From Polyangiales bacterium (lineage in GTDB: Bacteria > Myxococcota_A > Polyangia > Polyangiales > Ga0077539), in NCBI GenBank assembly GCA_044229975.1, contig JBGARZ010000007.1, positions 192,001-256,000 on the forward strand: a stretch of 64,000 nucleotides of DNA, in the 5' to 3' direction. The notes beneath the pieces were generated by a model, which searched no databases, was not told the DNA's origin, and saw nothing but the letters and a program-made list of their open reading frames with translations. Every line of letters starts with the position of its first letter. Within the stretch, counting starts at the first letter, position 1. Position numbers and translations under genes: made by a program. This document shows, in pieces, positions 1 through 64,000 of the stretch.

Positions 1-2
1 CC

Positions 3-347
3 CTCTTCCTGCACGACACTGCTGCCCACGAAGACGACGCCACCGCCGCGGCCGTGACCCGCCGCCTGTGGTCGCTCCGCGAGGGCGAGCGCACCGCCGC
101 GGAGACCGTTGCCGCGCTCGGTCCTGCGGGGGGCGGCTCCGACGACCCGGTGTACCGCCGCCCGTCGCTCACCAGCGAGTCGCTGCTCGTGGCGCTCCAT
201 GACGGCTCGCTCTCGGCCGCGTTGCGGCTGGCGGCGGCGAGGCACCTCGCGACGCAGGGAGCCGACGGTGCGCGCGCGGTGCGTGAGGCCGCCGGGGCCT
301 GGGTGGACGAAGACTCGCGACGCGCGCTCGATGCGATGACGGCGTAG
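3..347 (+). CDS. 3' part of a hypothetical protein (runs off the window start)
   Basis: Frame open from position 3 to TAG at 345-347 with GC3-rich codons. Confidence 0.6.
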   Translation, partial: LFLHDTAAHEDDATAAAVTRRLWSLREGERTAAETVAALGPAGGGSDDPVYRRPSLTSESLLVALHDGSLSAALRLAAARHLATQGADGARAVREAAGAWVDEDSRRALDAMTA

Positions 348-361
348 GGGAGGGCGGGGCG

Positions 362-826
362 TCAGCGAACGACGACGACGCCGTTCATCCCGAGGAAGCC
401 GTGCATCCCGCAGACGTACGGGAAGACGCCCGCGCGCGGGAACGTCACCGTCACGGTGGTGCCGCTCGACGTGAGCCGGATGGGGTTGCCGGACGAGCCG
501 CCGCGGGTGTCGCCGGGGACGCCGGGCGTGAGCGGGTGCGTGGAGAAAGCGCCTTCGAAGGTGACCTGCTGCCCGACGGCGATGGTCATGCACTTGGGGG
601 CGAAGCTGAACCCGCCGCTGCCGCGCTCGCCACCGAAGCCCACGATGCGCTCGGCGTCGACGGCGGTGCGGTCGACGAAGCCCTCCACGGTGCAGCCGTT
701 GAGCGTGACTGCGACCGCGGCGTCACCGCCGACGTTGAGCCGCTCGGTCTCCACGGGGATGAAGTAGTCGACGCAGCCGACGGTGAGCGAGAGGCCGGTG
801 ACGAGCAGGCGTTGGGCGGGGTGCAT
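362..826 (-). CDS. Plastocyanin/cupredoxin-like blue copper lipoprotein
   Basis: Lipobox-like LTVGC; FAPKCMTIAVGQQVTF; His in STHPL; C-terminal YVCGMHGFLGMNG (Cys-x2-His-x4-Met type-1 Cu ligands). Confidence 0.85.
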   Translation of the reverse strand: MHPAQRLLVTGLSLTVGCVDYFIPVETERLNVGGDAAVAVTLNGCTVEGFVDRTAVDAERIVGFGGERGSGGFSFAPKCMTIAVGQQVTFEGAFSTHPLTPGVPGDTRGGSSGNPIRLTSSGTTVTVTFPRAGVFPYVCGMHGFLGMNGVVVVR

Positions 827-882
827 GGGGTGGTTGGTGCCGCGATGGATGATTCGCCCGATCGGGCATGGTTGGCAATGGT

Positions 883-1794
883 CTACGGGGCGCAGACGAT
901 GGCCGCGGGGAGCACACAACGGCCGCCCTGGCAGCGCGCGGGATACGCGCACGGAGCCTCGTAGGATTCGCACGCCGCGCCATCGGCCACGAGCGGCGCG
1001 CAGCGGCCCTGGCCGAAGTCGTTGCGGTTGCGGCAGACGTGGCGCTCCTCGCACATCGGGCTCGCGGGCCGCGTGGGGTCGGTCACGATCTGCGAGAGGC
1101 ACGATCCATCGGTGGGAGACACCGGGCGGCGGATGCAGCGACGCGCCGTGCGGTCGCACGCGAGGCCCTGGGATGGGTCGCAGTCGCTGTCTCCCCCGCA
1201 CGCCTCGCCGAGGCCCACTCGCTCGACGCAGACGCCCGCCTCGCAGCGCAGCCAGTAGCGGCACGGCTGTCCATTGCCGCAGGTCTCGCCGACGCGTTGG
1301 GTGGGCGGTGTTCCGGCGGAGGAGCAGGTGCCGCAGCCGCGGTCGCGACCAAACGAACACTGCCCGCTCGCGCACTGCGCTCCGACCCGACACGCCGCGC
1401 CCATCGCACGGGTGCCGCGGGGCCAGGCGTCACAGGGAGGACCGTCGGTGAAGTAGCGCCAGCCGACCTCGCCGCACGAGGCGGCGTTGACCTCCGCGCG
1501 GCAGGCGTCGACGCGGTCGGGCGTGGCCGCGAGGTCGGACGCGGCGCGCCAACCATCACAGGCGAGGGTGACGCGCCCGACGCACGCGTCGACACCGATG
1601 GCGCGGCCCTCGGTGAGTCCGTTGGACAGCGCCGCGGGGGCGCACTGCTGGAGGCGCGCGCAGAGGGTCTCGGCGAGGCGGGCGCACGGGCTCGCGGGGA
1701 CGATGGCGTCGGTGGCGAGGTCGGGCTCGTGGAGGGAGCTGCGCGCGCCGCACGCGACGAGGGCGAGCAGCAGTGCGAGCGCGCGAAGGGGCAT
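883..1794 (-). CDS. Cys-rich secreted lipoprotein
   Basis: MPLRALALLLALVAC lipoprotein signal; many GExC/CxxGxC disulfide-type modules. Confidence 0.75.
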   Translation of the reverse strand: MPLRALALLLALVACGARSSLHEPDLATDAIVPASPCARLAETLCARLQQCAPAALSNGLTEGRAIGVDACVGRVTLACDGWRAASDLAATPDRVDACRAEVNAASCGEVGWRYFTDGPPCDAWPRGTRAMGAACRVGAQCASGQCSFGRDRGCGTCSSAGTPPTQRVGETCGNGQPCRYWLRCEAGVCVERVGLGEACGGDSDCDPSQGLACDRTARRCIRRPVSPTDGSCLSQIVTDPTRPASPMCEERHVCRNRNDFGQGRCAPLVADGAACESYEAPCAYPARCQGGRCVLPAAIVCAP

Positions 1795-1882
1795 CACCGT
1801 GTGGCAACACACGGGCGATGGGCAGGTCAAGCTCGGGTCATGGGCATCCGCGCGGCGGAGGAATAGCGCCACGACAGCGCAG

Positions 1883-2018
1883 GGCCGCCAGGGCGCAAGG
1901 GTCGCAAGGGACAAGACGGGTTGGGCAAGCGCTGGATGGGTCCACGCTCACCTTCTCGCGAACTCGAAGAACCTTCTCTGTGATGGCTCTTCCTCGCGAT
2001 CCTTGCGCCCTGGCGGCC
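1883..2018. repeat. Intergenic inverted repeat (27-bp arms, 82-bp spacer), REPIN/MITE-like
   Basis: GGCCGCCAGGGCGCAAGGGTCGCAAGG (1883-1909) versus the reverse complement of 1992-2018, 2 mismatches. Confidence 0.7.
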
Positions 2019-2075
2019 TTTCAGTGCCGCGACGCTCTTCCTGCCACCACGCCGACCGCGGAGCGGTCAAGGACG

Positions 2076-2933
2076 TCAGATGCGCGAGTCGAGCGAGACG
2101 CCGAGGGACACCGTCACGAAGTGCAGCCAGTTGCTCTGGTAGCCGTCGCTGGTGTTGGTGGGGTCGCCCTGGCCGACGGCGCCGCCGCCGAGGTAGCGCA
2201 GGTTCACGAAGGACTCGACGTGCGGAATGACCCGCCACCCGACGCGCACGCTCGCGTCGAGGATGGCGCCGGTGACCTCGTTGTCGCTGCCGTTGAGCAC
2301 GGAGATGGGCGCGTACAGCCCGTCGAGCTCGAAGCCGAAGAAGCCGCGCGTCGCGATGGGGAAGCGCCCGCGCACCCGGAGCAGCGGCACCGGCCCGACG
2401 TCGTTGCGCTGGCGGTAGCTGCGCCCGTCGACGGACTCGAACTCGATGCTGGCGTTGCGGAGCTGGAGACCGACGCCGAGAGCGAGCTCCTTGTCGGGCG
2501 CGGGCAGCAGGTCATACGCCCACCCCGCGCGAAAGAACGGGAACCCATACCGGAAGCGCACCGGCGTCCCCGCGGCGAAGGTGGCGCCGTCGATGCGGAG
2601 GTCGCGCCCGAGCGTGGCCGACGAGTCGATCTGCAAGGGTTGGTAGAGCAAGGTGATGATGTGCCGACGGTGGATGTCGAGCTCGATGGAGGCGCGGGCG
2701 AAGGTGTAGAGGTTGGTCTGCCCGCCGTCGTCGCGGTAGTCGATGCGGCTGCCGTCGCGACCCAGCGTGATGACGTGCGACCCCACCGCGAGGAAGCCGA
2801 GCTCGGCGTGGGCGCGCAGCCCGAGCACCGACTCCGCGGGAGCGATCGGTGGTGGCGGCGGTGTCTGCGCCGAGGCGAGCGCGGAGGCGAGCGCGAGGGA
2901 GCACCCGAGGGCAACGATCGAGGCGTTGTTCAT
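2076..2933 (-). CDS. Putative outer-membrane beta-barrel protein
   Basis: Sec signal (MNNASIVALGCSLALASALASA-Q); alternating amphipathic strands; terminal strand FVTVSLGVSL. Confidence 0.7.
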   Translation of the reverse strand: MNNASIVALGCSLALASALASAQTPPPPPIAPAESVLGLRAHAELGFLAVGSHVITLGRDGSRIDYRDDGGQTNLYTFARASIELDIHRRHIITLLYQPLQIDSSATLGRDLRIDGATFAAGTPVRFRYGFPFFRAGWAYDLLPAPDKELALGVGLQLRNASIEFESVDGRSYRQRNDVGPVPLLRVRGRFPIATRGFFGFELDGLYAPISVLNGSDNEVTGAILDASVRVGWRVIPHVESFVNLRYLGGGAVGQGDPTNTSDGYQSNWLHFVTVSLGVSLDSRI

Positions 2934-2973
2934 GTCGCGTGAGATGATTGAGACCGAGGGATGGATTCGCCAG

Positions 2974-3567
2974 TCACGCACCGAGCGCGGCGATGACCTC
3001 GTCGGCGGATTGCCCCGCCCAGTGCGCGCGCAACGCCTCGTTGCTCATGAACGACCGCGGCAGCATCCGGTCGACGTAGAGCGCGCCGTGCAGGTGGTCG
3101 ACCTCGTGCTGGAGGATGCGCGCGAACCACCCGTGCGCGACGGTCGTGACGGCGTTGCCCTCCTCGTCGAGCGACTCGACGCGCACCGAGCGCGCCCGCG
3201 GCGTCACGGCCGTCATCCCGGCGAGGCTGAGGCAGCCCTCGAAGAACCTCCGCGGCGTCGCGTCGAGCACCGTCAGCCGCGGGTTGATGAGCACCTGAAA
3301 CGGAACCTCCTCCATCTCCATCGCCGCGTTGCGAGCCGCGTCACGTCGGGAGAGCCCTTCGCGGGTGAGCTCGACCACGGCGATCTGGAGCCCGACGCCC
3401 GCCTGCGGCGCGGCGAGCCCGACGCCGCTCGCGGCCCGCATCAGGTCGCGCATGCGGGCGATGAGCGCGCGGGTCCCGGCGCTGCGAATCTCATCGGGCG
3501 TGAGCGCCTCGGCTGCGCGACGAAGGACAGGCGCGCCCGCCTGCACGATGGCCGCCGCGTCGCTCAC
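2974..3567 (-). CDS. def: Peptide deformylase
   Basis: Motifs GVGLAAPQ, EGCLS and QHEVDHLHG; GTG start overlaps the upstream stop (GTGA). Confidence 0.95.
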   Translation of the reverse strand: MSDAAAIVQAGAPVLRRAAEALTPDEIRSAGTRALIARMRDLMRAASGVGLAAPQAGVGLQIAVVELTREGLSRRDAARNAAMEMEEVPFQVLINPRLTVLDATPRRFFEGCLSLAGMTAVTPRARSVRVESLDEEGNAVTTVAHGWFARILQHEVDHLHGALYVDRMLPRSFMSNEALRAHWAGQSADEVIAALGA

Positions 3568-4343
3568 GCCCCCACCACGCGGAACGGATCGCGGTCCGCC
3601 GTCGACACCGTCACCGTCGCGCCCGGCAGCGCCGCCCGCAGCCGCTCGGCGAGCACGTCCAGCGTCTTGCGTTCGCTGTTGGAGTGCAGCGCGCACGCCA
3701 CCGTCACGCCCGCGGCGGCCGCCCGCAGCGCGTCGTGGTGGCGCATCTCGCCCGTCACATAGAGCCCCGCCCCCGACGCGATCACCTCGTTGAGCAGGTC
3801 ACCGCACGCGCCCGCCCCCACCGCGACGCGCGTCACCTCTCCCGCCGACGGACCGGCCACCACCAGGTGATCGAGACCCAGCGCCGCGCGCACCTGCGCC
3901 AGCAGTGCACCGCGCTCGATCGGCGACACCTCGCCCACGCGCCCGAGGCCGAGCCCCTCGGCCATCGAGGTCACCCGCAGCGGTCGTCGATCGGTCATCC
4001 CGACGGCGTCGGCGAGCACGTCGTTGGTCCCGCCGTCGGCGACGTCGAGCGAGGTGTGCGGGGTGTAGACGGCCACGCCCGCGCGCACCAACGCGTACGC
4101 CATCGATCCGGCGAGCACGCGCTTCAGCCCATCGAAGATCACCGGGTGGTACGACACCACCGCGGTGCACCCGAGCGAGAGCGCTTCGTCGAGCACCTCG
4201 CGCGTGAGGTCGATAGCCAGCAGCACGCGGTCGGCGTCGGCGTCGCGGTCGCCCACCAGCAGCCCGACGTTGTCCCACTTCTCGGCGAGGCGCGTGGGGG
4301 CGATGGCCTCCATCGCGCGGCACAGGTCATCCACGGTCGTCAT
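3564..4343 (-). CDS. Nif3-like dinuclear metal centre protein (YbgI/GTP cyclohydrolase I type 2 family)
   Basis: AEKWDNVGLLVGD, YHPVIF, HTSLD..GGTND, TGEMRHH, HSNSE. Confidence 0.93.
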   Translation of the reverse strand: MTTVDDLCRAMEAIAPTRLAEKWDNVGLLVGDRDADADRVLLAIDLTREVLDEALSLGCTAVVSYHPVIFDGLKRVLAGSMAYALVRAGVAVYTPHTSLDVADGGTNDVLADAVGMTDRRPLRVTSMAEGLGLGRVGEVSPIERGALLAQVRAALGLDHLVVAGPSAGEVTRVAVGAGACGDLLNEVIASGAGLYVTGEMRHHDALRAAAAGVTVACALHSNSERKTLDVLAERLRAALPGATVTVSTADRDPFRVVGA

Positions 4344-4385
4344 CGTGGCGAAACCTACCAGACCGGCTCTATGGTGGACGTCGCC

Positions 4386-4871
4386 ATGCAGCCCACTCCC
4401 GCAGTCACCGTGCGACCCGCGACCCACGACGACCTCGACGCCCTCGGCACCATGGCCGGCGCGCTCGTGCGCTTCCACCACGAGGTCGACGCGGGGAGGT
4501 TTCTCCTCGTGAACGGCGTCGAGGAGGGCTACCGGCGCTGGTTTCGCCAGGAGCTCGCCAACGCCGACGCCATCGTCCGCGTGGCGGTCGACGGTGGGGG
4601 TCGCGTGCTCGGATACACCTACGCCCGCGCCGAGGGCCGCGACTGGAACCTCCTCCTCGACGACCACGTCGCCCTGCACGACATCTTCGTCGACCCGGCC
4701 GCCCGCGGCGCCAGCGTGGGCGACGCGCTCATGGCCGCGCTCGTGGCCGACGTCGAGGCGCGCGGGGCCAGGCGCGTGGTGCTCCACACCATGGTCTCCA
4801 ACGAGCGCGCGCAGAAGCTCTTCGCGAAGTTTGGCTTCCGCCCGACGATGCTGGAGATGACCCGCGGTTGA
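4386..4871 (+). CDS. GNAT family N-acetyltransferase
   Basis: VTVRPATHDD; LHDIFVDPAARGASVG (motif A); NERAQKLFAKFGF (motif B). Confidence 0.9.
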   Translation: MQPTPAVTVRPATHDDLDALGTMAGALVRFHHEVDAGRFLLVNGVEEGYRRWFRQELANADAIVRVAVDGGGRVLGYTYARAEGRDWNLLLDDHVALHDIFVDPAARGASVGDALMAALVADVEARGARRVVLHTMVSNERAQKLFAKFGFRPTMLEMTRG

Positions 4872-5039
4872 CGTCAGCGTGGCGGCAGCGCCACGACCGA
4901 CGCGCCGGCGCTCCAGTGGGTCGCGCGACGATTGCATCAGACGCCGCGCGATCAGCGCTGGCACGGAGGGTGATATCGGGTGTTGGGCAGTGAAGGTCCT
5001 GCGTGGCGTGCGCGTCACCGCGGGGCGGGAGTGAAGCTC

Positions 5040-6002
5040 ATGAACATCTACCAGAAGACCTCGTTGGCGTTCGCGGTTGCCTCGATGACCCTCGGCCTCG
5101 CCGGTGTCGCAGAGGCGCAGCCGTTTGCGGTGCCCGGCGACACGGCGGGCTGCGAGTCGGCCAACGGGCCCTTCGCGTGGAGCTGCTACCGCGCCATCCC
5201 GGGCATGGCGTGCACGCAGATTCGCGAAGACGCCGACCCCCACACCTGGGGCGACAACTACTTCTGCTCGGCGCAGCCGCTGGGCATCCGCTGGTCATCC
5301 GCGGGGCCCGTCGCCGGGATGCGCTGCACCCAGATCACCGAAGGCGCCGACCCCAACACCTGGAACGACAACTTCCTCTGCGTCCCGCCGACGTCTCCGC
5401 TGGTGTTCTCGTGGAGCAGCGCGGGACCCGTCCCCGGCCTCCAGTGCGTCCAGTGGAATGAGCCCGCCGACCCCCACACCTGGCAGGACAACTACCTCTG
5501 CTGGCAGGGCGGCCAGCGCTTCGGGCGCCCCGTCTTCGCCGCGCCTCCGCCTGTCTTCGTCGCCCCGCCGCAACCCCCCGTGGTGGTGCAGCCCGCGCCC
5601 GTCTCGTGCGAGTCGGCCAACGGCCCCTTCGCGTGGAGCTGCTCGCGTCCGCTCCCCGGCATGGCATGCACGCAGATCACCGAAGGCGCCGACCCCAACA
5701 CCTGGAACGACAACTACTTCTGCTCGGCGCAGCCGATGGGCATCCGCTGGTCGTCCGCGGGGCCCATTCCAGGGATGCGTTGCACCCAGATCACGGAAGG
5801 GGCCGACCCTCACACCTGGAATGACAACTTCCTGTGCGTCCCGCCGATGGCGCCGGTGCAGTTCCAGTGGAGCAGCGCCGGTCCCATCGCGGGCCTCTCA
5901 TGCGTCCAATGGAACGAACCGTCGGACCCCCACACGTGGCAGGACAACTTCCTCTGCTGGGGCGGTGGTCGCGGTCGTCGTATGGGCCCGCGCTTCTACT
6001 GA
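5040..6002 (+). CDS. Secreted protein with six Cys/Trp-rich repeats (2 x 3)
   Basis: Signal peptide ending AEA-Q; six copies of WSxxGP..G..C(T/V)Q(I/W)xExADPxTWxDN(Y/F)xC; Pro/Val linker between the two halves. Confidence 0.85.
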   Translation: MNIYQKTSLAFAVASMTLGLAGVAEAQPFAVPGDTAGCESANGPFAWSCYRAIPGMACTQIREDADPHTWGDNYFCSAQPLGIRWSSAGPVAGMRCTQITEGADPNTWNDNFLCVPPTSPLVFSWSSAGPVPGLQCVQWNEPADPHTWQDNYLCWQGGQRFGRPVFAAPPPVFVAPPQPPVVVQPAPVSCESANGPFAWSCSRPLPGMACTQITEGADPNTWNDNYFCSAQPMGIRWSSAGPIPGMRCTQITEGADPHTWNDNFLCVPPMAPVQFQWSSAGPIAGLSCVQWNEPSDPHTWQDNFLCWGGGRGRRMGPRFY

Positions 6003-6024
6003 CCGCCGCGCATCGTCGCAGACA

Positions 6025-7173
6025 TCACCCCGCGACGGACTTCGACACCTCCAGCGCGCCGCTCCCGTAGCCCCACTTCAGCAGCGCCTTCAGCTCCGGC
6101 CGACGGTAGAGCCCGCTCGCCACCAGCGCCTGCATCGCGTCCTGGATGCGCCCGCGCACCGCCGCCGGAGCATCCACCTCGCGCGCCACCCGCCACCGAT
6201 ACCGCCGCACCGCCTCGTCATCGAGCGCGCCCGCCTTCAACGCCGCGGCGCACACCTCGCCCGCGATCTCGCCTGTCCGCAGCGCCTGCCAGATGCCCTC
6301 ACCCGTCAGCGGATCAACGTGCCGCCCGGCATCGCCCGTCGTCAGCATCCCGGGCATCCCCACCCGCACGCCGACGTCGCTCAAGGGGAGCTGCCACGTG
6401 CGCACCGAGCCCACCCGCTTCGCCCCCGCGAAGCGGTCGCGGTGCTGCTCCATGAAGGCATCGAAGAGCGCCGCGAGCGACAGCTTGCGGGCGTCGTAGC
6501 CGTCGCGCCGCAGGTACACGCCCACGTTGGAGACGCCCTCCACCGCGGGGAAGATCCAGCCGTACCCGTACGGCAACCCCGGGTCGAACCAGTGCTCGCT
6601 CCAGCCTTCACGCAGTGCCCCCGTGACGCCCTCGAAGTACGCCGTCGCCGAGATGGCCAGACCCCGCCCGCGCGGCTTCTCCACCCCGAGCGCCCGCGTC
6701 GCGACCGAGCCCGGTCCGTCGGCCGCCAGCACCGCTCGCGCCCGCACCACTTCGCCGCCGATGCGCGCGCCCACCACGGCGCCGCCCTCCACCACGAGGT
6801 CGTCCGCCGCCACGGCCTCGGTGACCTCCGCGCCAGCGTTCACGAGCGCTCGCACCAGCAGCGCGTCGAGGTCGAGCCGACCGACGATCATCCCGCGCGC
6901 GTCGCCGTAGTCCCGCGGGATGCTCCCGCCATCGGGCAGCAGCGCGAGCGCTCCCAGTACGTCGGTGTGCGGGGCCGCGCGCAGGGCGTCGCCCGCGCCG
7001 AGCGACCCGATGATGGCGATGGCCTTGTTGGAGAGCGCGTCGCCGCACACCTTCGGCCGCGGAAAGGTTGCCCGGTCGATGACCCGCACGTCGAGCCCGG
7101 CCCGCGCGGCCACCACCCCCGCGGCGCACCCCGAGGGGCCCGCGCCGATCACCAGGACGTCGACGGTCTTCAT
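6025..7173 (-). CDS. Geranylgeranyl reductase family FAD-dependent oxidoreductase
   Basis: GAGPSG Rossmann motif, FPRPKVCGD, ADG, YGWIFP, GDAGRHVDPLTGEGI. Confidence 0.9.
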   Translation of the reverse strand: MKTVDVLVIGAGPSGCAAGVVAARAGLDVRVIDRATFPRPKVCGDALSNKAIAIIGSLGAGDALRAAPHTDVLGALALLPDGGSIPRDYGDARGMIVGRLDLDALLVRALVNAGAEVTEAVAADDLVVEGGAVVGARIGGEVVRARAVLAADGPGSVATRALGVEKPRGRGLAISATAYFEGVTGALREGWSEHWFDPGLPYGYGWIFPAVEGVSNVGVYLRRDGYDARKLSLAALFDAFMEQHRDRFAGAKRVGSVRTWQLPLSDVGVRVGMPGMLTTGDAGRHVDPLTGEGIWQALRTGEIAGEVCAAALKAGALDDEAVRRYRWRVAREVDAPAAVRGRIQDAMQALVASGLYRRPELKALLKWGYGSGALEVSKSVAG

Positions 7174-7242
7174 GGTTCCGCTCATCGCACGCTGCGAGGG
7201 ATCGGCACAATCGCGCCGCGATCTGCGACACTCCCGCGCGCC

Positions 7243-8961
7243 ATGCGTACCCGCGCCCCGCTCCTCCTGCTCGCCGTCACCGCCCCGCTCGCCTGCGGCG
7301 ACGATCGCCCCTCTTCCGTGGTCCTCGTCGACGCCGGAACCGACGCTTCACCCGATGTTCCGGTCGTCGATGTTCCCGTCGACGTGCCCGTCACGCCGGG
7401 CGCCGCTCGCGTCATCGTCGAGCACTATGACTACGACCTCGACGTCGCCGCCCGCCGCGGCCGCGCCAGCCTGCGCCTCCGCGTCACCGCCGCGGGCGAC
7501 TGCGTGTCCCTCCCGTTTCGTCCCACGGCGGCCGACGACGTGACCCTCGACGGCGCCCCGGCTCGCGACGTCATGGTCGCCGGCGGCCGCCTCGTCGCGT
7601 GCGACCCTACCGGTCAGGGCTACGCCGTCGGGAGCACCGTCACCCTCGCCGCGGGCTCCTCGCTCATGGGAACCGCCACGCTCCGCAACACCCAGGTCGG
7701 CTTCAGCTCCCGCGTCGACTCCGCGGGCGGAAACTTCACCTACCTCCTCTCGTGGGTCGGCCAGTGCGACCGCTTCGGGGCCTGCGACAACGACCCGGGG
7801 GTGTTCGCCACCTACCACTTCAACGTCACGCACGCGGCCAACCAGCGGGTCTTCTGCCCCGGAACCATCACCCCCACCGAGACGCGCACCGAGTGCGACT
7901 TCCGCTTCGAGGGCGGCCCGACGTACAGCACCTTCGGCGTGATGATCGGCCAGCGCTGGCTCGACCACCCGCTCGGCCGCGCCGCCAACGTCGACCTCAT
8001 CCTCTATGACCTCCTGGACACCGGCGTCACCGCGGCCCTCGACGCGACCCGGGTGCAGGGGATGGTGTCGTTCATGAGCGAGCGCTTCGGGCGCTACCCC
8101 TACGGCAACACCCTGCGCTTCGTGGTGGCTCCGACGACCTGGGCGGGCTTCGAGCACCCCGGCAACATCGCCCTCGCGCAGACCCTCGCCAACGGCAACG
8201 CCGAGCACACCGTCTTCCACGAGATCGCCCACCAGTGGGCCGGCGACCAGACCACCATCGCCTCGGTGCGCGACTTCGTCTGGAAGGAGGCCATGGCCGA
8301 GTACCTGAGCTTCGTCTACGAGTCGACGCGCCTCGGCGACGCGCGGGGCATCACCACCGCGCGCATCTGGAAGGACTCCGCCCGCTCGCTCACCAACCAC
8401 CCGGTGCCGCGCGCGGAGGTGCCCATCAACGAGTTCTATGGGTCGGCGTACGGGCCGGGCCCGATGGTGCTCTTCCGGCAGTTGGAGGTTCGCTACTCCC
8501 GCGACGCCGTCATGGGCGCCCTCACCGACCTCCTCGGCCGACCCCGCGCGATCTCCCTCGACGACGTTCGACGCGCCCTCGAAGCGCGCACCTCGGCCAA
8601 CCTCGCGGCCTACTTCACCGGCTGGCTCGTGGGCGACGGCGCGCCTGTCTGGCCGACCGCGCGCGTCACCCGCAACACCGTCGCCGACGGCCCCGTCACC
8701 ATCACCGTCGACCCGCACGGAACGGGTCGCGGGATGATGTTCGTCGTGCGCGTCGAGGGTGCTGCGGGCGAGCGGCTCGATGTCCCCGTCGACCTCGGCA
8801 TTGACGGCGCAGGGTCGCCGACGGTCACCGCACGGCCGGGCTTCGTGGTCACCCGCGTCACCGTCGACCCCGACGCGCAGGCCCTGGTCTACGCGGACAA
8901 CACCGCGAGTGGAGCGCCCGCGGCGAGCGCCCCGCCGGTGCGTCCGTGGCTCGCGCCGTGA
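7243..8961 (+). CDS. M1 family (aminopeptidase N-like) zinc metallopeptidase lipoprotein
   Basis: Lipobox PLAC; AGFEH (GAMEN-like); HEIAH followed 18 residues later by E (WKEAMAEY); YGSAY. Confidence 0.88.
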   Translation: MRTRAPLLLLAVTAPLACGDDRPSSVVLVDAGTDASPDVPVVDVPVDVPVTPGAARVIVEHYDYDLDVAARRGRASLRLRVTAAGDCVSLPFRPTAADDVTLDGAPARDVMVAGGRLVACDPTGQGYAVGSTVTLAAGSSLMGTATLRNTQVGFSSRVDSAGGNFTYLLSWVGQCDRFGACDNDPGVFATYHFNVTHAANQRVFCPGTITPTETRTECDFRFEGGPTYSTFGVMIGQRWLDHPLGRAANVDLILYDLLDTGVTAALDATRVQGMVSFMSERFGRYPYGNTLRFVVAPTTWAGFEHPGNIALAQTLANGNAEHTVFHEIAHQWAGDQTTIASVRDFVWKEAMAEYLSFVYESTRLGDARGITTARIWKDSARSLTNHPVPRAEVPINEFYGSAYGPGPMVLFRQLEVRYSRDAVMGALTDLLGRPRAISLDDVRRALEARTSANLAAYFTGWLVGDGAPVWPTARVTRNTVADGPVTITVDPHGTGRGMMFVVRVEGAAGERLDVPVDLGIDGAGSPTVTARPGFVVTRVTVDPDAQALVYADNTASGAPAASAPPVRPWLAP

Positions 8962-9032
8962 CCTGACGAAAAGGGTGACGGCCGCCGTGTCGCGCGTTGG
9001 GCGATGGCCTCATGCGCGGTAACTTATCGGGC

Positions 9033-9869
9033 ATGCGACCAGTGGTGATCTTCGGGACGATCGCGGCGACCATGGTGTGCTGGCTCTCGACGCGCATGTG
9101 GTTGGGCGATGTGTTGTCGGTGTGGAAGGTGAGCTGCCTGCTCGGGGCGTGGGCGCCCATCGGCGCGGCGGCGGTGTTTCTCTACGTGCGCGAGGTGGGC
9201 GACAACGAGCACGGGGTGTTCGCCGCGTGGTGCGTGCGCGCCATCGGGATGCACTGGACCCTCGTGTGGCTCGTCGGCATGTCCGACTGGCTCCGCGGCC
9301 CGCCGCACACCCCGCCCGCGTGGAACTCCGACGTCGGCATGCCCCTCGTCTTCCTCGCGTTCATCCCCGTCTTCGCGCTCTCCGTGGCCGCCCTGCAATG
9401 GACCCGCTCGGTGGCAGCCCGCTTCGGCGAGCACCTCCGCGCCCGCCAGGCTGGCGCGCTCCACGTCGTCGACGGCGCGCGCAGCCCGTACCGCGGCGCC
9501 ACCACCGAGCTCCGTCGCGTCGTGCCCCCGCTCGCGCCCGCGCCCTTCGCGCCGGTGCTCATCGGGGCCGTCGGCCTCGGCGCCACCTGGGTCGCGCTCT
9601 CCACCTCGCTCTCCTCCACGATGGTGCTCATCGGCACCTCCGTCGCGCTGTGCCTGGTGTCGCTCCGTAGTGCGCGCGCCGTCGAGCCGTCGGTGTGCGC
9701 CCTCGTCGCCGTCGGCGGTCTGCTCGTGACCCGCGCGCAGCACTTCGACACGCTCGTCATCGTCGACCGCGGGATGCTCTGGCCCGTCGCCGCGCTCGCG
9801 GGTCTCGCGCTCTACCTGGTGCTCCTCGAAGGTCGGCTCTTCCTCACGCGGGCTCGCGCACAGGGCTGA
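9033..9869 (+). CDS. Hypothetical multi-pass membrane protein
   Basis: About 8 hydrophobic segments; SPYR linker. Confidence 0.65.
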   Translation: MRPVVIFGTIAATMVCWLSTRMWLGDVLSVWKVSCLLGAWAPIGAAAVFLYVREVGDNEHGVFAAWCVRAIGMHWTLVWLVGMSDWLRGPPHTPPAWNSDVGMPLVFLAFIPVFALSVAALQWTRSVAARFGEHLRARQAGALHVVDGARSPYRGATTELRRVVPPLAPAPFAPVLIGAVGLGATWVALSTSLSSTMVLIGTSVALCLVSLRSARAVEPSVCALVAVGGLLVTRAQHFDTLVIVDRGMLWPVAALAGLALYLVLLEGRLFLTRARAQG

Positions 9870-9927
9870 GCGGGGCTGTCGATCGCGGCACCTCGTCTCT
9901 AGATGGGGTGCTCGGAGGAGACATCCC

Positions 9928-10368
9928 ATGAGCAAGATTTTGGTTCCGCTGGACTCGACGCCCGTCGCCGCGGCGGTGCTGTCGACGGCCGTGCAGCTCG
10001 CCCGCTGGCAGGGCGCCGACCTCCTGCTGCTGCGCGCCATCGGCGTGCCCACCGAGCTCCCGCTGGAGGCGTACGCGATGGCGCCCGACAACGTCGCGGG
10101 GCTGCTGGAGAAGAGCGCGCGCTCGGAGCTCGCCCGCATCGCCGCGGAGGTCCCCGCGGGCGTCGCGGCGAGCGTGCATGTGGAGTTCGGCGCGGCGTGG
10201 CGGGTCATCTGCGACGTCGCCAAGGACCAGGGGGTCTCGCTCATCGTGATGGGCGCGCACAACCACCGCATCCTCGACGGCGTGCTCGGGACGACGGCGA
10301 GTCGGGTGGTCAATCACTCCGATCGGTCGGTGTTCCTCGTGAGGGAGCCCGCGGCGCCGAAGGGGTGA
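9928..10368 (+). CDS. Universal stress protein (UspA family)
   Basis: KILVPLD; LIVMGAH....LGTTASRVVNHSDRSVFLV; GGAGGAG RBS upstream. Confidence 0.93.
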   Translation: MSKILVPLDSTPVAAAVLSTAVQLARWQGADLLLLRAIGVPTELPLEAYAMAPDNVAGLLEKSARSELARIAAEVPAGVAASVHVEFGAAWRVICDVAKDQGVSLIVMGAHNHRILDGVLGTTASRVVNHSDRSVFLVREPAAPKG

Positions 10369-10427
10369 GATCACCGCTCGACGGAATGCGCTCGCGCCGG
10401 GAGGTGAGCGCCCGGAGCGCACCGCTC

Positions 10428-10649
10428 AAGCCCGCGGTCGAGTCCCGTAGCCCCACGAGACCCGATGAGTCGTTTGGACCGGTGACTGCGGGCCTGAGCG
10501 TTGCGCGCCGCGCTGACGCCGCGGCGTGGGCCCCGGTGACTGCGGGCCTGACCGGTGCGCGCCGCGCTGACGCTGCGGCGTGGGCCCCGGTGACTGCGGG
10601 CGCGGTCGTCGCTCGCCCGATGTCCAGCACCGACAACCCGAGGGGTGTC
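10428..10649. repeat. Modular repeat family 2, half copy (central module, 54-bp tandem units, right terminus)
   Basis: GTCGAGTCCCGTAGCCCCACGAGACCCGATGAGTCGTTTGGAC, units starting at 10481/10535/10589, then GCCCGATGTCCAGCACC...GGGTGTC matching the 12838-12883 terminus. Confidence 0.85.
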
Positions 10650-10831
10650 GCTGGAGTCGGCCATCCTGGCCGACGGGACCGGAGTGGAGTTCTTGTGGAG
10701 GGAGCGTGCGACGCGGGTGTACCGCCGACACGAGAGCTGGTGGTCGCGCGATTGCCTCGATGACTGGGACAACTGCGTGGCGGAAGGGGTGGGTCGACGA
10801 GCGCGATCGATCGTCGCCATGAAGCGAGCGC

Positions 10832-11131
10832 CTACCAGGCGCCCGTGATGGGCAGGTCGCCCACGGCCCCGAAGGTCGGCACGCAGCGGTCGACGGAGCA
10901 CTCGTCGAAGCGACCGTTGTCGTTGAGGTCGAGGATCCAGGTGCGATCGCTCGGGCGGAAGATGCCGATGGCGGTGCGGCCGGTGCCCGTCCAGTCGCCC
11001 GTCACGGGGAGGTCACCCGGACCGCCGAAGCCGTCGAGGCAGCGGTCGACGGAGCAGCCGTCGAACACGAGGTTGTTGTTGAAGTCGAGCGCCCACGTCC
11101 GGTCGTTGGGGCGGTAGATGCCGACGGCGGC
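10832..11131 (-). pseudogene. Orphan C-terminal fragment with two FG-GAP/VCBS-like repeats
   Basis: Two copies of G(I)xRPxDRTWxLDxNxNxxFDxCSVDRC..FG..GDLP(V/I)TGxW; no plausible start or signal peptide before the divergent gene at 11237. Confidence 0.6.
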
Positions 11132-11236
11132 CCGAAGGGACGCCCCGGGAGCATCAAGTGCGTCTGGGCGGGCGAGGGCGACGAGCTGCTTGTCGGCACC
11201 GAGTACATGGTCGAGATTGGTTGAGGCGAACCCACG

Positions 11237-12457
11237 ATGGCGACCCGATTGAAGGTTCCGTTCGCGCTGCACCCCGCGCTGAACCTGCGCAGCAACATCA
11301 CCATCGCCGACGGAAGCGAGGCGGTGCTGAGCCCCGATGGCACCACGGCAGGGGTGATCCGCGGCGGGTACGGTCAGAGCTGCCTCGAACTCCACACGCT
11401 GGCCACCGGGGCCGTCGAGGTTGTTCTGCCCGCGCAATCCGCGCACGGCATCGAGCACCTGGTCTGGTCACGCGACGGTCGCCGGTGGGCCGTCGGGCAG
11501 CTCCGCTTCGAGGGCAACGACCGCAACGGGATGGTCTTCATCGGCGAGCGCGGTCGCGCCGACCTGCTCTCGGTGGCTCGCACCGCGGCGTACGGTGGGG
11601 TGACGCTCAACGCCCAGGCGCGACCGTCGCCGCTGCTCGCGTTTTCACCGGACGCTGAGCGGGTGGTGCTGCGGGTGTGCGGCGACGACCGCAACGCGCT
11701 CATGCACATCGCCGCGGCGACCGGCGCCGTGCGCGAGCAGTGGCTCGACCCCTCGGAGCAGGACGTCTTCGCCCACGCCTTCGCCGACGACGGAACGCTC
11801 TACACCGCCTGTGCGTGGGCGGGCGACACCGCTGGCCTCGCGTGGTACCCGCCGGGCGCCGCGGGCCCGGCCGGGCGGCTCGCGTGGCCCCACGGGCTGG
11901 TCATCGTCCCGACGGGTCGCGGGCTGTGGACGCTGGGCAACCCGAGCTGTTGCTTTCGCGTGGCGCCGGGCCCTGCGATGCCCGTTGTTGCGGCGGTGCC
12001 CTCGCGGCGCGAGCGAGTCGAAGCACTCCGCGCGCGCGCCTCCACCCGGTGGGACCAGGAGTATCTGGATCAGGTTCTCCAGCGGCTCACGGAAGGGCCA
12101 CCGACGCTGGACTACCACCCGTCGCGCAACGAGGTGCAGGGAGGCGCCGAGCTCCCGCGGCAGAGCGGCTTCCGCGTGCTGGAGCACGAGCTGTCGTGGG
12201 AGACGTCGTTCGCGTCGCGCCTCGGCGACGATGACCTCGTGGTGTCGGACGGCGTGGGCGTGTGGCGGTGGCATGACGACGGCGCTTCGCTCGCCCGCGA
12301 GCTGCTGGTCGACGACACGCAGCGATGCACCCACCGGGCGCCGCGCATCATCGGGATCTCGACCGCCGGCGACACGCTCGCGCTGCTCTGGAAGCAGGAC
12401 GCGCGCGGCGCGAAGACCGTGCTCTCGCTCTTCGACGTCGCCCGCGCGGCGACCTGA
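11237..12457 (+). CDS. Hypothetical protein, beta-propeller/WD40-like
   Basis: LSPDG, WSRDG, AFSPDA and AFADDG blade motifs. Confidence 0.65.
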   Translation: MATRLKVPFALHPALNLRSNITIADGSEAVLSPDGTTAGVIRGGYGQSCLELHTLATGAVEVVLPAQSAHGIEHLVWSRDGRRWAVGQLRFEGNDRNGMVFIGERGRADLLSVARTAAYGGVTLNAQARPSPLLAFSPDAERVVLRVCGDDRNALMHIAAATGAVREQWLDPSEQDVFAHAFADDGTLYTACAWAGDTAGLAWYPPGAAGPAGRLAWPHGLVIVPTGRGLWTLGNPSCCFRVAPGPAMPVVAAVPSRRERVEALRARASTRWDQEYLDQVLQRLTEGPPTLDYHPSRNEVQGGAELPRQSGFRVLEHELSWETSFASRLGDDDLVVSDGVGVWRWHDDGASLARELLVDDTQRCTHRAPRIIGISTAGDTLALLWKQDARGAKTVLSLFDVARAAT

Positions 12458-12883
12458 GACACCCGTCGGGCGATGGGTGCTCGACATCGGGCGCGCACCG
12501 GTCGGGCCCGCAGTCGTCGGGCCCACGCCGCAGCGTCAGCGCGGCGCGCACCGGTCAGGCCGCAGCCACCGGGGCTCGCGCCGCGGCGTCAGCGCGGCGC
12601 GCACCGGTCAGGCCCGCAGTCGTCGGGCCCACGCCGCAGCGTCAGTGCGGCGCGCAACGGTCAGGCCCGCAGTCGAGTCCCGTAGCCTTGCGAGACCGGA
12701 TGAGTCGTTCGGACCGGGGCTGCGGGCCTGACCGGTGCGCGCCGCGCTGACGCCGCGGCGTGGGCGCCGGTGGCTGCATGCCTGACCGTTGCGCGCCGCG
12801 CTGACGCCGCGGCGTGGGCGCCGGTGGCTGCTGGCCTGACCGATGCGCGCCCGATGTCGAGCACCCATCGCCCGACGGGTGTC
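12458..12883. mobile_element. Modular palindromic element (family 2, complete copy; BIME/MITE-like)
   Basis: 46-bp terminal inverted repeats (12458-12503 and 12838-12883); 53-bp tandem units at 12491/12544/12597/12650; central module about 12672-12716; then inverted units. Confidence 0.8.
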
Positions 12884-12966
12884 CCGGCGCCGGGTGCTTG
12901 TGAGACGCGCGGAGACCGGCGATGTTTCGGGTCGGGAGGCCGACGATGACCCCACGCGTTCGTTCG

Positions 12967-13491
12967 ATGTCCGAGTTTGAGAACACGCGCTCGGGAATGC
13001 TCGCCGGCGTCATCCTCGGAGCGCTCGCGACGACCCTCTGCGGCCTGGTCACGCTCGCCGCGATCGGGGACGTGTTTCAGAGACTGAGCTCACCCTTCGG
13101 CGTCGGTGTCACCTCGATCGTCGTCGCGGGCGCGGGCTTCGTCGGAGCCGCCATCTTCGGGCTCATGGGCTACTCTTCCCGCCGAACGCTCGCGCGCTGG
13201 CAGCGCATCAACGACCGACCCGTGATGGCGTGGGGGACACTGGGCGAGCCCCACCGGACCAACACGCGAATCAACCGCCGGTATCTCTACGAGCTCCCGG
13301 TCATGGTCACGCCTCCGCAGGGAGCCCCCTACGCGACGGTGGCCAGGTGGTTCTACCCGTCGGAGCTGCGCGACATCGTGACGGCCAACGCGCGCGTCGT
13401 CGTGCGGATCGACCCCGAAGACGCCAAGACCGTCCTCGTTGATTGGGACCAGACCCGCGAAGCGATGGGCCTGCCGCCAGCTTCCAGGTGA
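12967..13491 (+). CDS. Hypothetical membrane protein (two TM helices plus small beta domain, DUF3592-like)
   Basis: Two hydrophobic helices, then TNTRIN..Y..and VVVRIDPEDAKTV. Confidence 0.65.
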   Translation: MSEFENTRSGMLAGVILGALATTLCGLVTLAAIGDVFQRLSSPFGVGVTSIVVAGAGFVGAAIFGLMGYSSRRTLARWQRINDRPVMAWGTLGEPHRTNTRINRRYLYELPVMVTPPQGAPYATVARWFYPSELRDIVTANARVVVRIDPEDAKTVLVDWDQTREAMGLPPASR

Positions 13492-13514
13492 CGCCACCGC
13501 GGGTGACGCTCTCC

Positions 13515-13904
13515 ATGCGCTCGATACGCGCGCTGCTGTTGTGGAGTGTTCTCGCGCTCGGATGCTCCGAGGTGGCGACGCCGGGCGACGCCGCGGCGGA
13601 TGTGCCCGGCGCCTGCAATGTTCGCCACGACGTGCCGATGGTGGCCGTCAGCACGGTCTGCGACGGCATGGGGGTGGCGGCTTGCGAGCGGTTCGCCGCC
13701 GGCAGCGGTACGGGGCTCCGCACCTACGCGACCTGCATCCCCGTCACGAACCTGTGCGTGTTCGCCAACCGCTGCGCCTCGCTCGACGTCGCGAGCTGCC
13801 GGTGCGGGACGGAGCCGCCCTGCCGCGAGGGCGAGGTCTGCGCGGCGGGCGCGGCGGGCGCGGCGGGTGACATCCCGCACTGCGCCTGCGTCGGTGCGCC
13901 GTAG
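13515..13904 (+). CDS. Small Cys-rich lipoprotein
   Basis: Lipobox LALGC; many Cys including CRCGTEPPCREGEVC. Confidence 0.7.
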   Translation: MRSIRALLLWSVLALGCSEVATPGDAAADVPGACNVRHDVPMVAVSTVCDGMGVAACERFAAGSGTGLRTYATCIPVTNLCVFANRCASLDVASCRCGTEPPCREGEVCAAGAAGAAGDIPHCACVGAP

Positions 13905-14117
13905 GAGGGGAATGGTGGTCGCTGCCGGTTGCGTATCGGCTCGCTGCCGCAGCACTTCGGCGAGACTCCGTCGGCATGACCTCGGGTGGTTGCTGGTGGC
14001 CAGCTACGAGGGCGCGGCCGTCGTGCGCGGAGCCCTTCGACGCTGTCGCGCTCGAACTCGCTGAGCTCTACGGTCGACTGAGCGCTGCCCCCCACCTGCG
14101 ATACCCTCCCGCCCCTG

Positions 14118-17100
14118 GTGGCACGACTCAACAAGATCGCGTTCAAGCACTACGTCGAGACCGGCTGCGACCGGCGGCTCCTCTGGGACGTCGCCGAGGC
14201 CGACCCCGACTGGCTCTCGCCCTACCGCGAGCTCGTCCCGCCCGCCTTCGAGCGCCGCGACGCCGCCCGCCTCGGCCACGTCTGGGAGCAGCGCGTCTAC
14301 AAGGCCCTCCGTCAGCTCCCCGGCGCCCACGCCGAGCTCGATCGCGCCGACAACGTCACCACCACCCGCCTCGACCCCGCCACACTCCGCTCGCTCGCCG
14401 ACGCCGCGCGCGTCACCCCGCAGATCCTCCTCGAACACGAAGCCGCCGCGCCCGAGAGCTTCTACCGCTTCCTCCTCGGCGCGAGCGCCAACGGCCCGCT
14501 CGCCGTCTCGCTCCCCGAGCAGGGCATGCGCCCCGACGTGCTCATCGTCTCCGCCGCGGACGACACCCTCCGCCGCGAGGTGATGCCCGACGGACGCCTC
14601 CGCACGCTCCCGCCCGCCGAGCGCGCCGTGCGCCTCGCGCTGCGCATCATCGACGTCAAGCACACCAGCGAGCACGGCGTCGGCCGCTCGCACTTCGTCG
14701 AGCTCCTCTTCTACGCCCACGGGCTCTCGCACTGGCTCCGCGTCCACGCGCTCGAAGACCGCTTCTTCGTCGCCGCCGACGGCCACGGCATCTTGCCCTT
14801 CGCCGACGACCCCTTCGCCGGACTCACCCTCGCGCGTGTCACCCATGAGCTCGTCGTCCCGCTCGTCTGGGACGACACCCGCGTGCTCTTCGAGCGCGTT
14901 CGTGATCGCGTCCGCGAGCTCGGCCTCGCGCGCCCACACGACCCCGACGCGGTGCCCGTCCGCGTGCAGCCCGCATGCGGAACCTGCCACTACCTCAACG
15001 ACTGCAAGATCTCCCTCGAACGCGGCTCCACCGACCCCGGCGACTGGGACCTCCGCCTCATCCCCTACACCTCTCCCGCCATCGCCGAGCTCCTTCGCTC
15101 GCAGGAGCACCTCGACACCGTCCGCGACGTCGCCACGCGCCTCGTCGCGCATCCCGCCGTCACGGGCTACGACCCGCTCTACGCCGAGCGCCCGATGCTG
15201 CGCCTGCGCGCCCGCGCCCTCGTCGAGCGAACCCGCGTCCCCGCCCACTCCCTCGACCTCGGCGGCCAGCGGCACCTCTCCATGGCGCTGCCGAAGTACA
15301 GCGACATCACGCTGCTCGTCGACCTCGAAGCCGACCCCACCCACGACGTCGTCTTCGGCGCCGCGCTGCGCCTGGAGATCGGCTGCGCCCCGACCGCGGT
15401 TTACCGACCCGTGTATGAACGCTGGTGGTCGCAGCTCCGCCCGCTGGTGGAGTCCGACCTCGCGCCCGCGGCGCTGGGCAAGGCCGTCGCGGCGCTGCGA
15501 TCGTCGCTCGACGAGGACTTCCTCAAGGCCGCCGGGAGCACTCCCACCGTCGACGCGCTGCTCACGGAAGCGGGCACCGCGCTGGGGCTCTTGCGGGACG
15601 GCGGCAAGCTCACCTTCGTCGACCCGAAGGACAGCGCCGACGCCACGCTAAGGGTGCGCTGGACGTGGCAGTACGTCGCCGGGGACGTCGACCCGTTGGA
15701 GGAGTTCGAGCTCGCGAAGGACCTCCTCCAACAGCTCTCGGCCTGCGTGATGCTGGGCAACGCGATGGAGTCCCTGGTGGGCGCCGCGGTGCCGCGGCAG
15801 GGCGCCGAGGGGAGGGGGTACGTCAGCGCGCAGTCGCCGTCGCTGGCGGTGTTCTATTGGTCCGACGATCAGGTCGACAACGCGCAGGACATGCTCGAAC
15901 GGCAGGTGCATCGCATCAACGCCGACGCCACGCTGCGCCGCCGCTTCGAGGAGCTGCTGCAATGGCTGGCCCCGTCGGAGTCGGGCGTGGTGCATGCCTC
16001 GCGGCACCAGAAGCTCTTCAACCTCCGGGCCTTCGTCGAGACCACGCAGGGCCTGCCCCACGTCATCAACTGCACCTGGCACGAGCTGCTCACGAGCGAG
16101 TTTGGCTGGAGCGTGTCGCACCAGTTCTGGGCTCCGCACTTCAACTACATGGACCACGCCACCTGGCACGCCGCCATCGAGGAGGGCAACCAGAACAAGC
16201 GCGCCCAGCGCCTCGCCCGCATCGGCGAACAGCTCGACGTGAAGCTCCAGGGCGTCGACCGCATCCTCGGCCTCGTGCGCCGCGAGATGCGCGACGAGCT
16301 CGTGCTGCGCGAGGCCACTGCCGTGCGCCGCATGCGCGAGGGCCTGCGCGTGGGCGACCTGCACGCGATCGCGCGCACCTGGTACATGTTCCAGAAGCTG
16401 AGCGCGACGGCCGGGCAGTTGAAGGCCGACGACGCGCGGTACAGCTACCCCTCGAAGGGCATCGGGCGGCTCACCGCGGCGGAGGTGAGCGGGCTGGCGG
16501 TGTTCGCCCCCGACGCCGAGCACGAGCACGGCGGCGTGACCTTCGAGCTGCGCGGGATGTCCGCCGAGGTGCGCTTCAAGGAGGGCGACCACGTGCTGCT
16601 GGTGCCGGAGTCGAAGCGGGCCTTTGCGTCGCTCGACGAGTGGAAGCTGGAGCTGGAGACGATGCGCTACGACGCCGCCCAGCGCTGCTACCGCTGCGTC
16701 GCCGCGGCGAGGGACAAGCGCTTCGTCACCGCAGTGGGAGCGGTCGACGACGCCGAGAGCGTGTACCTCTACCCGACGGCCTCGGACCTCTGGTCGGGTC
16801 GGCTGCTCGACAACAAGGACGGGCTCCTGCGCCGCTGGTCGTGGCGCGCCGGGCACTCGTGGCTGGGTCACCGCGCGTCGTACCTGATGGGCCTCAACGC
16901 CGACGCCGCGCTGCCGGCGCCCGCGAGCCTGACCTTCTCCGCCGCGGAGGCGTACGTCTTCGCGCCCGCGCTGCTGCCCGCGGGGCGCATCGACGCGGGT
17001 GACCCGCTTCGTACGACGGTCTCGCCGCCGCCCGACGCGTCGCAGGAGGCCGCCATCCGCGCCGCGCTCGGCAGTACCATCACCTGCCTCCAGGGGCCGC

Positions 17101-18614
17101 CCGGAACGGGCAAGTCGCAGACGCTCGCCGCCCTCATCGATGAGTTCATCCTGCGTGCGAGCGGGGACGTGCGCGTGCTGGTGACGGCGTTTTCGTACGA
17201 CGCCATGACGGTGCTGGCGAAGAAGCTGCTGGAGCACACCGACGCCCACGGACAGCCCACGAAGGCCGCACGGATTCCGTTGGTGTACGTCGTGTCGGAA
17301 GACCGCGAGATGCCCGTCGAGGGGCCCACGGTGCACCGCATGGAGTTCTCGGGCTCGTCGGTCGTCGTCGACGGACAGCGCCTCGGGCGCAGCGGCGGGC
17401 GTCGGCTGGAGGACGTGCTGCCGCCGTCGTTCGTGATGATGGCCAACGCGCACGCGCTCTTCAAGCTGACGAAGCCCAGCGAGTCGAAGAGCCAGCGGTC
17501 GATGTTCGTGCACGACGATTTCGGCTTCGACCTCGTCATCGTCGACGAGGCGTCGCAGCTCCCGACCGACCACTTCCTCGCGGCCTCCGAGGCGCTGCTG
17601 CCGGGGGCGGTGACGCTGCGCTACGACGAGGCGACGCCCGACTACGAGCGCCCGGTGCCGCGGTTGTTGGAGGCGATGAGCGCGGCGACGTTGCCGGCAC
17701 GCATGACCCGCGTGGTGGTGGTGGGCGATCAGCACCAGCTCCCGCCGGTGCAGCCGGTGAAGCCGCCGCGCAAGCTGCGCAAGGTGCTGGGGAGCCTCTT
17801 CCACTACCTCATTGAAGGGCACCGGCTGCCGACGCATCAGCTCCAGGTGAACTACCGCGCCACCGACACGCTGGTGGACTACACCCGCACGCTCGGCATC
17901 TACGACGAGCTCTTCGCGTTTCGGAAGGAGCGCCCATATGAGCCATTGCCCGCGGTGCCGGAGGCGGTGACGAGCGCGTGGGTGCGGGCGGTGCTCGACC
18001 CGGTGGGGGATGTGCACGCGCTCATCCACGAGCGCGAGGGAGAGCGGGCGACGAGCCCGTTGGAGTCGGCGCTGGCGGCGGAGGTGGTGGCGGCGTTCTT
18101 TGGGCAGATGGCGGTGGGGAGCGCGGCGGAGGAGCGGGCGTTCTGGGCGGAGCACGTCGGGGTGGTGGCGCCGCACAACGCGCAGGGGCGGCAGATCATC
18201 CGGGATGTGAAGGCGAGGCTCGCGGGGGAGGGGACCGCGCGGCGGAGCTACCTGGACGACGTGGAGCTCGATCGGTGTCTGCGGCAGACGGTGTACTCGG
18301 TGGAGAAGTTCCAGGGGTCCGACCGGACGTTCATCGTGGCGTCGATGGGGGTGTCGGCGCGAGATCAGCTCGCGGCGGAGGAGGAGTTCATCTACGGGCT
18401 CAACCGCTTCAACGTGCTGACCTCGCGGGCGAAGCAGAAGATGCTGCTGCTGTGCAGTCGGGCCTTTCTGGAGCACATCCCGGGCGACCGCGATGTGATG
18501 GCGTGCGCGTCGCGCATCAGGGCGTACGCGGTGGACTTCTGCGAGCGCGAGGCAGCGGTGACGGTGAGCAACGAGCGCGGCGAGCCGGAGCGGGTGAGCT
18601 GGAGACGGCGGTGA
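14118..18614 (+). CDS. Fe-S PD-(D/E)XK (RecB/Cas4/Dna2-like) nuclease fused to an RNase H-like region and an SF1 (Upf1/Dna2-like) helicase
   Basis: N-terminal Cys plus CGTCHYLNDC; RPD..IIDVK..ELLFY; LVDLEAD; QGPPGTGKS, VDEASQ, VGDQHQLPP, NYR, GVVAPHNAQ, SVEKFQGSD, NRFNVLTSRAK. Confidence 0.88.
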   Translation: MARLNKIAFKHYVETGCDRRLLWDVAEADPDWLSPYRELVPPAFERRDAARLGHVWEQRVYKALRQLPGAHAELDRADNVTTTRLDPATLRSLADAARVTPQILLEHEAAAPESFYRFLLGASANGPLAVSLPEQGMRPDVLIVSAADDTLRREVMPDGRLRTLPPAERAVRLALRIIDVKHTSEHGVGRSHFVELLFYAHGLSHWLRVHALEDRFFVAADGHGILPFADDPFAGLTLARVTHELVVPLVWDDTRVLFERVRDRVRELGLARPHDPDAVPVRVQPACGTCHYLNDCKISLERGSTDPGDWDLRLIPYTSPAIAELLRSQEHLDTVRDVATRLVAHPAVTGYDPLYAERPMLRLRARALVERTRVPAHSLDLGGQRHLSMALPKYSDITLLVDLEADPTHDVVFGAALRLEIGCAPTAVYRPVYERWWSQLRPLVESDLAPAALGKAVAALRSSLDEDFLKAAGSTPTVDALLTEAGTALGLLRDGGKLTFVDPKDSADATLRVRWTWQYVAGDVDPLEEFELAKDLLQQLSACVMLGNAMESLVGAAVPRQGAEGRGYVSAQSPSLAVFYWSDDQVDNAQDMLERQVHRINADATLRRRFEELLQWLAPSESGVVHASRHQKLFNLRAFVETTQGLPHVINCTWHELLTSEFGWSVSHQFWAPHFNYMDHATWHAAIEEGNQNKRAQRLARIGEQLDVKLQGVDRILGLVRREMRDELVLREATAVRRMREGLRVGDLHAIARTWYMFQKLSATAGQLKADDARYSYPSKGIGRLTAAEVSGLAVFAPDAEHEHGGVTFELRGMSAEVRFKEGDHVLLVPESKRAFASLDEWKLELETMRYDAAQRCYRCVAAARDKRFVTAVGAVDDAESVYLYPTASDLWSGRLLDNKDGLLRRWSWRAGHSWLGHRASYLMGLNADAALPAPASLTFSAAEAYVFAPALLPAGRIDAGDPLRTTVSPPPDASQEAAIRAALGSTITCLQGPPGTGKSQTLAALIDEFILRASGDVRVLVTAFSYDAMTVLAKKLLEHTDAHGQPTKAARIPLVYVVSEDREMPVEGPTVHRMEFSGSSVVVDGQRLGRSGGRRLEDVLPPSFVMMANAHALFKLTKPSESKSQRSMFVHDDFGFDLVIVDEASQLPTDHFLAASEALLPGAVTLRYDEATPDYERPVPRLLEAMSAATLPARMTRVVVVGDQHQLPPVQPVKPPRKLRKVLGSLFHYLIEGHRLPTHQLQVNYRATDTLVDYTRTLGIYDELFAFRKERPYEPLPAVPEAVTSAWVRAVLDPVGDVHALIHEREGERATSPLESALAAEVVAAFFGQMAVGSAAEERAFWAEHVGVVAPHNAQGRQIIRDVKARLAGEGTARRSYLDDVELDRCLRQTVYSVEKFQGSDRTFIVASMGVSARDQLAAEEEFIYGLNRFNVLTSRAKQKMLLLCSRAFLEHIPGDRDVMACASRIRAYAVDFCEREAAVTVSNERGEPERVSWRRR

Positions 18615-19285
18615 AGATCTCGTTTCGCTACAAGGTCGCTGGGGACGATGGCTGGCGGTCGCGGCCGATCACGCCCGAGGAGTACTTCGAGCCCTTGTTC
18701 GAAGAGGAGCGCCCTTTCGAGTGGGATGACGTCCCCGATCGTCTCTCTCCAGACGAGTATCTCGACGTCGCAACGGAGAGGGACCTGGCGACAGAGGTGC
18801 GGATCTGGGACCCGGACGACAAGCTCCAACTCGTGGTGCGGGAGGTCTTCTGGGCACGTCGGCGACACCATGTGACCCATCGCGTCGAAGAGGGGCTGGA
18901 GTTGCTGATCGTTCAGGTCCTCGTGAAGGGAGAACCGAACGTCTGGCACACGGTTCGTCTCAACCATCACCCCGATGGGCAGGGGTTTCTCGAGCATCTC
19001 CAGGCCATCGAGGACGGGCGGCGTCAGTTTGAGGGCCCTTGCATCAAGACGGATGCGCCGCCTTCCCGGCGCGTCTCGTGGCACGAGGGAAGGAGCGAGT
19101 GTCTCCTCGACTCGGACGAGCAGTCTTTCGGCTGCACGCTGCGCGTCCTGACGTCCGAATCACCCGACGAGTGGGAGGTCGTCGACGCGCGGTTCCGCTC
19201 GGAGGGAGGCGCTCGCGTCGAGCATCGGACCGGGGGTCGGCGGGACGCCGCGGCGCCTTGCGGGATCACCGTCGTCGAGATGTGA
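18611..19285 (+). CDS. Hypothetical acidic protein translationally coupled to the nuclease-helicase
   Basis: GTG start overlaps the helicase stop (GTGA); open to TGA at 19285; less GC3-biased codons than its neighbours. Confidence 0.6.
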   Translation: MKISFRYKVAGDDGWRSRPITPEEYFEPLFEEERPFEWDDVPDRLSPDEYLDVATERDLATEVRIWDPDDKLQLVVREVFWARRRHHVTHRVEEGLELLIVQVLVKGEPNVWHTVRLNHHPDGQGFLEHLQAIEDGRRQFEGPCIKTDAPPSRRVSWHEGRSECLLDSDEQSFGCTLRVLTSESPDEWEVVDARFRSEGGARVEHRTGGRRDAAAPCGITVVEM

Positions 19286-19363
19286 TCGGCTCGCGAGAGC
19301 AGGAGTGTCGGCAGGGCGGCTGCTCTTGTTCAAGCGGTTGGCGAGGTTGGCGGTGCCCTGCGG

Positions 19364-19691
19364 AGGACGCCGAGTTCTCCTCCGCTTCCAACGTAGGGCA
19401 GCTCGCCGCGTCCACGCCGGAGTTCACCGTGCTGCCCTCGCGCTCGTCACGCTCGGTTCACTCCGGGCTATTTCACGAGGATCGCCCCGCCTGAAGCGGG
19501 GCTCAGAAGTACCTTGTGGAGGCATTCAGTTGGATGAAAGCGCTTGGACGGAGCCCCGCTTCAGGCGGGGTGATCCTCGTGAAATAGCCCGGAGTGAACC
19601 GGGCGCGACGGGCGCGGGGGCGGCACGGTGAACTCCGGCGTGGACGCGGCGAGCTGCCCTACGTTGGAAGCGGAGGAGAAATCGGTGTCCT
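19364..19691. repeat. Long hairpin element A (family 1): 141-bp inverted arms, 46-bp spacer
   Basis: Arms 19364-19504 and 19551-19691 (8 mismatches); spacer AGAAGTACCTTGTGGAGGCATTCAGTTGGATGAAAGCGCTTGGACG. Confidence 0.95.
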
Positions 19692-19811
19692 GACGATGCT
19701 CTGGACCGTCGGCTCCGCGGCCGCTCAATCCATGCGCCACAGCTCCTCGTTGATGCGTCGGTCGTACTCGTCGCCGCTCGCTTCGGCCGCGAGCCTACCG
19801 CACCCGCCGCG

Positions 19812-20566
19812 TCAGAACGTCCCGAGCAGCAAGAGCCCCGCCGACCTCCCGAGGAGCGACGGGGCGACGGTCCAGTGCGCGGACCCGGACCCGCGCGATG
19901 CGTCGACGCGGTCGAGGACGATCGTGCTGACGATGTGGCTCGTCGTCGCGGCGAGCGAGAGACCCGCGAGCGAGTACAGTGCGATCGCCTCCTCGTCGTG
20001 GTCGGCCGTGACCGCGAGCGCGACGCTGCCCACGGTCGCGAGGCCCCCGTAGATCGCGGAGACGACCATCGCGCCCGTCGTGTTGGTGCGTCGGCCCCAG
20101 GTGAGCCCCACGTGCACGACGGTGAACGCGGTCACCGCGGAGACGCGCCGATCCACGGGTCGCGCGGGCGTGCGCCGAGGCCGCCGTACCCCAGGCCGGC
20201 CATGCCCCAGTACGTTGCCGCCAAGAGCGTTGCCGGGAACGCGGCCTCCCCCATGGCGGGCTGGGTACGGCCGATGAGCCCCATCCAATACAGCGACGCG
20301 ATGCCCACGCCGGTGCCAAACGTCGCGTACACAGCGGAGGCGGCAAGCGACGGGCGCTCGTCGTTCGCGAACTCCACGGCCGACACGACGTAGGGCGTGA
20401 GGCTCAGCGCGGTCAGCTCAAGCAGGAAGGTGCCGCCGATCACCGCCCCGGCGGTCCCGTACACCACGGCGCCGATTCCGTGCGCGTGCGCGATGCTCGG
20501 GTGAGCCGCAAGCGACGCCAGGACCATCACACCCACCAGGCCGCTCCGGAGGCGCGTCATGGGCAT
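19812..20566 (-). pseudogene. Membrane protein interrupted by an apparent 1-bp frameshift near 20145
   Basis: Hydrophobic frame MPMTRLRSG...DPWIG continues in another frame as VSAVTAF...LLLGTF; span of 755 nt is not a multiple of 3. Confidence 0.65.
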
Positions 20567-20592
20567 TGATGATCGCACGCTGGAGCGACCGG

Positions 20593-21046
20593 TCAGAGTG
20601 CGAGCGTCATGAAGACGCTGTTGGGGTCGGGGCGGTAGTGCGCGTAGGGCCCGCACTCGACGAAGCCGTGTCGGCGGTAGAGCGCGATCGCCGGGTGGAA
20701 GTACGCCATCGACCCGGTCTCCAGACTGAGCCGGGTGTGACCCCGCTCCGTGGCCGTCGCGATGATGTGTCGCAGCAGCGCCGCGCCCACGCCGCGTCCG
20801 CGCGCAGCTTCGGCGGTGTGCATCGACTTCACCTCGCCGTGGTCGGGCGCGAACGCGTGCAGCGCGCCGATGCCGAGGAGCGCGTCGCCCTCCCACGCGG
20901 CCCACAGCGTGATGGACGGGATGCGGAGGCCGGAGAGGTCGAGCGCGTGGGCGCTGCCGGGCGGGGACGCCGCGCGCGCGGGTGAAGTGGACGCGCAGCA
21001 GGTCGATGATGCGCGGGTCGTCGAGGTCGGCGGGGAGGATGTTCAC
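20593..21046 (-). pseudogene. GNAT acetyltransferase (YedL/YsnE-like) with a frameshift in a (GC)n tract near 20975
   Basis: DLDDPRIIDLLRVH in one frame; SPPGSAHALDLSGL...EVKSMHTAEAARGRGVG...LSLETG...DPNSVFMT in another; span 454 nt. Confidence 0.8.
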
Positions 21047-21053
21047 GGGGCGA

Positions 21054-22043
21054 TCATCGCGCAGGTCGCGACGAACGGACGCGGGCCAGTTCGACGAGCA
21101 ACGCCTCGGCTCTCGGGTCGGTCTTCGCGAGCAGCGTCAGCTTCGCGACGGCGACCTCGGGCAACGCCCTGTTGTTCAGGATCCCCTGATTGAACCAGTA
21201 GTAGATGTGTCGATGGATCACGGGCCGCTCTTCGTCGAGGAGTGCGAGCGCCTCGTTCACATACCTCTCGTAATAGTTGAGCAGCCAGGGAAACTCCGCT
21301 TTCGCGGCCACGGCCTCGCCTGACGCGACGATGCCGTCCCGAGCCTCGATCGCGGCCGCGCGGACCTTCTTGCTGCGGTCGCCTGCGAGCGTTTCGAGCG
21401 TCGCGAGCGCAGGCGCCAGGCGCTCCGCCGCGTTGAGCGTGTAGTGGCCGACGTGATCGAGCATGGTCGCGCCGAGAAGGCGCACCTTGGCGTCGTCATC
21501 GGTGCAGAGATCGAGGATGTCGTCGATCGACTCCGCCCCGACGCCATCCAGCAAGATGTGCCAGTCGTTGCCCCTGCGCATCATCTGCAGCCACTGCGAC
21601 ACCGACCATAGCGAGATCATCGCTTCATCGGCTTTCGCCGCGGCCAACGGCGCTTCGAGGCGCAGCGCGACCTTCTCGCCGCCATCCAGCCAATCGAAGC
21701 GGAAGCCCAGGGTCACGAGCGTATCCTCCACGCTCGCCTTCAACTCGCCCTTCCATTGCCCCTGCGCGAGCACCTTGATGCTCGGGTAGAGGTCGTTGTC
21801 GACGTTGGTCGTCACGAGGTAGGTGCGTCTCTTCGATGTCTTCGAGAGCGCCATCGCGAGTGCACTTGCGTCCACCCTTTCCGATCCTGGCTCTTCATCG
21901 ATGATCGCGACATATCCCTTGTCGCCGTCGAACAACGCCCACGGGCGGTCGTCCTCGGGATCCTGTCGGGTGACCTTCAAGATCGTCGGTTCGAGCCGCT
22001 TCACGCTGCCAGGAGCGAGGACGATCCAGTAGGGCAGGTCCAT
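21054..22043 (-). CDS. Hypothetical protein with a HEAT-like helical C-terminal part
   Basis: 329-aa ORF; DDDAKVRLLGA and DRSKKVRAAAIEA HEAT-like motifs; lower GC3. Confidence 0.65.
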   Translation of the reverse strand: MDLPYWIVLAPGSVKRLEPTILKVTRQDPEDDRPWALFDGDKGYVAIIDEEPGSERVDASALAMALSKTSKRRTYLVTTNVDNDLYPSIKVLAQGQWKGELKASVEDTLVTLGFRFDWLDGGEKVALRLEAPLAAAKADEAMISLWSVSQWLQMMRRGNDWHILLDGVGAESIDDILDLCTDDDAKVRLLGATMLDHVGHYTLNAAERLAPALATLETLAGDRSKKVRAAAIEARDGIVASGEAVAAKAEFPWLLNYYERYVNEALALLDEERPVIHRHIYYWFNQGILNNRALPEVAVAKLTLLAKTDPRAEALLVELARVRSSRPAR

Positions 22044-22280
22044 GCGGGGACGGTAGGCCGTCCCCGCTGTCGCCGAACAGCGAACCCGACGTCAGCCCGC
22101 GCCGCGCCATCGTGTGCCGCGCCTCGTCCAGCGGTACCGCGAAGGTCTGCGCCCGCACCGCCGGCGCGACGAGCGTGAGGGAGAGCGTCAGGGCGAGAGC
22201 GTGTGGTCGCATGGTGGGCCAACCTCGTGCTCGCCGCGCTACTGGCAATCCTCCGATCTTGTCGCGCCTCGACGACCGGC

Positions 22281-23369
22281 TCAGGGTGCTCCGCCCTCCG
22301 TCAGCGCACGCATCAGGTCGACGGCCGAGCGGTGCACCAGGTTGGGCGCGATCTGTCCGCTCCACAGCGAGATCACATCGGAGCGCCCCGCCGACGCGGC
22401 CGCCGCCTTCAGGTGCCCGGCGATCCAGCTCTGGATGGGAAACGGCGGCAGCTCCGGCACGCGGCGATGCACCTCGCGCGTCCAGCGGTTGACGATGCCT
22501 CGCGCCAGTCGCCCGGTGAACGACCGCGTCAGCACCGTCTCACGCGCGTCGGCGCTGAAGAGCTTCTCGCGATGCGCCGGTGACGCGCCCGACTCCACGC
22601 ACGCCAGAAACGCCGTCCCGATCTGCACCGCGTCGGCGCCCAGCATCCGCGCCGCGGCCACACCACGGGCGTCGCACACGCCTCCCGCCGCGATGACTGG
22701 CGCCTTCACCCGCGGGGCCACGAGCTGCGTGAGCGCGAAGGTCCCCGTGAGGTTGTCCTCCGCGCTCCCGATGAACGACACCCGATGACCGCCCGCCTCC
22801 ATGCCCGTCGCGACGATGGCGTCGACGCCCGCCGCGTCGAGGGCCTCGGCCTCCGCGAGCGTGGTCGCCGTCCCGACGGTGACGATGTGCCTGCGCCGAC
22901 ACTCCGCGAGCACGGCCGCCGAGGGGATGCCGTACACGAAGCTGAACACCGGCGGCGCCGCGGCGAGTAGCGCCTCGATCTGCTCGTCGAAGGGGTGATG
23001 GAAGCGCGCGGGCAGCGCGGGCAGCGGGACGCCGAGCTCGTCGAAGTAGGGCGCGAGAACCTCCAGCGCGCGGGCATACACGTCGGGGGCGATGGCGAGC
23101 CCGCCGGGGTCGTGGTCGTTGACCCAGAGGTTGATGTTGAAGGGGCCGTCGGTCGCCGCGCGCAGCTCTGCGACGAGGGGGCCGATGCGCTCGGCGGGGA
23201 GGTTCACCGCGCCGAAGGAACCCAACGCCCCGAGGGACGACACCGTCGCTGCGAGCGCGACGCGGGAGAGCCCGCCGCCGAAGGGCCCCTGTACGATCGG
23301 GTGTCGCAACCCGAGCATCTGCGCCAGCCGCGACGAACCCGCTTTGCTCTCCCCGTGACTCGACACCAT
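22281..23369 (-). CDS. Nitronate monooxygenase family flavoprotein
   Basis: HPIVQGPFGGG, EAGGHR, PVIAAGGV.D.RG, GADAVQIGTAFL, TRSFTGRLARG, LWSGQ. Confidence 0.93.
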   Translation of the reverse strand: MVSSHGESKAGSSRLAQMLGLRHPIVQGPFGGGLSRVALAATVSSLGALGSFGAVNLPAERIGPLVAELRAATDGPFNINLWVNDHDPGGLAIAPDVYARALEVLAPYFDELGVPLPALPARFHHPFDEQIEALLAAAPPVFSFVYGIPSAAVLAECRRRHIVTVGTATTLAEAEALDAAGVDAIVATGMEAGGHRVSFIGSAEDNLTGTFALTQLVAPRVKAPVIAAGGVCDARGVAAARMLGADAVQIGTAFLACVESGASPAHREKLFSADARETVLTRSFTGRLARGIVNRWTREVHRRVPELPPFPIQSWIAGHLKAAAASAGRSDVISLWSGQIAPNLVHRSAVDLMRALTEGGAP

Positions 23370-23412
23370 CGCTCACCTCCGCCCGCGGTCTGTGCGGGCG
23401 AGGGATGCTCCG

Positions 23413-23922
23413 CTACCGTCGGCGCTGGCGCATCATCGTTCGGGCGAACTCGCCGTTGGAGGCGTTGAACGACGTGTAGTTGGGCCTGGCCGGTTGGCCC
23501 GTCAGCTCGACGCGGATGAACTCCTCGGCGCGCGTGCAGGTGAACACGAACTTCTGATCCCACGCCGTGCGCGCGATGCTGGTCGGCGAGAGCGTGTATC
23601 CCCCCTGCTCGCAGGCCCGGCGGCTGTCGATGAGCAGCTCCAGCACGTTGCGCTCGGCGCCGCCTTCGATGAAGTCCGGCGACGTCGGTCGCAGACGAAC
23701 GCCCGGGATGGCTGGTATCCACCGCGGCCAGCGTGGGTCGACGGCGGGCGCTGCCGGGGCCGCCGCGGGGGCGGCTGCCGCAGAGGGCATCGCGGGCTGC
23801 ACCGCGGGCGGGGTCGCCGTGGCGGTCGCGGTGGGGTTGGCGCTGCTCTCAGCGCGCTTGCATCCGCCCGCGAGGGCGAGGGTCGCGACGAGGGCATACG
23901 AGATGGTGGTGGGCTTGTTCAC
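23413..23922 (-). CDS. Hypothetical lipoprotein
   Basis: Lipobox LAGGC; Ala/Pro/Thr linker; GGAGG upstream. Confidence 0.65.
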   Translation of the reverse strand: MNKPTTISYALVATLALAGGCKRAESSANPTATATATPPAVQPAMPSAAAAPAAAPAAPAVDPRWPRWIPAIPGVRLRPTSPDFIEGGAERNVLELLIDSRRACEQGGYTLSPTSIARTAWDQKFVFTCTRAEEFIRVELTGQPARPNYTSFNASNGEFARTMMRQRRR

Positions 23923-24014
23923 GAGGGGCCTCCGATGCGAGGCACCACACCACGCCGCGCTGAAAGGCCCGCCTCAAGCGCCCTCAAGGAGCCTCAAGGA
24001 CGGGCGCGAGCCCG

Positions 24015-26099
24015 CTACAGCACGCACCCCGGCGGGCTCGCGGTCGAGCCGTTCACCAGCACCTGGAGCTGCACCCGCTCGCGCTCCCAGAAGCACAGCG
24101 AGTTCGCATAGAACAAATACCCATGCTGATACAGCGTCGGGTTGCGCCCGCGCGTGACCAGCCGCTCTGCGTCCGGCCAGTGCAGCGCCGCGTGCCTCCG
24201 CGCCACCACCGCTCGCCCCTCCGCCACCAGCGCGTCCAGTTGCGCCACCAGCGCCGGCGCCACTCCCTCGCGGCCGCCCTCTCCGAAGCGCAGCGCCGCC
24301 TCCCACGCCACCGCCGCGAAGCGCACGCGCAGCGCGTCCACCGCCACGCCGTCACGCACCTCCGCCATCCACGGGTCGCTCAGGTCGGCGCCGCTCGCCG
24401 TCACCGCCGCGAGCACCGCCTCGGTGTCCGTCGCGTGCTGTTGCAACGGCGTCAACACGTCGCGCACGAAGGCCGCCCGCCCCGCCGCGTCGAGCGCCGC
24501 CACCGCCGCGAACGCCGGCCGCCGCGGCTGCGCCACGATGCCGAGCCCTTCGCCCGCGTCGAGCACCGCCTCGCGCCCGGCCACGTACGGTCCGAGTCCG
24601 TGGGTGATGAGCGCGTCGTACTGGAGGTCGCCCAGCCGCGTGACCTGCCGCGCCACGATGCGCCCGCCCTCGCCCCACGGCGAGAAGAACTCCTCCATCA
24701 CATCGCCCCACCGCGGGGGTAGGTGATAGCCCATGCGCAGCACGGCGGCGTCGGTCTGCCAGTAGCCCCACTCCCACCCCGACGAGAACAGGCTGTGCTC
24801 GGTGAGCTCGCCGAAGCCACCGGCGCGGGCCGTCGCGCGCAGCCCGGCGAGGTCGTCGAAGCGCGCCCGGATATACACCGGCAGGTACGTCGGAACGCTG
24901 TTGTCGAAGGCCACCCAGTACGCCGACTCGGGGTGGTAGATGACCCGTTGCCCGGCGCGCAGTCGCTCCACGAGATACTCGCGGTGCTCGTCGAAGTTCT
25001 CGTGCCGGTACGCTCCGCCCGCGGGGCCAGAGAGCGGGTAGTACATCACCGTGTGCACCGACGGGACGATGCTCGGGTCGGCGTAGCGCACGAGGAAGTA
25101 GTAGAGCTGCGAGCGCCCCTGGTACTCGACGCGCAGCTCCTCCGAGTTGCCCACGTGGATGGTCGCCGACATCTCCGCCGTCGGTGACAGCTCGCCCACC
25201 ACCGCGCGCGCGTCGTTGACCCGCGCGATGAAGGTCTCCGGCGTGCTGCCCGAGAACTCCCCGAAGGTGAGGTTGATGACGTCCCACGCGACGCCGTCCA
25301 TGAGCACATGCAGGCGCGAGCGCATCTCGGCGCGCGGGTCGGCGACGTCGCGGTCGAGCAGATCAAACGCCCGCTGGAGGTTGCTGCGGCCGAAGAGCTG
25401 GATGCCCACACCGACCCGAACCCCGCGGCGATGCGCGTACTCCACGATGGCGCGGATGTGCGGTCGCCACGCGTCGGCGTTTTCGGCGGAGCGCTGGATG
25501 TCGTCGACGGCGACGACCTGGAGGTAGTTGCCGCGGTTCTTCACGAGCCAGTCGACGACGGACTTCGCGTGGGCGAGCTGACGGTCGCCGGGCGTCCAGA
25601 AGTCGAGCGACTCGATGGGGTGCAGCGTGTGGAGCTGAAGCCCGCGGACGGTCTGCTCCGGCGCGAACTGCGGGCCGAAGGCAGCGGGGTCGGCGGCGTC
25701 GAGGTTGACCTCCCACGGGCGCACCACCACGGTCGGATGGAAGTATCGATACCCGATGGTCTCCAGCAGGTGCGTGAGGCCGTACTGGGCGCCGAGGGCG
25801 TCGCCCGCGTGCACCGCCCAGACGTGGGCGGTGGGGGTGGAGGCGAGGCGTTCGAGGCGGTAGCACTCGCGGCAGGTGAGGTCGTTGAGCACGCGGATGG
25901 TGGGCAGCGCGGTCGACCCGGTCGCGACACCGAGACGCGGGAGCGCCGTCTCGCTGGCGTAGTCACGGAGCGGCGGCAGCCACGCAGCGGGCGCCTCGAC
26001 GCGAAACTCGGGCGACGGCCCGGCGTCGGCGGGCGGCGCAGGAGGCGCGGCGTCGGTGCACGCGGCGAGCAGGAGCGAGGCGAGGAGCGGGCTGCGCAT
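24015..26099 (-). CDS. Conserved hypothetical lipoprotein, possibly glycoside-hydrolase-like (GH20-type N-domain plus barrel)
   Basis: Lipobox LAAC; ECYRLE...VHAGDALGAQYGL resembles the hexosaminidase N-domain; RGLQLHTLHPIE. Confidence 0.65.
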   Translation of the reverse strand: MRSPLLASLLLAACTDAAPPAPPADAGPSPEFRVEAPAAWLPPLRDYASETALPRLGVATGSTALPTIRVLNDLTCRECYRLERLASTPTAHVWAVHAGDALGAQYGLTHLLETIGYRYFHPTVVVRPWEVNLDAADPAAFGPQFAPEQTVRGLQLHTLHPIESLDFWTPGDRQLAHAKSVVDWLVKNRGNYLQVVAVDDIQRSAENADAWRPHIRAIVEYAHRRGVRVGVGIQLFGRSNLQRAFDLLDRDVADPRAEMRSRLHVLMDGVAWDVINLTFGEFSGSTPETFIARVNDARAVVGELSPTAEMSATIHVGNSEELRVEYQGRSQLYYFLVRYADPSIVPSVHTVMYYPLSGPAGGAYRHENFDEHREYLVERLRAGQRVIYHPESAYWVAFDNSVPTYLPVYIRARFDDLAGLRATARAGGFGELTEHSLFSSGWEWGYWQTDAAVLRMGYHLPPRWGDVMEEFFSPWGEGGRIVARQVTRLGDLQYDALITHGLGPYVAGREAVLDAGEGLGIVAQPRRPAFAAVAALDAAGRAAFVRDVLTPLQQHATDTEAVLAAVTASGADLSDPWMAEVRDGVAVDALRVRFAAVAWEAALRFGEGGREGVAPALVAQLDALVAEGRAVVARRHAALHWPDAERLVTRGRNPTLYQHGYLFYANSLCFWERERVQLQVLVNGSTASPPGCVL

Positions 26100-26190
26100 C
26101 GTCGCGCAGCGTACCAGCGGACGGCAGAGCAGGTGATCGGCGCGACGGACGGGCTTGCGCGTGAGCGCGGCATCGGGCTGAAGTGCGACG

Positions 26191-26883
26191 ATGAGTGAGT
26201 CAGCGCCGGGGATGGTGTCGCGTCGGTCGTTGTTGGTGGGGACGGGGGCCGTCACGACCGCGGCGGTGATTCCAGGATGCGGCTCGACCGCGCGGCCGCC
26301 CGTCTACACGACGGACGTGGTCGCCGTGGACACGGCCGTCAGCGATGTGGCCCGCGACGTGGCGATGGACGCCCCCGACGCCGGGACGGGCCTCGACGCG
26401 GGCGATGCGGCGAGCGCACCCATCGACGCGGTGGATGCCTCCGACGTGGTGGACGCCGTCGATGCGGTCGATGCGCCGGACGTGGTGGACGTTGTCGATG
26501 TACCGATCGATGTACCGATCGATGTACCGATCGATATGCCGGTGGTGTGTACGCTCGATGCGGGGCCCGTCAGCGACTACGCGGTGGGTACGTTTCGGGT
26601 GTTTCTTTCGCAGCACGCCATCGTCGGTCGTGATGCAGGGGGCTTGTATGCGTTTACGAGCGTGTGCCCCCACTCGGGCTGCGACGTCGACCTCCCCGAC
26701 GCGAGCGGAACCATCACCTGCCCCTGTCACGGCTCGCAGTTCGACGCCAACGGCGACCTCACGCGCGGCCCCGCGAAGAGCTCGCTCATCCACGTCCCGG
26801 TCACCCTCAGCGCCGATCGCCGGGTGTGCGTCGCGACGACCGTGCTGGAGTCCGATCGCGCGCGCCGGGTGGCTGTGTCGTAG
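26191..26883 (+). CDS. Tat-exported Rieske [2Fe-2S] lipoprotein
   Basis: SRRSLL twin-Arg signal plus GC; acidic Asp/Val/Pro linker; CPHSGC and CPCHGSQF Rieske boxes. Confidence 0.9.
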   Translation: MSESAPGMVSRRSLLVGTGAVTTAAVIPGCGSTARPPVYTTDVVAVDTAVSDVARDVAMDAPDAGTGLDAGDAASAPIDAVDASDVVDAVDAVDAPDVVDVVDVPIDVPIDVPIDMPVVCTLDAGPVSDYAVGTFRVFLSQHAIVGRDAGGLYAFTSVCPHSGCDVDLPDASGTITCPCHGSQFDANGDLTRGPAKSSLIHVPVTLSADRRVCVATTVLESDRARRVAVS

Positions 26884-26895
26884 GGACTCGTGCCG

Positions 26896-27046
26896 TTTCG
26901 ACGTGTCCGAGGTGACCTTGCGAGGAACCGGCGACCGTGAGGGCGCCGGAATCCAAGGGCCCGTGGTGCGTCGCAGTCTCCTCGGAGGGATTCCGGCGCC
27001 CTCACGGTCGCCGGTTCCTCGCAAGGTCACCTCGGACACGTCGAAA
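26896..27046. mobile_element. Perfect 59-bp inverted repeat with 33-bp spacer, flanked by a 10-bp direct repeat (element D)
   Basis: 26896-26954 is the exact reverse complement of 26988-27046; GTAGGGACTC at 26880-26889 and 27057-27066. Confidence 0.85.
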
Positions 27047-27158
27047 GGGCTGCTTTGTAGGGACTCACCCCTCGTCGGGGTCTGAGGTTCGGAGCAGGCG
27101 TCGGCGGCGTGGGCTGGGACGGTCATGTCGTCGGTCCCTTGTGGGGACCAACGACGAG

Positions 27159-27196
27159 CACCTCGCGTCGCCACGACGCCTACTCCGAATCCCAGG
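27159..27196 (-). repeat. GTAG-type REP-like repeat, copy 1
   Basis: Minus strand reads CCTGGGATTCGGA-GTAG-GCGTCG-TGG-CGACGC-GAGGTG; identical to 30543-30580. Confidence 0.8.
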
Positions 27197-27199
27197 TCG

Positions 27200-28066
27200 G
27201 GGTGCTCACGGTTGCACTCTCGCGCGTAGATCTGGAAGGCCGCGACGAAGAGCGCGAGGGCGAGCGGGCCGAGGATGATGCCCCAGCCGCCGAAGGCTTC
27301 GAGGCCGCCGAAGATGCCGAGGAAGAGCAGCAGCGGGTGCACCTTCGCCGCGCCCATGCGCGCGAAGAACGGTCGCAGGATGTTGTCGATGCTGCCGATG
27401 ACGACCACGCCGACGACCCCGAGGATGATCGCCTCCTTCGTGCGTCCGGCGAGCCCGAGCAGCAGCGCGAGCGGCGCCCAGACGAGCGAGCTGCCCACGG
27501 TCGGGATGAGCGACGCGACGACGGTGAGCACGCCCAGCAGCAGCGCGCTCGGAAGACCGAGGATGACACTCGGTGAGCGATCCGCCGGCCGACATGAGGC
27601 GGTGGGTGATGCCCGTGGTGGCGCCTCCTCCTCCGCCGCTTCCGGGAGCGGGGTGGTCTCCTTGCAGCGATCGGACGAGCTGTTGGATGGCGGCCTCGGG
27701 GCGCCCCCGGCTGGCCGCCCGACCGAACTCCACCGCGATGCCTACGATGGGGACCGCGAGCAGCACCATCGGGGCGACGATGACGACGACGAGGAGGGCG
27801 GTGGCCACGGCGGCGACGTGGTGACGATCGCCGATGCGCTTCGCGACGCGGGCGCGCAGGTCGGCCGTGAGCCCGGCGAACCACGCGGCCACCACGATGG
27901 GCGCGAGGAACTTCAGCACGGTGAGGGTGGCCAACGCGCCGAGGGCGATCACGAAGACGGCGAGCGCGCGAAACTGCTCGCTCGTGGCGCCGCTGGTGGG
28001 CGTGGCCGGGGCGTCGGGGTTGGACATGGTGCGAGACACATGGAGCCCGAGCGCGGGATTGGACAT
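27200..28066 (-). pseudogene. AI-2E family transporter, internally deleted and frameshifted near 27570
   Basis: N-terminal FLAPIVVAAWFA...; C-terminal LIPTVGSSLVWAP..IDNILRP..HPLLLFLGIFGGLEAFGGWGIILGP in another frame; central segment missing; no stop before the REP. Confidence 0.75.
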
Positions 28067-28107
28067 CGCTCCACCGATGCGCGCGTGCGCGGTTACACTC
28101 GCGGTCG

Positions 28108-28737
28108 ATGACCAGTCACCCCGACGACGAGCTCAAGGGCAGCGAGGTTCGCCTCTGGAACCTCATCGAACAACGCGCCCGCCCCGGCGCCGACACCGCG
28201 CGCATCGACCAGCGCATCTGGGACCTCTTCGGCGAGGAGTGGGCCGTGATGTTCACCGACCTCGCGGGCTTCTCCCGCCAGGTCGCCGCCTTCGGCATCA
28301 TCCATTTCCTCCAGGAGATCTTCGAGCAGAAGCGCCTCCTGCTGCCCATCGTCGCCGCCCGCGACGGCATCCTCGTGAAGGTCGAGGCCGACAGCTTCCT
28401 CATCCTCTTCAAGCGCGCCGCGAGCGCCGTGCGCTGCGCCGTCGAGATGCAGCACGCCTGTCAGCGCTTCAACGAGCAGCGCCCCCCGGAGTCGCAGGTG
28501 CTCCTCTGCGTGGGCGTCGGGTACGGGCGCATCCTCCGCATCGGCGACGTCGACGTCTTCGGCGCCGAGGTCAACGCGGCCAGCAAGCTCGGCGAAGACA
28601 TCGCGAAGGCCAACGAGGTGCTCGTCACCCAGGCCGCCCGCGACGCGGCGGGCGAGGCGCCGGGGCTGTCGTTCAGCAGCATCGACACGGAGGTGCCGGG
28701 GACCACGCAGTCGTGGCGGCTCCACTACCCGCGCTGA
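28108..28737 (+). CDS. Stand-alone class III adenylate/guanylate cyclase domain protein
   Basis: AVMFTDLAGFS, LVKVEADS, DVFGAEVNAASKL. Confidence 0.9.
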   Translation: MTSHPDDELKGSEVRLWNLIEQRARPGADTARIDQRIWDLFGEEWAVMFTDLAGFSRQVAAFGIIHFLQEIFEQKRLLLPIVAARDGILVKVEADSFLILFKRAASAVRCAVEMQHACQRFNEQRPPESQVLLCVGVGYGRILRIGDVDVFGAEVNAASKLGEDIAKANEVLVTQAARDAAGEAPGLSFSSIDTEVPGTTQSWRLHYPR

Positions 28738-28749
28738 TGCGAGGGGGGT

Positions 28750-29685
28750 CTACAGCCCGCCGTAGTCGACGCCCGTGGCCTTGACCGAGATCGCCCACAG
28801 GCGTCGTGCGAGGTCGGGGTTGCGGGCGGCGCGTGACGCCTTCGAGCGCACCGGCGGGCCCGACGTCTCGGTGATTCCGCCGGGGCCGATGTAGTCGCCG
28901 CCGCGCGCCTCGGGCGAGGTCGCGGCGAAGAGCGTCGGCCAGGCGCCCACGGCGGACGGCTGCGCGAGGAAGCGGTTCATGAAGGCCGCGACTCCTTCGC
29001 TGTACCCGAACGCGCCGCCCGCGGCGGCGGAGGTTCCCTGGAGGTTGGTGGCGGCGTAGCCGGGGTGACAGGTGAGGGCGTGAAAGCCGAGGCCCGCGGC
29101 GGTGGCGCGGCGGTCGAGCTCGTTGGCGAAGAGAACGTTGGCCAGCTTGGTCTGCCCATAGACCAGCCACGGGTTGAGCCGCTTGCCTTCCATCATCGCC
29201 TCGAAGCGGTCGCCGCCGACGTGGTGCATGCCGCTGCTCACGTTGACGACGCGCGCCGACCCGGTCGACTTGAGGACGTCGAGCAGGAGCCCGGTGAGGG
29301 CGAAGTGACCGAGGTGGTTGGTCGCCATCTGGATGTCGAAGCCGTCTTCGGTGAGCGACGGCGGCAGCGCCATCACGCCGGCGTTGTTGCAGAGCACGTC
29401 GAGGCGCGAGTGCTTCGCGCGAAAGGCTTCTGCGAAGGCGCGCACGCTGGCGAGCCGCGACACGTCGAGCGCCATCACCTCGACCGAGGCGCTCGGGGTC
29501 TCGGCGCGCACGAGGGACTCCGCGTCGGTCGCCTTGGCGGGGTTGCGGCACGCGAGGACGACGTGGGCGCCCTTCGCGGCGAACATGCGCGCGGCTTCGA
29601 GTCCGATGCCCGAGTTGGCGCCGGTGATGACGACGACGTGGCCGGTCTGGTCGGGAATCTGCGCGGTGGTCCACGGGGAGGTCAT
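28750..29685 (-). CDS. SDR family oxidoreductase (retinol dehydrogenase-like)
   Basis: TGANSGIG, NNAG, TNHLGHF, VSS, YGQTK. Confidence 0.93.
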   Translation of the reverse strand: MTSPWTTAQIPDQTGHVVVITGANSGIGLEAARMFAAKGAHVVLACRNPAKATDAESLVRAETPSASVEVMALDVSRLASVRAFAEAFRAKHSRLDVLCNNAGVMALPPSLTEDGFDIQMATNHLGHFALTGLLLDVLKSTGSARVVNVSSGMHHVGGDRFEAMMEGKRLNPWLVYGQTKLANVLFANELDRRATAAGLGFHALTCHPGYAATNLQGTSAAAGGAFGYSEGVAAFMNRFLAQPSAVGAWPTLFAATSPEARGGDYIGPGGITETSGPPVRSKASRAARNPDLARRLWAISVKATGVDYGGL

Positions 29686-29747
29686 GGAGGCGGGTTCTAC
29701 GCGCGGAGGTCGCGCGGGCGCAACGGGCGGGGGTACCGTCGCGGGCG

Positions 29748-30230
29748 ATGCCCATCACGCCCCTGCACTTCGGCGCGGCGCTTCCCTTCGAGCTCGCGCT
29801 CCGCGGGCGCTTCTCGACGGTCGCCTTCGTGCTCGCCAACGTCGTGATGGACGTTCAGCCGGTGCTGGCGCTCGGGTTCGGCGTGCCCGTCGCGGTGCAC
29901 GGGTGGACCCACTCGCTGCTCGGCGCGTCGCTCATCGCCGCCGCGCTCACGCTGCTCGCGTGGTGGCTCCCGCGACGCTTCGCCTACGCCGCGGGCTTCT
30001 TCGCCGGGACGCTCACGCACGTCGCGCTCGACAGCCTGATGCACCACGACCTGTGGCCGCTGTGGCCGTGGCGCGAGGGCAACCCCGTCATCGAGCGCGT
30101 CGACGTCGACATCAGCTTCGTGATGATCGCGCCGAGCACGCTGTGGGTGCTCGTGGTGATGTGGCGGGTGCACCGTGACCAGCTCGCCAACCCCGATCGC
30201 CGGTGGCGCGATCGACTGCTGGCGATGTGA
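29748..30230 (+). CDS. Membrane-bound metal-dependent hydrolase-like protein (DUF4184/YdjM-like)
   Basis: MPITPLH, D.QP, HGWTHS, THVALDSLMH, PLWPW. Confidence 0.75.
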   Translation: MPITPLHFGAALPFELALRGRFSTVAFVLANVVMDVQPVLALGFGVPVAVHGWTHSLLGASLIAAALTLLAWWLPRRFAYAAGFFAGTLTHVALDSLMHHDLWPLWPWREGNPVIERVDVDISFVMIAPSTLWVLVVMWRVHRDQLANPDRRWRDRLLAM

Positions 30231-30542
30231 CGACGGATCAGCCGAAGTCGCGCTCGCCCGGCACCACCACGGGCTCGCCCGCGATCGCCCGCGCCGCCTG
30301 CCGCCCAGTCCCGCGACGCCGCTGTTGCCCATCGGCGCGCTCGCACCACCGCGCGCCAGCGCTCGGACGCTGCCGACATCTCCGCGGTCACGGCCGGGAC
30401 CGCGCCCGATCACCTTGTGAGGACGAGCGCCGCGCACGGGCTCAGCGGAGTCGAAGCGTCGCGCCCAATCCCTCGCCCTGTTCAGCACCCATCGAGGCGT
30501 ATCACCAGTGGCGCGGACGGGTCGAGTGGGGCCCACGACAAC

Positions 30543-30580
30543 CACCTCGCGTCGCCACGACGCCTACTCCGAATCCCAGG
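30543..30580 (-). repeat. GTAG-type REP-like repeat, copy 2
   Basis: 38-bp exact match to 27159-27196. Confidence 0.8.
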
Positions 30581-30694
30581 CGCTCTCCCAGGTCGCTGGA
30601 TCAGACCCGCGCCCGCGTCCGGCTCATCTCGTTGCTGGGTTGGGTTCCCCATGCGGTCGTGTCCCAAGTTGAAGCCAAGTGTCCCAAGTTGAGA

Positions 30695-30949
30695 ACCCGC
30701 GTCGCTCACGCCGGAGTTCACCGTGCCGTCCTCGCGCTCACCGCGTCCGGTTCACTCCACGGCTATTTCACGCGGATCGCCCCGCTTGAAGCGGGGCTCC
30801 GTGGCTCGTCATGCGATGATTGGTGGCCCACGATCGGATTCACGGAGCCCCGCTTCGAGCGGGGCGATCCGCGTGAAATAGCCGTGGAGTGAACCGGACG
30901 CGGTGAGCGCGAGGACGGTACGGTGAACTCCGGCATGAGCGACGCAGGT
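30695..30949. repeat. Long hairpin element B (family 1): 109-bp inverted arms, 37-bp spacer
   Basis: Arms 30695-30803 and 30841-30949 (4 mismatches); spacer GCTCGTCATGCGATGATTGGTGGCCCACGATCGGATT; arms clearly homologous to element A. Confidence 0.95.
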
Positions 30950-31101
30950 GTCCTACTTTGGCGGGCGCTCGATAATCGGTGTCCAAACTCGGACACCACT
31001 CCCCATGCGCTCGCGTTGACAGCGGCGATCGGGCGGCGTTCGATCGCGCGCAACGACCCGTCGGAATGGCTCTCGAACGAACCCGCAGGGAGGGTTGATC
31101 G

Positions 31102-31731
31102 ATGCAGTGCGCAAGGTGTGGGCTCGCGAACGGTGAAGGCGCCTGGCAGTGCGCGCAGTGCGGCTCGGCCCTCCAACCCTCGGGGCAACCCTACGCGGGG
31201 CCGCCGCCGTACCTGGGGCCGCCGCCCAGCAAGCCCTTCCCGCTGGCGCTCGTCCTCGGGCTCGTGCTGGGCATTCCGGCCGCGGTCTGCATGCTCGGCG
31301 TGATGGCGGCCATCGCGATCCCCGCCTTCACCCGCTACGTGAAGCGCTCGAAGACCATCGAGGCGACGTCCAACATCGCGGCCATCTATCAGGCCGAGAT
31401 CGCCTACTACAACCGCACGTCCGAGCGCGGCAACGGGCAGTTCCTCGCCGTGGATCCGACCCCGGCGGAGCTGCCATCGGCCGGCAGATACCCCGCTTCG
31501 ACCTCGCCCTGGTTGAGCAATGGCAACTGGGTCGCCCTCGGCTTCTCCGTCCCCACGCCGCACTACTACCAGTACCGCGTGACCACCAGCAACGGTGGGC
31601 AGACCTTCACCGTCACTGCGGTCGGCGACCTCGACGGCGACGGTCGCCATTCGTTCTTCTCTCGCTCCGCGACGGCCTTCAACGGGGAGATCCAGGGCAC
31701 GCCCATCGAGATCACCAACGAGTTGGAGTGA
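31102..31731 (+). CDS. Type IV pilin-like protein with an N-terminal zinc ribbon
   Basis: CARC..CAQC, Pro linker, TM helix, then GVMAAIAIPAFTRYVKRSKTIEA (pilin alpha-1) and FTVTAVGDLDGDG. Confidence 0.8.
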   Translation: MQCARCGLANGEGAWQCAQCGSALQPSGQPYAGPPPYLGPPPSKPFPLALVLGLVLGIPAAVCMLGVMAAIAIPAFTRYVKRSKTIEATSNIAAIYQAEIAYYNRTSERGNGQFLAVDPTPAELPSAGRYPASTSPWLSNGNWVALGFSVPTPHYYQYRVTTSNGGQTFTVTAVGDLDGDGRHSFFSRSATAFNGEIQGTPIEITNELE

Positions 31732-31783
31732 CGGCGCCGCGTCGACGGCGTGCTGCCGCTCGCGGCGGCGACGGCCAACGGAC

Positions 31784-32968
31784 ATGACCCCCGGCGAGGA
31801 CCTCCAGCCGGCGCAGGGCGTCGGGACAAGCGACGAGCGCACCTCCCTGCGTGAGCTCGGGCTGCTCTTCCTGCGGCTCGGAACGACGGCCTTCGGCGGG
31901 CCCGCCGCCCACGTCGCGATGATGCAGGACGAGGTCGTGCGCCGCCGCGAGTGGCTCTCCGAGGAGCGCTTCCTCGACCTCCTCGGCGCGACCAACCTCA
32001 TCCCCGGACCCAACTCGACAGAGATGGCCATCCACATCGGGTGGGAGCGCCGTCGCTGGGCAGGGCTCGCCGTGGCAGGTGTCGCGTTCATCCTGCCGGC
32101 GACGCTCATCACGGGCGCCCTCGGGTGGGCCTACGCGCGCTTCGGCACCGTGCCCTCCGCGCGGTGGCTGCTCTACGGGGTCAAGCCGGTGATCGTCGCC
32201 GTCGTCGTGCAGGCGCTGTGGGCCATCGCCCCGAAGGCCGCGCGCACCGTCAAGCTGCGGGTGCTCGGCGTCGGCGCGGTGACTCTCGCCGCGCTCGGCG
32301 GGCACGAGCTCGCGATCTTGTTCGGGACGGGCGCGGTGAGCCTCCTGGTCGCACGCGCGCGCCCCGCCGAGGGGACGACCCGATCGGCGATGTACCCGCT
32401 CCTCCCCGCGCTCCCCGTCGCGGTGAGCGGCGCCGCGAGCGCGGTGAGCGTCGGGTCGATCTTCTGGCTGTTTCTCAAGACAGGATCGGTGCTCTTCGGC
32501 AGCGGCTATGTGCTCCTTGCGTTTCTGCGCGCCGACCTCGTCGAGCGCCTCCATTGGTTGACCGAAGCCCAGCTCCTCGACGCCATCGCGGTCGGTCAGG
32601 TCACACCGGGACCGGTGTTCACGACGGCGACCTTCATCGGCTACGTCCTCGCGGGGCCACGCGGCGCGCTCGTCGCGACGGCGGGCATCTTCCTCCCGGC
32701 CTTCGTCTTCGTGGCGTTGAGCGGTCCGTTGATCCCGCGGCTGCGCGCCTCCGCGACGGCCGGCGCCTTCCTCGACGGCGTCAACGTCGCGTCGCTCGCG
32801 CTCATGGCGGTGGTGACGGCGCAGCTCGGTCGGGCGGCGCTCGTGGACGCGACGACGGTGCTGCTGGCCGTCGCGAGCGCCGCGCTGCTGGTGCGATGGA
32901 AGGTCAACTCGACGTGGCTGGTGCTCGGCGGCGCGGCGCTCGGATGGGCGCTCCACGGCGCGCGGTAG
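31784..32968 (+). CDS. chrA: Chromate ion transporter (long-chain CHR family)
   Basis: FLRLGTTAFGGPAAH, IPGPNS, GSVLFGSGY, GQVTPGP. Confidence 0.93.
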   Translation: MTPGEDLQPAQGVGTSDERTSLRELGLLFLRLGTTAFGGPAAHVAMMQDEVVRRREWLSEERFLDLLGATNLIPGPNSTEMAIHIGWERRRWAGLAVAGVAFILPATLITGALGWAYARFGTVPSARWLLYGVKPVIVAVVVQALWAIAPKAARTVKLRVLGVGAVTLAALGGHELAILFGTGAVSLLVARARPAEGTTRSAMYPLLPALPVAVSGAASAVSVGSIFWLFLKTGSVLFGSGYVLLAFLRADLVERLHWLTEAQLLDAIAVGQVTPGPVFTTATFIGYVLAGPRGALVATAGIFLPAFVFVALSGPLIPRLRASATAGAFLDGVNVASLALMAVVTAQLGRAALVDATTVLLAVASAALLVRWKVNSTWLVLGGAALGWALHGAR

Positions 32969-33025
32969 GGAACCTCAGCTCCATCGCGATCGAGGTCGTT
33001 GCGTCCGTTCGCGGATGGGGGTCGG

Positions 33026-33634
33026 TCACCCCTGCGCGAGCAGGGCCGCGCGGTACCGTCGCACCGCGCCGGACTGGTCGTCGCCGTCGACGAAGGACGC
33101 GAGCTCCGCGAGGTCGAGCGCCGGGACGAGCTCGCTCCGCGCGATGCGCTCGTAGCCCTTCCCCTTCCGGAGCGCGTACACGTCGATCCGGCCCTCCTCC
33201 CACATCCACAGCTCAGGGACGCGGAGCCCGCGGTACACCTCCACCTTGTCGAGGCTGCCGTGCGTCCACGTGACCTCGATGGCGATGTCGGGCACGGCCC
33301 TGCGCGGCCCGAGCGAGTAGCACTCGTCGGGCTCGACGGCGCGCGCCCGAGCCTTCTTCCGGAGGGTCCACGAGCCGTAGCCGTTGAGGGCGAGGCCGCG
33401 CGCGTCGGCGTAGGCCTCGACGAGACGCGCCAGGCATTTCTTGATGCCCTCGTGATTGAACGATGGGCTCATCAGCTCCAGCTCCCCCTCCAGGTACGTG
33501 ATGCGCACGCCCGACGACTCACCGCGCATGTCGATGAACGCCAGGAGCTGCGCCCAGCTCACGTTGTGCAAGACGATGTGCTGATCGCCCGGGTCTGCCG
33601 TCGCTTCGGCCTGCAACGCGTGCGCGACGCTCAT
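33026..33634 (-). CDS. Uma2 family (DUF820) restriction-endonuclease-like protein
   Basis: VSW..RITYLEGELELMSP..HE; EPDECY; PDIAIEV; YRGLRVPELW. Confidence 0.9.
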   Translation of the reverse strand: MSVAHALQAEATADPGDQHIVLHNVSWAQLLAFIDMRGESSGVRITYLEGELELMSPSFNHEGIKKCLARLVEAYADARGLALNGYGSWTLRKKARARAVEPDECYSLGPRRAVPDIAIEVTWTHGSLDKVEVYRGLRVPELWMWEEGRIDVYALRKGKGYERIARSELVPALDLAELASFVDGDDQSGAVRRYRAALLAQG

Positions 33635-33869
33635 GGTGTCGGCGACTCCAGCATCCGGCCCCGCGCCGTGTCAACGCGACGGTGATTTCAGCGAACACCG
33701 AGCCGTCGCGACCGCGCGGCGCTCGACCACACCGCCACGCCGCGCGACGACATCGCCGTGGTGGTGGCGACATGGCGACCGGGCGGGGTGAGTCGAAGAC
33801 CGTCGAATCGCCGAGGCTGGTGCCGGACGAACGTTGCGCGCCTTCGACGCGCGGCGGTAGCTTCGCCGG

Positions 33870-34244
33870 ATGCTCACCGTCCGCGACGCGCAGCTTGATG
33901 CCTTGCAACTGCAACGGGACGAGAGTGTGCTCCGCGAGCTCGTCGATCACCTGCATCGACGGCTGCCGGAGAGCTGCGCGCGGCTGGGCGGTCGGCGCGA
34001 GCTGCGCGGGTTCGTCGAGCAGGGGCTGCCGCGGGCCCTCGCGCTCGGCGTCCGGTCGGTCGCGACGCTGGCCGCGCTCTTCGAGCTGTGGCTGCAGTTC
34101 GGCGGCGAGCTCGAGCGCAGCCCGCTGCGCGCCTGGTCGCTGACGATCCTCGCGCACCCGATCATGGCCGGAGAGCTCAAGGTCGAGACGATCTGGGCGC
34201 GCCACGACAGCTACACCGAAGGTCGCCGGGTCGTGCCGGCGTGA
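33870..34244 (+). CDS. Small helical hypothetical protein, possible effector adaptor (resembles the DUF4123 C-terminal region)
   Basis: MLTVRDAQLDAL...GL.RA.ALG...FG..LE...W...IL pattern; family assignment is from memory. Confidence 0.6.
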   Translation: MLTVRDAQLDALQLQRDESVLRELVDHLHRRLPESCARLGGRRELRGFVEQGLPRALALGVRSVATLAALFELWLQFGGELERSPLRAWSLTILAHPIMAGELKVETIWARHDSYTEGRRVVPA

Positions 34245-34260
34245 GCGGGGAGCGCGCGCA

Positions 34261-36915
34261 ATGACCCCGTGCGTCAACTGTGGGAGGCCCCTGGTCTGCG
34301 CGTGCGCGAGGACGCAGTCCGCCGGACACGTCATCGCGCGCTGCAACTCGACGAAGGCCGCGATCTGGGCGCTCGCGATCACCGAGTCCGGCAAGTGCGT
34401 CGGCGACGTCAGGATCTCCACCGACGGCGTGGCGCCGGGCGTTCCCACCGACTCGAACGGCGTGGTGCGCTTCGACGGCCTCACCGACGGCGCCACCTAC
34501 CCGGTCACGCTCGCGCGGCTCGAGCCGCCGCACTCCGCCCTCTACGACCTGGTCGGGCCGGTCACCAAGAGCGTCGTCGCCCGGCAGGCGACCATCACGC
34601 AGGTGCTGTTCGTGCTGCCCGAGAAGGCCACCCTGCGCGTCGAGCTGAAGCCGATCGGCTTCGTCGACCTGCCCGGGGCCAAGGTCGTGCTGAGCCGCGT
34701 CGTGTCGCGCAAGTACCAGGACGGTAAGACCACCGTCGAGCTCGAAGAGGTCGCGAAGCTCGCGCACGCCGGCGGCGTGGTCGACTTCGGGGCCCGGCCC
34801 GCGCGCTCCTATCGCATCACCGTGGAGGTCGAGAAGCCGGACGACGCCAGGTACGGCGCCGGCGTCATCGACTTCGAGCTCGCGCCGAAGGAGGACAAGG
34901 TCGTCGAGGTCGAGCTCCACCGGTGGTTCTCGCAGGTGCGCTTCGTCGGGCTGTGCCTCGCGACGGTGGGCCGACAGGTGTGGGCCGGCGACGGGGCGAT
35001 GGCCAAGGACTATGTGACCGAGTGCATGAGCGGTCAGGTCGTCGCCCCCGATCCGACCTCGGTCGCCGACTTCGCGGAACACCTGTCGGACTACTGGGGG
35101 CTGAAGAAGCAGACCCACTGGAAGGCGCGTTACAACGGGCCGAAGCTGGACGTCGACGACATCAAGGCGCGCGTCGGTTACCTGCGCAGCGCCATCGAGA
35201 TGGCGGCGACCAAGGTGTCGTCCGACGACACCGAGCTCAAGGTGTTCGTCGCGCCCGAGTGCTACTTCCTCGGCCGCTACGGCGCCTACCCCCACGAGGT
35301 GTTCGGCGACCTGATCAAGGCCCTCCAAGACCTCGTCGAGGACCCGAAGTGGAGGGCGTGGGTCTTCGTGTTCGGCACCGTCAACGGCTTCTACAAGCTC
35401 GATGGCGACGTCACGCACATGTTCAACATCTCGCCGGTCATCCGCGGCGGGTGGTCCGGCAAGGACGCCAACAAGCACACCCGCCTGTTGCAGAAGTCAT
35501 TCTTCTCGGCCGAAATCATCGCGAGCGCCGACCTCATACCGGCGCCCGACCTCGACCGCCCGCAGATCGTCGAGGAGACCGTGGGCGCGAGCTTCCACAC
35601 CACGCAGAACGACGAGATCGTCGTGAAGCGGGTGCGCGAGATCGCGGCCGACATCGGCGTGGGCGCGATCCAGGACAAGACCAAGATCAACGACTGGATC
35701 ATCGGGCGCTGGGAGAAGGTGAAGGAGTTCGCCGAGCGGGAGCTGGCGAACAGGACCGAGCCGGCCTTCGTCGCCGACCTGCGCGCGACCCCGCCCGAGG
35801 ACGGGCGCCGGGCCCCCAACGTGCCCGACAACGCCAAGGCCGACCTGCGCTACCTGCTGGGCAAGTACCTCGAGCCCGGCACCGCGGAGCGCATCGCCAG
35901 GCCGCGCGACGACACCTTCAACTTCCGGGATTTCACCTTCAGCTGCGTGCGCATCCCCGGCCCGTGGCTCGACGAGACCGCGGTCGGCGAACCGAAGGAC
36001 ACCCGCCACACCAGGCTCACCTTCGCGGTGGAGATCTGCGCCGACCACAACAACGGGCGCGTCATCACCTCGATGGCGTCGGTGGCCGCGCACGAGCGCC
36101 CGGACATCCACGTCGTGCCGTCGGCGGGCATGGTGCTGAACGAGGCGCGCGTGTGCGTCGTCGACCAGGGCTTCGCGTTCAATTGCGACGGCTGGAACGC
36201 GCCGGGGTTCGCCGTCTCGCTCAGCAAGCGCGCGGGCCACATCGTGTTCGAGCTCGACGAGCGCATCCCCCGGAAGTCGGGCGCCAACCCGCTCACGCCC
36301 CACACCGAGCTGACCCAGCGCAACGGGGGCGACCTCGTGTTCTTCAAGGGCGCCATCGACAAGACCGACGTCGGCGAGGACTGCAGCGACATCTTCGGCT
36401 ACCGCACGCCGGACGAGCGGCAGCGCTACGCCGACGACATGGCCGACCTGCGCGAGGGCATCTCCGCGGGCTTCGAGGTCGGCCTCCAGGGCGCGCTGAC
36501 CGAAGCGACGAAGGCGCTCGCGTCCAGGGAGCAGCTGCTGAGCGACCACGACCTCAAGATCACTGCGAAGCAGGAGGAGATCCGCTTGAAGCAGGAGGAG
36601 ATCGTGCAGGCCATGCAGCCACCGCCTTCGAGCGGTCCGAATGCTTCGGGCGGGGTGCCTCCGTCCGTGCCCGACACGAGCGCCCTCGAAGCCCGGAAGA
36701 AGAAGCTCCAGCAGGAACTCGGCGTGCTCGAGCGAAACCGCAAGAACCTGGTGAAGACACGCGACGAAGCGGCCGAGCACGAGCGCGCCGTCCACGAAGC
36801 GCTCGACAACGTGGCCTCGCGCCCGAAGCCGGTCGGCCCGAACCCACCCGAGCCGATGCACGGCGGCCAGCTCCACGTCTACCCCCCGCAGGAGCTGCCC
36901 AAGACCTACGCGTGA
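34261..36915 (+). CDS. Multidomain protein: transthyretin-like beta domains, nitrilase (C-N hydrolase)-like fold and coiled coil
   Basis: TDSNGVVRFDGL..Y.V; KVFVAPECYF (Glu), LLQKSF (Lys), VEICADH (Cys); heptad-rich C-terminal region. Confidence 0.7.
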   Translation: MTPCVNCGRPLVCACARTQSAGHVIARCNSTKAAIWALAITESGKCVGDVRISTDGVAPGVPTDSNGVVRFDGLTDGATYPVTLARLEPPHSALYDLVGPVTKSVVARQATITQVLFVLPEKATLRVELKPIGFVDLPGAKVVLSRVVSRKYQDGKTTVELEEVAKLAHAGGVVDFGARPARSYRITVEVEKPDDARYGAGVIDFELAPKEDKVVEVELHRWFSQVRFVGLCLATVGRQVWAGDGAMAKDYVTECMSGQVVAPDPTSVADFAEHLSDYWGLKKQTHWKARYNGPKLDVDDIKARVGYLRSAIEMAATKVSSDDTELKVFVAPECYFLGRYGAYPHEVFGDLIKALQDLVEDPKWRAWVFVFGTVNGFYKLDGDVTHMFNISPVIRGGWSGKDANKHTRLLQKSFFSAEIIASADLIPAPDLDRPQIVEETVGASFHTTQNDEIVVKRVREIAADIGVGAIQDKTKINDWIIGRWEKVKEFAERELANRTEPAFVADLRATPPEDGRRAPNVPDNAKADLRYLLGKYLEPGTAERIARPRDDTFNFRDFTFSCVRIPGPWLDETAVGEPKDTRHTRLTFAVEICADHNNGRVITSMASVAAHERPDIHVVPSAGMVLNEARVCVVDQGFAFNCDGWNAPGFAVSLSKRAGHIVFELDERIPRKSGANPLTPHTELTQRNGGDLVFFKGAIDKTDVGEDCSDIFGYRTPDERQRYADDMADLREGISAGFEVGLQGALTEATKALASREQLLSDHDLKITAKQEEIRLKQEEIVQAMQPPPSSGPNASGGVPPSVPDTSALEARKKKLQQELGVLERNRKNLVKTRDEAAEHERAVHEALDNVASRPKPVGPNPPEPMHGGQLHVYPPQELPKTYA

Positions 36916-37030
36916 CGCGCGGTCGGCGTCGCGCCGCCCAGCACGGCGCCAGGCCCCGCCGGTAACCGAGGCGCCCACCAGCGCCCGCCGAAGCCCCTCT
37001 CCGTCGCCCCCGCGGCGTCGACTGGCCCCT

Positions 37031-38107
37031 CTACCGCTCCGCCTCCACCCGCACCTGCGCCAGCCCCTGCGCGTCGATGGCCGCCTCCACCTGCGCGCGC
37101 ACCCGCTCGTCCCACCGCGTGCGCGCCGCCTCCCGGGCCTGCTCGTAGCGCTCGCGCATCATCCGGTGCAGCACCCGCCGCCGCACGCTCTCCAGCGCCA
37201 GCGTCTCCGCCTCGCGCCGACCGAGCCGCTGCACCACCGCCCAGCCCGCCACGCGCCGCTGCCTCGGCCTCCGCCTCACCACCACCGTCGTCGTGATGGT
37301 CACCCGCACCGGTCGTTCGGTCACCGCACCATCTTCTGCCAAGGCAAACGCCGCCTCCACCACCGCGCTCCCCACCGCCGCCGGAACCTCCTCCCGCCGC
37401 AGCTCCCCCAGGTCGCCGTGGTCCCTCGCGCGCAGCGGGTCGATGCTCTGCCCGAGGAGGTCTTCGAAGGCCGCCCCCGCGCGCAGCGCCGCGCCCGCCG
37501 TCAGCGCCGCTGCCTGCGTCCGTAGAATCAGCCACCGCGCCCGCACCCTCACCGGTCGCTGGAAGTCGTCCGCGTGCGCCGCGTACCACCGCGCCACCGT
37601 GGCGTCGTCGGGCGTCGTCAGCGCCGCCAGCGTCTCGGCCCGCAGGAGCCCCTCGGCCAGCGCCTCGGTCACCGCGCGGTCGCTCCCGCCGTCCGCCGCC
37701 TCGCGGGCCAGCGCCGCCGCTCCCTCCTCCGCCACCAGCTCGTCGACCAGCGCGCGCGCGCTCAAGGGGGGCAGTCCCTCGCGCGTCCGTCGCCACGCTC
37801 GCAGCGCCACGTCGCACACCGTCAGCCCGACGCCACCGACGCGGGCCACCACCACGGAGGCGTTTTCCGTCTCCACGGGACAACGTCCATTCCAGGCGAG
37901 GGAGACAGCGCCAGCATCGGTTGTCGGGAGAGAGCCCCCGTCGCGCCCAACGGACACCGAAGCGGCAGTGCGGAGGGCCGGCGGGTCACCGGGGAAGGTG
38001 CAGGTCGTCGTGGCCGCCAACACGGTCCAGAGGACAAGTCTGTGCGTCCGGCTGCCGTGGGTTTCAACCCGCGGCGGCCGGGCGCATCGGGTGGTTCCCA
38101 CTTCCAT
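37031..38107 (-). CDS. PpiC/parvulin-type peptidyl-prolyl isomerase-like chaperone
   Basis: RVRARWLI..AFEDL..QSID...GDLG..AAFAL..GWAVV; ATG overlaps the mfd stop (TGATG). Confidence 0.75.
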   Translation of the reverse strand: MEVGTTRCARPPRVETHGSRTHRLVLWTVLAATTTCTFPGDPPALRTAASVSVGRDGGSLPTTDAGAVSLAWNGRCPVETENASVVVARVGGVGLTVCDVALRAWRRTREGLPPLSARALVDELVAEEGAAALAREAADGGSDRAVTEALAEGLLRAETLAALTTPDDATVARWYAAHADDFQRPVRVRARWLILRTQAAALTAGAALRAGAAFEDLLGQSIDPLRARDHGDLGELRREEVPAAVGSAVVEAAFALAEDGAVTERPVRVTITTTVVVRRRPRQRRVAGWAVVQRLGRREAETLALESVRRRVLHRMMRERYEQAREAARTRWDERVRAQVEAAIDAQGLAQVRVEAER

Positions 38108-41100
38108 CACCCCGTCACCAGCGGCTCCAGCTCCGCGAGCATCGCCTCGGCGTGGTTGATCCCTTCGCCCACCTCGAAGCGGCGCGACAGCTTCATGTCC
38201 GGTGAGAGCTTGTACGGCGACCTTCGATTCGCGCACAGCTCCATCACCTTCGCGGCGTCGAGCGGCGAGTCCTCCTTCAGGTGAATCACCACACGCTCGC
38301 GGTTGGCCTCGATGCCCAGCGCGCGCAGCTTCCGCAGCCGCACCTTCACCGCCATCACGCGCACCAGCAGCCGCGCGGGCGGCGGCGCCGGGCCGAAGCG
38401 GTCTTCCATCTCCGTCGCAAACTCCTGCACGTCGTCATCGCTGAACGCGCTCGCCAGTCGCTTGTACAACGACAGCCGAACCCCGACGTCCTCGATATAC
38501 TCCTCGGGAAGGTAGTTGGGCTCGTCGAAGGTGAGCTCCGGGTCGACGCCCGGAATCACCGGCTGACCCTTCAGCTCACCAATCGCCTCTTCCAACATCT
38601 GGCAATACAGGTCGAAGCCCACCGCCGACACGTTGCCCGACTGCTCGGCGCCCAGCAGATCACCCGCGCCGCGCAGCTCCATGTCCAGGGAAGCCACCTG
38701 GAAGCCCGACCCCAGTTCGGTGAAGCGCTCGATGGCGTCGATGCGCGCCCTCGCCTCATCGCTCATCTTCGACACCGGCGGAACAAACAAGTAGCAATAC
38801 GCCCGCTCCCGCGACCGACCCACGCGACCGCGCAACTGATAGAGCTGCGACAGCCCGAAGAGATCAGCCCGGTCGAGAATCATCGTGTTGGCGCGCGGGA
38901 TGTCGATGCCGCTCTCGATGATGGCCGTCGCGCAGAGCACGTCGTAGCGCCCTTCGATGAAGTCCATCATCACCGTCTCCAGCGTCTCCGGCGCCATCTG
39001 CCCGTGCGCCACCGCCACCCGCACGCTGGGCAACAGCTTCTGGAGCTTGTCGGCCCGCTCGTAGAGCCCCTCGATGCGGTTGTACACATAGAAGACCTGG
39101 CCGCCGCGGGCGAGCTCGCGGGTCACGGCCTCCTTCAACACATTGGCGTCCTCGCGACACACCACGGTACGGATGGCGCGACGGTCCATCGGGGCGGTGG
39201 TGATGAGGGAGAGGTCGCGCATGCCCGCCACCGCCATCTGGAGCGTGCGGGGAATCGGGGTCGCCGAGAGCGTGAGCACGTCGAGCTGCGCCCGAAGCTG
39301 CTTGATGCGCTCTTTGTGGGTCACACCGAAGCGCTGCTCCTCATCGACCACCAACAGACCAAGGTCCTTGAAGTGAACGTCTTTCGAGAGCAGACGGTGG
39401 GTGCCTACCACCACGTCGATCTTGCCTTCCTTGAGGCGTTTGATGGTGTCGCGCTGCTCGGCCGCGGTCACGAAGCGCGAGAGCACCGCGACCTCCAACG
39501 GATACGGCGAGAAGCGGTCGGCGAAGGTTCGGTAGTGCTGCTGCGCGAGCACCGTGGTGGGACACAGCACCGCCACCTGCGCGCCCTGGATGGCGACGTG
39601 GAAGGCAGCCCGCAAAGCCACTTCGGTCTTGCCGAAGCCGACGTCACCGCAGACGAGGCGGTCCATCGGGGTGGGCGCTTCGAGGTCGCCCATCACCTCG
39701 TCGATGGCGCGCACCTGGTCGCCCGTCTCTTCAAAGGGGAAGGTCGCCTCGAACTCCTGATCCAACATCCCCTTCGGTGGAAACACCCGCCCGGGGTGCG
39801 CCTTGCGCTCTGCCTGCAATCGCAAGAGCTCATCGGCCATCTGGCGGACGGCGCGCTCGACGCGGGCCTTGGCCTTCGCGAAGGTGCTTCCACCCAACCG
39901 ATCGACGCGCGGTGTGCCTTCGCCGCCCGTGAACTTCTGGATCTGGTTGAGTCGGGTAACCGGCAGGTAGAGCTTGTCGCCGCCGGAGTACTCGATGATG
40001 AGGACATCGATCTTCTGGGTTCCGACTTCGCGGTGGATGAGGCCGAGGTACTTCCCGATGCCGTGGTCGACGTGCACCACGAAGTCGCCCACCGCGAGCG
40101 CGCGCAGGTCGTCGATGAAGGGGCGCGCCCCCGACTCGCCGTTGCGGCGACGGGTGGTGCGACGCGCGCGGGCGCCGAAGATCTCCTCCTCGGTGACCAA
40201 CGCGAGCAGCCGCGACGGGAGCGCGAAGCCGCGCGCGAGGTCGCCCACCACCACTTCGACCGCGGCGGTGTCGGGGCGATGTTCGCGCTGGAGGAGGGCG
40301 GGGGAGAAGGTTCCGTGGTGGGCTTTCACCGCGAGGCCGTGGCCGCGGGCGATGGTGGCGATGCGCTCGGCCTGCGTGGGCGTGTGCGCCGTGAGCAGCA
40401 CCCGGTAGCCCTCCTCGAACCAGTAGCGGCACTGCTCCACCAGCGGAACGAGCGCGTCGCTCTTGCCCTTCTCGGCGCGCATCGACTTGATGTCTGCGGC
40501 GAGGCGAGACAACGGATCGGCCCCAAGGTCGATGACGGCCGCGTCCATCGGGACGTGTTCGAGGCCAGCAGGGTCGTCGTCGGTCGCACCCTCGGTAGAG
40601 CGAACGACGAGCTCGTGGTGCGCGGCCACGGGGAAGGCGGAGAGCGCGGCGAAGAGCTCGGGCTCGGTGAGGTAGTGGTCGGCGAAGGCGAAGGTCGGGA
40701 GGCGCTTCTCGACGCGGGCGCGGTGGTCGTCGGCGCCGCGGGTGAGCTCGTCGCGGAGGGCAGAGAGGCAGCGGGAGGAGTGGTTCCAGACGACGCGGAG
40801 GGAGGATGGGAGGTAGGCGGTGATGGGTTCGAGCGCGTCGTAGTACGCGGGGAGAAACCCTTCGGCGCCGAAGAAGGCGCGGCCGCTGTCGACGTCTTCG
40901 AGGAGCTTGCTCGATTGATGGCTCGGGAGGTCGACGGCGTCAGCGAGCTCGCGCACACGGCGGCGGGCGCGGGCCCGTTCGGCGTCGCCGACGAGGGCTT
41001 CGCGAACGGGGTGGAGGAAGAGTTCCTTGATGGGGCGGACGGTGCGCTGGCCTTCGGGGTCGAAGAGCTTGATGGTGAGGCAGAGGTCTTCGTCGAGCTC

Positions 41101-41727
41101 GACGCGGGCGGGCCAGCGCGAGCTCGGCGGCCACACGTCGATGACGGCGCCGCGGGCCGCGAAGGTGCCGGGATCTTCCACCACCGGGACGCGCAGGTAG
41201 CCGCCCTCGACGAGACCCTGGAGCAGCTTGTCGCGGTCGACGAGCTCCTCGGCCTGCACCAGGTCGCAGCGCGGGGTGAGCGCGGCGCGAGGCACCACGC
41301 GGCGCACGAGGGCGGGCGCGGGGACGACGAGCACGCGCCACGGGAGGGCTTGCGACAGGTGGAAGAGCGTCGCGAGGCGGGACATCGCGGTGCGGCGATC
41401 GGGCGCCACGTCGACGAAGGGGGACTGCTCGGGCGAGGGGAGGACGAGCACCTCGCCGCGGCCTTCTTCGGCGGCGTCGCGGTCTTCGGGGGTTCCGAGG
41501 AAGAAGGCGACGTCGGCGGCGAGGCGGCGGGCTTCTTCGGCGTCGGCGGTGACCACGACGAGGGGGAGGGCGCCGGGCGCGCGAGCGGACTCGGCGAGGA
41601 AGAGGCCGAGGGCGCCGCCGCCGGCGCGGACGAGGTCGTGGCGCGGAGCGGGTGGTGCTTCGGTGAAGCGGCGCACCGCGACGGTGAGGTCGAGGCCGAG
41701 CGAGAGGGTGGGAGAGTCGTCGTCCAC
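38107..41727 (-). CDS. mfd: Transcription-repair coupling factor
   Basis: UvrB-like N-terminus, VVHVDHGIGKY (RID), DRLVCGDVGFGKTEVA, DEEQRFGV, SATPIPRTL, QLRGRVGRS, TRCF C-terminal domain. Confidence 0.98.
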   Translation of the reverse strand: MDDDSPTLSLGLDLTVAVRRFTEAPPAPRHDLVRAGGGALGLFLAESARAPGALPLVVVTADAEEARRLAADVAFFLGTPEDRDAAEEGRGEVLVLPSPEQSPFVDVAPDRRTAMSRLATLFHLSQALPWRVLVVPAPALVRRVVPRAALTPRCDLVQAEELVDRDKLLQGLVEGGYLRVPVVEDPGTFAARGAVIDVWPPSSRWPARVELDEDLCLTIKLFDPEGQRTVRPIKELFLHPVREALVGDAERARARRRVRELADAVDLPSHQSSKLLEDVDSGRAFFGAEGFLPAYYDALEPITAYLPSSLRVVWNHSSRCLSALRDELTRGADDHRARVEKRLPTFAFADHYLTEPELFAALSAFPVAAHHELVVRSTEGATDDDPAGLEHVPMDAAVIDLGADPLSRLAADIKSMRAEKGKSDALVPLVEQCRYWFEEGYRVLLTAHTPTQAERIATIARGHGLAVKAHHGTFSPALLQREHRPDTAAVEVVVGDLARGFALPSRLLALVTEEEIFGARARRTTRRRNGESGARPFIDDLRALAVGDFVVHVDHGIGKYLGLIHREVGTQKIDVLIIEYSGGDKLYLPVTRLNQIQKFTGGEGTPRVDRLGGSTFAKAKARVERAVRQMADELLRLQAERKAHPGRVFPPKGMLDQEFEATFPFEETGDQVRAIDEVMGDLEAPTPMDRLVCGDVGFGKTEVALRAAFHVAIQGAQVAVLCPTTVLAQQHYRTFADRFSPYPLEVAVLSRFVTAAEQRDTIKRLKEGKIDVVVGTHRLLSKDVHFKDLGLLVVDEEQRFGVTHKERIKQLRAQLDVLTLSATPIPRTLQMAVAGMRDLSLITTAPMDRRAIRTVVCREDANVLKEAVTRELARGGQVFYVYNRIEGLYERADKLQKLLPSVRVAVAHGQMAPETLETVMMDFIEGRYDVLCATAIIESGIDIPRANTMILDRADLFGLSQLYQLRGRVGRSRERAYCYLFVPPVSKMSDEARARIDAIERFTELGSGFQVASLDMELRGAGDLLGAEQSGNVSAVGFDLYCQMLEEAIGELKGQPVIPGVDPELTFDEPNYLPEEYIEDVGVRLSLYKRLASAFSDDDVQEFATEMEDRFGPAPPPARLLVRVMAVKVRLRKLRALGIEANRERVVIHLKEDSPLDAAKVMELCANRRSPYKLSPDMKLSRRFEVGEGINHAEAMLAELEPLVTG

Positions 41728-41892
41728 GGGGGGAGCGGCGTAGCACGCTCCGACGCCCGCAGCCTGAGCGCGAACCTGGCAGCGTGCGGAGCCCTGCCCC
41801 TGCGCCCTGAGCGCGGGGGTAGGGCGCGCGGCAGCGGGGAAGGGGGCCACCACAACCGACGCCTCGGGAAGGACGTCCGGTATCCTCGCGCC

Positions 41893-43539
41893 GTGACCCA
41901 CGTACGCCTCGCCTCAGCGCTCCTGATCTCTTCCCTCGGCTGCGCCTCGGCGCGACCCGTGGTGGTTGCTCCCGTCGCTGCCGCGGTGGTCCCCGTCGAC
42001 GCGCCCGCCGAGGCCCTCGCATGGGGAGACACCCGCGCGACGCTCGATCGCACCGCGGTCCGCGACCACGACGGACGACCTGCGCGCCGCTACGCCATCG
42101 AGCTCACGGCGGGGCAGCGGGTGTACTTCGTGATGCGCTCCAGCGACGTCGACTCGCGCCTCGTGCTCGACGGACCCACCGGCCTCCACGTCGACAACGA
42201 CGACGCCTTCCCCGGCAACAACGACTCCGCCGTGATGATCGTCGTGCCCGCCGCGGGTCGCTACACGGTGACGGCGACCACCGTCGGTCGCAACCAGTCG
42301 GGCGCCTTCACGCTGCGCGCGGAGAGGCTCACGGCGGCGAGCGAGGGCGACGCCATCACCCTCGGCGCCACGGCGGACGCGACGCTCGAAGCGCGGCCCG
42401 CGCAGTGGATGCCCGGTCGGCGCTTTCACTTCGAGGCGCGCGGTGGGGCGCGGGTCCGGCTGCGTGTGACGTCGACGGACTTCGACACGGTCGCCACGGT
42501 GCTCGGGCCGCGCGGCGAGACCTGGATCAACGACGACGCCAACGACCTCGGACCTGACCGTCGCGATCGCCCGCTCGACAGCACGCTGGACGTGGTGATC
42601 CCCGAGAGCGGCACCTACCACCTCGTGGTGACGTCCTACGGGGGACAGGCCATCGGGCGCTTTCACGTCGCGACGAGCGAGCGACCGCCGGTCATCCTGC
42701 GCGCAGGCGAGAACGTCCCGACCGAGGGATACGCCGGGGCCGACGGGCGCGGCCGGGTGCTCGGTCTGTACGCGGGCATCACGGCGTACACCGGCCACTC
42801 GACGCTCTACGGGTGCGCCGACGACGCGCGTTTCCTCGGCGAGGCGATGCGGCGCTCGCACCTCCAGGGAGCGGCCGATCAGGAGGTTCTGGTCGACGCT
42901 GGCGCAACGCGCGCGGCCTTCCTCGCGGGGCTCTCGCGACTCGCGGCGCGGGCGCGACCCGAGGACGTGGTGGTGGTGTTCTTCTCGGGGCACGGCAACG
43001 TGCGACCGGCGCCGGAGGGAGACCGCACCGAGCTCGACGGCGTCGACGAGACCATCGAGCTCATCGACGGTCCCATCGCCGACACGGAGGTCGTCGCGGC
43101 GCTCGCGGGGTTGCGTGCGGGCACGGCGATCATGGCGCTGGACTCCTGCCACGCCGGCGGATTTGCGGACGACTGGGTCACGGCACCAGGGCGCATCGGG
43201 CTCTTCTCCTCCGACGCCGACGTGCTGTCGGACACGGCCGAACCCCGGCGCGCGGGCGGATATCTCTCGTGGTACCTGCGACGCGCGGTGCTGGGCGAAG
43301 CCGACGCGCGTCCGCGGGATGGCGTTCTGCAGGCGGGAGAGCTGACGGACTACCTCTACGCGGGCTTCCTCACCGACCATGCGCGGATGAACCCCGCGGT
43401 GGGCAACGATCCGTATCAGCGGCTGGTGACGGCGCGCGGGAGCGTCCCGTGGACGCAGGCGTTGTGGACGTACCCGCGCGGGAGCGACGGGGCGCTGGCG
43501 CCAGTGCCAACGGTGCCGCTCACGTCACCGGCGCCGTGA
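41893..43539 (+). CDS. Caspase-like (peptidase C14) lipoprotein with two PPC-like domains
   Basis: Lipobox SLGC; two D..L.L.GP.G...NDD modules; catalytic FFSGHG and LDSCHAGG. Confidence 0.85.
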   Translation: MTHVRLASALLISSLGCASARPVVVAPVAAAVVPVDAPAEALAWGDTRATLDRTAVRDHDGRPARRYAIELTAGQRVYFVMRSSDVDSRLVLDGPTGLHVDNDDAFPGNNDSAVMIVVPAAGRYTVTATTVGRNQSGAFTLRAERLTAASEGDAITLGATADATLEARPAQWMPGRRFHFEARGGARVRLRVTSTDFDTVATVLGPRGETWINDDANDLGPDRRDRPLDSTLDVVIPESGTYHLVVTSYGGQAIGRFHVATSERPPVILRAGENVPTEGYAGADGRGRVLGLYAGITAYTGHSTLYGCADDARFLGEAMRRSHLQGAADQEVLVDAGATRAAFLAGLSRLAARARPEDVVVVFFSGHGNVRPAPEGDRTELDGVDETIELIDGPIADTEVVAALAGLRAGTAIMALDSCHAGGFADDWVTAPGRIGLFSSDADVLSDTAEPRRAGGYLSWYLRRAVLGEADARPRDGVLQAGELTDYLYAGFLTDHARMNPAVGNDPYQRLVTARGSVPWTQALWTYPRGSDGALAPVPTVPLTSPAP

Positions 43540-44521
43540 GGGCGATCGGGTCGAGGTGTGCCTCGACGAAGCGCGCGAGCTCCTTCGCCGCGGCCGCCGC
43601 GCTCGGGTGAAACGCCGCGAAGACCGCCGCGTTGTGGGGCATGCCGGGCGCCACGTAGAGGGTCACGTCGACTCCCGCGCGCTTCATCCGATCGGCGAGC
43701 GCCACGATGTCGTCGTGCAGGATCTCCGCGTCGCCGCCCTCGATGAGCGTGGGCGGCAGCCCGTCGAGCCTTCCGTACGCGGGCGACACCCGCGGGTCGT
43801 CGAGCGGAACATCCCCCGCGAAGGCCCGCGCCTGTCGGTCGAGCACCGCGCGCGTGCCGTAGTCGCAGTCGGCGTTGGTCTTGTACGACGCGCCCGGCAT
43901 GGTCAGGTCGGCCCACGGTGACATCAACACGAGGGCGCGCGGCTGCGGTCCGCCGCGGTCGCGCAGGGCCATCGCGAGGACGAGCGCGAGGTTGCCGCCC
44001 GCGGAGTCACCGGCCAGGACGACGTCCTCCGCGGCGACGCCACCTGCGACGAGTGCGTCGAAGGCGGCGAGCGCGTCGTCGCGCTGCGCGGGGAAGGGGT
44101 GCTCCGGCGCGAGGCGGTACTCGGGGGCGACGACCCGGGTGCCGCTCTCCACGGCGAGTCGCGCGATGGCCTCCGCGTGGGTCGTGCGCGCGGAGCCGAA
44201 GAGGTACGAGCCGCCGTGGAAGAACAACACCACCCCGCGCCGACGCACCTCGCGCGGGGCGAAGGACACCGCCGTGACGCCTCCCAGCGTCTCGTCGCGC
44301 AGCGCGACGCGGCGCGCGAAGTCCTTGGGGTAGGGGCGGGCGTTCATGTCGGCGCGGAGCTGTGGGTAGGGCCACGCGGCGGTGTCGTCCGAGTCGCGGC
44401 GCAGGTACGCTACGGTCCCCTCGAACATGAACGACCAGCCGGGCCGCAGCGGTCCGCGCGACCAGCGCGAGCGGAGCACGGCGAAGAACGTGAGCACGAA
44501 GAGTCGGAGGGCGCGCAGCAT
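43520..44521 (-). CDS. Alpha/beta hydrolase (HSL-family esterase)
   Basis: FFHGGSY, YRLAPEHPFP, GDSAGG, SPWADL, GMPH. Confidence 0.93.
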   Translation of the reverse strand: MLRALRLFVLTFFAVLRSRWSRGPLRPGWSFMFEGTVAYLRRDSDDTAAWPYPQLRADMNARPYPKDFARRVALRDETLGGVTAVSFAPREVRRRGVVLFFHGGSYLFGSARTTHAEAIARLAVESGTRVVAPEYRLAPEHPFPAQRDDALAAFDALVAGGVAAEDVVLAGDSAGGNLALVLAMALRDRGGPQPRALVLMSPWADLTMPGASYKTNADCDYGTRAVLDRQARAFAGDVPLDDPRVSPAYGRLDGLPPTLIEGGDAEILHDDIVALADRMKRAGVDVTLYVAPGMPHNAAVFAAFHPSAAAAAKELARFVEAHLDPIALTAPVT

Positions 44522-45587
44522 GGTGGATGCCCCGGAGGATGGGGGCGACGGGGCGGGGGGTTCCAGGCCCGGCGCGCCAGATCGCAGGGCCTCGCGCGCC
44601 ATCGACGCGACCGACCACGGCGGGGTCTCCGGTCGCATGACCATGCGGGTGCTGCGTCTGCTCGAAGACCGCGGGCACCCGGCGACGGAGGTGTGTCGTC
44701 GATGGGGTCTGCCGCACGCGACGCTCGTCGACCCCGACGCGCGCGTCGACTACGCCACGAGCGACCGCCTCGTCGAAGCCGCCGTCACGCTGCTCGGCGC
44801 GGAGGGCCTGGGGCTCGCGATCGCGGGCGTCCACGACGACCGCACCTACGACGCCGCGGGCTTCGTGCTGATGACGGCGGCGACCTTCGGCGAGGGGCTG
44901 GAGCGCGCCTTCGCGTACCAGCGACTCTGGGGCGACGGCGAGCGCTTCACGCTGCACCACGGTGTCGACGAGGTGGCCGTGCGTTTCCGGCACCCGGGGT
45001 CGAGCGACGTGGCCCGCGCGGTGTTGTCGGAGCTGGCGTTGCTGGAGACGCTCGGGGGCGCGAAGGCGCTGGTCGACCCCATGGTGGTGCCGGTGGCGGT
45101 GACCTTCGCGCACGCGCCGCTCGGGCCCACCGACGCGCTGTGCATGGCCTTCGGTGTCGAGCCCGTCTTCGGCGCCGCGGTCGACGAGATCAGGCTGCCG
45201 CGCGAGCTCGTCGATCGGCCGATGCAGGTGCCGCGGGAGCTGTTGTTGAGGGCGTTCGACAGGCAGGCGCAGCGGTCGCTGGAGGCGCTGCCCGAGCGGC
45301 CGTCGTTCGCGGCGCGGGTGCGGGCCGCGTGCGAGGGGCCCGACGGTCTCTCGCTCGACGTCGGTGGGGCGGCGCGACGACTGCGCGTGAGCCCACGAAC
45401 GCTGCAACGCCGACTCTCAGCGGAGGCGACGACCTTCGCGGAGGTTATCGACGGGCTGCGCCGAGAGCGCGTCGAGCGACTGCTGGCGAGGGGCGGGCGC
45501 TTGAAGGAGGTGGCTTTCCTGGTGGGCTTCGCGGACGCGAGCGCGCTGACGAGAGCTCGCGCGCGCTGGGCCCAACAGCGTGGGTGA
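44520..45587 (+). CDS. AraC family transcriptional regulator (start uncertain: 44520 or 44637)
   Basis: VSPRTLQRRLSAEATTF...LKEVAFLVGFADASALTRA HTH; OruR-like N-domain. Confidence 0.9.
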   Translation: MVDAPEDGGDGAGGSRPGAPDRRASRAIDATDHGGVSGRMTMRVLRLLEDRGHPATEVCRRWGLPHATLVDPDARVDYATSDRLVEAAVTLLGAEGLGLAIAGVHDDRTYDAAGFVLMTAATFGEGLERAFAYQRLWGDGERFTLHHGVDEVAVRFRHPGSSDVARAVLSELALLETLGGAKALVDPMVVPVAVTFAHAPLGPTDALCMAFGVEPVFGAAVDEIRLPRELVDRPMQVPRELLLRAFDRQAQRSLEALPERPSFAARVRAACEGPDGLSLDVGGAARRLRVSPRTLQRRLSAEATTFAEVIDGLRRERVERLLARGGRLKEVAFLVGFADASALTRARARWAQQRG

Positions 45588-45598
45588 GGCACACCGGG

Positions 45599-45832
45599 GT
45601 GCGCCGGAGTTCGCGTGACCCCACGCGTCGAAGTGCAGTCGCTCACTCCGGGCTATTTCACGTTGTCACCTCGCTACGCGAGGTTGCAAAAACGCTCCGT
45701 TGCCGATGAGCGAATCGAAGGGTTGTTCGTCAAGGCCAGTGCTGCAACCTCGCGTAGCGAGGTGACAACGTGAAATAGCCCGGAGTGAGCGACTGCACTT
45801 CGACGCGTGGGGTCACGCGAACTCCGGCGCAC
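45599..45832. repeat. Long hairpin element C (family 1): perfect 90-bp inverted arms, 54-bp spacer
   Basis: 45599-45688 is the exact reverse complement of 45743-45832; shares CGCCGGAGTTC and CACTCCGGGCTATTTCACG with element A; 18-bp direct repeat at 45589-45606 and 45829-45846. Confidence 0.95.
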
Positions 45833-45849
45833 ACCGGGGTGCGCCGAGA

Positions 45850-47247
45850 TCAGTCCGGGCTCAACAGCACGGTGCCGTTGGACGAGCGCACCGAGCGGCG
45901 CGCGGGCGCGTGATTGCGTCGACGCGCGGGGCCGGCCGCGACGGGTATCGGCGCCACCGGGTTGATCGGCTCGGGCTCTGGCATCGCGACCGGCGGCGGT
46001 GCTGGCAGCGGAGGCGCGGGCGCGATCTCGACCGGCGGAGCGATCACCGCCGGAGCGACCTCGGCGACCGTCGGGTTGGACGCCGGGCGCGCGAGCCACC
46101 ACACGCCCACGATCGCCAGCAGGCCAACCGCGATGATGCCCGTGACGAGCGCGCCGTTGCCGACCGCCGGGCGCGGCGCGTATTGCGGCTGCGGCGACGG
46201 CAGCGACGAGGGCGGCGCGATGGCCGTCATCGCCACCGTGGGCGCCGCGAGGGGAAGGCCCGCGGGCGCCGGCGTGTACGACACCCGCGTCGGGGGAATG
46301 ACGTGCGAGCTGGCGGGCAGCGACGCGCGCAGATCGTCGAGGAGCGCCCGCGCGTTGGGGTGACGATCGGGCGCCATCACGGCGAGCGCGCGCTTGAGAA
46401 CGGGCTCCCAGGCGCCGACGTCGACGCCGAAGCGGGCGGGCGTCGGGCGCACGGGGGAGAGCACGTCGGCGAAGAGCGCGGTGGGGTCGTGGCGCGCGTA
46501 CGGGGGGCGGCCGGTGAGGGCCTCGACGGTGATGAGGGCGAGCGCGTGCACGTCGGTCCACGGGCCGGTGCGGGTGCCGCTCACCTGCTCGGGCGCCGCG
46601 TACTCCGGTGAAAACGCGCGGAAGGCAGCCTGCGTGGCGGTGTGCCCCGAGCCGCTGCGCTCGCCGCCGTCGACCATCTTGGCGATGCCGAAGTCGAGCA
46701 CCCGCAGCGACGCGGCGCCGCGGCGGTCTCGCGCGAGGAAGAGGTTGGCCGGCTTGATGTCGCGGTGGGCGACGCCCTCTTCGTGCGCGTAGGCGAGCGC
46801 CTCGAACGCCGGCAGCATCAGCGCGAGCACCTCCGCGGGCGAGCGCCCCTGCGGTCGCGCCGCGAGCTCGACGTCGAGCGTGACGCCCTCCAGCCACTCC
46901 AGCGCCATCCAGGGCGCCTGTCGTCCGTCGGGCATGGTCGACGCGCCCGAGTCGAGCACGCGCACGATGGCCGGGTGCTCGATGCGGGCGATGGTGCGCG
47001 CCTCCTCCTCGAACTTCGCCATGAAGGCCCGCAGCGCCCCGTCGGAGAGGTGATCGGGGACCTTCAATACCTTGAGCGCGACGGCCTTCTGGAGCGTTCG
47101 GTGGAGGCCGCGGTAGACCACCGCGAAGCCCCCTTCGGCGATGGCGGCCTCGACGTCGTACTTCCCTTCGAGGCGCGTCCCCACCAGCCCGAAGAGGTCG
47201 ACCGTCGCCGACGCGCGGGGGGCTCCGATGTCACCGCTTCTCTCCAT
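45850..47247 (-). CDS. Hanks-type Ser/Thr protein kinase with a TM helix
   Basis: EGGFAVVY, VALKVL, HRDIKPANL, DFG, YAAPEQ, WTDVHAL; Pro-rich linker and TM segment. Confidence 0.95.
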   Translation of the reverse strand: MERSGDIGAPRASATVDLFGLVGTRLEGKYDVEAAIAEGGFAVVYRGLHRTLQKAVALKVLKVPDHLSDGALRAFMAKFEEEARTIARIEHPAIVRVLDSGASTMPDGRQAPWMALEWLEGVTLDVELAARPQGRSPAEVLALMLPAFEALAYAHEEGVAHRDIKPANLFLARDRRGAASLRVLDFGIAKMVDGGERSGSGHTATQAAFRAFSPEYAAPEQVSGTRTGPWTDVHALALITVEALTGRPPYARHDPTALFADVLSPVRPTPARFGVDVGAWEPVLKRALAVMAPDRHPNARALLDDLRASLPASSHVIPPTRVSYTPAPAGLPLAAPTVAMTAIAPPSSLPSPQPQYAPRPAVGNGALVTGIIAVGLLAIVGVWWLARPASNPTVAEVAPAVIAPPVEIAPAPPLPAPPPVAMPEPEPINPVAPIPVAAGPARRRNHAPARRSVRSSNGTVLLSPD

Positions 47248-47348
47248 GCATCCCGCGTCGCTCGCGCACTAGATCACCCCGCGAAACGCAGTGTCAACAC
47301 GCTCTACCTTGCGTCGGTCGCGGCCTGCTCGGTAGCGTCGACCCTGCA

Positions 47349-48746
47349 ATGAGCGCGCAGGACAGGAGGCACTCCGACCCGCCGCCGGGGACCAACCACG
47401 CGCACCATTTCCTCTCGCGCCTCGACCGCATCTCCGCCGAGGAGACGGCGCTCGCGCTCGCGCTCTACCGCGACCCGGCGATCTTGCGGTACGTCATCGA
47501 GCAGGCCGCGCCCGACCCGGCGAGCGAGCGCGTGGCCATCTCGCTCGACGGCCCCGACGGGCCCTTCGTGATCGTCACGCGCGAGGCGCGCTTCGTCACC
47601 TGCCTCGCGCGCGGCATGGACCCCTACGACACCGCGGTGGTCGCGCGCCGCGACCTCGACCGCTGCGCCGTGAGCTTCGAGCGGTTGCGGGTCGCCATGG
47701 AGCGAGCCCGCGTCGTCTCGCAGGACTCCCAGCGCATGCGCGCGGCCTTCCAGGCGCTGTACTTCGCGGGCGATCGCCTGAGCCGCGAGGACGTGGAGAT
47801 CGTCCTCGGGCTGCGCACGCTCATGCTGTCGCGCTACGTCCGCGACCTCCTCGACACCGAAGACCACGTGGTGGTCGCCCTCGACGAGCTCAAGCGCCGC
47901 ACGCGCTTCCGCGCCGAGGAGCACGGCCGGCTGCACGCCGTCTGGCAGAGCGCGTGGGCCGTCGGTCACCTGCTGCCGCTGCTGGCCGACGAGTCCCTCG
48001 AAGAGTGTCGACGCTACTCGGGCATCGAGTGCTCGCTCGAAGAGTGCTTCGCGGACTTCGCGTGGTCCGGCGTTCGGCTGGGCAACACGGCCCTCGCGCT
48101 GCGCGGGGTCTGGTGCGCCGCGCGCATGGGTCGCGTGTGCGTGGGTCAGCTCGCGAAGCAGGCGCGCACGTCCATCATCCACCTGGAGCAGATCGGCTCC
48201 ATCTGGGCGCTGGTCGGCGCGGCGGTGCGCTACCCCGACCTGCGCGAGCGGGTCGAGCGCTGCCTCGACTGGCTGGTGGCAGCGAAGCAGCCGTACATCG
48301 AAGGGGTCGCCGCGAAGGCCGCGGCCGCGCTGCGCGATCGCCTCGCGCTCGGCCCGGCGTGGGAAGCGAAGGCCGTGGAGAGCCTGCGCGCGGGGACCTT
48401 TCTCAGCGGGGCGAGCGTGAGCTTCGACGGCTACGACGACGACGCGGTGCTCGCGTGGCACGCCTGCTACGAGGTGGGCATCCGCGACCCGCAGGCGTCC
48501 GACCTGATGGCGGTGCTGGTCCCGTGGTTCGCGGTGCGCGAGCCCGAAACGATGTACCAGCGCGAGGCGGTGGCGCGGCGCCTACAGATCCCGTGGGACG
48601 TGGCGGCCACCGAGATGCTCATCACCCACTACCGTCGGCTCTGGGCGTCGGATGTTCCGGTGAGCGTCGCCCCGACGCAGGGCCGCAACGAGCGGTGCTC
48701 GTGCGGGAGCGGGAAGAAGTTCAAGAAGTGCTGCGGGGGGAAGTGA
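47349..48746 (+). CDS. SEC-C motif-containing protein
   Basis: C-terminal GRNERCSCGSGKKFKKCCG. Confidence 0.85.
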   Translation: MSAQDRRHSDPPPGTNHAHHFLSRLDRISAEETALALALYRDPAILRYVIEQAAPDPASERVAISLDGPDGPFVIVTREARFVTCLARGMDPYDTAVVARRDLDRCAVSFERLRVAMERARVVSQDSQRMRAAFQALYFAGDRLSREDVEIVLGLRTLMLSRYVRDLLDTEDHVVVALDELKRRTRFRAEEHGRLHAVWQSAWAVGHLLPLLADESLEECRRYSGIECSLEECFADFAWSGVRLGNTALALRGVWCAARMGRVCVGQLAKQARTSIIHLEQIGSIWALVGAAVRYPDLRERVERCLDWLVAAKQPYIEGVAAKAAAALRDRLALGPAWEAKAVESLRAGTFLSGASVSFDGYDDDAVLAWHACYEVGIRDPQASDLMAVLVPWFAVREPETMYQREAVARRLQIPWDVAATEMLITHYRRLWASDVPVSVAPTQGRNERCSCGSGKKFKKCCGGK

Positions 48747-48880
48747 GCGTGACGCGCCGAGGTCGCGCAGATCGCGCCGTCTCTGCTCAAGGCTCTCGCG
48801 AAACACTGTGAATAGAGGTGTTTCTCGTGGGTACGGCCGTTGCTGAAGAGCTCGGCGCATCACCCACAAGGAGACCCGCC

Positions 48881-49408
48881 ATGACCCTTCCGATCTTCCG
48901 CGTCCTCGTCGTCGCCGCTGCCCTCGCCGCCTGTGGCGGTGGCTCCTCCACCACCCTCGGCGGAGCGATTCCGGTGCTCGACACGCCGCGCTCCGAGATG
49001 CCTCCCACCATCGCAGGCCGATGGTTCTCCGGGAGCATCTCGTCGATCCAGTATCAGTCCGCGATCGACGGACAGTCGGCGCCCACCAACGGCTCGGGCT
49101 TCTACTTCATCATCGACGCCGACGGGGGCTACGAGTACGGCGCGCTGATCAGCTCGACCATCTACAACTGCTCGTCGCAGCTTCGCGGGGTCGAGCGCGG
49201 CACCGTCGTCCTCGACGGGGATTCGTTCGTCACGCATCGGCACGGCCGCGTGACGCACCTGACCAACACCTGCGGCCGCTCGGCCGACAGCTCGCTGGGG
49301 CCCGCGGTGGTCACGTACCGCTGGTCGCGCGACGACAGCTCCGGGCGCGAGCGCCTCACGCTGACGGCCTCCGACGGCAGCGCGACGACGTACAGCCGCT
49401 GGGAGTGA
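48881..49408 (+). CDS. Hypothetical beta-rich lipoprotein
   Basis: AAGGAG RBS; lipobox LAAC; lipocalin-like IAGRW. Confidence 0.75.
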   Translation: MTLPIFRVLVVAAALAACGGGSSTTLGGAIPVLDTPRSEMPPTIAGRWFSGSISSIQYQSAIDGQSAPTNGSGFYFIIDADGGYEYGALISSTIYNCSSQLRGVERGTVVLDGDSFVTHRHGRVTHLTNTCGRSADSSLGPAVVTYRWSRDDSSGRERLTLTASDGSATTYSRWE

Positions 49409-49446
49409 GGAGCCTCCGCGGCGTTCGGGTATAGGTTGGGCGAGCC

Positions 49447-50235
49447 GTGCACCCACCGCCCGCGATCGCCCGCTTCTGCCTCGACGGCGCGCACGCCCGT
49501 GGTCCGTCGCGCGCGCACGTCATCGGCGTGTCGGGGCCGCAGGGCGGTGGGAAATCGACGCTCACCGCAGGGCTCGTGACGGCGATGGAGCGCGCGGGGC
49601 TGCGAGCCGTCACCGTGTCGGTCGACGACTTCTACCGGACGCACGCCGACCAGCGCGCCCTCGCCGCGCGACACCCTGGCGACCGCTGCCTCGAACACCG
49701 CGGCTACCCCGGAACGCACGACGTCGCGCTTGGTGATCGTGTCCTCGGCGCGCTCGCCTCGCAGCGATCTGGCTCTGTTGCCGTCCCGGTCTACGACAAG
49801 TCCCTGCACGGCGGACGCGGCGATCGCTCGCCGACGGAGTTTCGGGTCGAAGCGCCGCTCGACGTGGTCCTCGTCGAAGGATGGATGCTCGGGTTTCGCG
49901 CGCTGCCTCGCGACGTGTGCCCGCCGACGCTGCGCGCCACCAACGAATACCTCCCCGCGTACGCATCATGGACCGCCCGCCTCGACGCCTTCGTCCACCT
50001 CGTCGCGGGCGACCCGGCGTGGATCGTCGACTACCGCGTCGACGCCGAGCGGGCCCGCCGCGCGGCCGGACAGCCGGCGCTCTCGGACGACGAGGCGCGC
50101 GACTACATCGAGCGCTTCCTCCCCGCGTACGAGGCGTATGTTCCGCCGCTCGTCGCAGCGCCGCCGTGCGCGCGATGGCTGCGCGCGACGATCGGACCCG
50201 ACCGCGCGATCGTGTCGCTCACCGAGGTGGGTTGA
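49447..50235 (+). CDS. P-loop kinase, D-glycerate 3-kinase-like
   Basis: GVSGPQGGGKST, SVDDFY, RGYPGTHD, YDKSLHGGRGDR, EGWMLGF. Confidence 0.88.
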   Translation: MHPPPAIARFCLDGAHARGPSRAHVIGVSGPQGGGKSTLTAGLVTAMERAGLRAVTVSVDDFYRTHADQRALAARHPGDRCLEHRGYPGTHDVALGDRVLGALASQRSGSVAVPVYDKSLHGGRGDRSPTEFRVEAPLDVVLVEGWMLGFRALPRDVCPPTLRATNEYLPAYASWTARLDAFVHLVAGDPAWIVDYRVDAERARRAAGQPALSDDEARDYIERFLPAYEAYVPPLVAAPPCARWLRATIGPDRAIVSLTEVG

Positions 50236-50291
50236 ACCACGGCGAGCGCGGCGGTTGAGCAGGCGTCGGCACGGACGTACGGTCGCGCCCG

Positions 50292-51272
50292 ATGCGCAAC
50301 ACCGTCGTCTGGACCCTGGGCCTCTTCGTCGGGCTCGCCGCGTGCGACGACTCCACCAGCACCCCGCGTACGCCCGCGGTCGATGCGGCGATGGACGCAC
50401 CCGTCGCCGTCGACGTGCCCGTCGTGGTCGATGTTCCCGCGGTCGATGTGCCTGCGGCGCGTGAGTGCGACACGCCCGATGCGTGCACCTGGATCGAGTC
50501 GTACCAGCGCGAGGTGATCGGTCGTCTCGCGGGCCGCGAGGAGATCTCCCCCGGCGTGACGCTCGCCCACCGCGCCTCGGTCGCCGAGCGCGCCGCGGCT
50601 CGCACGTACCTCCGCGACGCCCTCGCTGCGCGCGGGCTCAACGCAGAGCTACGGGCCTACACCACTGGGCAAAACGTCGTGGCCAGCCTGCCCGCCACGA
50701 CCGGCGCGACAACCGCGCGCATCGTCGTCGGCGCGCACTACGACAGCGTGCCCGCGGGGCCGGGCGCTGCCGACGACGGAACCGGCGTGGCCATCGTGCT
50801 GGCCGCCGCGCGCTACCTCGCGACGCTGCCGCGCCGTGACCACCCGATCGACTTCGTGCTCTTCGACCAGGAGGAGATCGGCCTCGTGGGAAGCGCGGTC
50901 TACGCGGGAGCGCTGACGAGCGATGGGGCCGCGGTCGACAGCGTGCACTGCTTCGACATGGTGAGCTTCGACGGCGACGGCGACGGCGCGGTCGAGCTGT
51001 GGTCGCCCTCCGCCGGGCTCGAAGACCTCTATCGCCTTCACGGCACCCCACGGAGCATTCCCGTCCACGCGGTGACCTTCGCGTCGAGCGACCACCAGTC
51101 GTTTCTGCGGCGGGGGTTTGCGGCGGTCGGGGTCGGCGAGGAGTTCGTCGGCGGTGACCACACGCCGCACTACCACCGCGCGACCGATACGTTCGACCGC
51201 ATCGACTTCGCCTACCTCGGGCGCATCACCCGCCTCGCGTTCGACGTGCTCGCCGACCGAGTGGTCGATTGA
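50292..51272 (+). CDS. M28 family metallopeptidase lipoprotein
   Basis: Lipobox LAAC; GAHYDS, GAADDGTG, EEIGLVGS, SDHQSF, YHRATD. Confidence 0.92.
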   Translation: MRNTVVWTLGLFVGLAACDDSTSTPRTPAVDAAMDAPVAVDVPVVVDVPAVDVPAARECDTPDACTWIESYQREVIGRLAGREEISPGVTLAHRASVAERAAARTYLRDALAARGLNAELRAYTTGQNVVASLPATTGATTARIVVGAHYDSVPAGPGAADDGTGVAIVLAAARYLATLPRRDHPIDFVLFDQEEIGLVGSAVYAGALTSDGAAVDSVHCFDMVSFDGDGDGAVELWSPSAGLEDLYRLHGTPRSIPVHAVTFASSDHQSFLRRGFAAVGVGEEFVGGDHTPHYHRATDTFDRIDFAYLGRITRLAFDVLADRVVD

Positions 51273-51282
51273 GACGTTCTGC

Positions 51283-51545
51283 GGTCCCACGCCGCCGCGC
51301 CAGCAAGGCGCGCATCCGCTACGACCGCAGTCCCCGGGGCCCACGCCGAAGCGTCAGCGCGGCGCGCACCGGTCAGGCCCGCAGCACCAGTCCGAACGAC
51401 TCATCCGGTCTCGTGGGGCTACGAGACTCAACTTCGGACGTAGCGGATGCGCGCCTTGCTGACGCTGCGGCGTGGGCCCCGGTGACTGCGTGCCTGACCG
51501 TTGCGCGCCTTGCTGACGCTGCGGCGTGGGCCCCGGGGACTGCGG
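51283..51545. repeat. Modular repeat family 2, third copy (central module inverted)
   Basis: Units CCCACGCCG..GCGTCAGCGCGGCGCGCACCGGTCAGGCCCGCAG; reverse-complemented central module about 51388-51433; then inverted units. Confidence 0.8.
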
Positions 51546-51562
51546 ACGTGGCGGACCCGCGT

Positions 51563-51582
51563 CGCCTACTCCGAATCCCAGG
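51563..51582 (-). repeat. GTAG-type REP-like repeat, partial copy 3
   Basis: CGCCTACTCCGAATCCCAGG shared with copies 1 and 2. Confidence 0.7.
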
Positions 51583-51596
51583 TGCGTCGTCGTCGA

Positions 51597-51636
51597 CTCC
51601 AGACGTCTGGAGCTGCACCTCCAGACGTCTGGAGGT
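51597..51636. repeat. Tandem pair of perfect 16-bp palindromes CTCCAGACGTCTGGAG
   Basis: 51597-51612 and 51619-51634, period 22 bp. Confidence 0.8.
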
Positions 51637-51657
51637 CGTCTGCTCGTGCCCCCGGAC

Positions 51658-52731
51658 TCACAGCACGGTGCGTCCGCGCTTCGCCCAAGTCTTCGGAAGC
51701 GACGTCCTGGGGATGCCGAGCTCCTTCAGACCAGGCGCCGCGTCGACGAGGTAGCGTAGGGCCGCGTCGCTCATCTCGGCGCGCTTCACGAAGAGGCGCT
51801 GGAGCTTCGGCAGACCGCGAGCGGCGAGGCGCTTCGCGATGCGCGCATCGATGCGACAGTCGTGGAGCTCGAGTCGTTCGAGCTGCGGGACGAAGTCTGC
51901 GTCCGCGATCGCCGCCACCGTCGCCTCGTCGGGGAAGCGGAGGTTGAGCGACGTGAGCGCGTCGAGCCCGGCGACCGCGCGGTAGTCCGACGCCACCAGC
52001 GCCTTCCGCGCGAGCTCAAGCGAACCGAGACGCTTCGCCCACGGCGCATCGAGCAACGTCGCAACGGCCGCGTCGTCGGCGTCGATGCCTCGCAGCGTGA
52101 GCGACGCGAGCCGCTCGACTGCGGGGAGAACCGCGAGCGATCGAAGCTCCGCCGCGCCGAGGTCGTTCAGCTCCAGCACATGCAGGGGAGGGGCGGCTGC
52201 CACCACCGTCAGCGCTCCCGCTCCTCCGCTCGCGTTGAGCCCAAGAACCTCCAGCAACGTCATGCGCGCGACGGCGCCCGCGAGTGCGCGCGCGACGGGC
52301 GCTTCGAGACGCACCCGATGCAGCAGCACCGTGAGGCGTCGCAGGTGCGAGACGCTCGATGGCGCCAACGCGGCCTCGAAGATCGCGGCGGCGGCTTCGG
52401 CCGTGCCTTCACCCTGCGATGAGCTCGGGTACCAGAAGTCGGCGGCGATCAACGGCAGCTCGTGCTGCGCGAGCACGTCGATGACGCGCGCCACCTCGGG
52501 TCCCGCGCCGTCGTTGACCGAGAGCATGCGATGCAACCCCCAGGTCGACGGCGGCGCGAGGACCGCTCCCATCCGAACGGAGTGGGTGATGGCGTAGCGG
52601 CGATCGAGCGGGCCGAGCGCCTTCGCGATCGCAGCCTTGAGCTTGTCAGGAACGGGCAGGAACCCATCCGTGGGCTTCTTCGTCGCCCACGATGGCAGCG
52701 CCACCTCCGGTCGGTGGCGCTCGGTGGGCAT
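51658..52731 (-). CDS. Leucine-rich-repeat-like hypothetical protein
   Basis: Repeated LxxLxL (LRRLTV, LEVLGL, LASLTL, LTSLNL, LERLEL, LKELGI); ATG overlaps the upstream stop (TGATG). Confidence 0.7.
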   Translation of the reverse strand: MPTERHRPEVALPSWATKKPTDGFLPVPDKLKAAIAKALGPLDRRYAITHSVRMGAVLAPPSTWGLHRMLSVNDGAGPEVARVIDVLAQHELPLIAADFWYPSSSQGEGTAEAAAAIFEAALAPSSVSHLRRLTVLLHRVRLEAPVARALAGAVARMTLLEVLGLNASGGAGALTVVAAAPPLHVLELNDLGAAELRSLAVLPAVERLASLTLRGIDADDAAVATLLDAPWAKRLGSLELARKALVASDYRAVAGLDALTSLNLRFPDEATVAAIADADFVPQLERLELHDCRIDARIAKRLAARGLPKLQRLFVKRAEMSDAALRYLVDAAPGLKELGIPRTSLPKTWAKRGRTVL

Positions 52732-55700
52732 CAGTCCTGGCAGCAGAGGGCGCCGCCCGCCGTCGGGGTGGTGAGCACCACGTTGTGCGCCTCGCGGAAG
52801 CCGTCGCTGCCGCAGCTCCAGCCCGCCGGGAGCGACGAGCACACGTTGTTGCTGAAGGCGTTGAGCACGCCGCATGCGACGGCGGGCGTGGCGCCCGCGG
52901 AGCCGCAGCCGAAGACGTCGTTGGACACGGCGTCGCTGCCGCCGCAGCCCGTCGCGCAGCTCTCGCTGTTGCACGGCGGGTTGAGGAAGTTGCTCCCGTT
53001 GGCGCACACGCCGCAGCCGGTGCTCGACTGCCGCGTCACGAAGAACTGCCCCGGGCTCGGCGACGCGTTGGTGCACCCGGTGGACGAGCGCATCGTGACC
53101 TCCGCGGCCGAGTAGCAGACGTGCCAGCCGACCGCGCACAGGTCGGCCACGTTGCAGCCCACGCCCGTCGGCGAGGCGCCGTTGTTGCCGCCACCGCGCG
53201 CGCACATCGGGTTGAACGTCGGCGACAGCACGCCCGGAATCTGGAAGCCGCCGCTGCACGACGCGATGCGCGGGTACGACGAGAGGCTCAGGAAGCCCTC
53301 GCGCGTTCCGTCGGCGCAGCCCTGCACCACCGGGTCGGCCACGCAGCTCCCGGCGGCGCAGCGCTGGCCCGCGGCGCACACCCGACCGCACGCCCCGCAG
53401 TTGTTGGCGTCGGCGCTGATGCCGGTCTCGCAGCCGTCGGTCGCGCTGGTGTTGCAGTTGGCGAAGCCCGCGGTGCAGCCCACCACGGTGCACGCACCCG
53501 CCGCACAGCCCGCGACGGTGGTGTTGGGCAGCGAGCACACGCGCCCGCACGCCCCGCAGTTGGCCGGGTCGACCGCCGTGTTGGTGCACACCGCGACCGA
53601 GCCCGTGCACGCCGTGTTGGGCGCGAGGCAGGCCGTCCCGCACACGCCCGCGACGCACACCTGCCCGGCGCCGCACGCGCGCCCGCAGCCGCCGCAGTTG
53701 GCCGGGTCGGTGTTGGTGTTGGCCTCGCAGCCGTTGGCCGCAGTGGCATCGCAGTTGGCGAAGCCGGCGGAGCAGGCCGTCACCGCGCACGCGCTCGACG
53801 TGCACGACGAGGTGGCGTTGGCCAGCACGCACGATCGGCCGCACGCCCCGCAGCTCGTTCCGGTGTTGGAGAGGTTGGTCTCGCAGCCGTTGCTCGCGAT
53901 GCCGTCGCAGTTGCCGAAGCCCGCCGCGCAGGTGACCACCGTGCACGCGCTCGCCCCGCAGCCGTTGACGGCGGTGTTGGGGAGGGCGCAGACGGTCCCG
54001 CACGCGCCGCAGTTGCGCGGGTCGATGCGGGTGTCGGTGCAGAAGGCCGCCGAGCCGCTGCCGCACACCACGTTGGGCGACGCGCAGGTGGTCACGCAGA
54101 CGCCCGCGGCGCAGCTCTGCCCCGCGCCGCACACCACGCCGCAGCCGCCGCAGTTGGAGTTGCTGGTGCGCGTGTCGACCTCGCAGCCGTTGGCGGTGCT
54201 GGCGTCGCAGTTGGCGAAGCCCGCGAGGCAGGCCGTCAGCCCGCACGTCCCGGCCGTGCACGCCGCCGTCGCGTTGGCCAGCGCGCACGCCCGGCCGCAG
54301 GCCCCGCAGCTCGTCATGGTGGTGAGCAGGTTGGTCTCGCAGCCGTCGACCGCCGCGCCGTTGCAGTCGCCCGTCCCCGCGTTGCAGCGGATGACCGTGC
54401 ACGCCCCGGCCGCGCAGCCCGTGGCCGCCGCCGAGGGGAGGGAGCAGACGCGGCCGCAGGTTCCGCAGTTGGCGGGGTCGACCGCGGTGTTGGCGCAGTA
54501 CGAGGGCGCGCCGCCGACCGAGGGGCAGGTGGTGAGCGAGGCCGCGCAGGTCGTCCCGCAGAGACCACCAGAGCACACCTGGCCCGCGCCGCACGCGATG
54601 CCGCAGCCGCCGCAGTTGGCGTTGTCGGTGCGGGTGTTCACCTCGCAGCCGTTGCCCACCGCGCCGTCGCAGTTGGCGAAGTCCACGTTGCAGGTCGTCA
54701 GCCCGCAGGTGCCGCCTGCGCAGGTCGACGTCGCGTTGGCCAGAACGCACCCGCGACCGCACGCGCCGCAGTTGCCCGCGCTCGTCAGGAGGTTGGTCTC
54801 GCAGCCGTCGGCGGCGACGCCGTTGCAGTCGCCCGTCCCCGCGATGCAGCGCACGACCGTGCACGCGCCGCCCCCGCAGCCGTTGCTGGCCACGGACGGG
54901 AGCGCGCAGACCGTCCCGCACGCGCCGCAGTTGTCCGGGTCGACGGCGGTGTTGGCGCAGAACGGCGGCGCCGACCCGACCGCGGGGCACGTCGCGAGGC
55001 CCGGCGCGCAGGTGGTGCCGCACACCCCGGCGGAGCACACCTGGCCGGCGGTGCACGTCCTCGCGCACACGCCGCAGTTGGTGTTGTCGGTGCGGACGTC
55101 GACCTCGCAGCCGTTGGCCGCGACGCCGTCACAATCCGCGAAGCCGGGGTTGCAGGCCGCGACGCCGCACGCGCCCGAGGTGCACGCGGCGACCGCGTTG
55201 GGCAGCACGCACGCGCGGCCGCAGGCGCCGCAGCTCGGGGCGCTGGTCTGGAGGTCGGTCTCGCAGCCGTTGGACGCCACGCCGTCGCAGTCGCCCGCGC
55301 CCGCGTTGCAGCGGATCACCGTGCACATCCCCCCGGCGCACCCGTTGGCCGAGGCCGCGGGGAGCGCGCAGACCATCCCGCACGCGCCGCAGTTGGTCGG
55401 GTCGATCTGGGTGTTGGTGCAAAACGCGGTGCTGCCCGAGCCGCAGGTCGTGAGGCCCGTCCCGCAGGTGGCGCCGCACACGCCAGCGGAGCAGACCTGG
55501 CCCGCGGCGCAGGTGGTGCCGCAGGTGCCGCAGTTGCCGTTTTCGGTGCGGGTGTTGGTCTCGCAGCCGTCCGAGGCGGCGCCGTTGCAGTCCGCGAAGC
55601 CCGTCGCGCACGAGCCCGTCGGCACCGCGCACATCCCGGCCACGCACGACTGCGCGGTGACGTTGGGGAGCGCGCACGCCGCGCCGCACGCGCCGCAGTG

Positions 55701-56744
55701 GGGCGCGCTGCTGGTGAGGTCGGTCTCGCAGCCGTTGGACGCGACGCCGTCGCAGTCACCGAAGCCCGTCGCGCACCGCACGATCGAACACATCCCCGCC
55801 GTGCACCCCGTGGTGACCGCGTTGGGGAGGGTGCAGACGGTGCCGCAGGCGCCGCAGTTGGCGGGGTCGATGGAGAGGTCGGCGCAGTAGGTCACGCCCG
55901 CATCGCCGCCGCCGCAGGTGACGAGCGGCGTGGCGCAGGTGGTGCCGCAGACGCCGGCCGAGCAGACACGGCCTGCGCCGCAGGTGCTGCCGCACGCGCC
56001 GCAGTTGGCGTTGTCGGTCTGGAGGTTGGCGCAGCTCGATCCGCAGACGGTGAGGCCGGTGCCGCACGAGGCCGCGCAGGTGCCGTTGGTGCACGCCTGA
56101 CCGGCGGCGCAGACGGTGCCGCAACTGCCGCAGTTGGCGTTGTCGGTCTGGAGGTTGGCGCAGGTCGTTCCGCAGGCGGTCTGGGCGCCGGGGCAGGACA
56201 CCTGGCACATGCCCGCGACGCACACGTTGCCCGCGGGGCAGACGTTGCCGCAGGCGCCGCAGTTGGTGCGGTCGGTGCGGGTGTCGGCGCAGTAGCTCGG
56301 GAGGCCGACGTCGCCGGTCCCGGCGTCGCCGCCGCCGCAGGTGGCGAGCGTGGGCGCGCAGGTGATGGAGCAGCGCGAGAGGCTGCACACCTGGCCGGTT
56401 CCGCACGCGCGACCGCAGGCGGCGCAGTTGTTGGTGTCCGTGGCGAGGTCGACGCAGGCGCCGTTGCAGGCCGTCTGGGTGCCGGGGCACTGCACCTGGC
56501 AGACGCCCGCGACGCACATCATCAGGTTGCCGCACGTCCGTCCGCAGGCGCCGCAGTTGGTGCTGTCGTTGGCCGTGTCGACGCAGCGCGAGCCGCACTG
56601 GGTCTGCATCGGGGTACACACGGCGGGCACATCCATCGACCCGTCGCGCGCCCCGCCGTCTGGGCCGCCGACGACGCTGTTGCCGACCGAACAGCCCACC
56701 AGCACGGAGATCAGGAGCAGCGACCAGAGCGCGCGGAGGTTCAT
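52731..56744 (-). CDS. Large Cys-rich repeat lipoprotein (myxobacterial D..NCG.CG..C repeats)
   Basis: Lipobox LVGC; more than 20 NCGACG-type repeats and GFANCD...NGCE repeats; distinct C-terminal domain starting GCADGTREGF. Confidence 0.9.
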   Translation of the reverse strand: MNLRALWSLLLISVLVGCSVGNSVVGGPDGGARDGSMDVPAVCTPMQTQCGSRCVDTANDSTNCGACGRTCGNLMMCVAGVCQVQCPGTQTACNGACVDLATDTNNCAACGRACGTGQVCSLSRCSITCAPTLATCGGGDAGTGDVGLPSYCADTRTDRTNCGACGNVCPAGNVCVAGMCQVSCPGAQTACGTTCANLQTDNANCGSCGTVCAAGQACTNGTCAASCGTGLTVCGSSCANLQTDNANCGACGSTCGAGRVCSAGVCGTTCATPLVTCGGGDAGVTYCADLSIDPANCGACGTVCTLPNAVTTGCTAGMCSIVRCATGFGDCDGVASNGCETDLTSSAPHCGACGAACALPNVTAQSCVAGMCAVPTGSCATGFADCNGAASDGCETNTRTENGNCGTCGTTCAAGQVCSAGVCGATCGTGLTTCGSGSTAFCTNTQIDPTNCGACGMVCALPAASANGCAGGMCTVIRCNAGAGDCDGVASNGCETDLQTSAPSCGACGRACVLPNAVAACTSGACGVAACNPGFADCDGVAANGCEVDVRTDNTNCGVCARTCTAGQVCSAGVCGTTCAPGLATCPAVGSAPPFCANTAVDPDNCGACGTVCALPSVASNGCGGGACTVVRCIAGTGDCNGVAADGCETNLLTSAGNCGACGRGCVLANATSTCAGGTCGLTTCNVDFANCDGAVGNGCEVNTRTDNANCGGCGIACGAGQVCSGGLCGTTCAASLTTCPSVGGAPSYCANTAVDPANCGTCGRVCSLPSAAATGCAAGACTVIRCNAGTGDCNGAAVDGCETNLLTTMTSCGACGRACALANATAACTAGTCGLTACLAGFANCDASTANGCEVDTRTSNSNCGGCGVVCGAGQSCAAGVCVTTCASPNVVCGSGSAAFCTDTRIDPRNCGACGTVCALPNTAVNGCGASACTVVTCAAGFGNCDGIASNGCETNLSNTGTSCGACGRSCVLANATSSCTSSACAVTACSAGFANCDATAANGCEANTNTDPANCGGCGRACGAGQVCVAGVCGTACLAPNTACTGSVAVCTNTAVDPANCGACGRVCSLPNTTVAGCAAGACTVVGCTAGFANCNTSATDGCETGISADANNCGACGRVCAAGQRCAAGSCVADPVVQGCADGTREGFLSLSSYPRIASCSGGFQIPGVLSPTFNPMCARGGGNNGASPTGVGCNVADLCAVGWHVCYSAAEVTMRSSTGCTNASPSPGQFFVTRQSSTGCGVCANGSNFLNPPCNSESCATGCGGSDAVSNDVFGCGSAGATPAVACGVLNAFSNNVCSSLPAGWSCGSDGFREAHNVVLTTPTAGGALCCQD

Positions 56745-56847
56745 GGTGACGATCACACGCTTGGGCGAAGGCCGGTGTCAATCAACAGGCACGTGCGCAT
56801 GACGCCGGACGGGTGCGTCGGCACGGGGGCTGCTCAAGCGCGTTGCC

Positions 56848-57882
56848 ATGCTCGAAGAGATGTCGCTGGGCGCCGTCGCGCGGCGCGGAGGCCGTGGCTC
56901 GCGGAACACTCCCGCGTGGTGGATCGCCCTCGCCGTGCTGGCCGCGTGCGTGGTCTACGCGCCGGTCGCGGCCGGGTGTTCGGCGCGGTCGGCGACGTCG
57001 TTTCACCTGCGACCGCGGGCGGTGGTGCGCTCGGAGGGCCCGGAGCTTCCGGCGGGCACCGACCTGGAGGTGCTCGCGACGTCGGACGTCCATCGACCGG
57101 GTCCCACGGCGGGGGGCGTTTCGACGCCGGTGTTGAGCCATGTGCGGGTGACCGCGACGGGCGCCGAGGGCTACGCCTTCGTGGGCCCGCGCGAGCTCAA
57201 GCCGGGGTGTCCGCTGCTCGCCCCGATGGCCCCAACGTCGGGCGCAATCGCCTCGCGCATCGGCCACCAGTGGCACGTCAACTACGCGCGGTCGCCCGGC
57301 GTTGCGGAGACGCCAGCGCAGCGCCTGACCCGATGGGCCGTGGCCTTCGATGCGGCGCGTGACGAGGTGCTCGCGCGCTTCGACGCCGACCACAACGGCA
57401 GCGAGGAGACCCTCGTGCGAGCGCACCCCGAGGAGGGCGGCGCGGTGATCGTGCTGATGCGCGAGGGGGTGCGCGGGTCACCGGGCATCGTCGTCGATCA
57501 GGAGTGGGACCACGACCACCACTCGATTCAGTACGGCGAGGTGATCCACGCGGGCCGCGCGGACTACGTCGCGATGGACGATTGGGCCGTCGGGTTGTGC
57601 TTCGGGTGCCGGACGGCGCAGTGCGATGTGGCGTCTCGTCGGCTGCTGCGGCTGCACCCCGACGGCTGGTTCGTGGTGGTCGTCGACGTCCCGCGGGAGT
57701 CCGAGGGCGAGGCGCTCACGCTGCGCGGCGAGCCCGACGGGAGCGTCACCGTGACGGGCGCCGTGACGGGTCGCACGCAGCGGCTGCGCTTCGACGCGGC
57801 GACCTTCGCGCTGGTGCCCGACGGGCCGACGATGCCCCGCATCGCGCCCGCGGGCGGGCTGTGCGACGCGCTCGGTGGGTGA
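56848..57882 (+). CDS. Hypothetical exported protein
   Basis: Hydrophobic N-terminus ending AAGC; GC3-rich frame. Confidence 0.55.
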   Translation: MLEEMSLGAVARRGGRGSRNTPAWWIALAVLAACVVYAPVAAGCSARSATSFHLRPRAVVRSEGPELPAGTDLEVLATSDVHRPGPTAGGVSTPVLSHVRVTATGAEGYAFVGPRELKPGCPLLAPMAPTSGAIASRIGHQWHVNYARSPGVAETPAQRLTRWAVAFDAARDEVLARFDADHNGSEETLVRAHPEEGGAVIVLMREGVRGSPGIVVDQEWDHDHHSIQYGEVIHAGRADYVAMDDWAVGLCFGCRTAQCDVASRRLLRLHPDGWFVVVVDVPRESEGEALTLRGEPDGSVTVTGAVTGRTQRLRFDAATFALVPDGPTMPRIAPAGGLCDALGG

Positions 57883-57913
57883 GCCTCGCGGTTGCGGTAT
57901 GGTCCGCGCCGCC

Positions 57914-58954
57914 ATGACCGCCACCACCTGGAACCCCGTCACCTCCACCGGCCTCCGCATGGACGGCGAGCGCGTCTTCCTGCTCGATCAGCGCCGCCTT
58001 CCCGACGAGGAGCGCTGGGTCGACGCGACCGACCCCGCCGTCATGGAGGACTGCATCCGCACGCTCGCCGTGCGCGGCGCCCCGCTCATCGGCGTCGCGG
58101 CGGCCATGTGTCTCGGTCTCCTCGTGCGTTCGCGCTGCACTCCTTCCGTCTTCCGCGCCGAGGCCGCTCGTCTGCGCGCGTCGCGGCCCACCGCGGTCAA
58201 CCTCATGGCCGCCATCGACCGCCTGCTCGCCGCGGCGGACGACGACGACCTCTCGCGCGTCGACGCGGTGGCGATGGACGTCTTCGTCGACGACGTCGCC
58301 CGCGCCGACGCGATGGCCGAGCACGGTGCGGCGCTCATCGAGGACGGCGACGGGCTCGTCACCCACTGCAACACCGGCGGTCTTGCGACCGTGGGCGTGG
58401 GCACCGCGCTCGGCGTCATCATCCGCGCGCACCAGCAGGGCAAGCGCGTTCACGTCTACGTCGACGAGACGCGCCCGCTCCTCCAGGGCGGCCGCCTCAC
58501 CGCCTGGGAACTCCGCCGCCACCACATCCCCCACACCCTCATCACCGACAGCATGGCCGCGCTCGTCCTGCGCTCCGGCCGCGCCAGCAGGGTGTTCGTG
58601 GGCAGCGATCGTGTCGCGCGCAACGGCGACTTTGCCAACAAGGTCGGCACCTACGCCCTCGCGGTGGTGTCGGCGCACCACCACGTTCCGTTTCACCCGG
58701 TGGCTCCGTGGACGACGGTCGATCTCGCGTGCGTCGACGGCGACGCCATCCCCATCGAGCAGCGCGACGGCGACGAGGTGCGCGGCGCGTCGGGCTCCTT
58801 CGGCACCGTGCGCTGGTGCCCGCGCGAGACGGAGGCCTTCAACCCGAGCTTCGACGTCACACCGGTCACCCTCGTGACCTCGCTCGTCACCGACCGCGGC
58901 GTCTTCTCGCAGGACGACCTGCGCCGCGGCGCGCTCACCCGCCTCGACGTTTGA
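57914..58954 (+). CDS. mtnA: S-methyl-5-thioribose-1-phosphate isomerase
   Basis: LLDQRRLP, VRGAPLIG, SRPTAVNL, THCNTGGLAT, ETRPLLQGGRLT, ANKVGTY, NPSFDVTP. Confidence 0.96.
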   Translation: MTATTWNPVTSTGLRMDGERVFLLDQRRLPDEERWVDATDPAVMEDCIRTLAVRGAPLIGVAAAMCLGLLVRSRCTPSVFRAEAARLRASRPTAVNLMAAIDRLLAAADDDDLSRVDAVAMDVFVDDVARADAMAEHGAALIEDGDGLVTHCNTGGLATVGVGTALGVIIRAHQQGKRVHVYVDETRPLLQGGRLTAWELRRHHIPHTLITDSMAALVLRSGRASRVFVGSDRVARNGDFANKVGTYALAVVSAHHHVPFHPVAPWTTVDLACVDGDAIPIEQRDGDEVRGASGSFGTVRWCPRETEAFNPSFDVTPVTLVTSLVTDRGVFSQDDLRRGALTRLDV

Positions 58955-58962
58955 GTCACCCG

Positions 58963-59754
58963 ATGCCGCTACGAACCGTTCAGGCTGTCCGCTACGTGAT
59001 GCCCTTCCGCGAGGGCAGCTCGGTGCCCGCGCTGGTCGAGGGCGACGACCTCGGGCTCTACCTCGTGAAGCTGCGCGGCGCGGGGCAGGGGCCGAGGGCG
59101 CTCATCGCCGAGGTCGTCGCCGGTGAGCTCGCCCGCGCGGCGGGTCTGCGCGTCCCCGAGCTGGTGCTGGTGGAGCTCGATCGGCAGCTCGCGCGCGCCG
59201 AACCCGACCCCGAGCTGTGCCTGCCGTTGGAGAAGAGCGCGGGCCTCAACCTCGGCCTCGACTACCTCCCTGGCAGCATCACCTTCGACCCCATCGTCGG
59301 CCCTGCGCCCGACGCGACGACGGCCTCGCGGGTGGTGCTCTTCGACGCGCTCGTCACCAACGTCGACCGAACGCCCCGCAACCCCAACCTCCTCTCCTGG
59401 CACAAGCGCCTCTGGCTCATCGACCACGGCGCCGCGCTCTACTTCCACCACGGCTGGTCGTCGGACGACCCGCTCGACAACAGCCGCGATGTCTTCAAGG
59501 AGGTGAAGCAGCACGTGCTCCTGCGCTGGGCGTCGGCCCTCGACGAGGCGGCCGAGCACCTGCGCGCGTCGCTGACGCCCGAGGTGATCGCGGCGGTGAG
59601 CGCGGAGATTCCCGCGGAGTGGATGGGCGACGAGCCGGGGTTTGTGAGCGACGAGGCGCACCGCGCGGCGTACGCGACGTGGCTGCGAGCGAGGGTCGAG
59701 GCGATGCCGCTGTACCTGGAGGAGGCCCGCCGTGCCCGCGCGCTGCTCGTTTGA
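58963..59754 (+). CDS. HipA-like kinase (HipA_2 family)
   Basis: REGSSVP, LVKLRGAGQG, AEVVAGEL, NVDRTPRNPNLL, WLIDHGAAL. Confidence 0.88.
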   Translation: MPLRTVQAVRYVMPFREGSSVPALVEGDDLGLYLVKLRGAGQGPRALIAEVVAGELARAAGLRVPELVLVELDRQLARAEPDPELCLPLEKSAGLNLGLDYLPGSITFDPIVGPAPDATTASRVVLFDALVTNVDRTPRNPNLLSWHKRLWLIDHGAALYFHHGWSSDDPLDNSRDVFKEVKQHVLLRWASALDEAAEHLRASLTPEVIAAVSAEIPAEWMGDEPGFVSDEAHRAAYATWLRARVEAMPLYLEEARRARALLV

Positions 59755-60121
59755 CTACGCGGTGCTGCGGGTGGTTCCGCGGGTGGAGCGGGAGGAGTTC
59801 ATCAACGTCGGGGTGATCGTGTTCTGCTACGCGCTCGACTACCTCGACGCGCGCATCGAGCTCGACGAGACGCGGCTGCGGGCGTTGGCGCCGGCGGTCG
59901 ACGTGGCGGAGGTGCGGTCGTACCTCGAAGCGATCCCGCGGGTGTGCGCGGGCGGCGCGGCGGCCGGGCCCATCGGGGAGCTACCGTTGATGGAGCGCTG
60001 GAGCTGGCTGACGGCGCCGCGGAGCACGATGGTGCAGACGTCAGCGGCGCACGCGGGGCTGTGCGACGAGCCCGCGGCGGCGCTGGAGCGGCTGATGGAT
60101 CGGGCGGTGCGGCTGGGCTGA
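59732..60121 (+). CDS. DUF3037 domain protein (partner of the HipA-like kinase)
   Basis: FDYAVLRVVPRVEREEFINVGVI; WLTAPRSTMVQTS..H.GL. Confidence 0.88.
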   Translation: MPARCSFDYAVLRVVPRVEREEFINVGVIVFCYALDYLDARIELDETRLRALAPAVDVAEVRSYLEAIPRVCAGGAAAGPIGELPLMERWSWLTAPRSTMVQTSAAHAGLCDEPAAALERLMDRAVRLG

Positions 60122-60559
60122 GCGCGTCGGGTCGTCAGTCGCTGACGGTGCCGCCCCGACGGAGGTGCTCTGCGAGGTAGCCGTCCACCGCGATGGCGAC
60201 CGCGGCGCTCTGCTCGTCCACGGTGAGCTCGGCCAATGCCTTCGCGAGGTTCGCTCTCACCTGGTGCTCCGCGGAAGCCCGCGTGGTCGCGTTGGAGAGC
60301 CCGCGCAGGGATTCCACCGCGCGAACGTGGCTCCCTCGCTGGCGCCAGCGGTCTGCGTCCATCGTCACGGCAGACTGTCTACGGCCCGACCCCCGCGTGC
60401 GGAAGTGGTGCGCGCTGCGCCATCGGGAGGACGCAGAGCCGCAGCGGCGCCGGTTGATGCTCGTCCGAACATCTCCACAGAAAGACCCACCAGATGACAG
60501 TGTCTGGGAAGACTTCCAGTCCCCGATCACTCCCCCCAGGAATGATCGAGAACTACTTG

Positions 60560-60632
60560 CGCGCCCGGGAAGGGTCGAACTTCCAACCCCCAGATCCGTA
60601 GTCTGGTGCTCTATCCATTGAGCTACGGGCGC
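60560..60632 (-). tRNA. tRNA-Arg (anticodon ACG); 3' CCA not encoded
   Basis: GCGCCCG/CGGGCGC acceptor stem; D arm TAGCTCAATGGATAGAGC; CCAGA-CTACGGA-TCTGG anticodon arm; GGAAG-TTCGACC-CTTCC T arm. Confidence 0.97.
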
Positions 60633-60726
60633 TTGCGAAGGAGCGCCCTTCTATCAGCTCCGTTTGGGGTGTCAACTTTTTCTGTCAGCGACCCTCCTCT
60701 CACCTCCGCGCCGCTCCCCTTCGTCG

Positions 60727-61845
60727 CTACCCGATGGCCCCGCTGAGCGCGCGCGACAGCCCTTCCACCGCGCGCCTCCGCCCGCTCAGCAGCGCCTCCA
60801 CGTCGCCCAGGTACACCTGCGCCTCCGCGTACCGCGCGTCGCCGTAGCGCTCCGCCGCCATCCGGTCGCGCAGCGCAAACGCCCGCTGCCCCGCCGAGGC
60901 CACCGAGGCCACCGAGGCCAGCAGCTCGTCCCGCTGCGCCATGCTGGCGACGCCCGCCGAGCGCGACAGCTCCGACCGCACGTCCTCGGCCGGCGCCATC
61001 AACACCGTCGCCATCAGCGTGCTCGCGAACCGCAACACCGGCCGCGCCAGGTCGAGCCGCCCCGCCTCGTCCACCGCGTCGAGGTACGCCTCCAGCGCCC
61101 GACCCAGCGCCGCCCAGCGCGGGGTGCGCAGCGCCGCCGGCACCGACGTGCGCTCCGACCACAGCGCCAGCGCGGCCGCCGACCACTGCCTCGCCACGCG
61201 CTCCTCGATGCACTCCAGCACCCGCACCGTGCCCGGCGCCGTCAGCCGCGTAAACGCATCCCGCAGCTCGCGCCGCGTCATCTCGCCCCGCGGCGACAAC
61301 AGCAACGCCACCGGCGACTGCCGCACCAGGCGCTCCCGCAACACCCGCAGGTCGTCGTCGAAGAGTCGAAACGACCCCAGACCCCGCGACGCCAGGTGGA
61401 AGAACACCCAGTCGCCCACCTCCGTCGACTGCTCGGGGATCACCTTCCGCAGCGCCTTGCGCGCACCCCGATCAGCCTCCGTGCGCGACGCCCCCACCAG
61501 CCCCGGGAGCTGCGCCGCGCCCTCCAGCCAGAGCGTTCGGCTCGCCTCGGTGTAGCGCGGGACAAAGCCTCTGCCCGCCTCCGCGTCCCACGCGCGCGCC
61601 CGCACCCGGCGGCCGTCGCGCAGCAGCACCCGCTCGCGCCACCCGCCGTCCTCCACCAGGAAGCGCATCACGCCCCGCGCGATGCGCCGCGAGCCCGCCC
61701 ACGCCAGCTCCGGCGACACCTTCGGGAGCTTCACCGGAACCGTCACCGCGTCGCCGCGACCACGCCCCAGCAGCGCGTCGAGCACCTGCAACGACTGCCC
61801 CTCCGCCACCGAGAATACCCGCCTGGGTAAGGTCCACTGCTCCAT
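60727..61845 (-). CDS. Helical protein resembling FtsH ternary system domain X6
   Basis: GGWRERVLLRDGRRVRARAW, GDWVFFHLA and C-terminal ERYGDARYAEAQ resemble fvmX6 as recalled; not verified by search. Confidence 0.55.
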   Translation of the reverse strand: MEQWTLPRRVFSVAEGQSLQVLDALLGRGRGDAVTVPVKLPKVSPELAWAGSRRIARGVMRFLVEDGGWRERVLLRDGRRVRARAWDAEAGRGFVPRYTEASRTLWLEGAAQLPGLVGASRTEADRGARKALRKVIPEQSTEVGDWVFFHLASRGLGSFRLFDDDLRVLRERLVRQSPVALLLSPRGEMTRRELRDAFTRLTAPGTVRVLECIEERVARQWSAAALALWSERTSVPAALRTPRWAALGRALEAYLDAVDEAGRLDLARPVLRFASTLMATVLMAPAEDVRSELSRSAGVASMAQRDELLASVASVASAGQRAFALRDRMAAERYGDARYAEAQVYLGDVEALLSGRRRAVEGLSRALSGAIG

Positions 61846-61856
61846 CGGTTGGTCGC

Positions 61857-63998
61857 CTACCGGCCGATGGTACGACGGGCCGACACCCGCTCGCACGACA
61901 ACCCGATGCGCCGTCGACCGCGCCACGCCTCACCCCGCAGCGCGCCCGCCTCCGCGCGCAACGCGAAGCTCCGCACCGGGCTCCCCTCGCTCCCGCGGCG
62001 CTCGACGTCCGTCAGGTCGCGCGACTCGCCGCCCACGATGGCGCGCACACACAGCCCGCCGTCGGTCACTTCGAGCCGCTCCTCCACCTGCCAGTCGACC
62101 TCGTTGGGCGCCCAGTCCACGCCGCGCACCTCGCTCCAGCGATGCGTTCGTCGCATCACGCCGCGCGCCGCACCCGCCGCCCCGCACGGCAGCAGCGCCC
62201 CGTCGTCCTCCACCGTTCGCTCCGTTGCATCACCCGACAGCGCCACGAAACGCCACCGCCGCGGCCCGGACGGAACCCACAGCCCGTCGCCTCCATCGAG
62301 CGAGCCCGCGTGGATGAGCTCCGGCGGCGCCTCGCTCACCACCGTTCGCCGCGCCGCGACCTGCCCCGTCGCCGCGTCGAAGGCCACGGCCTGCACCACC
62401 GTCGACCCGCCCGCCGACCCCCGCGAGAGCGCCGTCGCGCGCCCACCGTCGGCCTGCAACAGCTCCGTGGTGAAAGGGCCCGCGAAGTGTTCGAGCGGGA
62501 AGGGCTGCACCCCCGTCGCGGTCGCCAGGAAGGTCTCGCAGCGCGACCCCGCGCACCGATCGATGAGCGCGACCGGAAGAGTCATTCCGATGGCCGCCGC
62601 GCCTCGCAGCGTCACGCTCTCCGCCGTCGGAGGCAGCCGTGCGTGGGTCTCCTGCGAGATGCCTTCGCCGCTCCAACTCACCGTCACCTCGCCGCGGTGA
62701 TCGGTCCATTGCAGGGTGTAACCCGACACGGCCACGCCGCGCTCCAGCAGCGGCGCCGGGCCCAGCTCGTCGCCCCACGCGCACGCGAAGTGCGCCCGCT
62801 CCGGCGCCCTCCGCGGCGGCGTCGACCACTCCGCCGGACGCGCCGGGACGTCTCTCGTTCGCGTCACGAACCACGGCTCACCGTGTACTTCGTCGGTCCA
62901 CTCCAGCACGCCCGCGAGGCGGCACACCGCGCCCGCGCAGTAGCTCAACCCCTCCGCGTCGAGGGCCACCGACGCGGCCGATCCGCGCACCGGCGATGGC
63001 ATCCGCGCAAACCCCGCGCCCGGCTCGTAGCGCCACAACGCCTCGGCCCCGCGGCCCACCGCGTACGCCACCCCGCCCGCGCCGTGGACGCCGCGCAGCG
63101 CTCCCGTCGGTGCGTCGTGCGCGCTCCATCGAACGGCGCCCGACCCGTCGAGCACGCCACGGTGCAACACCGGTCGACCGTCGCCGCGGCGTCCCCACAC
63201 CGCCAGCGCGTCGCCCGCCCAGCGCAGCCCGCGCGCCTCGCTCGCACCCACTGGGAGCGTCAGGAGGGAGAGGGAGGTTCCGCGCAGCACGGCGACGCGT
63301 CCCGCGCCTCCGCCGTCGTGGGTCTCGACGAGCAGCGCTGCTCCGTTGTGCAGGTCGAGGGGTTGCGCCGCGAAGGGCGCGCGCACCGTCACCTCGCGGC
63401 CGTCCGCTCCGTGCACACAGAACGCCGTCGCGTCGGGCGTCGCGCCGCGCTCGCACGGGGCCGCCACCACGAAGGCATCGGAGCGGTCGTCGAAGACCAC
63501 GTCGCCCATCGGGTCGCCCAGGCGCGCATCGCGGAGCACCCGCCACCCGCCCGTCTCCGTTGGCGCAAACACCGCGCGGGCCCAGCCCTCGTGGGTGCAC
63601 ACGAGGCGCCATGATCCGTGGGCGCCCGCGATCACGCAGCCTTCGCCGGGGTTGGCCACGCGACGAAGCGCGCGACGGGTGCGCGGGTCGACGAGGGCCA
63701 CGGCGTCGCCGTCGATCACGGCGAGCGTTCCGTCGGCGAGGGCCGCGACGCGCGATGGGTCGGCGGGCAACAGCATGGGAGGAGACGCGGCCGCGGGGGA
63801 GGTCGGCTCCGTCGCGTGGACGAAGGCGCCCAGGGTCAGCGCGTCGGTTCGCGCCGTCGGAACGCCCGCATCGTCGAGCACCCAGCGCCCGTGCACCGAC
63901 TCGACGAGCGCCGCGCCGTGGACCACCCCGAGCGCGGTGGGCACGTCATCGCCCGGCAGCGTGAGCTCGGTGAAGTGCCGGCCGCCGTCGTCGGAGCG
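61857..63998 (-). CDS. 3' part of a large hypothetical protein with a BNR/Asp-box (runs off the window end)
   Basis: Frame open to the window edge; RSDDGGRHF Asp-box; Cys/Trp-rich beta segments. Confidence 0.7.
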   Translation of the reverse strand, partial: RSDDGGRHFTELTLPGDDVPTALGVVHGAALVESVHGRWVLDDAGVPTARTDALTLGAFVHATEPTSPAAASPPMLLPADPSRVAALADGTLAVIDGDAVALVDPRTRRALRRVANPGEGCVIAGAHGSWRLVCTHEGWARAVFAPTETGGWRVLRDARLGDPMGDVVFDDRSDAFVVAAPCERGATPDATAFCVHGADGREVTVRAPFAAQPLDLHNGAALLVETHDGGGAGRVAVLRGTSLSLLTLPVGASEARGLRWAGDALAVWGRRGDGRPVLHRGVLDGSGAVRWSAHDAPTGALRGVHGAGGVAYAVGRGAEALWRYEPGAGFARMPSPVRGSAASVALDAEGLSYCAGAVCRLAGVLEWTDEVHGEPWFVTRTRDVPARPAEWSTPPRRAPERAHFACAWGDELGPAPLLERGVAVSGYTLQWTDHRGEVTVSWSGEGISQETHARLPPTAESVTLRGAAAIGMTLPVALIDRCAGSRCETFLATATGVQPFPLEHFAGPFTTELLQADGGRATALSRGSAGGSTVVQAVAFDAATGQVAARRTVVSEAPPELIHAGSLDGGDGLWVPSGPRRWRFVALSGDATERTVEDDGALLPCGAAGAARGVMRRTHRWSEVRGVDWAPNEVDWQVEERLEVTDGGLCVRAIVGGESRDLTDVERRGSEGSPVRSFALRAEAGALRGEAWRGRRRIGLSCERVSARRTIGR

Positions 63999-64000
63999 GT

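Follow-up and report, generated by a model that had tools for sequence, protein, structure and literature searches.

The long intergenic hairpins A, B and C found in the analysed stretch of Polyangiales DNA (64,000 nucleotides, named the window below) are inverted doublets without genes, built from the arm that is found on both sides of a subclass-1.2 HUH/Y1 transposase gene on contig C34. The product of this gene is likely the enzyme that copies them genome-wide. Each doublet has two inverted palindromic arms and a variable spacer, and folds into a hairpin. It is a non-autonomous REPIN/TIRtron-like element with an uncatalogued transposase partner, by which the arms would be cleaved. The preliminary description of the window had also proposed a non-autonomous mobile element, and gene-less doublets of the Y1-bracketing arm at sites present or absent in a close relative bear this out. 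The element is neither a new defence nor an insert-capturing system.

Hairpin copies of the window

The arms of copies A, B and C are 141, 109 and 90 nt long. Recomputed mismatches between the two arms of a copy were 8, 4 and 0, the values initially reported, and the motif order and the two inner stems were seen as described. The spacers of 46, 37 and 54 nt have a GC content of 50, 57 and 56%, respectively, compared to 71.7% for the window, in agreement with the statement that they are AT-richer than the host. The element boundaries first proposed recovered the arms but fell short for copy B, which extends from 30655 to 31000 and is flanked by exact 8-bp direct repeats (Table 1). Four contigs from an independent run begin aligning at 30654-30655, the left edge of its shell. 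The arm of copy A is composed of the outer stem CCGGAGT..ACTCCGG, the GCTATTTCA linker and the inner stem GCCCCGC/GCGGGGC. Both outer ends of this copy are of the alpha type, and arm copying has therefore probably replaced the beta end.

An AraC-family gene (44382-45587, + strand) and a protein kinase gene (45850-47247, - strand) converge on copy C, which is placed between their stop codons. Positions 45604-45610 pair with 45645-45651 in the outer stem of the left arm of copy C, and 45668-45674 with 45678-45684 in the inner stem. The GCTAT tag of this arm (45652-45656), which reads ATAG-C in the opposite strand, is located at the stem foot. The 18-nt direct repeat that overlaps the start of copy C is private to this copy and absent as a trait of its subfamily.

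Table 1. Features of the three hairpin copies (window coordinates)
Feature	Position	Strand	Remarks
Copy A, left outer MITE end, degenerate, alpha type	19349..19416	+	no target duplication left
Copy A, hairpin doublet core, A/B subfamily	19417..19638	.	
Copy A, spacer	19505..19550		46 nt, 50% GC; related to other A/B spacers but diverged (best 29/46)
Copy A, right outer alpha end, truncated	19639..19693	-	
Copy B, left 8-bp direct repeat CCCCATGC	30647..30654	+	target-site duplication
Copy B, beta outer end of MITE-like shell	30655..30710	+	starts with GGTCGTGTCC
Copy B, hairpin doublet core, A/B subfamily	30711..30933	.	
Copy B, spacer	30804..30840		37 nt; same sequence as in C34:414028, in opposite orientation with respect to the outer ends
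Copy B, alpha outer end of MITE-like shell	30934..31000	-	ends with GGACACCACT
Copy B, right 8-bp direct repeat CCCCATGC	31001..31008	+	
Copy C, hairpin doublet core, C subfamily	45604..45827	.	same arms as around the Y1 gene on C34
Copy C, left arm	45604..45684	+	from sequence, fold and layout scan
Copy C, spacer	45689..45742		54 nt, 56% GC; alignable with the spacer lineage of the C subfamily (best 40/52)
18-nt direct repeat overlapping the start of copy C	45589..45606	+	second copy at 45829-45846

Genome-wide distribution of the doublets

The genome scan for motif pairs that had been advised recovered 57 short doublets, 38 of the C type and 19 of the A/B type; there are about 60 gene-less copies in all. 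Head-to-head pairs account for 118 of the 122 arm-motif matches (57 short pairs and 2 wide ones), and the 12-mer GGCTATTTCACG is found 63 times against the 0.36 occurrences expected from base composition. The strict stem - GCTA linker - stem layout scan is passed by 86 of the 114 arms. Most arms carry the tetranucleotide ATAG at the stem foot, replaced by GTAG in the copy at C34:166251. GCCCCGC and ACCTCGC had been taken for variants of one covarying stem; both stems are present, but they mark the two subfamilies. GGGGWSAS is a motif of TIRtron inverted repeats; an 8-mer fitting it was spotted by eye in some C arms, within their variable loop (45809-45816 in the window), and, likewise by eye, in none of the A/B or tnpA-flanking arms. 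One doublet spacer is interrupted by an IS66 insertion.

Based on crude gene calls, no doublet (0/57) lies inside a called gene, 23 of the 38 C-type copies occupy convergent gene ends (451 of 2474 gaps genome-wide), and 46 of their 53 stop-facing ends are found within 47 nt of the stop codon. A bias toward gene 3′ ends is the usual pattern of REP sequences.

A Y1 transposase gene between the arms

A cognate enzyme had been reported missing from the window, where tblastn gave no match either. The larger copy with a transposase between its arms, which it had been suggested to look for, was found on C34. There, long inverted-repeat ends made of C-type arms enclose only tnpA, coding for P0001, a HUH/Y1 (IS200-like) transposase of 146 amino acids. 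P0001 scores 76.8 bits with Pfam Y1_Tnp and 59.1 bits with the NCBIfam IS200 model NF033573 (cut-off 55), but 30 bits with the RAYT model NF047646 (cut-off 80), and its motif is Y---Q--HH, not Y---NP. The motifs DHVH, WQ and YVREQPLHH correspond to the subclass 1.2 entry of PMC6006769 (Table 1), an assignment made by motifs and not by the HMM or tree of its authors. This genome (G000) has one Y1 gene per arm family and that of C34 is single-copy; Y1 paralogues in one genome show 57% and 38% identity. No Y1 gene with exact A/B arms was found in the 93%-complete assembly.

Among 80 related Y1 loci from many phyla, 66 have flanking inverted arms scoring at least 40 (the best shuffle reached 35 and distant-flank controls gave 0/62), while no arm pair was detectable in the flanks of the other 14. 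The motif Y...Q..HH is carried by 78 of the 80 genes. The stem-foot tetranucleotide of related loci is TAGC, AAGC or CAGC, and the outer stem covaries across families with the arm layout kept. Congeners repeat the pattern of gene plus doublet, each with its own arm sequence: short doublets of the genome's own arm occur in G001, G002, G005, G007, G009 and G011; of these, G002 has several gene-bearing units and G011 has two.

Comparison of orthologous loci for empty sites, also proposed earlier, covered 12 of 13 element-bearing loci of a close relative (flanks 82-95% identical; L204 was left out as a chance match). Nine of these sites are empty here and three are shared. The orthologous loci of this relative yielded no clean empty-site junction for the C type because their intergenic DNA is rearranged, and congeners provided no usable orthologous empty sites because they are too distant (~73% gene identity). 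Searching the genome collection with an 18-mer returned 19 single matches without arm context, judged to be due to chance. Complete copies are also present in an independent metagenome assembly (L210, L213) and copy ends match in independent sequencing runs. No joint across a copy was seen in two run alignments, made of low-coverage contigs that leave the flanks of the B locus uncovered.

The shell of A/B-type copies

The A/B-type copies sit within a MITE-like shell of ~100 bp. Its short terminal repeats, fixed ends, 8-bp target duplication and lack of genes resemble bacterial MITEs of DDE insertion sequences, but, unlike in typical DDE MITEs, the cargo is a Y1-type hairpin doublet. At 11 anchored copies the target duplications have 0, 0, 0, 0, 0, 1, 1, 2, 2, 2 and 3 mismatches, whereas 2 of 163 cross-copy pairs have two or fewer. 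The shell is found with different hairpins as its cargo or with no cargo. A bare 101-bp shell lies at C32:914522-914622, which could have arisen by deletion instead of representing the state before insertion. The C type has no excess of direct repeats (6/38 compared to 34/300 in cross-copy pairs), and no conserved outer end was found for it.

The GGT.GTG end of the shell presumably resembles IS1/IS256-type ends. A search for its parent gave no match with IS1 and IS256 models, and both PF01609 matches lack matching ends; no DDE transposase with shell ends was found in 93%-complete G000 (PF03400, PF00872, PF01609 and end scans), and the end motif is repeated in none of 300 order-level genomes. 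In congeners the hairpin is nested likewise in an IS4-derived MITE with CTGA ends. Of 22 CTGA-ended elements (three weak end matches with 5 mismatches and three duplicate rows excluded), 16 have a 9-bp duplication with at most one mismatch and 4 an inverted flank instead. A CTGA-type end also precedes an IS4 transposase in L347, so that this shell and an IS4-family element have an end in common, again as in DDE MITEs.

Spacer relatedness and arm homogenization

The spacer centres are drifted relatives of one another within a subfamily, not captured inserts. That of copy B is 45/45 identical to the spacer of C34:414028, that of copy C has 40/52 identities with C19:517516, and the best match of the A spacer is 29/46. 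Spacer pairs above the 99th percentile of shuffles make up 73% of 703 C-type and 36% of 171 A/B-type pairs. The claim that spacers are unique thus holds only among the three of the window; related spacers exist for every one of them at other places in the genome. They had further been viewed as variable acquired inserts; that view fails, since they fall into few homologous lineages, some identical between copies, and the proposed comparison of spacers A and C with phages for a foreign origin found no match. An origin as remnants of the tnpA interior was rejected too (3/38 and 1/19 above the 95th percentile of shuffles).

Arm differences have a median of 1-2 within a copy and of 8-11 between copies, as anticipated in the preliminary description. 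Variants private to one copy are shared by its two arms in 12 of 25 cases for the C type and in 11 of 26 for the A/B type, compared to 0.5-0.6 after re-pairing, and 25 of 45 related-spacer pairs have opposite orientation. The proposal that one arm is templated from the other stands. Arm copying also occurs in place and runs into flanking DNA, hence it is not only a by-product of spread. Arm symmetry is compatible with in-place template switching or conversion. Polymerase template switching or inter-arm recombination would likely render the arms identical, flip the spacer and sometimes copy the flank, while the spacer itself likely drifts under little sequence constraint.

Comparison with known systems

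The doublets share with REPINs (Bertels & Rainey 2011, PMC3116915; Corneloup et al. 2021, PMC8266576; bioRxiv 10.1101/2021.07.10.451892, which also treat the RAYT/TnpA-REP enzymes) an extragenic inverted arrangement, a palindromic arm, a variable spacer and compensatory changes between arms. As in REPIN/RAYT systems, the arms also flank a low-copy HUH/Y1 transposase, their sequence is species-specific and a tetranucleotide stands at the stem foot, which is GT[AG]G in REPIN/RAYT systems and ATAG in most arms of this genome. The partner is, however, of class 1 (Y---Q--HH) and not a Group 2/3 RAYT, the arms have ~85 nt and two stems compared to ~20-40 nt, the tags point to the inside, a shell with target duplications carries one of the two subfamilies, and gene-bearing units are multi-copy in some congeners. 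The parts of Di Nocera et al. 2013 (PMC3733652) consulted describe TIRtrons/TIRYTs, with a tyrosine transposase gene within long, partly self-complementary inverted repeats and gene-less dimers too, as well as tail-tail REP dimers with tags inside (TT) and variable spacers; both resemble the present elements, and those parts do not mention myxobacteria. TIRYTs belong to class 2, mostly 2.1 with a C-terminal HTH that is lacking here, and the 26 TIRYTs were assigned to subclasses 2.1, 2.2 and 2.5, not 1.2 (PMC6006769).

P0001 agrees with TnpA-Y1 subclass 1.2 in DH[IV]H, WQ and Y---Q--HH, in length (~148 amino acids), in low copy number and in divergent paralogues. Quentin et al. 2018 (PMC6006769) list this subclass as 'REP: no', without typical terminal structures, which speaks against the role assigned here to the C34 enzyme. 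The long structured arms and dispersed doublets described above differ from that account; they contradict the published negative, not the protein assignment. Subclass 1.2 is probably the IS200 Group 3 of Bertels et al. 2017 (PMC5581495), for which abundant flanking 16-mers were noted. The C34 unit is like classical IS200/IS605 elements in its IS200-family transposase. Those elements have non-inverted ends, small subterminal hairpins, many near-identical copies and often tnpB, in contrast to a unit of long inverted ends and tnpA only, single-copy in G000. The symmetric inverted ends are at odds with the classical IS200 left-end/right-end scheme, a further point against the preferred explanation, as are the 14 related loci with no detectable arm pair and the failure to find, in the 93%-complete assembly, a Y1 gene with exact A/B arms or a DDE transposase with shell ends.

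The Rfam catalogue lists Acido-Lenti-1 (RF01687; Weinberg et al. 2010, PMC2864571) among RNAs whose function is unknown, which is also its status in bioRxiv 10.64898/2026.10.21.760802. Like the window arms, it has a stem, a GCTA-type linker (GCTATTTCC in L071 against GCTATTTCA in the window) and a second stem; the first stem of the window arms, in contrast, encloses ~34 nt rather than ~4. RF01687 scores above threshold in 4 of 20 related arm-bracketed loci, in 3 of them on gene-flanking arms (both sides of tnpA in L051 and L085, upstream in L071). At the gathering threshold it matched neither the window, nor the surroundings of copy C, nor another A/B copy; Rfam identified only a tRNA in the window and, at relaxed E-value, generic hairpins. 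A catalogued match, named earlier as a ground for refutation, is present in part, as the REPIN/TIRtron architecture and distant RF01687 relatives, but the window copies remain below the RF01687 threshold. A retron/msDNA-like origin was dropped, as no reverse transcriptase lies between these arms.

Proposed mechanism and alternative explanations

REP-associated transposases are thought to spread REPINs, and the same role is proposed for the C34 Y1 enzyme. TnpA would bind the folded arm on single-stranded DNA, with the ATAG/GTAG-like tetranucleotide at the outer-stem foot as a putative guide, and would cleave and rejoin through its HUH motif and Tyr114. The A/B copies were likely spread as passengers by a DDE transposase acting on the shell. 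An unlikely alternative is that every copy is a MITE whose movement depends on DDE transposases alone, with the Y1 gene a passenger or relic inactive on the arms. The terminal repeats and duplications of A/B copies would suit this, as would the IS4 derivation of CTGA-ended shells and the gene-bearing unit L123 of G002, itself between 9-bp direct repeats. It leaves aside the C type, with its lack of an excess of direct repeats and of a conserved outer end, the differing cargoes of one shell and an arm layout that tracks Y1 subclass across phyla.

We give little credence to an arm that is primarily an Acido-Lenti-1-like structured RNA acting at mRNA 3′ ends, its repetition being secondary. The preference of C-type copies for convergent gene ends, the RF01687 scores of related arms and stem covariation point to RNA, but positions differ between close relatives, the constant inverted pairing would sequester both stems, and the arm brackets a DNA transposase, the 3′-end bias being common to REPs. 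Capture of variable foreign inserts between fixed repeats is highly improbable. Spacers are AT-richer (pooled GC 58.8% compared to 69.8% in crude intergenic DNA) and more variable than arms, yet their homology between copies largely refutes this idea; moreover, 16 of 20 genomic spacer matches outside the 57 pairs fall in two additional copies of the family, while the remaining 4 have 18-22 nt. Long near-perfect palindromes can arise during assembly, but a fold-back artefact is barely conceivable and refuted by the independent assemblies, to which asymmetric outer ends, target duplications and the IS66 insertion are added.

Significance

Linking the hairpins to the C34 enzyme would provide a DNA partner for a transposase subclass that, according to the literature, has none. 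A broader reading, which we rate as evenly poised between right and wrong, is a widespread and uncatalogued subclass-1.2 Y1 REPIN-like system across Myxococcota, PVC, Cyanobacteria and Acidobacteria whose DNA substrate is the Acido-Lenti-1 'RNA', the myxobacterial doublets, and at times tnpA, hitchhiking in DDE MITEs as a two-tier element with two routes of spread. It provides an abundant Rfam family, whose function is unknown, with an identity that can be tested. The nested copies are a natural record of arm homogenization and spacer inversion. Class-1 enzymes with REP-like doublets bear on the origin of REPIN/RAYT from IS200 and, if true, the subclass-1.2 system would represent an IS200-like intermediate in the path to domesticated RAYTs.

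Hairpin doublets in the window and in the source genome

The three hairpin elements reported from the window (C33:192001-256000 of the source genome G000, where C and a number denote a contig; 10.0 Mb, 71% GC, 93%-complete) were confirmed, with the arms and mismatches listed in the table. Their spacers are, as had been seen, AT-richer than the host (50-57% GC versus 71.7% for the window), and copy C is predicted to fold as a single hairpin (z = -26). Such doublets, in which a shared arm is present as an inverted pair around a spacer, recur in the genome. The core 12-mer is found 63 times against 0.36 expected. A relaxed motif has 122 matches, 114 of which form 57 head-to-head pairs (38 C-type and 19 A/B-type) and four of which form two wider pairs; the remaining four have no arm context. 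One additional A/B copy has a variant linker. According to crude gene calls, no doublet lies inside a gene and C-type copies are enriched at convergent gene ends (23/38 versus a background of 451/2474), and 46 of 53 stop-facing ends lie at most 47 nt from the stop.

Each arm is composed of an outer stem (CCGGAGT/ACTCCGG) enclosing a variable loop of ~34 nt, then the linker GCTATTTCA and a 7-bp inner stem, a layout recovered by a strict scan in 86 of 114 arms. Pair 4 of the C-type inner stem is T-A in 59, C-G in 12 and mispaired in three of 74 arms. Read on the other strand, the linker gives ATAG, or GTAG in the copy at C34:166251, immediately ahead of the outer stem. This tag resembles the foot of REP sequences, but the tags of these doublets point to the centre.

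Other repeats were identified in the window. The ~53-nt REP-like units of a second family, in tandem and inverted clusters, have 146 matches genome-wide and match arrays around another Y1 gene, whose motifs are unusual (EHVH; YVCDEHH). A further long hairpin is unrelated to the doublet family, and its arm probe matches this one genomic place only. A ~53-nt repeat ending CTACTCCGAATCCCAGG has five genome copies; two adjoin a bare shell (C32:914.5k) and one lies ~70 nt before copy B.

Coordinates of the doublets and associated features (window positions without prefix; C, contig of G000; L, locus)
Feature	Position	Description
Copy A	19364-19691	arms 141 nt, 8 mismatches; spacer 46 nt
Copy B	30695-30949	arms 109 nt, 4 mismatches; spacer 37 nt
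Shell of copy B	30655-31000	flanked by two CCCCATGC
Copy C	45599-45832	arms 90 nt, 0 mismatches; spacer 54 nt
Second repeat family	10414-10654, 12453-12883, 51282-51595	~53-nt REP-like units
Further long hairpin	26892-27050	63-nt arms, 98% complementary; 33-nt spacer
CTACTCCGAATCCCAGG-ending repeat	27144-27196, 30528-30580, 51530-51582	
Coding repeats	5151-5958	~114-120 nt, in plus-strand ORF
Coding repeats	53343-56582	~460 nt, cysteine-rich, in long minus-strand ORF
Wide pair with P0001	C34:47357-47876	one ORF
Wide pair with IS66-family element	C23:501329-503034 (L002)	C-type copy
A/B copy with variant linker	C34:166251	
Twin of the B spacer	C34:414028	
Bare shell	C32:914522-914622	101 bp
Subclass-1.2-like Y1 gene	C23:54430-55095 (L004)	own arms
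Subclass-1.2-like Y1 gene	C23:67598 (L003)	own arms
Other Y1 gene	C26:71082	
Group II intron	C4:1430-3594 (L352), C32:707833, C34:217381, C14:51495, C34:360614	near-identical copies, ~2 kb

A Y1 transposase between C-type arms

The preliminary description had seen no cognate enzyme in the window and had proposed that larger copies might hold a transposase between the arms. Both points were borne out: none of the four Y1 genes of the genome, every one with its own flanking repeat, lies in the window, and one wide pair holds a single ORF of 146 aa, P0001. By its sequence P0001 is a Y1 HUH transposase, scoring 76.8 bits with Pfam Y1_Tnp and 59.1 with NCBIfam IS200 (cut-off 55); with the RAYT model it scores 30, below the cut-off of 80. 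Among solved transposase structures it matches weakly 2xm3/2xma, which we take to be ISDra2 TnpA, and its closest relatives are Polyangiales, Deltaproteobacteria and Myxococcaceae sequences. The motifs DHVH, WQ and YVREQPLHH agree with subclass 1.2 of the TnpA-Y1 proteins as presented in excerpts of PMC6006769. Table 1 of that work carries 'REP: no' for the subclass, and a search of both its supplements for '1.2' gave no REP row. The IS200 'Group 3' is described, in excerpts of PMC5581495, as lacking duplicates and having abundant flanking 16-mers.

Two further subclass-1.2-like Y1 genes have arms with 28 matches that form short doublets (L004) and with only four matches (L003). The other wide pair has an IS66-family element in its spacer, with an 8-bp duplication recognised by eye; an identical copy of the element is found on C37.

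Homogenisation of arms and inversion of spacers

The claim that the two arms of a copy are closer to each other than to other arms holds for most copies (31/38 C-type, 12/19 A/B-type), but another copy is nearer in four of each type. The arms are homogenised within copies: variants private to one copy are found on both arms in 12/25 (C) and 11/26 (A/B) cases versus 0.5-0.6 under random re-pairing, and symmetry extends at least 10 nt past the core in 12/38 copies versus 44/1406 cross-copy pairs. In one copy of a close relative (L210) the inversion reaches about 75 nt into unique flank, and copy A has an identical type of outer end on both sides. Template switching is a described route to homogenised arms (excerpts of PMC5941160), and REPIN arms show compensatory changes between them (excerpts of PMC3116915).

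The spacers had been considered unique to each copy; they are instead homologous within each subfamily, 73% of 703 C-type and 36% of 171 A/B-type pairs exceeding the 99th percentile of shuffles. The B spacer is identical to its twin on C34 and inverted relative to it, taking the outer ends as reference. Among 17 A/B copies orientable by their unlike outer ends, 25/45 related-spacer pairs are inverted; spacer inversion is treated in the abstract of PMC8604942. Spacers did not match the tnpA interior, and those of A and C had no match in phages. The low spacer GC is real (pooled 58.8% versus 69.8% in crudely defined intergenic DNA); mutational drift is our guess at its cause. In the close relative, one C-type spacer (L205) is enlarged and now consists of tandem copies of a 12-nt unit.

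Presence/absence, target duplications and shells

A metagenome scan returned 12 arm-bearing loci, which all belong to a single assembly and whose flanks share 82-95% identity with G000. Of these, three are at sites occupied in G000 (L208, L209, L212) and nine at sites empty there; only two loci are complete and the junctions are rearranged. This presence/absence may reflect gain or loss. In the same relative, five of the 12 C-type copies (L202, L207, L209, L211, L212) are interrupted at one same inner-stem point by sequence that runs into another hairpin family, giving hybrid doublets. That family forms a doublet in L240 and is similar to the arms at C23:67.6k.

A/B copies are nested in a shell with target duplication, the outer ends of which lie at fixed distances of about 56 and 67 nt from the core. 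Both ends are recognisable in 11 of 19 copies, whose flanking 8-mers show 0,0,0,0,0,1,1,2,2,2,3 mismatches (cross-copy control: 2/163 pairs with at most 2). In an independent run four contigs begin aligning at 30654-30655 (copy B), three of them preceded by different sequence, and a shell is also found without a doublet. C-type copies showed no excess of 8-bp duplications (6/38 versus 34/300). By their sequence, the A/B arms seem to combine pieces of two arm families, those of C34 and C23, as a mosaic; no Y1 gene with exact A/B arms was found in the 93%-complete genome, and a search for a parent element of the A/B shell found none.

A congener shell with CTGATGG ends carries several distinct hairpin cargoes or none. 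The 22 distinct CTGA-ended elements show a 9-bp duplication (16), an inverted flank instead (4) or neither (2), and a CTGA-type end also lies ahead of the IS4 transposase of L347, which scores 246 bits (cut-off 160). In the related genome G002 (C122, L123) a complete Y1 gene with arms is flanked by CTGA ends and by a 9-bp direct repeat; it thus seems that a DDE-type shell has mobilised the gene as well. A sister arm family has doublets that contain group II introns (RT/maturase of L352, 418 bits), which suggests that the hairpins serve as an intron target.

Distribution in relatives and Acido-Lenti-1

An inverted arm pair surrounds the Y1 gene in 66/80 related loci of many phyla (score at least 40; best shuffle 35; distant-flank controls 0/62), and Y...Q..HH is present in 78/80. 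P0001 homologues were found in 8/8 congeners and 21/24 family members searched; the exact arm 17-mer was in 0/8 congeners. Among close homologues, covariation is seen in the outer stem within a constant layout (CCGGAGT/ACTCCGG, CCGGGGT/ACCCCGG, CTGGGGT/ACCCCAG). The related genomes G001, G002, G005, G007, G009 and G011 have short doublets, each of its own arm, and three planctomycete genomes have inverted pairs, mostly single matches and a tandem run, respectively.

The Rfam motif Acido-Lenti-1 has 7 above-threshold matches, distributed over 4/20 related loci and flanking the gene on both sides in L051 and L085. A catalogued family matching the arms had been named as evidence against a new element; the window copies have no Acido-Lenti-1 score, probably because their first loop is long.

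Relation to known systems and a possible mechanism

The doublet system works like REPIN/RAYT and like the TIRtrons (excerpts of PMC3733652), but P0001 is not the protein of either by the respective tests, and the end structure is not that of classical IS200. Searches of the open-access literature found no paper that connects subclass 1.2 or Acido-Lenti-1 with doublets of this kind. Di Nocera's repeat consensus figures may already include some arms from cyanobacteria or the PVC group, as GTAG families.

TnpA-REP and IS608 cleave a single strand in a guide-directed manner (excerpts of PMC8266576). By analogy with them, TnpA would recognise the folded arm with its tag and move the doublet, while a DDE transposase, to which the target duplications point, would have spread the A/B composites.
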